Source: Paragordius varius (Eukaryota > Animalia > Nematomorpha). Taken from it: a DNA stretch of 64,000 nt. Every line of letters begins with the position of its first letter. Positions within the stretch are counted from its first letter, which is position 1. Under the pieces are notes generated by a model that did no database searches, was not told the DNA's origin, and saw only the letters and a program-made list of their open reading frames with translations. The stretch is from positions 1,364,001 to 1,428,000 of the forward strand of contig OZ176060.1 of assembly GCA_964247055.1 (NCBI GenBank). Reading direction: 5' to 3'. Shown here one piece after another: positions 1-64,000 of this stretch. The position numbers were made by a program, and so were the translations under genes.

Positions 1-145
1 TTTAAAATAAATGATTTAAAAGTTATATATGTGAAAACATAGATATATTTTCTAAATAAACGATAATTAATAGAGAAAAGTTAATAGCGAAAGGTATAAT
101 CGAGGCTTAGTATAAAAAAACGGAATTTCAAACTCTTAATTTAAC

Positions 146-1173
146 CTTGTGATGACATTAGGAGATTAACGTATTCCAGCACGTCCAAAAAGAGTTCATT
201 ACGGCGATACTTTATACCTTCTCGGCGCCAACCAATTTGCCCCGTGACCTGAGATGTGATTTGAGCTTGTTCTTCACGTGACTAATGTTACACAAGGAAA
301 AAAATGTGACAAATAATTGGTTTATATAGACTTCAAAATTTTTGAAAAAAATAGAAAAATGAAAAATAGCGTATTATCAAAACAATTAATAAGAGTATTA
401 ATATAATGCAAAATTTTTGTAATATTTATCAAATAATTTTGTAAAAAAATTATTTATAGAAAAGACATAAAAAGTCCGATTTAAAAATTATTTAAAATAA
501 AGAATAAGGGTTTTTGGGTTATATTGATCTAACATTTATTGTTCAAAAAATATTAGTATTTAGCAGATTACCTGAGATTTGATACCTTGCTGAGTTATAA
601 ATGTTTTAAGTATTCCGACATCAGTATTTTGCACGTAACCAAAATCCAATATTTCTAAACAAATCTCAAATTAGCTTATAAAAAATTAATAAATAAATTC
701 CATGGGTGTATTATATATAAAACTCTCCTGACAATGTGTTTGGGAAAAATTTATTATCAGTAAATTACAAGCCATAAAATAAAAAAAATTACCATCTAAA
801 AGTTCATATATAAGGACAAAATTATTTTTGACGTTATCCTCAGTAATTTTCCCAAAATATTGATTCATTAGGTAAACGAGCCGATTAAGGAATTCGAATA
901 CCATGGCAGCATTCACATTTTGTTTCGTTACGGCCGTGATCCATAAATTAGATCTTCGAATGGCAAAAAAATTAGTTCTAGCAATACTGGTTACAGGTGA
1001 TCGGATTTGTTGTCTTGCATGAATTACATTAACGCGAAATGCATCAACAGCGTTTCGGCTATAAAAAAAGAAATCGTTTACAATTCTTAAAGAATTTACC
1101 CAATGTTATCTCGATAAATGCGGGATATGAGAACTTCGCCTTTGTGATTATAGATAAAGATTGCACCAATCAT
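146..1173 (-). CDS. AP2M1: AP-2 complex subunit mu, 5' part; exons 1173-1100, 1058-793, 654-572, 281-146; continues beyond window start
   Basis: Spliced translation [56 protein letters not shown]...[23 protein letters not shown]...[46 protein letters not shown] is the recognisable mu2 N-terminus. GT-AG introns of 41, 138 and 290 nt keep frame. Confidence 0.95.
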
Positions 1174-3589
1174 ACCTGAAATGTGTACCGATTAATTTTT
1201 TGAAAGCATGTTGGCCCGTGTAAAACAATGCACGAGGAAAAATAATGTAACTCATCAAAATAATTTTTTAAATAATATTCGTAAGCTTAACAGTTGGTTT
1301 TATATTACAATTGGTTGTCCCAGGTAACTTAAAAAATATATATTATTTACAAATTAAGAGCTAAGTTTTATGCTTTAAATAATAATAATAAACTATATAA
1401 TTTAGATAAAATTTATTTAGGATAAAACATTCGCAATCAAACTTGGTAGCCATTTTAATTTAAGAACTTTTGGAAAATCAGAAATACGAAACATATATAT
1501 GTAAATAATAACTTACTACAACACATTTTCAGTGTTTTAATTCAAATTGGGGTGGTTCGATACGCGCTTGTTAAAATTAAATATATTAATTAAATCATGG
1601 CATTATATTATTAATAAATCGTAATATGATTCAAAAATACTTGATATTATTTGCTGAGAAGTAAAAACCAAAGGTAAAAACTTAGACATGACATGTGCAA
1701 AAACTAAATATAATAATAATGCAAAATATACCTTTTTGTTTATATTAATGTTAAATGTGATTTTAATAAAATAATAAACTTAATTTTAAGCATAGAATCC
1801 AATAGACACGATATTTGGCAAACATGTTGTAAAAAAATGGCGTCCAAGTAGTTGATATGGTACTTTTTTTCCAAAACTGAATATTATTTAAATATTTTAT
1901 TTATATATAATAAAATAGAAGCATATATTGGAACCGTTTCTTTCAGCATCTTTTTAAAAATCAAATAATATTGCTTGAGGTATTTAGGTTCCATTTGAAT
2001 CGAAGTATTAAGCGAAGTAACGAAAAAAATCACTTCATTACATTTTTTTATGCGCGATAATATTTTAAGGTAATTATCTAGAAACTAGCAAAGACACTGC
2101 TATAAAAGCATTTTTGGTTAAAATGTGGTTATTAAAACTTCTTCTTCTGTATTAGATATAAACTAGAAATTTTTACAGCTATTTGACTTTTAGAGCCCCT
2201 AATTCAGATAGCGAAAACACGATTGAAAAAAATATCTGATTAAAGCATAAAATATCAAAAAGTTGGTAATAGGTGTAATTTAAAAGCTTTTCAAAGTTAA
2301 AATATATAACTATTAAATTCATTTACTGTATCCACACAAAAAGATCCGATGAAATAGACATTCTTATAAGAAATGTATCAGGATTACCAGAGTACTTTTG
2401 TGTTTGGGTTACAAGTGATTAAAGAAAGATTTTCACATTTTTATGGTAGGTGCTCTATATCAGAAAATGGTAGGATTTGCATACATTTTTTGAATTAAAA
2501 TTTTTTGGTAAAAGCTAAATATTTTATCCGAAAAATATGAAAATATATTATACAGCACATTTAAAAGAAACAACATTATCAAATTTTAATTTTAAGATGT
2601 GGGCTCAACTCTTTTTTCTTTTCAATGGGCTAGTCCTTTTATAAACGCAACTATGCCGGGATAACGTGAAAATAAATTAAGATAAAGGTTAAATTTTAAT
2701 ATCAACTAAAAATATTAAATTTTTAACATAATTTTGTTGTTGTACAACTATAATCATGTTGGAAACGGTTTTAAAACGCTTTAAGATATTATACAAACCC
2801 TTTTTCTATATTATTAGATGATGAACATGTCTATCATTTTAAAATCATATGTTAAAGGTTGATTTTACAAATATTTTTTGTGAATATTTGTAAATAAACA
2901 AATATATATAAATTTGAAAAGGACAATTACACTGTGACACAACATTTTCTGGATCCAAATTTATTATTATTTTCTGATTCCTTATGGTATTGTGATCAGA
3001 TTTTTGTAAAAAAATATTTACTTACCCAGGTCGGTTTCGAGATATGGGACTTTTTCTATATTTAGACATATACAATATTTTCTCGTTTGTAAATATTTTT
3101 CATTAGATCAACAAATAATATGTGGCTTATAATACAAATTTTATTATAGACCACCAATTTATCCTTAAAATAGAAAAAATAAACTCAAAATATTCAATAC
3201 TTTTTGTTTTAGGGGGCAAAAACCCTCAAAAACGGGGGAACTTAACATTTTTTGACACAAATATTTTTCATCTTATTAAATGAAAACACATTTTATTTTA
3301 TGTTCTTGGATGTTAGTAATGTTTGTTTATTTATAAATATCATTGTGTAATAGCTTTGTGGACTTTTATTTTAAAAAATAAATTTAATTTTTACATCTTT
3401 TTTGCTGTTTTTTTATCTAAAAAAGCTAAATTTTACTCAGCTGCATATAATATATTCTTTATTTCATATGATATTTTTAAATATTTCCTACACTTAAATA
3501 TACTCTATATCAGCATTTTCATCAAGAATATCTTAGTATATACCCAAAATGTACAAAAAATATAATTATCACCCACATTTTTTTAAAAA

Positions 3590-3960
3590 CGCCGCAGTTT
3601 TAATAGGGCCGCAGGTATTATACATTTAATTTTAGGTTACGAGTCTTTTGAACGATGTGGTGTTTAAATCTAAAATGCAACCCAAAGAAAAAGAGGCATA
3701 GGTTGCATTGCGAACTTTTACTTAAAAATTTTTGGGAAATTAAAAAATAACAATTACCTGGAATTAGTTAATCGACTTTTTCTATAGGATGGGTATGTAT
3801 GTTATAATCCTATGTTATTTAAACATTTATATTCTTTTTTATCCAAAAATATAGGATGCCGCATGAATCTAAAGCTACATATGGTGAATTCCCATTAGGT
3901 TTTTCCCAAAGACGCCATCACAAAAAGAGCCGAAAAGGGACATCAGTTTTAAATCTTTCG
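3590..3960 (+). pseudogene. Decayed, intron-containing C-terminal transposase remnant (mirror copy ~5404-5774, minus strand)
   Basis: Reads VLIGPQ|VTSLLNDVVF...EKEA*VALRTF...FLGN...|GCRMNLKLHMVNSHLGFFP...EKGHQ, matching the GPQIR.L..D / GC.MS.K.HFL.SHLDFFP / GERFHQ motif series. GT-AG introns at 3615-3635 (21 nt) and ~3793-3855; contains stops and frameshifts. Confidence 0.7.
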
Positions 3961-4144
3961 AAAAAACTTATCGAAATAATATAAATTTAATTTGCGATTA
4001 TATATATATATATATATATGTATATAATATATAAATTATAATTTTATTTTACTTTCATTCAAAATCAAGATAGATTATCCGTGTCTTTTTGACCAAAATA
4101 TACACTTTCTTTAATATTTACTCCAATTAATTGAAGCATTAAAT

Positions 4145-5160
4145 TACATGTTTTCACTCGTGAGAGCGGTCATGTTATATAACTTGTCTCGCCATAGTAC
4201 TCTATCTATGGCGTCTTCTGCATTAAGCTCGTATTCTGCTAACTCTTTTTACTGTATACCCATTTCGATTTAGGCCGCCCACGTCCTCGTTTTCCTTCAA
4301 CTATATGACTATCTATTATTTTTGCAATATGATTAGTCTCCTTTCAATGTGCCCCAACCAACGTACCCTATTTTTTGACATTCTTTTCACTATTGATTTA
4401 ATATCTGTGCTCCCACGAATAAATCTATTCTCAATTCTATACTCTGTTGTTACCCCACACATCATTCTAAGCATTTTCAGTTCAGTCACGTTGAAATGTC
4501 TTTCTTCGGATTTTTTGACACTCCATGTTGAGGGTTGAACAACTGAACTCTATATCTTACCTTTCACTCTAACATCAATATTTGGATCCCATAACACGCT
4601 TGAAATTTTTTTCCAATTTATCCAACTGCTCTTTATTTTTAAATTAATATCATCGGTCAACGATCCAACTGAACTTAACTTAGCCCCCAAATATTTGCAC
4701 CTTTCTTTACCCTTTACAACCCAACTATCATCAACTTCCATTTCATGTTGTGGACCCCCAAAAGTAATAAGTTCGGTTTTTGCTTTATTTACTTTAAGAC
4801 CTTATTGATTCAGTATAATGACCCATCTGTTTACCGTTCGCTTTAACTCAGCCAATGAATCAGAAAAGATGATTATGTCATCTGCATACATTACGTCAAA
4901 CCTGACCTTACATTAACGACCTTGGCTATCTCGTCCATACAAATTATAAACAATAAGGGGCTGAGTGATGACCTTCGTAGACTCCGTGCTTTATTGAAAA
5001 GGGCTATGACAAACCTTGTGGAGTTTTAATCCTGGAGGTGTGCAATTTGTACATTATTTGTAACAACGTGATATAACTTTCTGTCACCTTTTTACGACGG
5101 AGACTTCAACAAATAGTTTATCTAGGAATCCTGTCAGAAGACTTTTCTCTCTCAATTAAA
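4145..5160 (-). mobile_element. RTE-type LINE 3' fragment (RT domain and C-terminus), forming the spacer of the foldback
   Basis: MYADDIIIFSDSLAEL...GLKVNKAKTE (YADD motif), KYLGAKLSSVGSLTDDINLKIKSSWINWKKISSVLWDPNIDVRVKGKI and DAIDRVLWR tail; in-frame stops. Confidence 0.88.
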
Positions 5161-6489
5161 ACCCCGTGTAACTCTTTCAATGAGAATTATATATTAAATT
5201 ATACGCAAATCCTCATTTAATGCTTCAATTAATTAGAGTAAATATTAAAGAAAGTATATATTTTGGTCAAAAAGACACGGATCTATCTTGATTTTGAATG
5301 AAAGTAAAATAAAATAATAATTTATTTAGTATATATATATATAAATATATATATATAAATATATAATCGCAAATTAAATTTATATTATTTCGATAAGTTT
5401 TTTCGAAAGATTTAAAATTAATGTCCTTTTTCGGCTCTTTTTGTGATGGCGTCTTTGGGAAAAACCTAATGGGAATTCACCATATGTAGCTTTAGATTCA
5501 TGCGGCATCCTATATTTTTGGATAAAAAAGAATATAAATGTTTAAATAACATAGGATTATAACATACATACCCATCCTATAGAAAAAGTCGATTAACTAA
5601 TTCCAGGTAATTGTTATTTTTTAATTTCCCAAAAATTTTTAAGTAAAAGTTCGCAATGCAACCTATGCCTCTTTTTCTTTGGGTTGCATTTTAGATTTAA
5701 ACACCACATCGTTCAAAAGACTCGTAACCTAAAATTAAATGTATAATACCTGCGGCCCTATTAAAACTGCGGCGTTTTTAAAAAAATGTGGGTGATAATT
5801 ATATTTTTTGTACATTTTGGGTATATACTAAGATATTCTTGATGAAAATGCTGATATAGAGTATATTTAAGTGTAGGAAATATTTAAAAATATCATATGA
5901 AATAAAGAATATATTATATGCAGCTGAGTAAAATTTAGCTTTTTTAGATAAAAAAACAGCAAAAAAGATGTAAAAATTAAATTTATTTTTTAAAATAAAA
6001 GTCCACAAAGCTATTACACAATGATATTTATAAATAAACAAACATTACTAACATCCAAGAACATAAAATAAAATGTGTTTTCATTTAATAAGATGAAAAA
6101 TATTTGTGTCAAAAAATGTTAAGTTCCCCCGTTTTTGAGGGTTTTTGCCCCCTAAAACAAAAAGTATTGAATATTTTGAGTTTATTTTTTCTATTTTAAG
6201 GATAAATTGGTGGTCTATAATAAAATTTGTATTATAAGCCACATATTATTTGTTGATCTAATGAAAAATATTTATAAACGAGAAAATATTGTATATTGTA
6301 TATGTCTAAATATGGAAAAAGTCCCATATCTCGAAACCGACCTGGGTAAGTAAAAATTTTTTTTGCACAAATCTGATCACAATACCATAAGGAATCAGAA
6401 AATATTAATAAATTTGGATCCTGAAAATTGACCCTAAATTTTGTTGCACAGTGTTATCTTGAAAAATTCTGAGTGGTTGAAATGTTTAT

Positions 6490-7640
6490 AACTGTGCAAC
6501 AAAATTCGGAGCCAATTACCTGGATCTTAAATTTTATTTTCTGTGGATCTGATCTAGGAAAAAAATTTTACTTATCGAGCACATTTTAGAGATATGGGAT
6601 TTTTCCTAATTTGGACAATTTCAAATTTTGTTTTTTTTTAGGTAAACAAATAGTATGTGGCCTATAACGATATATTTATTATAGACCTATTTATCTTCAA
6701 AAAAATAACTCAAAATATCCATTACTTCTCTTCTAGAGGGCAAAAACCCCAAAAATTGGGTAAGTCAACAATTTTTGACACAAATATTTTTTATTATTAT
6801 AATTCAGTAAAACAAATCTAATCTATGTTTGGATGTCAATAATGTTTGTAACATCAATATCATTATCAAATACATTTGTTGACTTTTAACTTTAGAATTA
6901 AATTTAATTTTTACACCTTTTTTGCTGTTTTATTTGAAGCTAAATTTTATTCAGCTGGAGGGAGATAATTCTTTATTTTATCTGATATTTTGAAATGTTG
7001 CTCATATATCTGGTGAACAATGCTAAATTTTATGCCTACAAATAATATATAATCCTATCAAAGTATGATATCCCACGGGTAAAAATATCGTATCTCACAT
7101 CAATTTAAGATAAACTATTAAAACTGTAAGGGTGTCGTTTGTGGACCGTTGTAGTAGGAAATTAAAATCTATCGAATATCTAAACTTTCCTTGCGCAATT
7201 CGTCCAGTTCCTCACTCCCCTGACCGTGTGAGTGGTCAACACTAAGAAGCACCACGCAAAAAGGGCCTTAAGAAATTATGAAGTTGGGCCCAAAAATCAG
7301 ATATTTTCCCCGTTAATATCGGTTAACTTGTCTCCATTGCACACACTGCTTGGATTGGCCAAAACATTTTTGTCTAATCTGGATAAAAATGACAAAGCTT
7401 GGGCCATTTCGGAAAATTTAGGATGCACCCGCAAAAATTAACGCGACAGTTTTGATAGGGCCATATATATTATACATTTAATTTAGGTGGCGACTCTTTT
7501 CAACGATTTGGCGTTTAAATCCAAAAAAGACCTGCATGGGTTGCATCGCGAACTTTTTCCAGAATTTTTTGAAAAATACAAAAATAACAATTACAGGAAA
7601 TTAGCCAATTGTTTAATCAACTCTTTCTATAGGATAAGTA
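6490..7640 (+). mobile_element. Second, more diverged Chapaev3-like left end with extra transposase remnant
   Basis: Begins AACTGTGCAAC (degenerate CACTGTG) and is colinear with arm 2930-3800. ORFs 7232-7441 (SPLHTLLGLAKTFL, PPLHIKLG-like) and 7487 onward (TLFNDLAF...NNYRKLANCLINSFYR). Confidence 0.7.
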
Positions 7641-7789
7641 TGTATAATATAATACACATGTATTTTTCTAGTTTTCTTTTATGCCAATGTCGATGTAAAA
7701 ACACGTTTGTTGTCCCGAGGCTGATAATATTGTGCTCCCATAGTTTGAATCTGATGTTCTATTATTTGTATTGTTGTTGAGCTTGTAGT

Positions 7790-8215
7790 CGATTATCGAC
7801 CATCTCGATTTTATAAAACTTACTGCTCTAGGTTCTGTCGTGGACTTTTTGACCTAGTTTTTGCAGTGACATTTTGGAAAGTGATAAAATTTTGTCTATT
7901 AAACATAAATCTTCGTCAACATCCTCTCTTGACTTTACTTTTTATATCACAATATTCTTTTCCAAAGAATGTCCTCGAATAATGTGTCCAAAATAACCGA
8001 ATTTTTGTTTTATTATTTTACCACGAAGCGTTGTTTGCGCGTTGATTTTGTTTACAATTTCGATGTTCTTTACTTTGTCCTTCCATGTTATACCAAGTAT
8101 ATTGCTCCAGCAGAACATTTCAAAAGCTTTTATTCTTTTCATGTCATAACTTTTAATAGTCAGTTTTCCCAACCGTATATATTATGTTGTTGTAGCTAAG
8201 ATCGAGAAGTTGTCT
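7790..8215 (-). mobile_element. RTE-type LINE 3' fragment
   Basis: ORF 7942-8172: KRIKAFEMFCWSNILGITWKDKVKNIEI...KFGYFGHIIRGHSLEK, typical RTE C-terminal motifs. Confidence 0.85.
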
Positions 8216-8263
8216 CTATTTCTTAAGTATAGTTACGCCATATTGTACGGTTAGGTGTGATGG

Positions 8264-8950
8264 GGTTGTGCATTTGACTGCTTTTTCAAAAAAGTCCGGT
8301 GAGACCCAGTCAGACCATGGTCACGACCAATTTTTTCTTAAGTAAATATAATGTCATATTGGAGATTGTAAAATAATGCTGATTGCGTTTCACTAATAAT
8401 TTCATGTTTTTTCTTAAAAGTTTGTGTCATACATTTTTTATTTTATTATCAACAAATATATTTAATCAAATTTATTCAAAAGTTTTATTTTGAAATAATT
8501 TTGCCATATTTTTGTGGTCTTCTAAATCTTTTAAATATCTTTTAACTCGATATTTCAAAAAATATTACCTAGTTTGTTTTACACTTTTTTCATCCATAAT
8601 TTAATATCCAAATATAAGATGTTTTTTTATTTTAATGGTTCACACATAGGTATTTACATCAAGGCTTGATGGTTTTGTTAATCGAAAATGGATATGCTTA
8701 AATGCTTATGTTATAAGGATGCATGTTAAGATATTGTTAAATAAGCCTATTTAAATATCGATTATTTAATATATATATATATTTAATTTATATAAAATAT
8801 ATTAAAAAACAATAAAATCTTACTACCTCTTCAAAAAAATTTGATAGCGATTTTTCAAAATATATATGTTTTTTAAATACCATGGTCAAAAAATAAACCC
8901 ACCTGGTCATGACCGTCTATTGACCGTGTCATGACTTCAGTACAACCCTA
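8264..8950. mobile_element. Non-autonomous hAT-like element
   Basis: Ends GGTTGTGC / GTACAACCCTA (TAGGG-type TIR, left end slightly eroded), flanked by GTGATGG duplication (8257-8263, 8951-8957); subterminal CATGGTCA/TCATGACC motifs at both ends. Confidence 0.5.
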
Positions 8951-10528
8951 GTGATGGCTATGAACTGTTGCATTGATAGTTGTTTCTTTAGTTAAATTAT
9001 CGATCGAACGCATTCATCTGCCACGTTTTCTTAAACCTTCAACTTTGCCCGACATAAGCTGATACTCCAAGTTTTTGGTTCTAGTGATGTGGCCGAATTA
9101 AGATAGTTTCATTTTAAAACATTAGCCGTATTTGCATATTTCAGGTTTAAATCGAGTCATAGACATGGTTTTTGATTCCTGTCCAATTTCTCTGTAGCAA
9201 TTTTATCCAGCACCACATTTCGAATGCATTGATATATCCTACATTACCTCTCTTTATTGTCCAACTCTCTGCAGCGTCAGCGGCGTACCGATGGGGAGGG
9301 GGGCAAGGAGGTGCATTATGCACCGGGCGCCTAAATGATTTTTTTAAATTAAATTTAAATTATGCGAAAATAATTATAACTTTCAAGTAAGATTTTTCAG
9401 CAACTTAGGTAATCCCTAAAATAATATAATTTATATAAATGAGATCAAGATCAAACATTATGCAAAAAACAACTTTCATTATACCTTTCAACATGTACAA
9501 ACTTATTTTTTCGCGTAAAAAACGTTTCTTTATCAAGCACATATTAAATTCTTTTGTCTTTAATTAAATTATTTTAAATTCTCGCTCTGTTTAAAACATT
9601 ATCTCTTAATTTTATAAATAATTCCATTTTTATTTTAACATATTCAATTTTAAAACCCAATTTATTTTATTTAAATCCCCAAGATCATTTCATCTCTAAC
9701 AAGGTATATTAACATAACCTTGCTTTTTATATTTACTTTCTTTTTCATCATATATCAATGCCTTAACTCAGCGGTTAATCAAATAACAAAAAATCCAGGA
9801 AAGAGATTAAAACAAATAAAATGCGAATGAGTATGAAATCTTATTTACGAAAAAATCTGACCTAACATTGAAAAAGTGTATGCGACACAAACATAATGGC
9901 ACCCCTTAATAATAACTTTAACATACCTGACACCCTAGTTATTGATCCAATATATAGAGATGAAACTAATACTATTAGTAAATTCAAGCCTTACACTTAT
10001 AGAGTTTAATGATGTCGCCCTTTAAAAATGATAATGTTCCTCCCGTAATATCTAATCAGCTTTGCACAAAAAGATTATTCGTGGATCTCATGTATATCAA
10101 AATAAATGGCATCTCTTTGAAACAAAAAACCATCGTTCAACGCCTCAATCTTGGTATTTGGACGTATCGATAAAAAAGAAGGATTGAAGTTGAGAGGTCT
10201 TGCTTTTTATATTCACCAAAGAGCAGATCTGTGTATTGTTATTGATGCCTACTTTTTGATCGATTTTATTACATCGAATATTAGCCTGCATATTTCTAAT
10301 CATCCACAATCTCCCTTTTCGAGGACATGTTGCAAGTTTAATGTATCTAGATGACTCAACACCGAATCCTGGATCTCTTATCTTTGCTAAAACTTGTAGA
10401 TTGGTTTGACCCAATAATGGGAGAACATGTGAGATCCAAAATCCAAAACGAGTTTATAAATCTTTTAGCTGAGTTAAAGCTAAATTGATCAATGACCTAA
10501 AAAAAGTAAATATTATGGACTTATTTGA

Positions 10529-11775
10529 GTGGGTAACAACGAGGGTTTGTAATGGAAATGATGTTAGAGTCGTCGTAAAATAACGCAAAAATAAAATATA
10601 ATCTATTAATTCTCGAATTTTCGCCATAGGCATCATCAGGAGATTAGTTAAGAAAAATATATCTAAAATAAGATAATAAAAATTAAATGAAAAAAAAATG
10701 AACAAAATCATGGTTGATATTACTTTTATAGGAAAAAATCACAAAAGAACCGTTAGTGGACAAAAGAAAGAAAGAAAGAAAGATCACAAAGAAACCGTTG
10801 TGATATAAAATAATCAAATGTGCATTTTCTATAAATAAAATAATAATTTAACATGAAACAATGTAAGCACAAAATTATTAAAATTTAAGTACACTGTAAA
10901 ATGGTTTGTGATTAAAAATTCGATAATTTTTGATAAACGATTCAGTTTCAGGGTTTTTATCTTTCCTTTCTTCACGGAGATTAAGTAAACCATCATCTGC
11001 GCTCTGTGTAAAGAGTGCTTCTTTTGTTATCCTTGAACTATACTCTCTTTCCACAGTTTAAACGTCAATTCTGTTTGAGCACTCATGGTTGTTATCCATG
11101 CAATGCAGAAACATGACTGAACTTTTGCTTTATTGATGTTCCTTATATCTTATTTTTAAGTTCCGCTTCGACTGGCCTATGTAAATTGCCGGGCAATTCT
11201 TGCATTTCAACTTGCATAACGTGTTTTCCATTTCCACTTCCTAGACTTTAACATTTTTAAAACGTTCGATGTTGGTTTATAAACCACTTTTATGGTATCT
11301 TTCTTTTTTGAAATTCTCCCGAGATTTTCTGATGTAGCGCTATAGGGTAAGCACGAAATTTTACACGATTGTTTTTTCCGGAGGGATGAATAGTTTCGTC
11401 TGTTGACTGTGAGGTTTCTGTGGGAAGGATGGGTAGGCATCAATCACAAACCATTTTACATAAATTTCAATAAGTTAAATTATTATTTTATTTATAGCAT
11501 TAATTTTTTTTATAAAAAATGCACATTTGGTTTATATATTTCACAACGCCTTCTTTGTGATCTTTCTTTCTTTTGTCCATTAACGGCTCTTTTGTAATTT
11601 TTTCCTATATATAAGTAATATCAACCATGATTGTTTTTTTTTTAATTTAATTTTTATTATCTTATTTTATATATATTTTTCTTAACTACTCTCCTGATGA
11701 TGCCTATGGCCAAAATTTGAGAATCAAGAAATTTTGATTTTTAAGTTATTTTACGACGATCCCAACATTATGTTA
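10529..11775 (-). mobile_element. 5'-truncated Penelope-like element with inverted pseudo-LTR (~10560-10850 / ~11473-11768)
   Basis: Flanked by 7-bp duplication TATTTGA (10522-10528, 11776-11782) that splits the hAT YYGL|FDST coding sequence. Internal minus-strand remnant LPYSATSENLGRI...IKVVYKP...CKNCPAIYIGQSKRNLKIRYKEH is a GIY-YIG endonuclease. Confidence 0.8.
11690..11730 (+). ncRNA. Degenerate minimal type I hammerhead-like motif in the PLE terminal repeat (mirror copy ~10605-10642, minus strand)
   Basis: CTGATGA-T-GCCTATGGC-(C)AAAA here; CTGATGA-T-GCCTATGGC-GAAA in the other copy; followed by short palindromic TT(T/C)GAGAAT and a UH triplet. Minimal hammerheads are known in PLE pseudo-LTRs. 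Confidence 0.5.
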
Positions 11776-12899
11776 TATTTGATTCAACACCAGATATAGC
11801 GCATTGTGAATAAATTTCTCAAGTTGCCAGGTATTCATTATTAGAAAAAGAGTTGTCATAAAGGAATCCTTTTGGGTTTTTTTCAGTTATACAACAAAGA
11901 TGCAATGTCAATTGAAAAGGTAATTTAGAAAATTTAAATATGGATAATATTCAGTTATCAAATTGTAGATCTCAATTCTATGATAATGCAGCTGTGATGT
12001 CGGGTCACATTTCAGGCGTTCAACAAAGAATTCTGGAAAAAATAAAAGAGCAATATTTAATTGTGACAATCATTCCCTAAATATAGTAGGAGTCACGATA
12101 GCAAAACAAGATGTTATTGTTGTGACTTGTTTCGGAATAATTAAAAATAACCATCTTTTTTAACTACTAGATGGGACCTATTGAAAATAAAAAAAACTGT
12201 TAAGCGTGAGACGGAGTGCTAGAATTTAAGCACTTAATGCCATTGTTGAGGGAATACATGATTGAGCTTTTAAGATTTAAGGGAAAATACTTCAAATATT
12301 ATTGAAACAAGGAGTGAGGCATCCATTTTACTTAGAGTGTTTTAAATTTTTATTTTTTTAACAATAATTTTTTTCTGCCATCAACGAATAGATAGGGTTT
12401 AACAAAGATTGCAAGATCCTAAAATTAATAAAGAAGCATTTAAGGACGTTTATATTTTTTTACTAAATTGTTTTATTGGCTTTCAATAAGGGAGGGGGAG
12501 GGGGCGCCATAAAGGTTTAATGCCCCGGGCGCCGCAAATGCTCGGTACGTCACTGTGCGGCGTGCCGCATGCTTGGGAAGATCATAGGTTTTAGTATGAT
12601 CTTGGTTTTAAGATTGATATCGTGGGATGCTTATAGATTATTGTATTTTATCATATTAACTTTACCGATTGCTATTCCTCTTCTGTCTAGGTTTTTATTG
12701 TTAGAGGTAATTAGACTACCAAGATAAATGATTTGTGTCACTACGATTTGGGTGCCCATAAATGTTTAGGTATTGTATTGAATTTGTGAGTTCATGTGGA
12801 TTATTGTTTTATAATAATTGATGTTTAGACCGAATTTTTGACATTCGGTGGTAAATTGTATTAGTAAAATGAGGTTGTCTACAATGTTGGTTAGTAAAA

Positions 12900-13470
12900 T
12901 CAAAGATCTAGAATGTCTACCTCCTTAAAGCATACCATTTATGTAGGTATTTATTTACGCCTTATAATCGGAATGTGACATTTTATAACATAATAGGATA
13001 TATTAATGCGTTTATTAGTCGGATTTTTGTTTTTATATTATATCATGAGATTTCCATATTTTGTAATGCTAGGCATAGCGCATTTGGCGATAGTGCATCT
13101 TTTTGTCATGTTAACTGGAACTTGATTTGTTACTAATGCTTTTAAGGTGTGTGTATTCCCACTTGAATTGTTTCGTTATAAATCCGAAGCGAGTCATAGG
13201 AATAAGGGGAGTTGATGTGTAATAGGTTTTGTTGAAGTTCATTGTTAGATTTTTATATTTATAAATAATCGAAGACTGTTTTCAATTGTTTGAGAATTGG
13301 TTAAGATTACCGTGTCGTCGGCATAGTAGAGAGTCAGGGTCGCCCCTCACTTTTATTCTTGGTAGAATATATGTTTATCATGCATTCTAAATAAATGTTG
13401 AACAACATGGGGATAAAATGCAGCCTTGACGTAAATCTATGTTCATTGGGCTCCAGGAGGTCTGGCATGT
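12900..13470 (-). mobile_element. LINE (RTE-like) RT fragment
   Basis: RQGCILSP...FNIY, LYYADDTVIL and KRCTIAKCAMPSITKIWKSHDI...KTKIRLINALIYP motifs, frameshifted. Confidence 0.8.
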
Positions 13471-14470
13471 GGGGTGCTAAATGATAATGAATTGGTGTAT
13501 ATGGATTTGATTAGTTTTATCAATGATTGGAAACTCCTATTTGTTAAAGGAGCTTGCAGAGAATGTCGTGTTAAACAGTCAAAGGCTTTACAAAAAATCA
13601 TGAAGCATAATGCAGCTCATAGAATTCAGTTTTTTTCCATAATACATATAAAACATAATGACAGTTGCAAAAATTTCTCCTTCCTAAAATAGATGCCCAA
13701 ACATTCATTAAAACCTAATTAATTCACATCATTAGTTTTTTGTTAAAAATTTTATATATCAATAAAAAATTATATCAAAATATGCACAACCCATATACAA
13801 TTTTACCAGTTCAATCATAAGATATGCAGAAGGGACATATTGAAGGATACAAATCAATGTTATTACAATAGCGTTAAAAGATTGTTAGTGCAAAATAGAA
13901 TAAAAACACTTTTTTAAAAAAAACATGGGGATATCATGATAGTGTATACAAAATTAGGGGACAATCTTGGTATATGTAAAATGTGCGCATTTGGTTCTTT
14001 AAATTGCGATAGAAAAATGAAAAAATAATAGTGAGACATAAAATCCCAGATTTCTGATAAAAAATATGGAATTTTCATTTCATGGTACTAATTAGGTAAA
14101 TAACAGAAGCCTATAGTTAACAATAGAGTATAATACGATAAAATAGAGATGTATGTTAATGTATGACTAAAAAATACTTAATTTTTTATAAATATATGCT
14201 AAGGTAAAAAATCAAATATTTGCGCAGTATTGGAAAAAAATTTTATAACTATTACAATACTATATTGTTACAAGTTTTAAATTTTTATTGAAAATTTGGT
14301 TTTCTATTTCATTTGGTAATAACTGGAGCCATATCATTATTTAAAATTGGTTATAAATAAAGATACGAAAATATATTAATTAATTATACATTATAATTGC
14401 TGATAGTTACATAATATTTTATAGATACAATATTTTTTATTAAATACAAACCATAACATTAAAATTAAAA

Positions 14471-14965
14471 TCTATATATTTATAAAAATGGAAAATAGGA
14501 AAAACGGTAGACCCAATCAAATCCAAACTTCAAAAAAATATAATCATTAATGAATGCCCCGACAATAGCTTCGCCCTTTTTTTGAAATAGGCCCCCAGTT
14601 CGGGCCCACCCCGTGTGAAAAACGGTTTTTTTTTGAAAACAGAAGTCCACAAAAATCGTGTCTTTGAGACAATTTTCTGGAGAACATGTTGGACCATTCA
14701 ATTTCAAATATAATTTTTGTTTACTTATTTTCGATTGCGCCGAACATAGTCGAGTCACTTTTTTGATTTAGGCCCTCTTTTTACCCCCTACCCCCGTAAA
14801 ATGCCATTTTTTTCAAAAAAAAACAAAGTCCACAAAAATATTTTTTTGATTGTATTTTTTTGCCCACGGTATGAGACTGTAAAAATTCAATTAAGATTCC
14901 ACGTATTCCCTGTTAAAAGGCAAAAATTTTAGTCAAGCGTTTCTTTGATAGATGCTGAGTAAGGA
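14471..14965 (+). mobile_element. Non-autonomous Helitron copy 1 (5' part, lacks own 3' end)
   Basis: A|TCTATATATTTATAAAAATGGAAAAT 5' end; colinear with copy at 53402. Confidence 0.8.
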
Positions 14966-15027
14966 GTATCTATCAGATGTATAGCATGTTAAAAGATATA
15001 TGGATATTAATACATTATTTATGGTAA

Positions 15028-15171
15028 TCTATATATTTATAAAAATGGAAAATGCTGGCTTTGTGATATGGTACCGGAAAACCGGTAGACCTAATAAAAT
15101 CCAAACTTCGAACCCCCCCAGAAGTCCGAAGGACTTCCTCGGGCTGCGTAGCAGCACGAGATTTACGCTAG
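15028..15171 (+). mobile_element. Non-autonomous Helitron copy 2 (144-bp minimal element)
   Basis: A|TC start, hairpin CTCGGGCTGCGTAGCAGCACGAG, ends CTAG|T, no TSD. Confidence 0.85.
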
Positions 15172-17130
15172 TATATTTATATAACTTAAATATTTTTTTA
15201 GTCATACATTAACATACATCTCTATTTTATCGTATTATACTCTATTGTTAACTATAGGCTTCTGTTATTTACCTAATTAGTACCATGAAATGAAAATTCC
15301 ATATTTTTTATCAGAAATCTGGGATTTTATGTCTCACTATTATTTTTTCATTTTTCTATCGTAATTTAAAGAACCAAATGCGCACATTTTACATATACCA
15401 AGATTGTCCCCTAATTTTGTATACACTATCATAATATCTTTTTATTCTATTTTGCACAACAATCTCTTACTCCATACGCTACTCTATTTCTCTCATAAAA
15501 TAAATGTACCTAAAAGGAACATAATAATATATATGCTCATTTAATCAATGTGATACCACCGATGCAACTTTTAAACAAAACAAAAATCATCCATATTTAA
15601 AAAATACATAGTATTATATAAATATTTACTATATAATCAATCTAATGATTTATTTTTTTTAAGTTAAATTTATTAACTGGTTGAGTATATCATTCAGTCT
15701 TATAAGCATTTTTCCAATCGTTCGAATCAATTATTCAATCATTTACTAATTAAAAATCGGTTTCTTTTTAATGATTATCAAAACAAGATATAAAAATAAC
15801 CTTCTATGAGATTATCAATGCGATATAATATAAAAACACTATTATTATAATAATTTCTTCTATTTTATCCAATACACATATAGTTATTAACTGGAAATTT
15901 ATGGCTATGATATTTTATAAAAAAAATTTTTAAGATTTTTTTTAGATTTTTATATTAACAATTGAAATTCATTCATTAATATTTGGCTAATTTGGGATGC
16001 ATAATTTTAAAAATATATCGTATTCTTATCTATTTGGTCATTTTACACTTCATACTAATTAATTATATCAAGTTTATCGATAAAAAAGGTGGGATAATTT
16101 TAAACAAAAAAATATTTTTCAGATGAAAATGTCAAAAATATATTTGACCAAATGATAAATACACTATATAAATTATGGTGCGCAAGTTTAGTTTAAAAGC
16201 TAATTCGAAATGTAAATCCAATTGGAATGGTATTTTTGATTTTATAATATTAAGCAAAACTATAGATAACTCCAAATATTAATGCCAACCATTGACCTCA
16301 ATTATAAAAAATATAAATATTTTGATATAATATCACTAAGAAATATATATCCACTTAATAAAATATTTTTAAAGAATAAGTCATTATTGGCATATAATTA
16401 AAAAAAATAGTCATTCCATAATTGGGTTCTATAAAATAATATCCAATTGATAAACGCATAGTATAAAATTATTTATGTATCTTGATTTGATATTCATCAT
16501 CAAAAATAAAACCGTTTTTATTAAGTTTTGATTGACAGGGAATTTCGCGTAATCCCCGCATTTCGCGTTCATTTAAAAAATAAAGCAAATCTTGCAATTT
16601 TTTGATATGAATCACTTACCACCGTGCAAATATTCTTAAAATACTCGTAACGGCCAGAACCCAAAAGCACCATGATAATCATGATACATTTTCTATCAGA
16701 ATAAATTTCATCAGTACATTGTTTGTGTGTAATAGTTTAAAGATATTAGGTGAAAAATAAATGTGACAATGGATAAATAAAATCATTAAATTATGGGCGA
16801 AATCAAAATGTTTGAGGACAAATTTTTCATAAAACAAAATATAGTTTTCAACTTAGAAAAATCATTTATATCACAGAGGATTCAGGCAAAAATTAATTAT
16901 TAATTGATCATTGATACTAAAATCAGATATTAAAACAGAAAAAATCCAATCATTTTGCTGTTTTCCGCATTCTACTTTAATCTAACGTTTACATTAAATC
17001 TAATAAAATAATATATTTAAATAATAGATGTTGTTTTTTTATAATTATTATTTGTTAGGCTATTATAAAAATTTATGGTAGAAAAAATATACAGTAAAAT
17101 ATGTAATTATCCGTACGAATTTTTTAACTA

Positions 17131-17300
17131 ACGGACATAATTTTTTTATAAGAGACAGAGTGTTAAAATCAAAAGATTATAATTTTTAATTGGCGGACAA
17201 ATTTTTTTTTATACGGACAAATTTTTTTTTAACGGACAAATTTTTTTTTATACGGACAAATTTTCGATTATACGGACAAATTTTTTTTTATACGGACATA
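17131..17300 (+). repeat. Subterminal array of ~20-bp ACGGACAAATTTTTTTTTAT units (mirror 25269-25438)
   Basis: ACGGACA/GCGGACA core at ~17131, 17193, 17213, 17232, 17252, 17272, 17292. Confidence 0.9.
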
Positions 17301-18914
17301 AATCCGAAATATAATAGGGTAAGAGGAGCTCTTATCTATAACACTAGACAACATTTCTGCCACTCGAGTTTTTTGCATTTTTTGATATTTAGTATCTTTT
17401 TAACAGTCTAAAATAAAAATTATAACTCCTTCTAAGAATTTTTAATTTTTTAATAGTTTTGATTATGCGCCCTCTTTATCAAAATTTTACTAAAAAATGT
17501 TTTTATATGAAAATATACAAGTAATGCCCATTTGTAATATAAAAAAGTAATAAAAACTTAAAATGTATACTAAAATGTATTACATCGACAGTTATTATTG
17601 GACACAGATAGCTACAAACGCGCGAAGCGACATTTTTTTAATTAATATATCTTTATAACTAATGGATGAAAATAGCTCAAACTTTGTTTAGTTGGTGATG
17701 AATTTCCAAAAAAGATAACACAAGAAAGTTTTTTTGTGTGAAATATTTTATTTATTCTTTTATGTCACTCAAAACAGCCATTTTGTTTTTTAAAAATTAC
17801 CATCTCATCAATAATAATTTAGGCTGATTATTTCGAAATTTTAAAGATTAAACCAACGTTTAAGGTAATATTTATCTTTTCTAGCCATTATGTAATAATA
17901 GAGTAACTATGCATTTTAGTATCCACTAGGTAAAATATTTATGATAAAAATAATAAGCAAACCAAAAGCTTTTTCAAACATTTTTTTAAATTAAATACTA
18001 ATATGACCCTAATAATTATATTATAATAATTTATATGATTTTTAGATTAGTTTGTCTGTGAAAATTCTAGACTTATTTAAGGATTGGAAATTTCGACCAT
18101 TTAAATCCAAATAACTTTTATATCCGATTGATATAAATAAATTACCATTATTAAGATGCAGTGTTTTGCGCTCTTTCGAATGATATAAAATACATGGCTT
18201 CATATCTAAAACTTTTAATTTTCGAAATTTCGAGTTTAATGTTAAATTGGAGCTAAAAATTATCGATAAACTTAATATTAAAAAAATCTTGAATGCTAGA
18301 CCAATTCTCTTTTCAGATATACTAATTATGTACATTTACAAGAATGGCAGTTAAATAAAGTTAAATTTTGTTTTCTAGTGTAATATTGATAAATAATAAC
18401 TCTTTGAATTCTAGTCGGCTAAATGTTTACTTTGTATTTTATAAGAGGCTTTAAAATTATAACATAGCATTTGATATTCACCGAATTAAGAATAAACCAT
18501 TTTTGATTTAATATTATTTATTTATTATTAAATGAATAGGATTTATAAAATCTCACATTTAACTAAGGCAAAATATTATTTCATTTGCATTATTAACACC
18601 AATCATACTGTCATCTATTTGTAAAATATAAAAAAAACCTTATCATAACTATATTCATTTCAAAGAAACTTTTTCACTACTGAAAAATAATAATAATCCA
18701 ATTTTTCATTTTATTAATCTTATTTTAACAATGTTTCCAATCTTATAATAAGGTTTAATCGAAAACAATAGTATAATGGGCTACTACACTGTCTGTATTT
18801 TTAGATTATGTATCATATCAACTCTCTTTATTATATTGTTAAATGGGACACCTTTCAATTAACGACAAGATGGGACTCTTCTTAATATTAAAACATCTAC
18901 CGTATAAGCTCAAT

Positions 18915-18945
18915 AAGCAGACGATTAAATATTAATCGTCTGCTT
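18915..18945. repeat. Perfect 14-bp stem / 3-nt loop hairpin (mirror 23624-23654)
   Basis: AAGCAGACGATTAA-ATA-TTAATCGTCTGCTT. Confidence 0.85.
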
Positions 18946-18965
18946 TTGGTATCAAATATAACTGC

Positions 18966-19276
18966 AATATGATGTAATAGAGTCAATAATTTATTAAAAT
19001 AATATTTATATGAAAATAACATCAATATAAATAAATAGTAAAAAAATAAATAATGGTGAAAAAAATAAAAACACTAATAAATGCCTTAAAAAATTTTTAT
19101 GTCAGAAAACAGTTACTGATTAACCATATGGATCGCAATAAATTAGAACGGGAACAAGTTTTACAGTTTTTGCACAGTAATGAAGAGATTTCCAACTATT
19201 AAATATATGCCTGCGGTTGAAATATAAAATATTTGAAGATGATTTATGAAATAATATTTTAATCATCCCATACATT
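18966..19276 (+). pseudogene. Decayed partial copy of the element's own transposase, tail-to-tail with the intact gene
   Basis: By-eye alignment to CDS ~22418-22848: AATATGATG, AAATGCCTTAAAAAA, CGCAATAAATTAGAA, perfect 22-mer AAGTTTTACAGTTTTTGCACAG, AAATATAAAATATTTG, CCCATACA; the segment encoding YIDETG is deleted. Confidence 0.75.
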
Positions 19277-19321
19277 ATAAATAATGTCTATACACCGTAT
19301 TATCTAAATAATAAAATGATA

Positions 19322-20263
19322 TTAGCTATGAAAAAATAGATCCAATTTAAATGATTCACAACAAAAATCATATGAATTTTCAGGTAATAAATTTAATTTT
19401 TTTAAACAAACATTATTTAGTATTTTATCTACATGTTCATAATATTTACTTAAATCCTTATTATAAAATATTTTAGAAACTTCTTTTATATTTTTATCCA
19501 TATTTAAATCTTTCTTATTAAGAGCTCGTAATTTGTGTTTAAATTCATGGAAAATACACTCAATAGGATTTAATTGAGGTGAATATGGTGGTAAAAAAAT
19601 TAAGTTTTCGAATTCTTTATTTCGAGAATAACGATGAATAGGGGCATTATCCAAAATTATATAGGATGTTGAAGGTATTATTTTAAAACATTCCTGTAAA
19701 AAATGATATATATCATCCCCATTGTATGGGTCAGATTTATATTCATATTTTATCATTCCATTTATTCCAATCATAGCCAAATAGTTTATATTTTTACCTC
19801 TTGGCTTACGTTTAATCGTAGGAAATTCTCCCTTTTTACACCAACAATATAAATAAAGACTGTAATCATTGATTCCAGTCTCATCTATATAATATATGTC
19901 GCTGTGCAAAAACTGTAAAACTTCCCACGCATAAGTATACCTATGCTCTATTATTTCTATTTTATTGCGATTTATAGGCTCAATCTGAGCCTGTTTTCTT
20001 ACAAAAGAATTTTTTTTTAAGCATTTATATAATGTAGTTTTTGATATTTTTAATGAATAGGGAATAGAATCTAAAATTTCATCAATTGTGATATTATTAT
20101 TTTCATTTAAAATATTTTCTATGGCTTCCTTTAATTTACAATCATCATATTTTGGCTTGCGGCCACTTTTTTTAGGTGGGATGTGAAGGCCGACGTTCAA
20201 TCGCCTGCGATATTTATAAATTGTTGATCTGGACATTTTTAAAATGTTCATATTGTCCGTCAT
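19322..20263 (-). CDS. IS630/Tc1/mariner DDE transposase, intact, 313 aa (left arm)
   Basis: HTH-like SRSTIYKY and SKTTLYK, GRKPK linker, YIDETG (D127), ILDNAPIH (D205), LPPYSPQLNPIE (E235). Confidence 0.95.
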   Translation of the reverse strand: MTDNMNILKMSRSTIYKYRRRLNVGLHIPPKKSGRKPKYDDCKLKEAIENILNENNNITIDEILDSIPYSLKISKTTLYKCLKKNSFVRKQAQIEPINRNKIEIIEHRYTYAWEVLQFLHSDIYYIDETGINDYSLYLYCWCKKGEFPTIKRKPRGKNINYLAMIGINGMIKYEYKSDPYNGDDIYHFLQECFKIIPSTSYIILDNAPIHRYSRNKEFENLIFLPPYSPQLNPIECIFHEFKHKLRALNKKDLNMDKNIKEVSKIFYNKDLSKYYEHVDKILNNVCLKKLNLLPENSYDFCCESFKLDLFFHS

Positions 20264-20655
20264 AGTATTATTCGAAGTGGACGGATTACTGAAAAGGCTC
20301 TTAGCAATTTCATTCTTTTCATTTGTCCAACTTCCTCTGCCTTAACCAAATATTCACAAAGAATTTATTATTTTAGATAGTTGAATAAACAATTCTTATA
20401 TTTAACAGGTAATTAATTATATTATTTTATTAAATTTTTTAAATAAAAGTTATTGATTCAATCGGAATAATGTAACTAGAATACCTTTAATAAAATAAGG
20501 TGGAAGAATCAATTTACTTATGTAACTATATTAAAATTTGCAAGATTTTCATAATATGTTAAATATAATATCTAAACTATTCCCATTCGAAAAATTATTT
20601 TAAATAACGTCGATCTCAAACCTTGATATAAGTTTTAAATATATATGCAAAAATA

Positions 20656-20909
20656 TTAAAGGAAATTATGTCGCATAAAAACACAAAAAGATACTAGAGC
20701 TAGCACAATGGTATTATGGAATATAATATAATTTGAAATGTATATACGTTTTCTTTGACGAATCGTATCATCTCGGTTGTTTTCTGAACATATAGATGTA
20801 GATGGCGATGACGGTGAGAATGATGGTGAGCGTATAATTGAACGCTTTTCTGTACAATCATCATAGAAATCTAAAGGTGAAATTAAATTTTACCATAGGT
20901 GTGATCCAT
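20656..20909 (-). CDS. Candidate 76-aa spliced micro-gene (left-arm copy)
   Basis: Mirror of 21660-21913. Confidence 0.45.
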
Positions 20910-21659
20910 TAATAATAGGCCGAATAAAGAGTATTAAATATAGATATTGTTAAAGTATATTAAAAGTGATTAAATTAAGATGAAAAGACTATGGGTACAC
21001 GTAAAAAAATAATAATTAGTTAATAAAATATTATAAATTAAAATTGATTAAATATAAGATGAAAAGATTATGGGTACAAAAAAGAACAAAATAATTAATT
21101 AATAAAAGTAAAAAAATTCGAAATTTGATATGTGTACTAGGTTTTTTTGACAGGGGGGTTCATTAAAATGAACTCATATTTGGTACCTAATTCCATTTTT
21201 ATATTTGACTTATGATACTACACTAGTTTATAATATAAAATAAATTTGGCCGTATTAAAATATTTAATTATGGTTGTAAGATATAAAAATATGTAAATTT
21301 AACTATATGATGTTTTAATCAATACGCAACTATCACCAAACGGGAGCAAAAAATAAAGTAAATTGACTACCAATAATATGCATACGTTAAATATATGTAT
21401 AAATCTGTTGCTCGCCTGTCAAAAAAACCTAGTACACATATCAAATTTCGAATTTTTTTACTTTTATTAATTAATTATTTTGTTCTTTTTTGTACCCATA
21501 ATCTTTTCATCTTATATTTAATCAATTTTAATTTATAATATTTTATTAACTAATTATTATTTTTTTACGTGTACCCATAGTCTTTTCATCTTAATTTAAT
21601 CACTTTTAATATACTTTAACAATATCTATATTTAATACTCTTTATTCGGCCTATTATTA

Positions 21660-21913
21660 ATGGATCACACCTATGGTAAAATTTAATTTCACCTTTAGAT
21701 TTCTATGATGATTGTACAGAAAAGCGTTCAATTATACGCTCACCATCATTCTCACCGTCATCGCCATCTACATCTATATGTTCAGAAAACAACCGAGATG
21801 ATACGATTCGTCAAAGAAAACGTATATACATTTCAAATTATATTATATTCCATAATACCATTGTGCTAGCTCTAGTATCTTTTTGTGTTTTTATGCGACA
21901 TAATTTCCTTTAA
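21660..21913 (+). CDS. Candidate 76-aa spliced micro-gene upstream of the transposase (exons 21660-21675, 21699-21913)
   Basis: ATG GAT CAC ACC TAT G|GTAAAATTTAATTTCACCTTTAG|AT; the 23-nt intron matches host intron size. Product MDHTYDFYDDCTEKRSIIRSPSFSPSSPSTSICSENNRDDTIRQRKRIYISNYIIFHNTIVLALVSFCVFMRHNFL; locally raised GC. Confidence 0.45.
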
Positions 21914-22305
21914 TATTTTTGCATATATATTTAAAACTTATATCAAGGTTTGAGATCGACGTTATTTAAAATAATTTTTCGAATGGGAATAGTTTAGATA
22001 TTATATTTAACATATTATGAAAATCTTGCAAATTTTAATATAGTTACATAAGTAAATTGATTCTTCCACCTTATTTTATTAAAGGTATTCTAGTTACATT
22101 ATTCCGATTGAATCAATAACTTTTATTTAAAAAATTTAATAAAATAATATAATTAATTACCTGTTAAATATAAGAATTGTTTATTCAACTATCTAAAATA
22201 ATAAATTCTTTGTGAATATTTGGTTAAGGCAGAGGAAGTTGGACAAATGAAAAGAATGAAATTGCTAAGAGCCTTTTCAGTAATCCGTCCACTTCGAATA
22301 ATACT

Positions 22306-23247
22306 ATGACGGACAATATGAACATTTTAAAAATGTCCAGATCAACAATTTATAAATATCGCAGGCGATTGAACGTCGGCCTTCACATCCCACCTAAAAA
22401 AAGTGGCCGCAAGCCAAAATATGATGATTGTAAATTAAAGGAAGCCATAGAAAATATTTTAAATGAAAATAATAATATCACAATTGATGAAATTTTAGAT
22501 TCTATTCCCTATTCATTAAAAATATCAAAAACTACATTATATAAATGCTTAAAAAAAAATTCTTTTGTAAGAAAACAGGCTCAGATTGAGCCTATAAATC
22601 GCAATAAAATAGAAATAATAGAGCATAGGTATACTTATGCGTGGGAAGTTTTACAGTTTTTGCACAGCGACATATATTATATAGATGAGACTGGAATCAA
22701 TGATTACAGTCTTTATTTATATTGTTGGTGTAAAAAGGGAGAATTTCCTACGATTAAACGTAAGCCAAGAGGTAAAAATATAAACTATTTGGCTATGATT
22801 GGAATAAATGGAATGATAAAATATGAATATAAATCTGACCCATACAATGGGGATGATATATATCATTTTTTACAGGAATGTTTTAAAATAATACCTTCAA
22901 CATCCTATATAATTTTGGATAATGCCCCTATTCATCGTTATTCTCGAAATAAAGAATTCGAAAACTTAATTTTTTTACCACCATATTCACCTCAATTAAA
23001 TCCTATTGAGTGTATTTTCCATGAATTTAAACACAAATTACGAGCTCTTAATAAGAAAGATTTAAATATGGATAAAAATATAAAAGAAGTTTCTAAAATA
23101 TTTTATAATAAGGATTTAAGTAAATATTATGAACATGTAGATAAAATACTAAATAATGTTTGTTTAAAAAAATTAAATTTATTACCTGAAAATTCATATG
23201 ATTTTTGTTGTGAATCATTTAAATTGGATCTATTTTTTCATAGCTAA
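22306..23247 (+). CDS. IS630/Tc1/mariner DDE transposase, intact, 313 aa (right arm, identical to left)
   Basis: Same translation and motifs as 19322-20263; D127-D205-E235 triad. Confidence 0.95.
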   Translation: MTDNMNILKMSRSTIYKYRRRLNVGLHIPPKKSGRKPKYDDCKLKEAIENILNENNNITIDEILDSIPYSLKISKTTLYKCLKKNSFVRKQAQIEPINRNKIEIIEHRYTYAWEVLQFLHSDIYYIDETGINDYSLYLYCWCKKGEFPTIKRKPRGKNINYLAMIGINGMIKYEYKSDPYNGDDIYHFLQECFKIIPSTSYIILDNAPIHRYSRNKEFENLIFLPPYSPQLNPIECIFHEFKHKLRALNKKDLNMDKNIKEVSKIFYNKDLSKYYEHVDKILNNVCLKKLNLLPENSYDFCCESFKLDLFFHS

Positions 23248-23292
23248 TATCATTTTATTATTTAGATAATACGGTGTATAGACATTATTTAT

Positions 23293-23603
23293 AATGTATG
23301 GGATGATTAAAATATTATTTCATAAATCATCTTCAAATATTTTATATTTCAACCGCAGGCATATATTTAATAGTTGGAAATCTCTTCATTACTGTGCAAA
23401 AACTGTAAAACTTGTTCCCGTTCTAATTTATTGCGATCCATATGGTTAATCAGTAACTGTTTTCTGACATAAAAATTTTTTAAGGCATTTATTAGTGTTT
23501 TTATTTTTTTCACCATTATTTATTTTTTTACTATTTATTTATATTGATGTTATTTTCATATAAATATTATTTTAATAAATTATTGACTCTATTACATCAT
23601 ATT
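23293..23603 (-). pseudogene. Decayed antisense partial transposase copy (right arm)
   Basis: Mirror of 18966-19276; the perfect 22-nt complement of 22646-22667 lies at 23392-23413. Confidence 0.75.
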
Positions 23604-26056
23604 GCAGTTATATTTGATACCAAAAGCAGACGATTAATATTTAATCGTCTGCTTATTGAGCTTATACGGTAGATGTTTTAATATTAAGAAGAGTCCCATC
23701 TTGTCGTTAATTGAAAGGTGTCCCATTTAACAATATAATAAAGAGAGTTGATATGATACATAATCTAAAAATACAGACAGTGTAGTAGCCCATTATACTA
23801 TTGTTTTCGATTAAACCTTATTATAAGATTGGAAACATTGTTAAAATAAGATTAATAAAATGAAAAATTGGATTATTATTATTTTTCAGTAGTGAAAAAG
23901 TTTCTTTGAAATGAATATAGTTATGATAAGGTTTTTTTTATATTTTACAAATAGATGACAGTATGATTGGTGTTAATAATGCAAATGAAATAATATTTTG
24001 CCTTAGTTAAATGTGAGATTTTATAAATCCTATTCATTTAATAATAAATAAATAATATTAAATCAAAAATGGTTTATTCTTAATTCGGTGAATATCAAAT
24101 GCTATGTTATAATTTTAAAGCCTCTTATAAAATACAAAGTAAACATTTAGCCGACTAGAATTCAAAGAGTTATTATTTATCAATATTACACTAGAAAACA
24201 AAATTTAACTTTATTTAACTGCCATTCTTGTAAATGTACATAATTAGTATATCTGAAAAGAGAATTGGTCTAGCATTCAAGATTTTTTTAATATTAAGTT
24301 TATCGATAATTTTTAGCTCCAATTTAACATTAAACTCGAAATTTCGAAAATTAAAAGTTTTAGATATGAAGCCATGTATTTTATATCATTCGAAAGAGCG
24401 CAAAACACTGCATCTTAATAATGGTAATTTATTTATATCAATCGGATATAAAAGTTATTTGGATTTAAATGGTCGAAATTTCCAATCCTTAAATAAGTCT
24501 AGAATTTTCACAGACAAACTAATCTAAAAATCATATAAATTATTATAATATAATTATTAGGGTCATATTAGTATTTAATTTAAAAAAATGTTTGAAAAAG
24601 CTTTTGGTTTGCTTATTATTTTTATCATAAATATTTTACCTAGTGGATACTAAAATGCATAGTTACTCTATTATTACATAATGGCTAGAAAAGATAAATA
24701 TTACCTTAAACGTTGGTTTAATCTTTAAAATTTCGAAATAATCAGCCTAAATTATTATTGATGAGATGGTAATTTTTAAAAAACAAAATGGCTGTTTTGA
24801 GTGACATAAAAGAATAAATAAAATATTTCACACAAAAAAACTTTCTTGTGTTATCTTTTTTGGAAATTCATCACCAACTAAACAAAGTTTGAGCTATTTT
24901 CATCCATTAGTTATAAAGATATATTAATTAAAAAAATGTCGCTTCGCGCGTTTGTAGCTATCTGTGTCCAATAATAACTGTCGATGTAATACATTTTAGT
25001 ATACATTTTAAGTTTTTATTACTTTTTTATATTACAAATGGGCATTACTTGTATATTTTCATATAAAAACATTTTTTAGTAAAATTTTGATAAAGAGGGC
25101 GCATAATCAAAACTATTAAAAAATTAAAAATTCTTAGAAGGAGTTATAATTTTTATTTTAGACTGTTAAAAAGATACTAAATATCAAAAAATGCAAAAAA
25201 CTCGAGTGGCAGAAATGTTGTCTAGTGTTATAGATAAGAGCTCCTCTTACCCTATTATATTTCGGATTTATGTCCGTATAAAAAAAAATTTGTCCGTATA
25301 ATCGAAAATTTGTCCGTATAAAAAAAAATTTGTCCGTTAAAAAAAAATTTGTCCGTATAAAAAAAAATTTGTCCGCCAATTAAAAATTATAATCTTTTGA
25401 TTTTAACACTCTGTCTCTTATAAAAAAATTATGTCCGTTAGTTAAAAAATTCGTACGGATAATTACATATTTTACTGTATAACGTTTTTCAGTCAAAAGC
25501 AACATTTCAGCCAAATGCAACATTTTTCCAACCAAACGCAACAATATTTTTTGCAAGCAAACACAATATTTCAGCAAAAAACTCAAAAAATGATGACTTT
25601 GGATATAAAAATGCGTTTGCTAATGTTGTCTTAAAAAAAGTCGCTTTTGATTTTTTTTAAATTGGATAAATAAAACGCTTGATTACAAAAATGTTGAGTA
25701 ATTCGCTTAGGGTTTTTGTACTAAAAATTAATAAATCTACACATTTCTCATTTTATATCAGTAGAAAAATTAAAAGTGAAACTACTATTACAAACGTAAC
25801 CTTAAAAAAATTATACTGTTTTCAAATTAAACCCCATTAAAAATATCACCTGCTCCTGGTGTTAGCAATCCTATAATAAAATAGGTTAACAGGGTGGCGG
25901 GCTTAAAGAACCTGAGTGTGCAAAAATGATACGAGCGTGTCTGTGGTTTGGATATACTTGTAAAAAATGCCTCCACTTCTATATAAAAAGTTTTTAAAAT
26001 TAATACTAAACTGATTCTAAAATAATTCTTTGTTGTTTGTTCTATTATATTGAAAT

Positions 26057-29000
26057 ATGATTGTTCTAAAAATGTTATATCTTATAATTTTTTGGGCAAT
26101 AAATGTTGTACGAGCATTAAGTTACAATAAATAATTATTATAGATATACAACCAAGATTTATATGCTTTGGAAAACAATGTAATATTTCAAAAGTGTTAT
26201 TTGACAATAAACCCGAAACCTATATACAAATTAACAATCGTTTCTCCAATTCCGATAAGCGTTTTGCAATTATAATGCCTTTGGAAAATTTATATTTTAT
26301 ATATAAAGTTGTTATTAATCAGCCATCGATTATAAAAGGTAATTTTTAACGAAATCTATTTTTTAGGTTTGGAGGAATATACTACTTCTGTTTTTGCTAG
26401 CAACTATTATACCCCTTTTTATTCCGAAATATGCGGGGAAAAATTAATAAACAATACAAATAAATTCGAAGTAATTTGTTCAAAAGTAACAAGTGGAATA
26501 TATCTATTTTTGTTTTGTGATAAAAATATATATATTAATGAAATGGAGATAATTGGTGATGTTTATCGAACAGCTAGTATGAATACCTATATTTTTAGTT
26601 AATATTGCAAAATCGAAACCGTCCGGTGTTAAATCTCGTTTTTCTTCAGAGATTTCCTATAAATTGGTGGATGGAATAAAAAGCCTAAAAGATATTAAAA
26701 ATCTTTGTGCTTTTTCTGAAAGCGATTCATCTCCTTGGATGTATGTAGATTTAGTCTCTGTTTATTATGTTGAAACTGTTTTTATATACAAACCCGTGGA
26801 GAAACAGGGTAATCTAAACATAACCTTTTTAATTTACTTAATAACTTTGTTGGAGCTATGCATATAATATTTTTACATTTAAAAATTTGGCATCACTATA
26901 TGGTATTTTGTAAAAAAGGAAGCTTAAAGATTTTCACTTTAATGTACATTTAGTAATTAACAAAAATATATTTAAAAACGCTTTAATCATTTAAAACAAG
27001 CGGCTCATCAGCGTATTACTATAATGAGAGATTATTTATGGTTAACAATATATAAATTTTATAATATGATTTTAAAAACGAAGGTATGGGAAATTTCCGT
27101 TTTTATGACTTAAAACAATAATCATATTAATATTTTTCTAATTTACCTTAATCCACTTTTATCCTTTTTAATTTGCTAAGTTCAGTTAGATAATCATAGT
27201 AAGTTTTTGTACAACCTGCAAAAATTTTATTAACTACTAAATAACTATATCTGTTGTTGATTAATTCAAATTTATTAAATTTATACTCTAAAAACATTAA
27301 GGTGTGTGTTGATTTACATTGGTATATCATTTGTTTTGAACAAAACCAAATATTCCTTATAGGGTATATATTTTTTTGGCTATAAAGAAATAGAATTATC
27401 TACAATATACCAACTACCTAGAACACTGTGTGGCCATGATCCAAATACATTGATGAATCATACATCATTCGATAGTTAAAATTTTCGGATAATGAATATC
27501 AAAATGTATATGCGATTAAGATATTAAAAAAATTCATTTGAATATGAGTCTAAATAATAAAACGCATTTTTAACCCACATTAAGTCGATCAAATACAATA
27601 GAAACACGTCAACTAAATTTTATTTGTTTAATACAGCATAAGGATGTTCTAAACGCAAAATTTCATGAGTAAAGATTTACATTTTTTCCGAATTAGAAAG
27701 ACTTACAAAACTATAAGGTAAACTTTGGTGTCAAATTTGGATCATAAAAACTTGTTAATATGCAGTAAAAGTTTATAATTTGTATTATGACAATCAAACT
27801 TTATCTATATACAGTGTTTACACAATATATCGCATTCAACAAAAATTTAAGCCCCATATAAAAAAAATTTTTTTCAATAATATCACCAAAGCGGGCTGCC
27901 AATTTTTTCAAAACCAATATATATATATATATATATATAATTGAGCCAATACGCATTATATATTGTGAAAATTATTTAAAATTAGGCTGAATAATTATCT
28001 TTTCCATACAATTCAACGCAGAAAAAAGATTTATCGAATTTATTCTAAATTTAGGGATTTTTGCCCTAAAGCTGCTACTAAAAGCCAAAATGGCGCTTAA
28101 AATATATAATCAAAAATTTCGGGTTAAGAATTCCTTAAATCAAAAATTTGAGATATAGATCTTTTTTTCAAGGAAAAAGTATTTAATTTTGTAAAAATTA
28201 TCCATAGCTTCGGCTTTGGTGCATCATCTAAAAATTTTCTTTTTTATATAAGGTTTAATTTTTTGAAGGAAATACATTAGATTATCTCTATATATAGAGT
28301 TAATATATGATGTTCTTAAAATTAAAAGCTATTACCTCATATTAACAAGTTTTTATGATTCAATTTTAACGCCAAATTAAGATTTACTTATAATCTTGAA
28401 ATCTTTGTGGGACTCTGGAAAAAATGTAAAGGTTTTGTTGATATTGCGTTTACATATGCTATATTAAAACAAATAAAATTTATTTGACACGTATTTATCT
28501 ATTACATTAATTTTCTTTGGCCTAATATGGGATAAAAATGCAATTTTTAATTTTTGTATATATCAAAAATATTTGAATAACATTTCTAGTATTTTAACCG
28601 CATATATCATTTCTATATTCATTATAAAGCTTTTAGCTATCGAATGATATATTATTCATTAACATTTATTTTTCGTTGCGCACCATGAAATAATAAAAAG
28701 TCTTATTTTTTATCACCAAAGCTTTGCTGCTATTCTCGCATTTTTAAAAAAGTTATAAATAAACAGCGTAAATATCAATTTTGTATGTGAGAGTTTATAT
28801 TTAATAAAACAAACAATTGGTCAGATGAAATAAAGCTTTTGCAAAAAAAAGAATATTATTATAGAACCGGCATGTAATGACCTTTATATTACGGAAAGTT
28901 AAGCCTAAATCTTATGCAAAACTAGAAAAGGAAATAGAAGATATTTATACAATCATAGTGATTGGTTTTATTAGCACCTGTTAGCATTTAATTCAAACAT

Positions 29001-32000
29001 ATCATTCTGTGGTTAATTTTTATCTTTTGTAATATTAATCTCTCTCGTTGTATATAATATGTTTGTTTAAATCATGCTTAGTTTGGAAGAAGAAAATTAC
29101 ATTTCCGATACTAGATCCTTTTTATATAGGTAATTTTATTATGCTTTTCTCAAACAAACTCTAATTTGTATTCTACTCTCCAAATTTTAACAACAAAAGG
29201 ACTCTCTCAAATTGTAAATATGAAGTAGTGTTGTATTTTGCAATCACGTTAGGACTTAATTTATCTGAAGCCCATCCGTTTTAATTGTTTTGGCATGGTC
29301 GGCGGATTTGTTGGGTTAAGAATAACGGCCAATAAGATATTTATGAATAAAAACTCTTTACAGCTAACAAAACCCTTACGTCCTCCAAATCTATTTATCC
29401 ATCAACTACTGAAAATGTGCGTTCTATAATCATTTAAAAAATTTTCTATCCACCTGTTTTTTATACAATTAAAAAGAACTTCTGCCAGCTGAAGAATCTA
29501 CATATTTCTACACTTTATAAGCTATTATCCATTTTGTGAAAAAGGCTGTGTTTTGTTAATACTATCGTTTCAATTATTGTAAGCATTCCCATCAGGCAAT
29601 AATTCTAACCTTTACTGTTTCATATTATGATGATGATTAAATCCTTACATGTTTGCTATTCAAAGATAGTTTATCACTTTCGTCCGAATCTTGGGCTACA
29701 CTTATTATTAACAAATAGAATCTTTATCAGGTACTTGACTTGCATCTTAAATCTGATAACTGGGGACGACAAAGCAAAATCAATGGTAAATTTATTATAT
29801 ATATCGTATTGTATACTATATATATATATATATATATCTAAGATAATTAGGTCTAATGTATTCACATATATCAAGGTAAGATGTTTGCTTTTATACAACT
29901 AACTCAAGGTATAATAATAATAGTCACAGGTGGTGGTGATGTTATAATAATAATATAATAATACTACACACATAATTTAAGAGGTTAATATAATAATATA
30001 TAACGAATGTTGTTTGTGCGGTTAATCTAATAGTGTAATAAAAGATTTATTCAAATTAGCCTGTCAGTTACTACTCTAACATCACTACCCCCTCCTAACG
30101 AAAGCGGGCAGGTTTCTGACGACTTCTTGTCGGGTACCGTCGTTCTTGTGTTTTAGCGAGGAACTGGTTGTCGCAGATTCCTGGGTATCATTATTTGGAC
30201 TTTCGGCTGTCGGAGTAATTGGTTCGATTTCGTCCCTTGCATTGATCGTGTTTGGTTGCGTTTCCGCGATTGTTCCATCATCCGTGGCAATGGTTACCTC
30301 CTCCTCATTTGTGTTGCTGGAAGTGGTCAGCTGTGGTTGTTGTACTATTTGGTCAGCGTGTTTCCTCACAACTTGTCTCGGTCCTTGTCCCACACCTTCT
30401 ATGAAAGCAGCCCTGTACGGTCCGTAATCTCTCCAGCGCGCTACCTTGGACCTAATTCATTTTTACTCATTACCTGGTCAGTAATGGCATCGGGGGGCCG
30501 GTGCATCTAGCAATTTCGCCCTACTGTTTAACCAGGTTAAGGGGGTATGGGGAGTACGCTTGAACATTAACTGGGCCGGGGTTTCTTTCGTTGTTGAGTG
30601 TATAGAATTTCTATACGCCCATAAGCTAATGTTAAACGCTTCGCGGGTGGATATCACATTATTTTTTATTCTTTTGTTGTTTTTTATTGTACCTACTAAC
30701 CTTTCTACCATCCCATTACTCTTAGGATGGTAAGGGGTAACCTTAATATGTTTCACCCCTAACGTACTTAAGGTTGACGTAAAATACTCATTACTGAAAT
30801 ACGAAACGTTATCGCTAACGATCTCTCTTGCAAAGCCAAACTTTGCAAAGGTTTCTTCTATTTTGTGGATAATATTCGCTGCGGTTACCTTTTTCAAAAT
30901 AAATTTTTCTGCCCATTTCGAGGCACTATCAATTATCAACAACCAATAAAAACCATCTACCGGTCCGGCGATATCAATATGCAAACGTTCCCATACAGCA
31001 ACATTATGATCTTACTGATACGTGGAATTCTGAGTAACATTCGGCCTACTACGTTGGCACGATTCGCAATGACTACTACTGGCTTTTACCAGGTCATTTT
31101 CTAATTTTGGCCAATAACACGTAAATCTGGCCATCGCTTTCATGGTCTCTACGTTGTTATGACCGCTGTTAGGTATCTCACCACCTCTTTTTGGAGGGGC
31201 TTCGGAATTACAATCCGATCATTTAAACTTTATAAACCATATAGATATGCCAACTCGTCCTTACGGTTTACAAACTTTTCTAATTCTGGAGAACTCCAGT
31301 CATGGTTGTTTAACGCTTTAATTACTTTTTGTAACACTGGATCTAATGCGGTTTCTTTTCGAATTTCATCTCTGCTTAACCGCACGTTATGACAATTCAA
31401 AAATCTCAAACATCTAACCGCATAATCTACATCATAGGCAACGATCTCGTCAATCGGCCATCTCGATAAATAATCAGCTCTATTTTGAGCCTCTTTTTGT
31501 GACTTATTTCAAAGTCGTATTCATTTATCATATTAATCCACCTTATTTTGATCTCTATTTATTAACAATACTAAAGGTAATTATAAATTTTCTACCATAT
31601 AGGAAACTATGAAACTTACGTAACGTAAATAATATTGCTTTTAATTCCTTTCAGCGTTGCTACATTTTTGTGAGGCATACGCTATCGGTATCCTTTCACT
31701 ATTAACTTCATGACTTAAAATACACCCGAAACCTATATCTGACGCATGAGTTTCTATTATCAATTTCCTATTCGGATTAGGGGTAATGATAACTGGGGAC
31801 GACAAAGTAAAGTCAATGGTAAATTTATTATATATATCGTATTGTATAATGATCTATCTATGTATATATATATATATATATATATAAGATAATTAGGCCT
31901 AATGTATTCACATATATCAAGGTGAGATGTTTGCTTTTATACAATTAACTCAAGGTATAATAATAATAGTCACACGTGGTTATAATAATATAATAATACT

Positions 32001-35000
32001 ACACAGATAATAGATTAATATAATAATATATAACGAATGTTGTTTGTGCGGTTAATCTAATCGTGTAACAAAACATTTATTAAAATTAGCCTGTCAGTTA
32101 CCACTCTAACAAACCAGATAACTTCTATAATATTCGCTTTTACAAAATTGCCAAACTATGAAATTTCGTTAGTTGATATTTTATATTTTCCAGTAACCAG
32201 GGGGGTTTGTCGTTTATAATATATTTTGTTTTCTGCCAGTACAATTAAGTTCTTTATTGGTTTAGAATTGATTTTATATTTTCCTTATGTAATACTTTTG
32301 AATAATCATGCATATTATGTAAGAGTCAGTAGGGGGGAAACTGCAACCTTATAGGTGCGTTCAAACCAATTGAGGGATTTTTTAAGCGTCCAAATGTACC
32401 ATTTACAATTCGAATTCCTCGAACAATTTAAGTTCAATTTTAAAATAAATTATGTGTTTCCTGGCTATTATAACTCATTATTAATCAATATATTTATAAA
32501 AATGAATGATGCTGGCTTTGTGATCTGTTGGAAAACCGGTAGACCCATTCCAATCCAAATATCGAAAAATTATAATCATTGATGAACCCGACAATAGCTT
32601 CGCCCTTTTTTTGAATTAGACCCCAGTTTGGGCTCACCCCATGTGAAAAACGGGTTTTTTGAAAACAGAAGTCCACAAAAATCGTTTCTTTGAAACAATT
32701 TTCTGGAGAACGTGTTGGACCATTCAATTTTAAATATGATTGTTTACTTATTTTTGATTGCGCCGAACATAGTCGGCTCGCTTTTTTGTTTTAGGCCCTA
32801 CCCGCTCCCCCCGTAAAATGCCATTTTTTTAAAAAACAAAGTCCACAAAAATAATTTTTTGAATCTATTTTTCGCCCAAGTAAACAATATATTAGTATGA
32901 ATGCACTGTTTTGACATTCCTATGAGATCATAGCTATTAAATAATGTTTGGAAATATTCACATATGTGGATCATTTTATTAACCCTTTTTTCAAATAGCC
33001 CCCCCCCCCCCTTCCCCCAGAAGTCCGAAAGACGTCCTCGGGCTGCGTAGCAGCACGAGATTTACGCTAATGTTTGGTAATTTTTTTAATCGTATGAACA
33101 AGTAGGAAATCTTAAGAAATTAATTTGATGATCAAGGCTTTAAACAATTTAAAACCTTATTTAATACAATGTCAATACTAAATTTAAATTACTGTAAATA
33201 TAACAATATTAATGAGCTATAGACCATTATCTCCATAATTGTCGTAAATTTATTTCGATTGCCTAACGAATTTGTTGTTTTATAAGAGATATTTGATATT
33301 TTGATAAATCCTTTTTTATAATATGGTGGTTATCTGCTAAGATATATATACCTAATAGGTATTATTATTGCGCATTTATAGGTTGTTTATCTGGCAATCC
33401 ATTATGTGAGCCCGGATCTTAATATTCTGACGAATTAAAACTTTTATAAAAAAATTTTGTATTGAAATTTTTCTGTAGCAGTATAAGCCTTGGCCATTAT
33501 TACTACTGTTGTTTGGAGGTTTAGCGTGTATTTCATCAATAAGTTTGGATGCAAAGCCATTTTGATTAAAATCTTTTGTTTTTAAATCGGAGCAATGTTC
33601 GGCATATGAGGGCTCAGATTGATTTTTAGCAGGATGGTAATGGAAAAAGCGCGTTGATACAAGTTTGTAATAATAGTTTACGGAAGATTGTAGGATCTCA
33701 TCAATCTAAAAATATTGACCAATTATTATATTCTATTGTTAATGTTGGAATCACACATATAATTTGAAAAACTAATAGTTTACGTAGTCATATGACAAAG
33801 ACTTTTAATGTATAAACGACGAACTATAAATCTTTTAAAACCTTCCATGGATTTATCTGCGAGAGTTTCATATCTTAATGTTTTTAATAGCAGGATAGAT
33901 TAGGTTTGTACTATTTTATATGATTATTTATGAATGCGGATCCGCTAAGTCTAAAAAGTTTGAAAGCAAGTAGATAAAAATTGTAAAAATTACCCCTAAA
34001 TCGGTTTTTATGCGAGTTTTACGACAAAAGATCATAGAGAAAAAGTCAAAAAGTTGATTAAGCAGTTAATAGTTAATTAAATGAGATAAATTAGGTAGCG
34101 AAAAGAAGGCGTTTTAAGAACTGGTGCAGTGTGTTTATAATCAAAGAGGAACATATATTAATTACAGCTGTTAAGAGGCAAGATTGTGGGTTAAAAAATG
34201 GAAATCCACAAGTTCATATATCATTTATTAGAATATAGCCGATTTTAATATTTGTTTGCATTCATTAATAAATTTTAGTTTTATTCTTTTGCAATAAATG
34301 GTAATTAACACTTAATTACAAATTATATTATGAATTTGTAAGATTAATACCGCTATATTTATGCGATAAATGATTGTGTATCAGATAATTAAAGTTGATG
34401 TAAATGATAAAATTATATAAATAAAATTTCCGCAAATTTTATATATCCTGCCTGCGTTGACCATGCCGGTTATACAAAACGTCTTGGGTAAGTCTGTTTA
34501 TTGTTGTTTATCGAATAAATTCTGATAAACTTATGTCTTTATGATACATCCTTTGAAAATATTTAAATCATTTCTTTATATTTTTAGAAAGTGGATATAA
34601 GGATGGGGTGGTGCGTGTCGGATTAATAAAACCGAAAAATGAATACAATGATAACTATAAAAATAAAATTTGTGGCTTTTGGTATGATGAACCAATTACT
34701 GATGCTGCCCTTATTATTGTGGAATGTAAAACAAAATATTCAAGTTAAACAAAATTTAATTTTAGGCAATGCCAGTTACGATAATTCCGATTTAGTTATA
34801 TTGAAGTCGGGATATGTATTTTATGATGTTAACATTCCCACTTTACGTATTTACATTATAAATATGTATTTAGATAAAGATTTTAAATGGAAATTACAAC
34901 CAATAATAGGTCAATTTGTAACATTGGAAATTAAAAATGATCATTATTTAAATGTTTTGAAGATATGTGAGATAGAAGTTTTTGGAAAAATATTTATTGG

Positions 35001-38000
35001 CAATGACAGTATATTAAGAATGAATTTTAGAATTGATAAATATTACCAAATCGGAAACAAGAGTGGATACTTTTTATCCACCTATTTTGGCGAACGATGA
35101 AATCTATTCAATAGAAAATTGTTTTTACGTAATATGTGCCAATCCCATTTGGATATGTCAATTTGAATTCATTTATTACATTGAATCAATGATGATTCTA
35201 AAGGGTGTTAGAGATTACAAATGTAAATTTTAGAAAAATACAGTAAAAATTGAAATTATTCGGACAATGTAAAAATATGCAAACAATTTTTCAAAAGACG
35301 ACCATACCTTAAATCCTAATAATTGCAAAATACATATTATTTTGTTAACATCTCTTTTTTATACTTTGCAAGTATGGTCTTAGAAAAAAATTGCCTTTTT
35401 GTGACGTTTTCTCCGTATAATTTCAATTCTTAATAGATAGAAACATTATAGATTTATTCAAGAGAGTTACTTCGCCTTTCGAAAATAAAATGTGCATTTA
35501 TGGCATTATAGGGGCATATTTTTTAATAATATTTTTAAATCATAAAATATTGATCCTATCTCTCCGTTAAATATTTTTATTTAATTATGGCTTGCATTAG
35601 TCGCATAAAAATACTAGGATTAGTAAATTATTTATTAAGTTAATATCTTAGGTTTAACAAATTAATAATATTATTAATTTTAAAATGATGTTTTGATTTT
35701 AATAATTTTTTATTCATTAACTCTAGATTGCAAAACTATACAACCGTTAGTTTTTAGCCCATAAGAATAACGTCAATTAATATTTTAAAAGCATCTTTAA
35801 TAGATATAAAGTCACCCTGATTATTATTAAAATGACTCCCTATGAATTTCATGTAGACTCTAAATCATTTTTATAAATATTATTTTCTAACTTGTTTCCT
35901 GTATTAATACTGTCTTTAAATGTCAATTTTATTTTATAAAATGACCAGGGCATTGTAAGCTCAGCCCAGTACAAAATGCAATTTTTTTTACATGAAATTT
36001 AGGGATCTGTTTTCCGATGAATCTTTTACTTATTAGCCTAATGAAAGTACCGAAGAAAAGTGTTAAAAAAACATTAAACACGGCTATATAGGATAGTGCA
36101 CACACACAATATTTTTAAATAGGTTTGGCTTTAAATTTTAAACATCTAAATAATTTGGCAGGACCTACGAGTCATCTAAAAAGTAAATTTCCAATTTCGT
36201 AGTTCCATATCTGAGGGTCGTAAAATTAGCGTTATTGAATAAAATGAAAATCTTAAATCAACATATCTCTATAAAATAGGCTAGTCTTAAAATAAACGAA
36301 AAAATGCCAAACGCGATAATTTTGTTAATAGTATCAACAAAATTTTAATCTTAAAAATTAGAAATCTGTAACATGTTAATGCGTATTTTAAGGTGTTTGA
36401 AGATACATAAAATTTAATAACATAATAACATTAATCGCTGATACTATTACCACCTTTATTGCTTTTTCGCTTCATATATTTAAAAATATTAATCAGGTGT
36501 ATTTTTTGTGTAAAAAACAGAAATGATACAGGATCAAATTAACAAAGAACCTTTACTTAAAAAATATACTGTAGGTAAAACAGTTTATGTTCAATATAGC
36601 CAATTATTATTTAAGATTTGAATAGTAGAACAAGGATATTTATTTGTAATATTATTATTACAGTAGCGTATGTAAGATTGTTAGTGCAAAATAGAATAAA
36701 AAACATTTTTTTAAAAAAAACATGGGGATATTATAAATAGTTAGTCATACACTAACATACATCTCTATTTTATCGTATTATACTCTATTGTTAACTATAG
36801 GCTTCTGTTATTTACCTAATTAGTACCATGAAATGAAAATTCCAAATTTTTTATCAGAAATCTGGGATTTTATGTCTCACTATTATTTTTTCATTTTTCT
36901 ATCGCAATTTAAAAAACCAAATGCGCACATTTTACATATACCAAGATTGTCACGTAATTTTGTATACACTCTCATACAGTAGCGTATGCAGTAAAAGATT
37001 GTTAGTGCAAAATAATCTTAATGAACACAAAACAGGGGGACAATTTTCATATATGAATTATCATTTAGTCCTATTTATAAACATATCCATAATATCCCCC
37101 TGTTTTGTGTTCATTAAAATTATTTTGCACTAATCTTTTACTCCATACGCTACTGTAATATCTTTTTATTCTATTTTGCACAACAATCTCTTACTCCATA
37201 CGCTACTGTATATTATTTTTTATTTAATAAAAATACATTTGAGTATTGAGCCACCATTTAAATATATTTTTAAATTTTATTTTGAATTATACAAGAACCA
37301 TTTATTTTAATTTGAATCAATTTGTTTAATATTATCACTATTTTAAATGAAAAAATATAATCCATATTATAGGGAACTATGTTACAGTATTGGTGGGCTT
37401 TAATAATAATGGTTTAAATAATGTTTGCACAAAGATTTTCGATTCCACGAAAGGCGAATCGATTTTCATAAAATGTGAGTATATTTCAAAAGGAAACTAT
37501 GTAGCACTATCTAAGGAAACAACGCAGAATTCAGAAGAAACATTAGAGCTCTGTGAAATTAAAATATTTGGTATACTGGACCAAAAATATAAAGGTAAAT
37601 ATTATATGTAAATATAGAAAATATTGCGTTCAATAATAAGCTTAAAGTTTCAACGTCTACACCTGCAAAAGATTTACCGGATTATTTGGATACAATACCA
37701 AAAGAAAATTTAGCAGTAGATGGATTCTACCGTGATTACCTCCTTTCCCCAAATTTTATTCCAAAATGCTATCAGTTTCAGGATGTATCGGTTACATGGA
37801 TGCTTGAACTAAATCTTTATTTGAAAATTTCAATGATCGTTATTAATGGTGTTGTTGATATAGGTTTGATTTTTTTTAAAGTAAGGATCCAAAATAATTA
37901 CATACTCGTTAAAGTATGGACCAACCAAAGAATCACTGCAAATTTATAACATATTCACGACTATAAGTATAAGTGATATTCCTATTGAAGTAATTTTTTT

Positions 38001-38137
38001 ACTCTATATTACATTGGCATCGATAAATTTATTTATAAAAAAATAAGTTATCAATTGATTTTTCTATTTGAATTAGAAGTGCCTAACACTCTATGTAGAG
38101 GTTGATATTTTTGGTTTTTCAAGCCCATTTTGGATAA
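26057..38137 (+). CDS. Gene A: secreted-type protein with ~4 tandem F-type-lectin/discoidin-like domains. Exons 26057-26120, 26144-26338, 26367-26576, 26599-26808, 34588-34743, 34766-35008, 35031-35222, 37373-37594, 37618-37863, 37886 onward (3' end ambiguous, 38046 or 38137)
   Basis: Signal-peptide-like MIVLKMLYLIIFWAINVVRA. All introns phase 1, GT-AG, 22-28 nt or multi-kb. Repeated motifs NIA.., VDG, PWMYVDL, GQFVTL, ICEIEVFG / LCEIKIFG; half-domains join in frame across the long introns. Confidence 0.75.
27555..28550. repeat. Degenerate long inverted repeat (old MITE/foldback) in intron of gene A
   Basis: 27670-27765 is the approximate reverse complement of 28338-28435 (ATCATAAAAACTTGTTAATATG / CATATTAACAAGTTTTTATGAT), with weaker symmetry outward. 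Confidence 0.55.
29754..32111 (-). mobile_element. Internally deleted Ty3/Gypsy LTR retrotransposon; LTRs 29754-30081 and 31787-32111
   Basis: Direct repeats of 328 and 325 bp with TG...CA ends. PPT AGGAGGGGG next to the 3' LTR on the minus strand; imperfect 4-bp TSD AATC/AACC. RNase H remnant (IETHASDIGFGCILSH...PIAYAS) and integrase; no gag, protease or RT. Confidence 0.92.
30085..30984 (-). pseudogene. Gypsy integrase core and C-terminal tail (frameshifted pol remnant)
   Basis: HIDIAGP...IVSDN...TPYHPKSNGMVERLV (D,D35E) in ORF 30478-30984; tail ORF 30085-30393; C..C zinc-finger remnant upstream. Confidence 0.9.
32485..33070 (+). mobile_element. Non-autonomous Helitron copy 3
   Basis: A|TC start, 3' hairpin, CTAA|T end. 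Confidence 0.85.
36661..37208. mobile_element. CAGTAGCGTATG-family MITE with a nested 179-bp MITE (36977-37155)
   Basis: Both have CAGT...ACTG ends and TA duplications; the empty site is visible in the related copy at 15432-15433. Confidence 0.85.
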
Positions 38138-39163
38138 TATATAAATAATCCTAAAACTCTAATTAAATCCATTTTTAAAACCTTTTTTTAGAGCACTTTT
38201 GCACACGAACAAAGCGTGTTAAACATTTCTGATTTAAATCATTGTAATGTGAGTTGTTTTAATTAAACTCAATTAAAGCATATTAATTTTTATAATGTTA
38301 CAATACAGAGTCTTAGCTAGGGGGAGAAAAGAGGGGCTGATGCATTGGGCGGAGTTGAATTCGACTTTTTTGAAAAAAATGCCTTTGTGCGGTGACAATC
38401 GTACTTTTTTTGAGTTTAAAATATTTTCCCTCCTTGTACATAATAGTGGACTCTCCATAATGACGCCCCTCATCATTTAGGTCTCAGTGCAGAGCAACAT
38501 CCCCTTCCTCATAACTTCTGTGACGAACTTAAAGATAATCCATATATTATATTATAATACAAATGAGCCACTTTAAATACCGCATATACCTTTACATTCT
38601 TTTAAATGAAGAACATTCGCGCTAAATTTGGTCTCCTGTAATATTTATATTTAGTGCCTTTAAAAAATATGTTGGTAAGTACCAATGCACCCTCTAACTA
38701 CGACCCACCTTTTAACATAGGTCTTCGAAAACATTTTCCCAGTCAATCAAAAAGTCATTCCAATCAATCAAAACATTTTCCCAATCAATAAAAGCGATAT
38801 TATTTTTATATTACATTTCATATAAATTAGTATTAAATATTTTTTTAATCTGTGTGGCATTTTTTATTCTTTAAAAAGTTGTTTTACAAGCATATAAAAA
38901 ATAACATTTATATATATATTTAAATGTACATACATGTCCCTTTTCGGTACACACATATGAGAGATATACATTAACATTGCAATATGTCCCCCTTCTCGCT
39001 ACATATCATATTAGAGAACTGGTAACATCGCATATATGTTTTGCCTACTTCGATAATTAATTTTTTAGGTTTCATATAACATTTTTTTTATAAAATTAGG
39101 TATTAATCGATATCTTATGTGTTGTGCATACTTTGATAATTAATTTATAAGTTTGATATATAA

Positions 39164-39487
39164 TCTACATATTTATAAAAATGGAAAATGCTGGCTTTGT
39201 AATCTGGTATCGGAAAACCGGTAGACCCATTCAAATCCAAACATCGAAAATATATAATCATTAATGAATGCCCCGACAATAGCTTCTCCCTTTTTTTGAA
39301 ATAGGCCCCCAGTTCGGGCCCACCTCGTGTAAACGGTTTTTTTGAAAATAGAAGTTCACAAAAATCGTGTCTTTGAGACAATTTTCTGGAGAACGTGTTG
39401 GATCATCCAATTTCAAATATGATTTTTGTTTCTTATTTTCGATTGCGTCGAACATATTCGAGTCACTTTTTTAATTTAGGTCCTCTT
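39164..39487 (+). mobile_element. Non-autonomous Helitron copy 4 (3'-truncated)
   Basis: A|TCTACATATTTATAAAAATGGAAAATGCTGG start, colinear with other copies. Confidence 0.8.
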
Positions 39488-39601
39488 TGAGCAAAATTCA
39501 ATTATTTCACATTTAGGTGTTTTTTATGAAAAAAAAATTATATATTTCTCTGATAAGATATGTACCGAAAAGGAATCATATTGCAATGTTATTTTATTAT
39601 A

Positions 39602-41287
39602 CAGTAGCGTATGCAGTAAAATATTGTTAGTGCGCAATAATCTAAAAACACAAAACAGGGGGATATTATGGATAGTGTATACAAAATCAGGGGACAATCT
39701 TGGTATATGTAAAAATGCGCATTTGGTTTTCGTAAAATTGCGATGAAAAATTGTAAAAATATTAGTGAAACAGAATTTCCCAGATTTCTTATAAAAAAAT
39801 GTTAATTTTTCATTTCATGTAGAACATTCCTGAATTGAATTATGGAACTGTATACAAATACTATTAGAAATTATACAAGATCTTTATTTAAATTAATACT
39901 TGCTTTTCTCGATCTATTTAAAACTGAATAAGCGTGAGGTTAAAAATTAAAATATTTTTAAAATTTAGGGTTTTTTGTTAAAAATAATTACATAAGTTTA
40001 CTTGTTAAATGCATTGCTTATATTATTTATTAACCTCTTATTAACTGCTAAACTTTTAGATTTCTTAATTTTTTGTAGTTTTCACAACATCTAATCTTCT
40101 AGTAACGTTATCTAAAATGAATATATCTGTAATACATTTCTAGAAGTATCAATTTGTTGAATATTTGGTATTGTGGCTTCATTTTCCTCTGAGTATTCAT
40201 AAACATTTAATAAATTTTAAATAAAAAACATCATAAATATTTCTCACAAAAATTTTATGTACAGTAGCGTATGCAGTAAAAGATTGTTAGTGCAAAATAA
40301 TCTAAAACAGGGGGATATTATGGATATGTTTATAAATAAGACTGAATGATAATCAAATATGAAAATTGAGGACATTTGGTCGACACATTTGGTATTGAAA
40401 ATCTAATACATAAAATTTTTATGAGAAATATTTATGATGTCATTTATTGAAAATTTATTAAATGCTTATGAATACTCAGAGGAAAATGAAGCCACAATAC
40501 CAAATATTCAACAAACTTCTAGAAATGTATTACAGGATATATCCAATTTAGATAATTACTAGAAGATTAGATAATATTATTTAACATGTTCATTAAAATT
40601 ATTGTTCATATATACTTATTTCTCAGTGTTAATAAATAGATATTTATTATTATATAATATATGGTTTTTATTGTTGCACATTTAAGAAAACATAATTGTT
40701 AAATATATCCTTGTGTTTAAAATCTTGTGAATCTGTGAAAAAGACAAGGTGTCGGTTAATAAAAAATAATATAAATTTAACAATTAAACTTATGTAATAA
40801 TCCTTTAATTTTTCACCTCACGCTTAGTTTTAAATAGGTCGAGAAAAGCAAGTAATAATAATTTAAATAAAGATCTTGTATAATTTCTAATTGTATTTGT
40901 ATACAGTTTCATAATTCAAATCACGAATGTTCAAAACTAAGAATAAATCTGGGAAATAATGATTCACTAATATTTTTACAATTTTTCATCATAATTTTAC
41001 AAAAACCAAATGCGCATTTTTACATATACCAATATTGTCCCCTGATTTTGTATACACTATCCATAATATCCCCCTGTTTGTGTTTTTAAGATTATTGCGC
41101 ACTAACAATCTTTTACTGCATACGCTACTGTATTAGCTTTTCAATACCAAATGTGCCGACCAAATGTCCTCAATTTTCATATTTTGATTATCATTCAGTC
41201 TTATTTGTAAACATATCCATAATATCCCCCTGTTTTGTGCTTTTTAGAATATTTTGAACTAACAATCTTTTACTGCATGCGCTACTG
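39602..41287. mobile_element. CAGTAGCGTATG-family element with a second copy (40262-41130) inserted in opposite orientation
   Basis: Four TA-flanked CAGT/ACTG termini (39602, 40262, 41130, 41287); interleaved inverted repeats a-b-a'-b'. Confidence 0.8.
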
Positions 41288-41381
41288 TATCTATCATATA
41301 TGACCGAAAAGGGCATGTATGTGCATACAAATATACATGTAATTGTTGATATGCTTATGTAACAACTTATAAAAGTAAATA

Positions 41382-42708
41382 CAGTGCATTTTAATGTATG
41401 TTCAGTAATTTTATTTACAACCGTAACATGCGTTTTTACCTGTATGCTCAGATATAACTATATTTGTATATTAGTTATCAATGTAAAACAAAAAAAAATA
41501 ATTTTCCTTAAAATTTAAAAAACCGCAAATCATAGTAATAATTACCTGATATCAATGTATAAAAAATATAGTAATTAATAAATTAGCAAGGTTCTACAAA
41601 AAATTAATAATTTTAATTTATTAAAAACCGCAATTTTCCCCTGTTTTTTAAATATCCAAAATATGTAGTAATTAATTACAACTAACAATGCAAAACCTAA
41701 AAAACAAAAAAAACTAAATTTTTACTATATTTGTTAAAAACCGCAATTTTCTGTATTTATTATAATGTCCAAAATATGTAGTATACAACTGACAATGCAA
41801 AACCTAAAAAACAAAAAAACTAATTTTTTATATTTGTTAAAAACTGCAATTTTTACCTGTATTTATTATAATATCCAAAATATGTAGCAATTAATTACAA
41901 CTAATAATGCAAAACCTAAAAAAACAAAAAAAACTAAATTTTTACTAAATTTGTTGAAAACTGCAATTTTTACCTGTATTTATTATATTGTCCAAAATAT
42001 GTAGTAATTAATTACAAATAACAATGCAAAACCTAAAAAACAAAAAATAACTAAATTTTTACTAATTTTGAAAACCGCAATTTTTACCTGTATTTATTAT
42101 AATGTCCAAAATATGTAGTAATTGATTATAATTAACAATGTTACATAAAAAAACAAAAAAAAATAAATTTGACTAAATTTAAAAACCGAGTTTTTACCTG
42201 ATTAAATGTCTGAAATACTTAAATTAATAATTAACAACAAAACATAAAAGACAAAAATCTAAAATCTACTTAAATTTTCACAAATATATATTTACCTGTG
42301 TTTTTAAATAGTAATAACAACTATATAAAATTATTATACCAATATTGATTAATACAGGTATTTAGCATGTTGAAAAATATTTATTATTAATAGGAAAAAT
42401 TAACATATAAATCTTAAAATACGTATTTTACTATTTATTAATTTATCAAAGATAAAAACCCACAAAATTCCGCATCCAAATACGTAACAACAATATTACA
42501 AATGTTAACATAAATTGCTATAATATTCTCAAAACTTAACATTACAAAATATCCATCAAATTAAAGCCTATGTTAATTCTCACGTCAATCCTCTTTCATA
42601 TGTGTATTACGAAATAATTTCGTGGGTCAGTATTTTGCGCATTGGATAAACTATTTATGTTATTGGACTGGCAATAAAATTACTGAACATACATTAAAAT
42701 GCATACTG
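41382..42708. mobile_element. Non-autonomous TA-flanked element with ~34-bp TIRs enclosing a tandem array
   Basis: CAGTGCATTTTAATGTATGTTCAGTAATTTTATT / AATAAAATTACTGAACATACATTAAAATGCATACTG, TA on both sides. Confidence 0.75.
41620..42300 (+). repeat. Tandem array of ~103-117 bp units (about 5-6 copies)
   Basis: AAAAC(C/T)GCAATTTT anchor at ~41623, 41736, 41839, 41956, 42070, 42181. Confidence 0.9.
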
Positions 42709-45281
42709 TAAAAATGCCATACACGAAAAAAAAATTAACAGTATTAATTTCTAATAAATTTCTGTAAAATACATAAGTAGCTTACCATGGGAATTCTAAA
42801 AAGGATATTATTTTATATTAACAAAATGATTATGCATTTTTTATTTGTTTAATCCCAATATTGCGCATCAAATGACTTATGCTTATTTTAATTTTTAGAT
42901 GTTCATTTCACCTCGTATTAAGCCTCAAATAAATCATATTTATTTAAACATATCCATAACCCTTTGAATTGAAATAAATTTTGAAAATTTGGGAGTTTTT
43001 TAGCAAATAAAATATCTGATAATATTTGACCATAGTATAACCTTTTCTGTTCTCGCTATGCAAATATAACTTTTATTTTTTGAGTCCTCTGTTTTAATAA
43101 AACTTTTTAAACATTGTTGATAAAAGCAATTTTATATTTTTTAAAACTTTTAATTAGGATAATGAACTAGATTATAAAATAACTATGACAAAAACAAATA
43201 TTACATTATGACTAGTATATATTTCTAGAAAGTTACTAATTATTGTCAAAAAGCATATGCAACAAAGGGCAGTATTATTGAATTATAGTTATTTTTTCAC
43301 TTTTTACTACATTAGCCAATTATATACTTCCTATTGTTTTCTCTTTTTGGCAATAACTTTATAGCAATATATACCTACTCATACTGTAATTTCTCATATT
43401 TAAAATGATTATATTGAGTTGAATTCAAGTTTTAAGTCACCCAAAATTAAATTTCATGAGACTAATCAATTAATTGTGCAATATTGGAGTTGATAATGAA
43501 ATCCATTTATAAATCATTGATCGTTAAAGTAAATAAAGTGTTACATACTTACAAAATTACGTCCTAAATGCTTATCCGTTTTATGCTAAAACGCAATATT
43601 TTTAAAGAATGTCGCTTTGAAAATATAGTAGCATAGATTTATGATGAATTAAAAAGCATTATTAAAAAAACATAGTCATCAGGACGTAAGTAGTATCTAG
43701 CTAAGTATTTTTGTATTTACATTTGGGTTTTGTGTTTTTATAGAATAATATCCTTTTTATTATGTTCATAATGATAATGTTCAAAAATTAAACCGTTTTT
43801 ATTTATTAAAAATGTTTTAAAAAAGTTCTAAAATATAATATAAAATTTTTCGATCTGGGAGTTTCGATTGATTGGAAAATTCAAATGACTGGGAACTCCT
43901 TTCATTTCACTGAAAAAAGTTTTTTTCTGGGAAACGATAGATGGTGCATAAATCTTTCAGTCACTTGATTTTTGGCAAAATAACAATAGAGTAGCAGATT
44001 TTAAACCGATGTTATTTAATATTGAACATCTCCTTCAGTTAAAAAATGTGACAGCTAAATTGAGACATTAATGTTAATATTTCCCCTATTAAAAACATTA
44101 AAAACAAACTTTGGCTGAAATGATAATCGAAAAATGCGATTTGATTTTAAAGTTTAACAACACAACAATATTGCTCAAGGTTGTTTATTTATTTTGAAAC
44201 CATTCACCTGTTTGTTGAATGTTTTAATATACAACACATATGGCAATACTAAAGCCAGAGCCAAAATAATCAGAGCAGCCGTTTTTTGTCTGTTTCTATA
44301 AATTATTTCATTTATATGACAGAGCACAATTTTTTTTGCAAAGAGAGTGTCCTCCGATTTGAACCAAGTCAAAAAAGCTGGAGCTGGTTTGACTTCTTAA
44401 AAATATAGTAATTCAGCCGATTCTTGACGTTTAAATTCCAGGGTTTTAACAAAAGAATTACATACATTTTTATGATAAAAATTAAATCAACTATGAAAAA
44501 TAAATAAGTATTACTTAAACAAATTTAATAGCTATGCCTGATGAATTTATATATTGGAGTATATTACTAAAGAAAATTTTATTGAGGTTATTCCACTTAG
44601 TGAATCGTTGTTAGACTACTAATTTCATATTAAATGTTATAGTTGCACTAAATTATGTATTATAAAAAACTTGAGTATACGATATAAGGTTGACCAATTC
44701 ATATTCAGAAGGATGGTTTTCCTATTTCCCGACAGTTCAAATATATTGGAAACTTGTAAATGTATGATTTTAAATGTTTAGAATTTCCCACCTTCCAACA
44801 ATTTATAGTTATGTTATCATATCCTACACATTAATCCCATGTCTGTTTAATGGATTTTCTCTGCTGGCTCTATCGGTTTATTAGCAGGACTTGGCCTGGA
44901 AAATGTGTCTATATATTTTCGTCTAACAAAGTATACTCTTAACATCGTTATTTTCTTTTCTCACAACATGTTTCCATCTTTTCCTTTTATTGCAGTAGCA
45001 TATACTGGTGCATCCCGCGTCTGTTGCTGCGCAACTTAATACTTTTGCTTTGTGCTTACCATTAATCTATCATAGAATATAATTATTTCTTTAACCTAAA
45101 CAATTCGCAATTCCCTGTTTCTAATTATGTGAAAGAAAAATCAATTATGTCCATAGCTTTCTCCCAGGAAAAAGCTGTAACATTAACTTTGTATGAAATA
45201 TGCTATATTTTAGGAAATATACCGTTTACTGGTCTAACACCTAAGATTTTTTTACTTGGGTTTATCTATATTTTTGGCCCC

Positions 45282-46140
45282 GATTTAACGTTAAACTCAA
45301 AATTTTTAAAATTAAAAGTTTTAGATATGAAGCCATGTATTTTATATCATTTGAAGGAGCGCGAAAAACTGTATCTTTCAAATGGTAGTAAGTCATTTAA
45401 ATCAATCTTATATAAATGTTTTTTAGGTTTATATGGTCAAAATTTTCAAACCTTTGATAAGACAAAAATTTTCACAGTAAATTTAAAAATCATATAAATT
45501 ATTTTTACATAATTATTAGGGGTAGATTAAAAAAATAATCTTTGAAAGAGCTTTTGGTTTGCTTTTTTGATAAAAATATTATAAAAATTATTTTACCTAG
45601 ATACTAGGATAACTGTAAATTTATTACATCTTAAAAGATCTAAACTTTGTTTTAGTCTTAAAAATTATATTATAAGACTATTAAAGAATATAAAATAATA
45701 TTGATGAGATGGTAATGTGTAAAAAACTTAAAAATAGCTGTTTTAAATGACATGAAAGCAATAAATAAGTGTTTTACTCAAAAATGCTTTCTGTGTTATC
45801 TTTTTTGGACATTCATTGCCATCTAGACACAGTTTAAGCTTTTTTCATCCATTTGTTTTAAAAATATATTAAGAAAATTGCTCTCGCTTCGCGCGTTTGT
45901 CGCATCCTATGTCCAATATTAACTATCGATGTAAAACATATTAGTATGTATTTTGAGTTTTTATTAGCTTTTGAATAATATATTATATATGGGCTGTTGT
46001 ATATCTCCAAAAAACATTTTTGTAAAATTTTGATAAACATAATCATAAAAAATCAAAGTATACAAAATTCTTAGATGGTGTTATAATTTTTATATCAAAT
46101 TTACTGTTAAAATGATAATAAATATCAGATTGCAGAAAAA
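45282..46140 (+). repeat. Diverged solo copy of the ~860-bp module found in the palindromic transposon arms (24321-25200)
   Basis: Shared blocks AAAATTAAAAGTTTTAGATATGAAGCCATGTATTTTATATCATT, CTTTTGGTTTGCTT, TCGCTTCGCGCGTTTGT in the same order. Confidence 0.8.
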
Positions 46141-46689
46141 TTTGTTGTTTAGTGTTATATTTATAATTGTAATTAAATAGTCTATATAGGAAAAATCAAG
46201 GATTAAAGTATGGTTATTGTTTTTTTATTTTTACGTTTTATCCACAAAACATAAATTTTATTGTATTTTATTACTGCATATACCTTAGACTCAAAGGTCG
46301 TAATTATAGACCATTCTAAAGTCAAAAATTTGGATATATATAACATAGATCGAAATATAAAAATGATGCATTAAAATTGATATTACTTATTATATGAAAC
46401 CTTAAAGTAAAAATTTAGCAAACTTAACATGTATGCATAATCTAAATATAAAAATTCAAAATGAACCACATTTATTTATATTGATATAAGATCTAAAAAA
46501 TAATTTAAACTATCGGAAAAGGACAATATTTTGCAAAAATTTGCAAATTAAAAATGGGTTGAATTACTTGGATTTATATATAGCGTTTTTTCATAATAAA
46601 GTTTTTAGAAGTCTATATATTATATCAAAATAGAGGGACAAATTTAAAGCGGACCCGTGTCTCTCAGTATTTTTGTAACACAATTAAAC

Positions 46690-49600
46690 ATGGTAGTTTT
46701 TGTCTATATTTTTACTATTTTGGCATTTTACATATTTTATTTGGCCTCTGTAAATCTTACCAATTGAACTGATTCTAAATTTATTTTAGACTACCCATCT
46801 AATATATATATTTTTTAGATTCCCTATTATAAACCAGTGAAATCTGAAAATGAAACATTTACAGAATCTCCAGGAAAATTTGTAACTTTGCAATCTAATG
46901 TTCTCTTAAAATTATGCGAATTTGAAATATATGGAATAGGTAGCAATATGCTTTAATTTTAGCCAATGTAGCAAAATTAAAGACTGCATTTCACGGAGGA
47001 GATTCAACAGATGCGAAAAAGGGTGTAGATGGAAATCCGGATTTTTATCTCAAAGATAAAATGGCCTCATGTGATGTTTTCACTACACCCATATCTACCG
47101 ATCCAAGATGGGGTGTGTTTTTGGAAGACTTATATTTGATTTACGAAGTTGAAATTATATCTACAAAATTTGGTATATATTAAATTTTATAAAAGGTAAT
47201 GCTGAGATTTCTGTTAGTGTGGGTTGGCATGGCATTTTTGAGCTAAATTTACAATGTGGTAATGTCTTTAAAGGACGGTCGGATCAAAATTATGCTCGAT
47301 TTAAATGCACATATGAAAAAAAGAATTATTTAATAGGGAAATTTATTACAATAAAAGTAATTAAGTATTTTATAATAAAGATGAAAGGAGAAAATACAAC
47401 TTTGAGTCTATGCGAAGTTTTTGCATATGGTCGATTGGCAGAATCTAGTAAGTTATTATTAATGTCTTAGCCTTTTTAATTCACCTTTAATATAAATACA
47501 CATTTTAAGAATTTAAATTTATTTAAAATATAAATAAAATTTACATATAAAATTAAAAAAGTTTTGTATTTTTAGCAACATTTTAGAATTTTTAATTATA
47601 TTTATTTTATATTTCCAAATTATATTTTAGAATTTAATTGTTTAAATATAAATGTTGTGGGCAAGTGTGTATTAATATAGAAAAGAATTATATATATATA
47701 TATATATATATAATAATATATACTGCTCGGTAAAAAATAGCCTGATGAAACATAATATATATATTCTGATAAAAAATGTATAAGGATTATCGTTTTGATC
47801 CTTACAAGTGAAATAAGAAAGCATTTTACACTTTTGTAGGTAAGTGCTTCGTATCATAAAATGTCAATTTTTCCGCATATTTTTTTAAAAAGTTTTTTAT
47901 GATGAAGTATAAATGCTTCTTTCTAAATACCCTTAACCTATAGCATATATTACATATAAAAAGCAAAGCAATATATTGAAAAAGTATAATTCAGATGTAA
48001 AGCTCCGAAAGTCCCAAACTTTTTCGCTTGTAAAATGGGCTAGTTCTATTAAAAGAAACGAAAAATGCCGATATTGCATTAAAATTTTATAGATATACTA
48101 TAATTTAACACCAAATAAAAATATTTTTTCAATTAGCAAAACTTTATCGAAGTTAATAATGTACCATTTGCAAGTCAGGAGTGTATTTGAACATTTAAGT
48201 TGGTCCTTAAACTTTTTAAGTTTGGGTTTAACATATTTTTTTAACCTAATTTTCTAAAAATATTTAATATTCTTTTAATAATTTTTTTCAACCAAAAAGC
48301 ACTTTTTTGACCTTTTTCAATTCACCAATAATAATAACTTATAAATGAAAAATAATTGTAACAACATATAACTTGCATTTTTGAATACAAATCTTACTAA
48401 TATTAATATAAAAAATTAAAGATATAATAGATCTGAATGAAAAGTTTAAACTGATATATAAGTTTACGTTAAATGAAGAGAATATGTTAATGATATATGT
48501 AAATTACATGGTTGATTGATAAAACTCAGCAAAATTAGTATTCATCAAAAATCATTGTTATACATATTATTTTTTCCTATTTCTTGGTGTCTTTTTTTAT
48601 TTTTACTCTCCTAGCTATATATTTTTTCTTTTATAATTTTATGCTTATTTTGTAAATATAAAGAGTTATATTTATAATTTTCTTATATTATCAAATATTG
48701 ACATTTATAAATATTATTGTCTATCTATATATTTATAAAAATGGAAAATGCTGGCTTTGTGATCTGGTACCGGAAAACCGGTAGACCCATTCAAATCCAA
48801 AATTCGAAAATATATAATCATTAATGAATGCCCCGACAATATCTTCGCCTTTTTTTGAAAAGGCCCCCAGTTCGGGCCCACCCCATGTGAAAAACGGGTT
48901 TTTTTTTGAAAACAGAAGTCCACAAAAATCGTGTCTTTGAGACAATTTTCTGGAGAACTTGTTGGACCATTCAATTTTAAATATGATTTTTGTTTACTTA
49001 TTTTCGATTGCGCCGAACATAGTCGGCTCGCTTTTTTAATTTAGGCCCTTTTTTTATCCGCTCCCCCGTATGCCTTTTTTTCAAAAAACAAAGTCGACAA
49101 AAATGATTTTTTGAATCTATATTCCGCCCAAGTAAACAATATATTAGTATGAATGCACCGTTTTGAAATTCCAATGAGATCATATCTATCAAATAATGTT
49201 TCGAATAATTCACATATCTGGATCATTTCATTTTCCCTTTTTTCACGCTAGTATATTATTAAATTTTTTTATTTATTATCGTAGCCATATATTTTTGAGT
49301 AAAGCGGTAATTGAGAGGGAATGCAATGGGAAACAATGTTTTTCTTTTATTTTTTTATTATTTTATGATTACTCTGTTATAAAGAGAAATATTAATATTC
49401 ATAATTTATCAAAAATTGAAAACATTTTTAAAGTTTAAATATTACATATATAAGTTATTATAGTATCCTAGATATTTATTTATTTTTTTGTAAAGCGGGT
49501 AAGTGAGAGGGAAGGCAATGGCAAACCTCCCTCTTTTTTTATTGCCAAAAAATAGTTTTACTATATGAACTTAACGAGACTTTTCAAAGTTGGATGCTGG

Positions 49601-52600
49601 AACGTACGTTCATTAACAGAAACCAAACAGGTAATAATTGAAAAGGAAATGGAAAGATTGAACTTAGATCAACTGGGTCTAACGGAAACCAGGCAAAAAG
49701 GTAGCGCGAAAGCACAAAACAAAAATTATACATTGTTAAGATCGGGGAGAGATGACCAGAAATCAGAAGGCTTGCAGTATTAATAAAAAACAAATTAAAT
49801 AAAAGTCTCATTAGTTATACACCATATACACCCAGAATCAGGAGTATTAGACTGAAAGCTAAGCCACTTAAATTTCCATACATAGTAGTTAATGCTCTTA
49901 CGTCAAATGCTCCCAAAGAAGACATAGAGGATTTTGATGCAAAGTTGCAAATAGTTTTGGATGAAACGAAGAAAGGAGATATGATTATCATAGGAGGTGA
50001 TTGGAACAGCAAAGTTGGTAGAGGTAGAGTAGATCAAATAGTTTGGTCATATGGATTGGGAGAACGAAACGAGGCTGGGGAGGCACTTATCAATTTTTGC
50101 CAGGAAAAATGTCATGCGATCGAATTCTCTTGAGAAAAACACAATTTTGGGATGGTAGAAGGACAAAGGAAACGAGGCCGACCACCGATGAGGTGGTTGG
50201 ATAAGATAAAAGAGGAGACTAAAATGATATTGAGCGATCTCAATCTTGCGGTAAAAGATAAAAGAAAGTGGAAAGAAATAGTCAAAACTATATCCAAAAA
50301 GTCGTTTACGACTTAAGAATAACCAACTAAATATGCATTTTCTAATAGACATCAAAATTTAGCATATATCTTATTTTTTATCGCGGAATCTCAGCATTTT
50401 TCGTTATTTAAATTTTATTCACCTAAAATTGAAATTATTTGTGTTGATTAATAAAAGAAAGATAATTGAATAAGCTCATGTTTATATCTAAAATTATTTT
50501 AACAAATTACCAAGGATGTGCACATTTGTAACTGGCATTATGAAACCGTTTATGATATGCTATTTAATTTTCAGGCATTGGATGATTTTTTATCTTACAT
50601 TTAATAATGATGAGAAATAATTATCAAAAAACAAATAGAATTAGCTATTAACCACCATATATAAGCTTACAAAAAAAATTGTTAGGTTGATTAACTTGTT
50701 TAATGCAAATTTATTCTATTTTTTAATTGGCTTTAATTACGGACAAAACTATCCTCGTTTTACTGAATACTCGCTTCAAATATTAATTTCGGTTACAGAA
50801 TAATGCATTTTTTAAATTTTTATACTCTTTCGTGGCCGGTCATTCATGTATTAAATGACTAAAAGAGTAGTTAATTTACATGTCATTCAGCATATCTGAA
50901 TTTTTTCGTTTTTATACTTATATATTAATAGTATAAATAAAAAATACAGATTAATTATCTGGGATAGGAAACTAAGTTTTATGGTACTATGATGTAAATT
51001 TATGTTTTTTAAAAACTATATCATAAATAAAAATTTTTTTACACCATATTAATATATTATTACATATGAGTTTAAATTACAATATACAGGAGTTTTGTAA
51101 CACAAACAACATAAGGTAAAATTAAGCATTTATATCTAACATTTTTGCATAATTAGCCATGGAGTAACTTTTTTATGCGTGGCCTATTGACACATTTAAA
51201 TTTACCACATATATATTGGTAACTTTTTTCAATTACCAAATAGTTTTATCCTTTGCTTAAATTTAAAAAATGTAACGCACATAATTCTTGATAACAATAT
51301 CATTGTTTAATAACTAATTTTTGTTGCGATACAATATGAATAATTCTGGCCAATCTTTATAAAAAAATTATATAATACTACCTATTTTTTTTAAAAAAAT
51401 TAAATTAAGTTTGAACAAAGTATTTATCAAATAAAAAATTATAACATTATATTTCATTGCGAACTAAATCAGGCGCTGTATTTTTTTCTTTTAAATTGGG
51501 AAAAAAAATAAAATTAAGGATAATTAAAAAAACGATATGAAACTTGAGATATTATAATTTATATATCAGATATATACAATACATATAATTAGGTTTTTTT
51601 TAAATCTCATATAAAATAATCGTGTATTTCATAATTCACAATTAAAATATTATGAAATTTAAAATAATATTAATAATTACTCTTAGCTAAATCTCAACTT
51701 TATTTTATTTATTAAAAAAACTTATATATCAAAATAAATTATTGATCTATCGCTTGTTATTTTTTTATTTTTTGACATCTGGTTTATGAGTGTATTTACT
51801 GTTTTATTTTAGATATGAGCGGGAATTTGAGAGTATATAAATTAATACAAAATAGGCGTTCATGTAATGGAATATACCAATCAGTATAAATTCCAGTAAA
51901 ACTTTGTTTTAAAACAAATGGGATTTTTCCGGGTTAATGGTTGATATTTACTACTGTAAAACATATTTTGTATTATATATACACTGAAAAATCCTCTCAG
52001 GTAAGATTCCAAAATACAACAGTAAATTAATTATACACTCACAAACCAGATGTCAAAAAAATTAATATATAAAAACAAAATATTATAAATTTTATTTTAC
52101 ATATGAGTTATTTTTACTGTATATTAGTGGGTTTAGCTAGTAAATAATTAAAAAAATTATTTTAATATAGTTCATAATATTATAATTTATAATTTAAGAA
52201 AAATTTTTGTTAATTTTTGGTATAATATATATATATATATATATATTCATATATAGACAAAATCAAAATCTACGGAAAATCAGATAACTCTAAAAATACA
52301 CAAGATTCAATATTGATTTATGATAACAATTATATCATGATACCCAATTGGTGTTTTTTGATGAAAACCTTGGAATGGTGGAAAATACAGTTGTCCTCAA
52401 CCTACATATTTGATTTTCTTAAAATATACAAAAGTTTAATTTTATAAATATAATATATAGCATCTAAAGCTCCGATTGACGTTTCAATTGGATTAGCATC
52501 GGGTTTACATTACCCTTGTAAAACCAAAAACTTTTCATTAATATCCATTTGGACTTGTGAAAGCATGGAACAACAAAATCGTACATCTTTATTAATTTTT

Positions 52601-54919
52601 TAGTTGGAAAATTTGGATCCCCCATTGGGGATATAATTTATATTCAAAATAACAACAAAAACGAAAAAATATATATATGTGAGATTGAAATATTTGCAGA
52701 CTTAAAAAACAAACAAAGTTTTTATTTATACTATAATAAAGATTTAATAATCCCTATTAAAAACAATATAAATATAAACCATATAATGCGGTGTAAAAGT
52801 CAGGATTCTAAAAGTAATATGGACTTTAAATTGGATTCGTTATATTTAATTAACGAAATTCATATCCTTTTATCAGACTTCGGTATAATAAATTTAGATT
52901 TGTTTAGAACCTAGTAAAATACTAACAAAAGTCGGGTATGTTGAGACAAAACTATTTGCTATTTGTTGGGTAATTGATGTTTTAAGTCCTTTACTCGAAA
53001 AACAGTGTAACGAGGAAAATATTGGCAACATAATCAGGTTTTATTACGTATAATGCTTAGTTTGATAATACAAACACCAAACGTCATTTTAAAAATATGT
53101 GGAATCAACATTTTTGGAAGGAGAACGAATTTTCAAAGTTACTTTTTGTTAATACTATTATTATATACTTTGTATATATCTATTTTAAAATATTCGTTTG
53201 TAAGAAAAGCCGATCTGTTTTTTTCATAATAAGATTAATAGAATTAGGGTTAAAAATTGTCAAAGGCAGCACTGATGGCTTTAGCAACTAATAAATTGAT
53301 TAAAAAAATAAATATTACCAATCAGCATTAACCGGATAAGAAGGGATGGATAAATAATGGGAATAACAAATTCAAGTTTACAATTTACAAAAGTAGTATC
53401 ATCTATATATTTATAAAAATGGAAAATGCTGGCTTTGTGATCTGTTTCCGGAAAACCGGTGGACCCATTCAAATCCAAACATCGAAAAAAAATAATAATT
53501 AATAAACGCCTCGACAAAAGCTTAGCCCTTTTTTTTGAAATAGGCCCCTAGTTCGGGCCCACCCTGAGTAAACGCATTTTTGTTGAGAAGTCCATAAAAA
53601 TCGTGTCTTTGAGACAATTTTCCGGAGAACGTGTTGGACCATTCAATTATGATTTTTGTTTACTTAATTTCGATTGCGCCGAACATAGTCTCGTTTTTTA
53701 TTTTAGGCCCTCTTTTTACCTGCTCCCCCCGTAAAATGCCATTTTTTTCAAAAAACAAAGTCCACAAAAATAATTTTTTAGATCTATTTTTGGCCCTAGG
53801 TATGAAACCGTAAAAATTTAATTGGTTCCACGTATTTCCTGATAAAAGTCAAAAATTTTAGTCATCTTTTATATGATAGCTGCTGAGTAAAAAGCTACCC
53901 GCGAAAAATTGACCCGTCATATCAAAATCGCGTGCTTCTGGGGCTAAATTTCAGAAAATCTATAAGGCCATATGAGTTTAATAGTTGCTTAAAGAATTAC
54001 CCGTAAAAAGTCAAAAATTTTAGTCGAGCGGATTTTTAGAGTTAGCCGTTAAATAAGTTTTGCTATTCTTCCATAAACTATTAGGAATGAATGATTCCAG
54101 GTAAATGGCAAATTTTTTTATCTAACTACATTTTTATATTGGTCTCTGGGTAGGGGGCTGGCCTTTGGAGCCAAATTTTAGAAAACTTATGAGATTATGT
54201 GAACTAGTGCCGCATAACAAAATTGCTCATAAAATCAAAAATCCCCCCAGAAGTCCGGAGGACTTCCTCGAACTGCGTAGCAGCACGAGATTTACGCTAG
54301 TAATCGTATAAATTAAGTTTTAAAATAGGATATATAATTTTTATTCTTGCGATAACGATTATTATATATATATATATATAATATATCCCCTCAGCATACA
54401 GCTTCATATATTACATCATAAGAGCCTCAGCTGTATCATATGTTGAAATCTTAATTTGAAAAAATATGTTTAATATTCGATATTTTCAATCAATAGGCAT
54501 CCTTGTTGAAAAGTTATTATATCTAACTAACAATTTGAGAGTTATATAAACTGTAAATTATAAGCCAATAAAACCAATTCAAAATTGTTTAAGCGGTAAT
54601 ACCCATTTATATATTATTATTTTTGTGCTTTACGTATTATCATCTCAGTGGCGCATCATTTGTAGCGTCTGACGCACAATTATGGCGCTCCCTCCTTTTT
54701 TTAAAAAATACAAACGTCTCGTACAGTCATATACATTTAGAATCTATCATATATAACTAAATTTATTCACATTCAATTGCAAACATTTAGATATTCTAAT
54801 AAAGTCGTTAATAAGGAATTTATAAAAACACATTAATTTTCGGTTCTTATATTGCTATTGTTCTTATAATACGAACAAAGCAATAACTCTGCATCCAAAA
54901 ACAAATGTATGAAAAATAG

Positions 54920-54953
<34 letters not shown>

Positions 54954-57900
54954 TGAGTGCAAAAAAAGTTTTGACAGAATATTATTTTTCATGATATTGC
55001 TAATGACGAGGGTATTCATTTGTCGTAAATTTTTTTATTTGTTTACGACCTAGTTTGTAAAATGTTCAGCGAATCAAAATGGGCAAAAAGTGAAAATTAG
55101 GATAATTTAAAATAATAATTATAATAGTTAAGATATTATGGTTGATTATCATTTTAGGAGATATTTTCGCTATATAAATAGCCTAAAATTATATAGATAG
55201 GGTTGTATATCATATCAATTTAAAAGATGGCATTTTTCTTTTAACAGACTTAAAAAACAAAAATTTTTTTTGAAACTAAATTAAAATAAATTTTTTTAAA
55301 TATTTATTTGTTAAACTCACTATTAAAATCTTAACCATCATATTATATGTAAAAGAAACATATATTAAAATAATACTAAAAAAATATTGTTTTTTTTCAT
55401 TTTTTGTCATCTGGTTTATGAGTATATAATAAACTTCTGTTTTATTTTAAATATTACATGATAAATTATAATTAATGATAGGATTTACAAGTGAAAAATC
55501 AACCAAAACTCCGAACATATTCAGTAAATATATTTATTTGTCTTATAACAAACTTGTTAAGGGATTCGTAAAGATTGATGGTTTCTACTACTTTCAAATC
55601 CTATTTTGCATTATATATATTATAATTCCCATTCATGTAAGATTTCAAAATAAAACAAATTTTTAATTGACACATAAACCAGGACAAAAAGTAAATAATT
55701 AAAAAAAAAATATTTTAATATAGTTTCATAAAAATATTTTTGTCTTAGAGTATGCTATATGAAAAACGCCAGCTTTGGAAGTGAGATATTAAACATACCC
55801 TAACTATATGATTTTAGGCTATGCTTAAATTGAAAATCCTAACATAATATCTTATGATTTATTATTATTTTTTGAATTATCTTCAATTATAATTTCACTG
55901 TTTACCCAATTGATTTTCTCTCATAATTCAAATATGTCGTCAACAATTAAATAGCGGCAAATGAATTCGCCTGTCATAAGCTATCTCATGGGAAAATTTT
56001 TTTTCTAAAATTAACCCTCTTTTTTGCACACAATGTTAACACTCTTAATATTTTAATTTTTATAAAAATATTTTAAAGTCATAATAGGTTATTATACAAG
56101 GTTAGAACTTATTAATATTATATAAAAAACAGGTTAATATAATCAACCAAGTTCTGGATCAAGTTATCGACATTTCTAATCGACATTTCTATGATAAGTT
56201 GAATTGTAACAAATATATTAAATGATTGTTCTCTTAACAGAATAAATCAAAATTATTATCCCTTATATAAAAAAGAGCACATGGTGGTTAACTAGTCCTT
56301 TTACATATTTTTTGACAAATCATTAAATTTTCCTTTACCTCAGAAGGGGAAGGCTAAATACGGCTTCTTATGTTTTTTTGTATATATAATCTCCCGCTCT
56401 GTAATTGTAAACATTTAAAACAAAGAGTTTTATTGAGACAGCTTCATAATAAAATTATGTCTGAAAAATTATAAAAAAATGAATTATATAAAATATTCAA
56501 ATAATTTATAATCCATCATTTTATATATTTAATTTTGAATAGATACAAACATTGCCCCATATGCCGAAGTTGGTATGAGCTCCTACCAAAGTTCAGCTAA
56601 ACGAGCTATTGATAATTCTTTTTATTGTTCTTCTACAAAAAGAGAATATTTTCCTTTTTATGAATTAAGATGGACATCATTTTATCAAATCGACGGAGTA
56701 GCCATATCCTTAACAAATAAATATAATTTGTTTGGATTAAATCTAATAGTTGGGCTTTACAAAGAAATAAATGATGCTAAAATTTGTTTTAAATATGGTC
56801 ACAACGATACATTCGACACAAATTTCGAAAAATATATAATTATTAACTGTGCACAACTTGTGATTGGGAAATATTTAACAATTTATTTAAACACATATGA
56901 AATCGGTTGTTATACATATTAATTATAGGATACTCTATATTAAAAATCTGTAGTTTACATGTATTTGGAAAACAAAGTCTTGCGACATTTGGTATCATAT
57001 ATATAAATATATATATATATATAAATAATATGTTAAATTTTGGGTCTATTTTGTACTTTTGAAAACAAACTTTTGGGGTAAATAACGGTCTTTTAAGCAA
57101 AAAAACAAGGAAAACAAAAGCTAAATGCAAAATTAAACATAAATGATCTTAATCTTTGACGAGTTTTTTTAAATAGGGTATAACAAAACATAAATATATT
57201 AATAATTAATACTATATAACTTATTAAATTTTGATTGGCATTTTAACGAAATCATAAGCTTTTTGTATACTATTAAATTTCAAGTCCACTACACTTAGCC
57301 TGTTTACTAAAACGTACAATCCACCCCCAATCATTTTGATTTAGGTCATATTAAGTATATAATAAAAAAACCCTAACTCCTAAAAATGGGCTTGTTGGTT
57401 TTGGAGCACTTAAACTTTCATAATTGTCGCATACTGATAAATGAAAATATGACTGGTTCATTTAATATTCATTTCTGATATAAAATCGATTTAAAGATTT
57501 ATATTTTTAATACCTGAGAAAAGGGCACTGTTGATAGTAATATTTTTGTTTTATACGTTGATTTCTTAAAACAATATAATGTAAAGAAATTAATCATTGA
57601 ATTGAGTATAAATTATAGGAAGATTTGTTTAGTTGTCCAAATTTAAGAAAAATGGTTATTATGATTCAAAACACGCAAAATTGACCATATTATTTAAATC
57701 TGAACCTTCTCGAAAAAATCATTTAAAAATTTAAAGTTAATTTATTAGCTGATATTTTAAAGATTATATATTTTATGTCTTCCAAATATAATAAATCCAT
57801 AACAATTGTTAACCTTTTGTGTATGTTAACTTAAAATCAACATTTATTTTTTTTATTCAAAATAAATTTCTGCAAATACCATTTTTCAGTAAAATCAAAA

Positions 57901-60900
57901 TTTTTTCAACAAACGCAACATTTTTGCAATTCAACGCGACATTGTCGTTATTTGAAAAAATTTGCGCTTGGTTGAAAAAGTGTTTCTTTTGACAAATGGC
58001 ATAACTCAAAATACATTAAAACTAATTTAAATCATTATAACTGAATTTTTTATGTATTTGTTTTTTTGAAAAATAAATTCTTTTTATCAGAATCTCCCAA
58101 AATTATCAAAATCGAAACTTCATCCGGTAATTGGGACCAATCAATTGTTTCGAGCTCAATAGATTATAATTTGCCGACAAAGTATATGATGACCAAAATG
58201 CGATTATACCCATATATTCGAATAACTTTGGAAACGGATCATATTATTTGGGGATTATATATTGCTAAGAAGCGTGATGAAAGTATCTGTTAAAGTATAA
58301 ATAGTATTTCCTAAATCAATACTTACAATTGGTTATAATGTGTCATTTGAATATAACACTTTATGCAATATTATTCCTACACACATGATGGAGAATTCTA
58401 TATATATAGAGTGTATGAAGGACTCTTCCACACAAAGTAAGAATTTTAATTGTAAATGTTAGCTTTTATTGATGGAACTCAGATTTCATATGTCGGATGT
58501 TACATTTTTAATATAAACGAAAATTTAACAGAAATTCATATAAATGATAAATTAGCTTTTAACGATCAAGATTGCATTATTTCGTGCTTTAAACGTAAAT
58601 ATAAATTTTCGGCAGTGAAGCTATCACAATGTTTTTGTGCCAACGATATTGGAAAATATGGGGAGTCTGAAAATTTATGTAATGAGCCATGTACTGGTAA
58701 TATAGGGCATGGATGTGGTGGAAAACAAGCTTATAAAGCTTATTTTACTGGTATTTGATTATATTTAAAGCGAAAAATATTTTAACATAGGTCTTTAATA
58801 GTAAAAATAATAATTTATTTTCATCATCGATCCTGTTCTCATATGATTGCGTATAAAGATAGCCATTTTATATGAGGCATTTATTGGTTTTAAACCAATC
58901 GTGATATGTCTTTGACAGCTTTTGCGATTGAGATTGTCAATCCAACAATCTGTTCATGTTGCCCCAGAATCTGGTTTATTCTGAGGAAGCAGGATATATC
59001 GGTGTATTTTTTAAATTTTATTGTTTGTGTTTTGCTAAAATAATTGTCGTTATGATTAGTAGAGGAGTTTTGGATTTTTTTCATTTCGCATAATTTATTT
59101 TCGTTGATTTGATTGTCAATATTTGCTAACAACTGTTAGAAGGTCGCAATCAATCGCATAGATTCTTTTGTTAGCTTAAAATGTTTTTTTGTTATTTGGA
59201 TGTCGGAATGTTGCACATGCATATGTGTTCTTGTTATGCATTTGGTAAGCTTGCTGTTTAGTGATCAAATATTATATGTCTAAAATCTGGGGGTTATAAA
59301 ACTACTGAAATATATATATTTTGATAGGAAAATGTATCAGGATTATCTAAAAAAGTAATTCCCACTTTTCTGGGTGCATATAAGAAAATGCCAAAATTTG
59401 TGCATATTTTTTTAAATAAGTTTTTTAAATAGAAACCAGAGGCTTCATTCCAAATTATCACCATAATATATAATAAACTACATATAAAAAATTATAAAAT
59501 GTTTTTTTTACTAATTTTGATTTTCAGTTGTGCGGTTTACCTTATAATATTTAATTAAAACCATTTTTACATGTGTTAATGGATGGAGCCAGTTCCCCAT
59601 AAGATGGATTTATAATTCAGTTAAACTCTTTAATATATTATCATACTTCAATAATCATTTTTTAAAATTTATATTACATTTTTTAATTATATGAATACAG
59701 TTTGTGTAATAATATGTAATTTATATATTTTCTTTAAAAGTTTTAAACAGCCAAAACATCAAATTTTGAAACTAAGTTTTAAAAAGTTTTCCATTTATTC
59801 GCTACCAACTTTTTTTGACAAAAGAATGAGTTATTTCTTAAACTACTAATGTATGAAAATAGAAAGTTTATAAATGTCTATTTTATTTTCATTAATTTAT
59901 ACCTGAATACTTGTATACCAACGACAGATCATGTAATGATAAAATTTTTAAAAAATATTTAAAATATTTTAAAAATTTTGATTCTATATAAGGACACGGA
60001 ATATAAAACATAGCGTAGGTATTTATTTATGGGATTTTGAAAAATAAACCTCAAAAATTGTGTTTTTGTTAGACAATTGTTTCCAGGCATATTAAATTCA
60101 ATATAAATTTTAAATACGTTGAACATGAACTTGTTCGAGCCCATTAGCCGCAATAGCTGATAACATTGTTTTGAAAAGTTCTATACAAAAAAAACGAAGC
60201 AATAAAAACAGACTATATAAATAAAAAGTAGTTTTAGATATTCACAATAAAAGCAAACATTTTCCAACGCTTTTTGTCATTTTGGCGCTAGTTAGGGCTA
60301 CATATCTGTTAAATTAGCAAACGAATGATATCTTTAAGAATTTCAGTGATGGTTTTAGGTTTTCGTTAAAGGAATGTAATTCATTTGCTTTTTACAATTG
60401 GCCGCTCAATACATCAATCTCTGTAAAATACGCGACCTAATAAATATAACTTGGCTTTAGAAAACCTATTATACCGATTAAATAGTGATACCGGGTCACC
60501 ATAAAAAGAGCGATAGGGTCCAACATATTATAATTATTGAATAATAATCTATATATTTATAAAAATGGAAAATGCTGGCTTTGTGATCTGTTTCCAACCG
60601 GTAAACCCATTCGAATCTAAATATCAAAAAATATAATCATAATGAATGCCCCGCCAATAACTTCGCCCTTTTTTGATAAAGGCCCCCAGTTCGGGCCCAC
60701 TCCGTGTGAAAATGGGTTTTTTTCAAAACAATCCACAAAAATTGTGTCTTTGAGACAATTTTCCGGAGAACGTGTTGTACCATTCAATTTTAAATATGAT
60801 TTTTGTTTAGTTATTTCGATTCGCTATTTTAATTTAGGCCCTCTTTTTACCCGCTCCCCCCGTAAAATGCCATTTTTTTCAAAAAACAAAGTCCACAACA

Positions 60901-63900
60901 ATGATTTTTTAAATCTATATTTCGCTCAAGTAAACAATATATTATTATGAATGCACAATTTTGAAATTCCTATGAGATCATAGCTATCAAATAATGTTTC
61001 AAATAATTAACATATCTGGATTATTTTATTGTCCCTTTTTTTAAATAGCCGCCCAGAAGTTCGTAGGACTTCCTCGGGCTGCGTAGCTGCACGAGAACTA
61101 CGCTAGTAAATTATATTTATTGAATAAAATTATTAGCAAAAAAAGAAAATATTACCATCTTTTTTAAATTTTGACACATATATTATTTTAAATTTTATTA
61201 ATTAAATGTGTTTTTTAATGTTTTTAAAACCAGTGGCGCGCAATATTCTTTGTGGTTTTTTATATTTAAATAAATCAGCTATCAGTTATGTTAAAAACTT
61301 GGATAATAATTTCATCAAAAAGAAGATTTTCAAAATATTAGAACTTTTGTCCATAAACATATTCAAAATTATATGAAACTGGAATCTACAGATAAAAAAT
61401 TTTTGGTATTTAAAGTAAAAACGGTTTAAATTTTAAATCTATAGTGAGTAATTTGATAATGGAAATTATTTTCGATGCAAAAATCAATTTTTAAACGTTA
61501 TTGTCATGTTAAAGATATATGCATACGAAAAAAAAGTAATTCTTAAAATATAATGCGAAAGCAATAAATAATTTTAATAGTGTTGAGTCTACCAGGTGAA
61601 CGGATTCTAACCGTGCTTAAAAAAACTAGTCAAACACTTTAAAATATATATTTATCACTGATTAAAATTTATTAAAATAATAAATATACCTTTTTGATAA
61701 GCGTTCGGATCGTTTAAAAATAATTCAACAATCCAAATCATATCTTAATATTTATATGCATCATTGTTGTTTATATAGGTTATAGAGAAGAATGGTTTTT
61801 CTATGGCAGTGTTCCGGGAAAATACATGCAGATTATAGCAACAATTGATGTACCTGTATATTACTCTCTTTGCCAATTGACTATTATTGGACGACCCTTA
61901 AATTATACAGGCGAAAATATGGCATTTGGCAAAGTCGGCTTTGAGAAAAATAGAAACTATTATTCAGAAAATTATAATGGGCAGAATTTATATCGAAATC
62001 CCTCATGCAGAAGTTTTCTCGAATTATATTTATATAGAATTGACCTATATCCAAAATCCATGGTTCACTCTGGATTTAAATGCGATTGCTGAAATCTCTG
62101 GTGTTTATGTAGATGTGAAAAATCAATATAATTCATGGATTTTTTCAGACTATTTACATGTATTTGTGGGATATTCGGAGGATTATAATCAAAATTTTTT
62201 ATGCACTAAAAGCCAGTATAAAAAAATCATATATTAAGATCCCAGTTATTTTTTAGCCAATGTCCTTTTTTAAAAGGCCAATATGTGACAATCGTATTAA
62301 TGAGTTACCAAGGATCTGAAACTTTTTTTATCTGTTATTTTAATGTTTATGGGACGATCAAATATAATTATCAAAGTTGTCAAGTTTATAATGTATTAGA
62401 CAATATTGCTTATAAAAAATTAGCTTATACCAGATTAAATTATGCGCATCATATAACTGATGGTATTTTAAATAACTGTTTGGGCACATATTCATCTAAT
62501 ACATATATTATTGATTTAAATTATCCTCATCTAATATATGCAGCAAATTTAATTTTTAAGAACAGTATTATATTCTCTTACTTTAGAACAAAGTAGTGTA
62601 GTGCATATTAGTGTGTCGATGGGTTGGTATACTCTGTCTGCGGCAAATATAATTTGTAATTTATTTACATCCAATCAACAATTATATAAAAACTGTACAA
62701 AAGTTATTACTGGGAAATTTGTTACTATGGAATCCAAAACACAAGAAGAATTTTTGTTATGTGAAGCCGAAGTATATGGCAGAGAAATTGCAAGTGCGTA
62801 CTTTCTATAATTAAGATGATATTTCAAGAGATATAGGGGATGCATCTCAGTCATACCGTAGCATTTCTGATCCAAATGTGGCTTTAGACGGAAACTATGG
62901 CTACATCTATTCACTTTCATGGCTAACATGCACCTTCGTACCTTCAATTATTAAAGACCCATGGTGGATGGTTCATTTACGCTCTATTTATGTCATATCG
63001 GGGATAGAAATATACCGAAAATTGGATAATTGTGATAATGGTAGATCAAACATTAACACTTATAGATAAAAAAGTATACAATTTTCAAATTCGAGTTGGG
63101 TTCGACAAGGATTATTTAATGAATGATATATGCGCCGAATATAAAGGATATATGTATCAAACAAATAATACCATTGTGTTGAATTGTGTAAGCTCTAGTA
63201 TAGGTTTTATCTTTTGTTATTTCAGATATTTTACACAATGATTATTCAATGTATGGCGATACCGTTTCTATCAATATCATAACTGATGCCAAAGACATAA
63301 ATGCAAATTTAATTATTTGTGAGTTAGTGATAACGGGATTAGATATTGGATTTATGGAAAGTTATTACCTTAATAATTTTAGCATCTATCAAAAATATTG
63401 GATGTTTTAACGAAATACAAACTAATTCTCTCTATGATCCAAAATATAATTTAAGTTTATCCAAAGAAGATGATATATTAACAAACATCTTGGCTTTCAA
63501 AGTTGATTGCAACCGAAAATGCCGTACTCTTGGATTAGATTTTTCGGCAATATATGGTTAAATAATGTTTAAAAAATTTAGGCGGAATAAAATGTTTTTG
63601 CGTTAATGAATTAAATAATAAATTTTTAAAAATAAATGATAGGGAGTGTGATCTATGTGAAGAACATTATTTTTGTGGTTTAAATTCCATATTCATATCT
63701 GCAACTCAATTAAGTACATTTAAAACTAATTATTAGTTAATGTCGGTTATAATAAATGGGTGGAAACAGATTCTAAAGCTTTTGAAACAGCCTTAACCGA
63801 TGGGATCACTGATGTTTTTGCAACATACAGCTGTATTACCATAAAAAAATGGTCAAAATTAGAACTAGATTCCGTTTATTCCATTGTTGGCATGTATATA

Positions 63901-64000
63901 TTAACCACAATAAGTTATCTGTATTATAACACATAATAGATCAATCATTTGATTTAGAAATATTTTATGGATATGATCATTATGATATGAGAAAAAACAA
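46690..64000 (+). CDS. Gene B (3'-incomplete): secreted-type mosaic protein with >=8 complete F-type-lectin/discoidin-like domains and 2 WSC domains. Exon clusters 46690-47447, 52257-53137, 56543-56991, 58091-58750, 61779-64000
   Basis: In-frame chain of GT-AG introns, mostly 22-28 nt and phase 1. Domain-end motifs LCEFEIYG, LCEVFAYG, ICEIEIFA, ICGINIFG, ICSLHVFG, LCQLTIIG, ICYFNVYG, LCEAEVYG, ICELVITG; canonical ALDGN...DPWWMVHL at ~62880-62980. First exon is tentative. Confidence 0.78.
48724..49251 (+). mobile_element. Non-autonomous Helitron copy 5 (hairpin region deleted)
   Basis: A|TC start, ends ACGCTAG|T. Confidence 0.8.
49496..50320 (+). mobile_element. Internally deleted RTE (BovB-like) LINE: APE endonuclease joined to the 3' tail
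   Basis: KVGCWNVRSL...LGLTETR...IIGGDWNSKVG...YGLGERNEAGEALINFC, then EGQRKRGRPPMRWLDKIKE; upstream GGGAAGGCAATGGCAAACC motif. Confidence 0.88.
53402..54300 (+). mobile_element. Non-autonomous Helitron copy 6 (longest, 899 bp)
   Basis: A|TC start, 3' hairpin, CTAG|T end; extra ~350-bp internal segment. Confidence 0.88.
58463..58750 (+). CDS. WSC-domain exon of gene B (288 nt, phase 1-1)
   Basis: YVGCY...CIISCFKRKYKFSAVKLSQCFC...CNEPCTGNIGHGCGG: complete WSC cysteine pattern. Confidence 0.88.
60548..61106 (+). mobile_element. Non-autonomous Helitron copy 7
   Basis: A|TC start, 3' hairpin variant, CTAG|T end. Confidence 0.88.
63383..63720 (+). CDS. Second WSC-like domain of gene B (two exons split by a 25-nt intron)
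   Basis: NIGCF...DCNRKCRTLGLDFSAIY|GGIKCFC...ECDLCEEHYFCG. Confidence 0.7.

Follow-up and report, generated by a model that had tools for sequence, protein, structure and literature searches.

A palindromic Tc1-type transposable element with an identical transposase gene in each of its two 4-kb arms

Can a DNA transposon consist almost entirely of its own inverted repeat, so that each arm contains a complete transposase gene, and is such a structure one mobile unit, two fused ones or a product of assembly? This question is raised by an 8.4-kb locus in the window, i.e., the whole 64,000-nucleotide stretch of DNA analysed here, which belongs to Paragordius varius, a host with a tiny-intron genome. 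A repeat search and direct string comparison revealed two arms of 4,067 nt that are inverted copies of each other with 100% identity (0 differences among 4,067 sites), located at 17088-21154 and 21415-25481 when the outer TATA is included. Counted from the terminal CAGT, each arm comprised 4,063 nt, the right arm (21415-25477, minus strand) being the exact mirror of the left one (17092-21154, plus strand); the extra 4 nt per arm were TATA, formed by the TA adjoining the terminus and a further TA in the flank. A unique central spacer of 260 nt was found between them (21155-21414), and the flanks beyond the outer TATA were unrelated by string comparison. These results bore out two claims of the original prediction, namely that identical 4,063-bp inverted arms surround a 260-bp unique spacer and that the symmetry stops at CAGT/ACTG termini plus TA.

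A single unit with two outer ends

The left end (17092-17310, plus strand) presented the CAGT terminus followed by five to six direct subterminal repeats of about 20 bp, and the right end (25259-25477, minus strand) presented the same kind of subterminal repeats followed by the ACTG terminus. The repeat core was ACGGACAAATTTTTTTT, and these repeats are putative transposase binding sites. Both ends thereby displayed the terminal arrangement of Tc1-like elements, with CAGT/ACTG outermost and binding-site-like repeats internal to it. The 28-nt terminus was present in the window at the two outer ends only, with 0 occurrences expected by chance, while the subterminal 17-mer gave 11 matches against 0.15 expected, ten of them in the two ends and one in the spacer. 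A TA dinucleotide abutted each terminus (17090-17091 on the left, preceded by a further TA in the context ATATATA, and 25478-25479 on the right), representing a putative target-site duplication, in AT-rich surroundings that make a TA likely by chance. When the joined flanks were blasted against the window, no uninterrupted paralogue of the empty site was found; the first 65 nt of the right flank, starting at the element border, matched 57876-57941 with 76% identity, and the left side was unmatched. The insertion lies upstream of a lectin gene of the F5/8-type-C-like kind, at a distance of about 700 bp.

A BLAST comparison of the arm with the window detected no second terminus inside the element, and without inner termini the structure is not a composite of two elements. 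It is a single unit bounded by TA and CAGT, which bears divergent transposase genes. Tn5 and Tn10 also contain inverted transposase-bearing units that are moved by the two outermost ends. However, they are built from two complete elements, each with both of its ends, whereas the element described here has no inner ends. The engineered Sleeping Beauty 'sandwich' vector likewise consists of two complete inverted units moved by the outermost ends. A Tn5/Tn10-like composite or double element was therefore rejected, as had been predicted from the lack of CAGT at the inner ends, because terminus search and BLAST found neither a terminus nor a repeat block there and the sole trace was a degenerate repeat unit in the spacer. 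It is also highly improbable that the palindrome arose from two separate copies that were brought head to head, one inserted within or beside the other, and that a deletion then removed their inner ends, leaving a decayed composite like maize double-Ds. Insertion of one Tc1 element into another does occur, and contig joints revealed that deletion derivatives of this family exist. However, the arms end at mirror-image inner positions, which independent deletions would not produce, no inner terminus remains, and the arms are fully identical over their 4,067 nt, whereas family copies differ by 1-10%.

The transposase gene and the other contents of the arms

Each arm harbored an ORF of 313 codons, at 19322-20263 on the minus strand and, in an identical second copy transcribed outward, at 22306-23247 on the plus strand, which agrees with the divergent arrangement, one gene per arm, first proposed for this locus. 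The predicted protein matched the Pfam domain DDE_3 (PF13358; E = 1.9e-22, score 80 bits, cut-off 28.6), which 229 homologues share, and its residues D127, D205 and E235 fell in invariant columns of an alignment with nine relatives. Judged by this domain and by the conserved D, D and E of the predicted protein, the element is of the IS630/Tc1 type. A total of 29 residues lie between D205 and E235 (DD29E), which appears as a 5-residue gap relative to most homologues; membership in the DD34E/Tc1 family proper was ruled out, since the spacing is 29 residues instead of 34. Weak helix-turn-helix matches were also observed (HTH_17, 5e-6; HTH_7, 1.6e-3).

The prediction of an intact transposase was not established. 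The 313-codon ORF is uninterrupted, but homology to relatives extends a further 26 codons beyond the first ATG in the upstream direction, to position 20341, where it ends at an in-frame stop, so that the first helix of the N-terminal DNA-binding domain lies upstream of the ATG and behind that stop. A search over every ATG combined with a single GT-AG intron of 15-129 nt yielded no solution that would rescue these 26 codons, and words of the ORF were absent from all RNA runs listed. Among the family variants listed in the ORF, all seven were at third codon positions and six were synonymous, which points to a protein under selection. The closest homologues in a search of 5.8 billion proteins were only about 33% identical, a search for other contigs encoding the exact protein returned no record, and when 120 homologues served as tblastn queries, the window yielded no further Tc1-type coding relics.

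From the outside inwards, each arm comprised the Tc1-type end, a nested repeat of about 1 kb, a decayed inverted transposase fragment and the 313-codon ORF. The nested repeat (17345-18335, by BLAST; mirror copy at 24234-25224) is of very high copy number, with a summed depth of about 2,000-3,000 times single copy and loose ends and joints at its borders, and a solo copy with 75% identity was detected by BLAST elsewhere in the window (45230-46127). The decayed fragment (19059-19244, plus strand; mirror copy at 23325-23510) sits just downstream of the transposase stop codon and corresponds to an old inverted piece of the gene covering about codons 70-165, matching 19769-20051 in inverted orientation at 74-76% by blastn and amino acids 77-122 at 46% identity by tblastn. 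Upstream of the transposase, reading by eye suggested a candidate small spliced ORF (20656-20909, minus strand; mirror copy at 21660-21913), with an ATG followed by a 23-nt GT..AG segment. Near the inner end of the arm, two tandem units of about 79 bp, 80% alike, were found at 20976-21118 (mirror copy at 21451-21593).

Junctions, copy number and the origin of the palindrome

The perfect identity of two 4-kb arms is also what a fold-back chimeric long read, or an MDA chimera incorporated in the contig, would give. No short contig or read spanned the whole element, whose far ends are linked by the assembly only. However, the symmetry breaks off precisely where the transposon termini and the TA lie and gives way to two different flanks, which a fold-back read would not do, and a unique centre of 260 nt is present. 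Moreover, the junctions were recovered in independent material. A 454-nt X1 contig joined the left flank to the terminus and showed 0 differences, X1 being possibly the sample behind the assembly, and an X3 contig spanned the arm/spacer border (21078-21280), also with 0 differences. Contigs of X5 and X4 crossed the border between spacer and right arm and stopped 31 nt into the arm, as is unavoidable for a k=31 graph that meets a genuine inverted repeat. In all, junctions were carried by contigs of four short-contig runs, which represent at least three samples, and among the places that the original prediction had named for checking, both spacer junctions and the left flank junction were crossed by short-read contigs, the last of these in X1.

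The depth of the spacer was about 10-15 times single copy and that of the X5 junction variant about 5 times. Depths were summed over all family contigs, and the ratio of arm depth to spacer depth is blurred by this and by contigs matching either arm, which may have been divided between the two. The spacer depth corresponds to some 10-15 copies per genome, and the palindromic centre probably exists in several copies. The junction contigs from the other runs differed by about 2% from the copy in the window, and hence represent other copies or strains, not necessarily this locus. The junction contigs and the multi-copy spacer, together with the finding that similar but older long inverted-repeat elements are common in the window, leave an assembly or library artefact very little credit. 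Two runs contained a deletion derivative (19788>20794), which an active cut-and-paste family would be expected to produce; metagenome contigs scanned for other copies by the 26-nt terminus gave 0 matches.

Direct observation covers the palindromic structure with its termini and TA, the DDE protein, the junctions recovered from independent reads, and the occurrence of both family and spacer in multiple copies. The palindromic Tc1-type element is real and unusual; it takes a known process, inverted-repeat extension, to an extreme, and the copy in the window is judged to be a recent insertion. We consider it probable that it belongs to a multi-copy IS630/Tc1-type (DD29E) family, that inverted-repeat extension has become almost complete in it, and that the palindrome moved as a unit. 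The left part of an ancestral element, about 4.06 kb, would have been copied in inverted orientation around the 260-bp centre, replacing the original right part. The copied part would already have held the terminus, the subterminal repeats, the nested repeat, the older inverted gene fragment, the transposase gene and about 0.9 kb upstream of it. The copying may have occurred by a template switch or by fold-back priming in the course of gap repair or replication; alternatively, conversion may have started from the shared terminal repeat. Since both outer ends are identical and of the correct Tc1 type, the family transposase could excise the entire 8.4-kb palindrome and insert it at a TA, and the copy in the window would be such an insertion into the ATATATA context. 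The identity of the arms may reflect a very recent event or arms that convert each other. In line with this account, other long inverted-repeat elements in the window had graded arm identities of 99%, 97% and 93%, and one of them presented TA-CAGT ends. The ancestral asymmetric element was not recovered, the protein search having gone no closer than the homologues mentioned above.

It is unlikely, though less so than an artefact, that the palindrome formed in place and never transposed. An asymmetric element would have been inserted first, and a copy of its left side would subsequently have replaced the right one, through conversion or break-induced synthesis that started from the shared terminal repeat, ran 4 kb inward and halted at the spacer. 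Such a route keeps the TA and both flanks without an 8.4-kb transposition. Two further observations fit it. First, the spacer contains one weak 24-nt match to the subterminal repeat (21/24, reached by 1 of 300 shuffles), which looks like a relic and has the orientation of a right end. Second, one X1 contig, about 8% diverged, departs from the palindrome 10 nt after the spacer and could represent the asymmetric ancestor. However, in other runs variants of the spacer/arm junction reached several times the depth of a single copy, which suggests more than one palindromic locus.

A bolder extension of the preferred account is that the palindrome is a propagating design rather than a one-off accident, its arms being kept identical by arm-to-arm conversion. 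This is suggested by junction variants about 2% different at multi-copy depth, set against 0 differences between the arms, and we hold it only tentatively, regarding it as rather doubtful.

Related architectures and significance

Foldback elements, such as Drosophila FB and the Tc4/Tc5-type elements of C. elegans, resemble the element described here in being almost all inverted repeat and in having short tandem repeats close to their ends. In FB, the arms are made up largely of tandem subrepeats and contain little coding sequence, whereas the arms studied here are complex unique sequence that includes a gene. Membership in the FB family was ruled out, since subrepeats take up only about 200 of the 4,063 nt per arm, although the architecture is FB-like.

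The original prediction knew of no long-repeat foldback element whose terminal inverted repeat (TIR) takes in a whole transposase gene. Uniqueness is in doubt, because recruitment of part of the ORF into TIRs has been published for Galileo, a P-superfamily element of Drosophila (PMC4168063). Its TIRs recruit non-TIR sequence, nested TEs and part of the transposase ORF, from 69 to more than 500 bp, while the ends stay conserved and many structural variants arise (PMC4168063). Galileo differs in its superfamily, in its 7-8-bp target-site duplications, in the partial nature of the ORF recruitment and in having no known functional copies, whereas each arm of the present element includes the whole ORF plus about 0.9 kb upstream and only 260 bp remain unique. 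In maize, Mu killer is an inverted duplication of terminal repeat and transposase sequence that can form a hairpin of about 4 kb (PMC3440606). Mu killer is partial and immobile and needs read-through from a flanking gene, and its silencing activity has been demonstrated; the element in the window, in contrast, has complete outer ends and outward-facing genes.

If the propagating design were true, the element would carry its own repair template and two copies of its gene, as Y-chromosome palindromes and plastid inverted repeats likewise carry theirs, and the many long inverted-repeat Tc1 elements would reflect a lineage-specific repair bias toward fold-back copying. Annotation of this genome is also affected, since palindromic Tc1 elements lie beside and within genes and standard TE pipelines would count one such element as two. 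If confirmed, the element would represent TIR extension at its limit, being of Tc1 type, 97% inverted repeat and equipped with two complete outward-facing transposase genes, and it would offer a natural system for studying how long perfect palindromes are tolerated and mobilised. It would also allow one to ask whether arm-to-arm conversion shields the transposase gene from decay and whether palindromic copies silence their own family via hairpin RNA.

Structure and reality of the palindrome

An inverted-repeat search of the window returned an inverted pair, with arms at 17088-21154 and 21415-25481, each of 4,067 nt and 100% complementary, separated by a gap of 260 nt. String comparison demonstrated that the arms match at every base and that the flanks differ directly outside them. 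The outermost four bases of either arm are TATA, and the element itself extends from a CAGT beginning at 17092 to an ACTG whose last base is 25477, giving arms of 4,063 nt in which a left-arm coordinate is converted to its mirror position in the right arm by subtracting it from 42569. Each end is adjoined by a TA, with a further TA in each flank, and the target context reads ATATATA. In a motif search of the window, the 28-nt terminus was found at the two outer ends only (chance expectation, none), and a 17-nt subterminal motif gave 11 matches against 0.15 expected, five at each end and a degenerate one in the spacer. BLAST found no second terminus inside the element, which rules out a composite of two complete elements. 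The original prediction had described identical 4,063-nt arms, CAGT/ACTG ends bordered by TA and unrelated flanks, and missing inner termini that spoke against a composite; string comparison (counting from CAGT) and BLAST bore out all of this, and its structural interpretation proved right.

The feature is real. A fold-back read artefact behind the palindrome is very unlikely, since the symmetry halts precisely at the transposon termini, with two different flanks, and since junction contigs came from four sequencing runs, the read evidence consisting of short Logan contigs only. A 454-nt contig of run X1 (16664-17117) joins left-flank sequence to the terminus, and a 203-nt contig of run X3, which bears another organism label, crosses the border between left arm and spacer (21078-21280), both with no differences. 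The border between spacer and right arm is crossed, with ~2% differences, by contigs of runs X5 (21193-21445) and X4 (21235-21445). Both end exactly 31 nt inside the right arm, where a k=31 graph has to break if one and the same sequence borders the spacer on both sides in inverted orientation. No Logan contig spans the whole element and X1 is possibly the same sample as the assembly, so the linkage of the far ends rests on the assembly.

Anatomy of the arms and the transposase gene

From its CAGT terminus, the arm continues into five to six direct repeats of ~20 bp each (17092-17310), putative transposase binding sites that resemble the multiple ones of long-inverted-repeat Tc1 elements. These are followed by a nested ~1-kb repeat distinct from the rest (~17345-18335, mirror copy 24234-25224), a solo copy of which, 75% identical, was located by BLAST at 45230-46127. 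Its borders present no obvious TIRs and its ORFs no Pfam match, and, being identical in both arms, it was already there before the arm duplication.

The transposase ORF (19322-20263, minus strand) comprises 313 codons and matches Pfam DDE_3 with E = 1.9e-22, and the two copies of the gene face outward from the centre. When the protein is aligned with nine relatives, its catalytic residues, D127 (IDETG), D205 (LDNAPIH) and E235 (LNPIE), occupy invariant columns, the D-to-E spacing of 29 being five residues below that of most relatives. The closest named transposase relatives, ~30% identical, belong to Hydra, the myxozoan Thelohanellus, microsporidia, mucoralean fungi and a lobster. Reports of ultra-short introns in animals are confined to myxobolid myxozoans and Dicyema (PMC13644364). 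The transposase had been predicted to be intact, which holds for the open frame and the D-D-E triad but is doubtful for the N-terminus: ahead of the first ATG, another 26 codons are similar to relatives and take in helix one of the DNA-binding domain, and no ATG, GTG or TTG occurs between that ATG and the in-frame stop bounding the upstream similarity. An exhaustive search found no ATG joined in frame through one GT-AG intron of 15-129 nt, and the gene was in none of the RNA runs examined. On these grounds, the gene is termed open, possibly N-terminally truncated. When family contigs, that is, those similar to the arms, were compared with this ORF, all seven of the best-supported variant sites among a longer list were third codon positions (six synonymous and one I126M), an outcome with a probability of ~(1/3)^7, because of which the family coding sequence appears to have been under selection. 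A Mu killer-like silencing role for the element would require a read-through hairpin transcript (PMC3440606).

Just downstream of the transposase stop codon lies a decayed, inverted fragment of the gene (19059-19244, mirror copy 23325-23510), 74-76% identical to 19769-20051 (codons ~70-165), left behind when part of the gene was duplicated in inverted orientation at an earlier stage. The 3′ region is in this way able, in principle, to pair with the coding region. The ~0.9 kb upstream of the gene holds a candidate small spliced ORF, read by eye (20656-20909, minus strand; mirror copy 21660-21913, plus strand), consisting of an ATG, a 23-nt GT..AG segment and an open frame with a hydrophobic tail at its end. 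Two 79-bp tandem units come next, near the inner end of the arm, which finishes at 21154.

Copy number and genomic neighbourhood

Depths were summed across all contigs at least 90% alike and indicate orders of magnitude only: in X1, single-copy flank contigs stand at ~240-340, the spacer bins at 3,000-4,400 (about 10-15 copies), and the outer arm with the 3′ half of the gene at 14,000-38,000, while the nested repeat reaches 2,000-3,000 times the single-copy flank in short-read contigs and, by that depth, may constitute a few percent of the genome. Contigs in which 19788 is joined to 20794 through four filler bases, at a depth of 4,040 in X1 and 330 in X5, represent a multi-copy internal-deletion derivative whose transposase gene is missing its 5′ half. 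For the X5 junction contig, depth is 240 against ~40-46 for single copy, so its version of the palindromic centre exists in several copies. Thus, the family is multi-copy and has deletion derivatives of the kind that cut-and-paste families produce, and the spacer is multi-copy as well.

The neighbourhood is rich in transposable elements. Arm identity is graded among other long-inverted-repeat elements of the window, from 99% at 3068-6296 (3.2 kb; 959-nt arms around 1,311 nt, ends beginning ATATACAAT), through 97% at 13930-15438 (267-nt arms), to 93% at 39599-41133 (1.5 kb, non-coding; 192-nt arms, TA-CAGT ends); another, at 10593-11740, has 106-nt arms that are 90% identical. A tblastn search with 120 homologues found no Tc1-type coding relic in the 3068-6296 element, and that at 39599-41133 is a member, probably non-autonomous, of a second Tc1-type family. 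At 30481-30984 on the minus strand, 5 kb beyond the right end of the palindrome, a match to Pfam rve (E = 6e-7) marks the integrase core of a retroelement. The palindrome itself is placed ~700 bp upstream of ORF pieces matching an F5/8-type-C-like galactose-binding domain. The first ~65 nt of its right flank (25478-25545) contain repeats of a CAAA(T/C)GCAACATTTTT-like motif and are 76% similar to 57876-57941, upstream of the second lectin region; this stretch may be an upstream element common to paralogous lectin genes.

Origin of the palindrome

The arms agree at 4,067 of 4,067 positions, although contigs of the family diverge by 1-10% and other copies of the centre by ~2%, which indicates either a very young event or arm-to-arm conversion. 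The origin we favour, and consider probable, starts from an ordinary asymmetric family element, the left 4 kb of which would have been duplicated in inverted orientation around the 260-bp centre, a step that we infer. The resulting palindrome would have two identical, correct ends, and the family transposase would then have mobilised it and inserted it at the present TA. Two routes of duplication may be considered. First, template switching or fold-back priming could have occurred in gap repair or replication. Second, conversion could have begun in the shared terminal repeat and run inward. Both agree with TIR recruitment in Galileo, whose TIRs took in internal sequence, nested transposable elements and up to >500 bp of ORF (PMC4168063). 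In an unlikely variant of the same idea, the palindrome arose in place, towards which two weak hints point: the spacer contains, in right-end orientation, a relic of a binding-site repeat with 21/24 matches, a score reached by 1 of 300 shuffles, and one contig, 8% diverged, departs from the structure 10 nt past the spacer. The element is probably young. It takes TIR extension within a Tc1-type family to a new extreme and does not constitute an element of a new kind.

Follow-up and report, generated by a model that had tools for sequence, protein, structure and literature searches.

F-type lectin domains commonly occur in tandem arrays, and their fucose-binding motif has been defined as HX24RXDX4(R/K) (PMC5712786). 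Eel agglutinin AAA (1k12) and striped bass FBP32 (3cqo) belong, by profile and predicted fold, to the same domain family as the modules described here, with the landmarks in the same order, but our copies lack the fucose motif and, as single exons, fall below the Pfam cut-off. Arrays of about 12 or more F-type lectin domains exist in Nucella lapillus (KAL8585202.1), Gigantopelta aegis (XP_041360601.1) and Xenopus tropicalis (LOC100491211); these differ in consisting of lectin domains only, all canonical, with no WSC or EGF found. In Branchiostoma belcheri, a predicted protein of 2414 aa (XP_019622324.1) opens at its N-terminus with 12 F-type lectin domains and continues into an EGF array, the same head-on-stalk design; it differs in the canonical sequence of its lectin domains (713 bits to PF22633), the absence of WSC and a much shorter EGF part, and identity to our exons is only about 30%. 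Likewise, a predicted 862-aa protein of Glandiceps talaboti (XP_077989192.1) resembles our mosaic in joining one WSC to five tandem F-type lectin domains, but its WSC is N-terminal instead of lying inside a lectin domain, and it has canonical lectin domains without an EGF stalk. Discoidin/FA58C domains (factor VIII C2, neuropilin b1) and bacterial CBM32 share the jelly-roll superfold. Our literature search retrieved no paper joining "F-type lectin" and "WSC", and nothing relevant on horsehair-worm lectins.

We analysed a window of 64,000 nucleotides from the horsehair worm Paragordius varius. From position 26057 onwards it appears to hold about the first third, at the 5' end, of a single very large gene that is rich in introns and encodes a mosaic protein, a reading to which we assign a probability of about 0.6.

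Results

Reading the plus strand exon by exon, we found within the window a signal-peptide-like exon followed by 12 complete and one partial F-type-lectin-like domains, each split over two to three exons (Table 1). With two more beyond these 12, the 13th lying partly inside the window, the proposed gene contains 14 such modules. The window would contain 33 GT-AG introns, 28 of them in phase 1, in agreement with the first-pass annotation, which had described almost all exon borders as phase 1. Micro-introns of 22–41 nt make up 26 of the 33, and the other seven are long (1–9 kb) and filled with transposon debris. The whole exon map has a compatible GT-AG junction for each neighbouring pair (34 introns, 29 in phase 1), and two further putative phase-1 links lead downstream towards an EGF array; all junctions were deduced from genomic sequence, and several have near-equal alternatives. 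Of the 38 kb, only some 15% is exonic, transposons are confined to the introns, and a tandem-repeat scan of the locus revealed no exon-edge intron arrays. The 36 exon pieces, totalling 2118 codons, contain no stop, in surrounding DNA with 7.2% stop codons. In this genome with its micro-introns, the modular organisation with phase-1 borders has been retained.

Table 1. Exons, introns and other features of the lectin/WSC locus, in window coordinates
Feature	Position	Strand	Evidence or remark
Exon 1: ATG and signal-peptide-like leader (n-region, hydrophobic core, small residues)	26057..26120	+	Read from sequence; phase-1 donor at end
GT-AG intron, 23 nt	26121-26143	+	Directly after exon 1
Domain 1, two exons with a 28-nt intron (26339-26366)	26144..26576	+	N-half matches profile A2; C-half is a row of alignment A3
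Domain 2, N-half exon	26599..26808	+	Pfam F5_F8_type_C_2, E 1.2e-3 (below cut-off); A2 match, 70 bits
Phase-1 intron of 7.8 kb inside domain 2	26809..34587	+	Contains LTR-retrotransposon fragment on minus strand
rve integrase in domain 2 intron	30481-31011	-	E 4e-7
Domain 2, C-half, two exons with a 22-nt intron (34744-34765)	34588..35008	+	C-terminal motif at 34963
Domain 3, N-half exon	35031..35222	+	A2 match
Domain 3, C-half exon, behind a 2.15-kb phase-1 intron	37373..37594	+	Row of A3; motif at 37549
Domain 4, N-half exon closing at phase-0 GTAAGG donor; last piece of first-pass "gene A"	37618..37880	+	A2 match, 58.6 bits
Proposed 8.9-kb phase-0 intron bridging first-pass "gene A" and "gene B"	37881..46818	+	Largely multicopy repeats
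Domain 4, C-terminal exon: last strands only, no start codon, right behind acceptor	46819..46939	+	C-half profile, E 9e-4 over its last third
Domain 5, three exons separated by introns of 23 and 24 nt	46963..47447	+	A2 match; inferred junctions
Domains 6 and 7, six exons	52257..53137	+	A2 match; preceded by 4.8-kb intron with APE-like retroelement fragment
Domain 8: 121-aa exon (56542-56904 in frame), nearly the whole domain; last strand in second exon	56543..56991	+	Protein atlas, AF2, Foldseek
Domain 9, first two exons (N-half, middle)	58091..58436	+	A2 match; inferred junctions
WSC domain 1, single exon with phase-1 borders, inside domain 9	58463..58750	+	Pfam PF01822
Domain 9, last strands, behind a 3.0-kb intron	61779..61880	+	Read from sequence; inferred junction
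Domains 10 and 11; introns 61934-61967 (phase 0), 62216-62256 (phase 2), 62565-62586 (phase 1)	61881..62793	+	A2 match; inferred junctions
Domain 12, three exons	62816..63360	+	Pfam F5_F8_type_C_2, E 3.8e-3, and F5_F8_type_C, E 5.5e-3 (both below cut-off); A2 match, 77 bits
WSC-like module 2, two exons with a 25-nt intron (63557-63581)	63383..63713	+	Eight cysteines in WSC order; weak collinear BLASTP to WSC1
Domain 13, N-half and beginning of C-half, leaving the window	63737..64000	+	A2 match; continuation read beyond the window

All searches were carried out on individual exons. Aligning every piece to the single-exon domain (A1) put the N-halves in the wrong place, and we dropped this alignment in favour of separate profiles of the N-halves (A2) and of the C-halves (A3). 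Among solved structures, A2 placed 3cqo first (E 4e-7), with 1k12 at 7e-3 and further matches to 2j22 and 2j1r; A3 also placed 3cqo first (E 1.5e-3), at matching C-terminal positions. A large HMMER search gave 407 matches, headed by arrays of PF22633/PF00754 domains. The domains are therefore, by sequence, homologous to F-type lectin domains, as the first-pass annotation had proposed: half-profiles, HMMER arrays and the model of domain 8 (see below) all point to this family. Discoidin/CBM32 was considered as the family and rejected, because solved F-type lectins rank first both in the profile search and by fold: A2 and A3 matched none of the discoidin chains, and discoidin and CBM32 structures were lower-ranked Foldseek matches.

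The claim of extreme divergence also held, pairwise identity among copies having a median of about 19% and a range of 7–31%. What the copies keep is the NIA start, a DG, a PWW-type strand, a VG, the cysteines and the LCE.E.YG end. This C-terminal strand motif ([LI]CE.E[IV][FY]G-like) occurs eight times in lectin exons on the plus strand between 26.5 and 63.3 kb, with one chance match inside a transposon and none on the minus strand. Run against all open frames of the window, our local profiles matched plus-strand pieces only and were weak on pieces outside their build set. In Pfam searches of 28 single exons only WSC1 exceeded the threshold, two N-half exons gave sub-threshold F5_F8_type_C_2 matches and the rest were silent; single lectin exons scored 19.8 and 18.2 bits against a gathering score of 27.8. 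Most exons are silent because the domains are both split and very divergent. Domain 12 has diverged least of all copies from ordinary F-type lectins, with 30–40% identity to vertebrate fucolectin-like proteins. No close relative was found in a library of 1.84 billion proteins.

For the fold we relied on domain 8, the sole one of the 14 that can be folded without joining exons. The protein atlas assigned its exon to F5_F8_type_C clusters at 0.94, and a word search with the 121-aa exon returned no candidate. An AF2 model built with alignment A4 reached pLDDT 77 and pTM 0.70, and its top Foldseek match was 1k12 (E 8e-5, TM 0.74), with 3cqo at TM 0.77; it is not independent of the sequence result, since the alignment included ordinary F-type lectins, and the single-sequence AF2 model was poor (pLDDT 43). 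In this one modelled domain the predicted structure is the F-type jelly-roll beta-sandwich, closest to 1k12 and 3cqo.

The fucose motif HX24RXDX4(R/K) is absent from every plus-strand open frame between 26 and 68 kb. At the second position after the conserved cysteine, the 14 copies have F, V, L, S, Q, G, T or Y, and none has His. Only domain 12 has an R..D.C stretch, with a spacing that differs from that of the motif. As the motif is missing, the array contains homologues of the fold and not demonstrable fucolectins, and "lectin" as a functional label is doubtful. Judging from these residues, classical fucose binding by the modules is unlikely; all 14 have lost the His/Arg/Arg triad, and some oyster bindin domains also lack this basic triad (PMC5712786).

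By its Pfam match, WSC1 is a bona fide WSC domain: residues encoded at 58465-58749 match PF01822 with an E-value of 5.6e-11 and 43 bits (cut-off, 27.8), over model positions 1–82 of 82. It is nested within lectin module 9 and encoded by one phase-1 exon. A second WSC-like module (open frames 63346-63733) shows, by eye, eight cysteines in WSC order over two exons; its exons gave weak but collinear BLASTP matches to WSC1 (E 0.49 and 0.032), and neither had a Pfam match at E ≤ 1. The earlier count of about four domains in a "gene A", at least eight in a "gene B" and two WSC thus stands for the 12 complete lectin-like domains and for one WSC, and not, as far as Pfam is concerned, for the other.

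The division into two tandem genes fared less well. "Gene A" ends on an N-half without a C-half, and "gene B" opens on a C-terminal piece with neither N-half nor start codon; together, these orphan pieces (37617-37880 and 46819-46938) make one domain of normal length. The GTAAGG donor at 37881 and the T-rich acceptor at 46818 are both in phase 0, an agreement with a probability of 1 in 3 by chance alone. On the plus strand of the intervening DNA there was no lectin-profile match, and ten open frames gave no Pfam match above noise (E ≥ 0.065); the lectin profiles have little power on divergent pieces, and one true exon (34557-34745) scored only E 9. We favour a single gene because the orphan halves are complementary, the junctions pair in phase 0, no recognisable exon lies between them and much of the interval is repeat, and "gene A" and "gene B" are thus probably one. 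The alternative, which we consider rather unlikely, is that gene A runs from 26057 to about 38 kb, with a truncated fourth domain and a stop at 37947, and that gene B starts from an unrecognised first exon within 38–46.8 kb. Indeed, if the donor at 37881 is not used the frame continues for 22 codons to this in-frame stop, no other long intron has the phase 0 of the joining link, and the approximately 3.6 kb (42.7–46.3 kb) not shown to be repeat leave room for a short leader exon. However, gene A would then finish with a domain missing its last strands, and the first recognisable exon of gene B would follow a stop codon and an acceptor, without an ATG, and code for last strands only.

The array also runs past the window, as the first-pass annotation had noted for "gene B": two more lectin-like domains are followed by EGF exons on the same strand, recognised singly above the cut-off (FXa_inhibition, 57 bits; cEGF, 54.8; EGF_CA, 53), up to C11:1487588. 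The last calcium-binding EGF exon is followed directly by either a TAG (C11:1487586) or a donor. Through the two putative phase-1 junctions, the gene probably continues for another 60 kb into the EGF array. It is unlikely that the lectin/WSC head (26–67.5 kb) and the EGF array (73–124 kb) are separate neighbouring genes, a possibility raised by their link, an inferred 5.7-kb intron (67483 to 73170, extended coordinates) with a same-strand reverse-transcriptase fragment. Against it, both parts share a strand, a phase-1 donor lies behind domain 14 and an acceptor of equal phase exactly where the first EGF open frame begins, this frame opens just after a stop without an ATG of its own near the start, and the combination of lectin and EGF arrays is predicted in amphioxus. 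We infer that all exons are spliced into one mRNA, including across 37881-46818 and the links to the EGF array.

Discussion

The product of such a gene would be secreted, or possibly anchored in the membrane, and would display jelly-roll modules, a WSC and a WSC-like module as a multivalent head on a long, partly calcium-binding EGF rod. Its lectin-like modules might act as binding or spacer units for other glycans or surfaces, with the WSC as the likelier, putative, carbohydrate binder. As a guess from the architecture, the most likely role would be extracellular matrix, cuticle or cell-surface adhesion through many weak contacts. A bolder version, in which a giant protein of the surface or matrix, exclusive to horsehair worms, has exchanged fucose for a new ligand in all 14 lectin modules, received a WSC grafted into a loop of one of them and works at the interface with the insect host, strikes us as a long shot; if true, the parasite might use it in larval attachment, in a cyst or cuticle coat, or for masking from host immunity. 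That the locus is no more than the non-functional remnant of a lectin array in decay is highly improbable: the loss of the fucose motif in all copies, their drift to about 19% identity, the debris throughout the long introns and the lack of a close relative in the protein library would fit it, but all 36 exon pieces are open despite the background of stops, GT-AG and compatible phase are kept at every junction, structural residues are preserved between copies and transposons lie only in introns.

Overall, the protein is a mosaic of known parts and fairly ordinary, one more mosaic for lectin biology, since lectin plus EGF (amphioxus) and WSC plus lectin (acorn worm) were already predicted. The result is useful mainly for annotating this genome, as it supplies a worked model of a gene that automatic pipelines would probably break into fragments, and for naming a candidate surface molecule in a parasite that has received little study. 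It also documents, in a horsehair worm, just one array of F-type-lectin-fold modules, which is internally ancient and in which every module has lost the classical sugar-binding residues.

The genomic context bears on two further proposals of the first-pass annotation. A lineage-specific, rapidly evolving family had been suggested; in the 110-Mb genome the N-half profile A2 matches only these 14 exons, so there is no family and the domain type occurs at no other locus, and age and divergence, which the copies do show, are distinct from rapid evolution. A role in myxozoan polar capsules is baseless because the genome is that of a horsehair worm and not of a myxozoan: an RPS5 exon lying some 14 kb upstream shares 95% identity with proteins of the horsehair worm Gordionus sp., and at most 80% with any other named match. 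The nematode cuticle-collagen family gave no match in this genome, but neither did the controls of that search, which makes it uninformative. The array profile passes over the one ordinary discoidin domain of the genome, which lies at C6:5481893 in a Caspr-like gene.

Exon map of the array

The array of F-type lectin domains proposed in the first-pass annotation is real and its domain assignment is right, but the gene model is corrected here to what is most likely a single gene. The assembly that holds the window (C11:1364001-1428000) comprises 110.6 Mb in 44 contigs, with about 25% G+C. We sought the last beta-strand of discoidin/F-type lectin domains on both strands of the window with a regular expression ([LI]CE.E[IV][FY]G-like), which gave eight matches in plus-strand lectin exons between 26.5 and 63.3 kb and none on the minus strand; one extra match, within a transposon, is due to chance. 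Reading the three plus frames round every match revealed a common layout, with an N-half exon (NIA...S...(A)xDG...C...PWW-type strand...Y.I..V.I) followed by one or two C-half exons (V.VG...N..C....I.C...G.YV.I....L.LCE.E.YG), parted by very short GT-AG introns. The array begins where it had been placed, with an ATG at exactly 26057 that opens the first exon and encodes a typical signal-peptide-like leader. The window contains 12 complete lectin-like domains, equal to the earlier count of four plus eight, and the beginning of a 13th.

We fixed 39 in-frame pieces and listed by script all GT...AG pairs fitting the frames and stops on either side; every adjacent pair could be joined by a compatible GT-AG intron. 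The pieces sum to 2118 codons without a single stop, versus a stop frequency of 7.2% of codons in any frame of the surrounding DNA, and occupy 5.8 kb of the 37.9-kb locus. Among the 34 inferred introns (33 within the window), 27 are micro-introns of 22–41 nt, the majority of 22–28 nt, and the other seven span 1.1–8.9 kb. The dominance of phase 1 noticed earlier extends to 29 of these introns, with three in phase 0 and two in phase 2, and this excess is real because phases are set by the flanking open frames and not by the choice of splice site. Two in-frame GT-AG stretches inside exons, at 47357-47380 (24 nt) and 34832-34858 (27 nt), are possible optional micro-introns that, spliced or retained, would leave the frame unchanged. 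The long introns harbour transposon debris, and scattered over them are copies of a short interspersed repeat that carry one pseudo-ORF (‘NGPT.SPENC...’).

Features of the locus, in window coordinates; those beyond 64000 continue the same numbering into downstream DNA
Feature	Position	Strand	Remarks
LTR-element integrase fragment	30481-31011	-	rve, E 4e-7; within debris 30088-31936 (-)
Orphan N-half piece	37617-37880	+	last recognisable piece of the first proposed gene
Multicopy repeat	41412-42740 (and 38810-41375)		at least 40 genomic copies, 79-93% identity, often inverted pairs
117-bp tandem array	41598-42200		part of the multicopy repeat at 41412-42740
Orphan C-terminal piece	46819-46938	+	first recognisable piece of the second proposed gene
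APE-like endonuclease fragment	49756-50130	+	E 1e-4; within debris 49556-50355 (+)
Domain 8	56542-56904	+	near-complete domain in a single exon
WSC domain	58465-58749	+	E 5.6e-11
Probable second WSC module	63346-63733	+	two exons with a 25-nt intron between them; eight cysteines ordered as in WSC
Domain 13, rest	63942-64130	+	linked by phase-1 junction
Domain 14	67046-67482	+	linked by phase-1 junction
Cysteine-rich exons	73157 to 123588	+	reached by another phase-1 junction
RVT_1 reverse-transcriptase fragment	7119-7529 of downstream stretch L002	+	E 4e-13; strand of the gene
Short interspersed repeat, ~300 bp	14480, 32497, 39148, 48717, 53284, 60620		both orientations

Identity and fold of the domains

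Searches were run on single exons or on alignments of single exons. No single lectin exon passed Pfam, the two best reaching 19.8 and 18.2 bits against a cut-off of 27.8, because these are too short and too divergent (identity between domain copies has a median of about 19%, range 7–31%); we thus aligned 14 N-halves and 13 C-halves separately. Among solved structures, the N-half alignment matched only F-type lectins: both domains of FBP32 (3cqo, E 4e-7), eel agglutinin (1k12, 7e-3) and pneumococcal fucose-binding modules. Independently, the C-half alignment retrieved FBP32 first (1.5e-3), at the corresponding C-terminal positions. HMMER comparison of the N-half profile with 1.84 billion representatives yielded 407 matches at E ≤ 1e-3, the best of which are arrays of PF22633/PF00754 domains.

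Language-model features of the domain 8 exon lie nearest to F5_F8_type_C clusters (0.94). AF2 modelled this exon with a pLDDT of 43 without an alignment and of 77 (pTM 0.70) with one that includes canonical family members; the weight of the model is limited because it leans on that alignment. It displays the discoidin-like sandwich that had been anticipated, and Foldseek placed 1k12 first (E 8e-5, TM 0.74), with factor VIII C2, neuropilin b1 and CBM32 ranking below both 1k12 and 3cqo (TM 0.77). Both profiles, the library search and the model agree on F-type lectin domains.

The fucose motif that defines the F-type lectin family, HX24RXDX4(R/K) (PMC5712786), is absent from all plus-strand open frames of the locus, and the His two residues past the conserved Cys is substituted in every domain copy. 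Because of this, the array domains are homologues of the F-type fold devoid of the classical binding site. Domain 12 retains an R..D.C stretch, with a spacing that differs from that of the motif. Some oyster bindin domains are reported to have undergone this loss as well (PMC5712786).

One gene or two

The two tandem genes originally proposed more likely form one. The orphan piece that ends the first is an N-half without C-half, and terminates in phase 0 at GTAAGG, the best donor in the locus. The orphan piece that opens the second has no ATG and begins immediately past a stop and a T-rich acceptor site. It codes for no more than the final strands of a domain, phase 0 is the only phase in which it can be entered, and a 23-nt phase-1 intron then joins it to the next domain. 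Together, both pieces make up one domain of normal length. Much of the interval between them consists of large multicopy repeats, and this interval may hide the leader exon of a separate second gene; its plus strand contains no lectin-profile match, and ten open frames from it gave no Pfam signal. The complementary orphan pieces, the phase-0 donor and acceptor and the silent interval argue for a single gene with an 8.9-kb intron, a reading to which we assign a probability of about two in three.

A single locus in a horsehair worm genome

Across the whole 110-Mb genome, the N-half profile retrieved exactly the 14 N-half exons of the locus and nothing more. Judging from this search, the array is no dispersed gene family but most likely one gene with old internal repeats; the suggested surface or adhesion family thus has no paralogs to sustain it. 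The only other Pfam match of the clan in the genome is an ordinary FA58C discoidin domain on contig 6 (C6:5479001-5485000, minus strand), followed by laminin-G-like exons; this gene looks Caspr/neurexin-IV-type and is unrelated to the array.

The library of 1.84 billion representatives contained no close relative, the closest showing about 30–40% identity over single exons. Comparable architectures already exist, such as 12 lectin domains with an EGF array in amphioxus XP_019622324.1 and WSC with five lectin domains in acorn worm XP_077989192.1, and mollusc and frog proteins contain a dozen or more lectin domains each; the predicted product is a mosaic extracellular protein of a known kind. 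A role in myxozoan polar capsules, entertained earlier, was dropped because the genome is that of a horsehair worm (Nematomorpha): some 14 kb upstream, the first RPS5 exon (C11:1349995-1350366, minus strand) shares 95% identity with Gordionus sp. m RMFG-2023 proteins, whereas no other match exceeds 80%. The worm probably belongs to another species than that Gordionus, and no part of the window looked human.

WSC modules and downstream extension

Of the two WSC domains claimed, one exceeds the Pfam cut-off and occupies one exon (58463-58750) bounded in phase 1 at either end. It is placed between the middle and last strands of domain 9, whose last exon lies 3 kb on, at 61781; it is nested in domain 9 (58091-61880) and not in tandem to it. 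The second is probable from its cysteine pattern: neither of its two exons had a Pfam match, and its similarity to the first is weak but collinear. WSC sequences occur at one other locus only in the genome (C1:4995179-4996006, plus strand), with two to three WSC-like stretches that lie partly within a 955-aa open frame.

The array had been described as running off the window and, in the 90 kb examined downstream, domains 13 and 14 are indeed followed by EGF exons, with FXa_inhibition, cEGF and EGF_CA matches above their cut-offs. The lectin/WSC gene most likely extends, then, far past the window. The protein may be secreted or anchored: immediately past the last calcium-binding EGF exon (positions 9586-9600 of downstream stretch L007; C11:1487586), a TAG overlaps a possible phase-1 donor, GTTAGT, and could equally be a stop, at a candidate C-terminus, or part of the donor.
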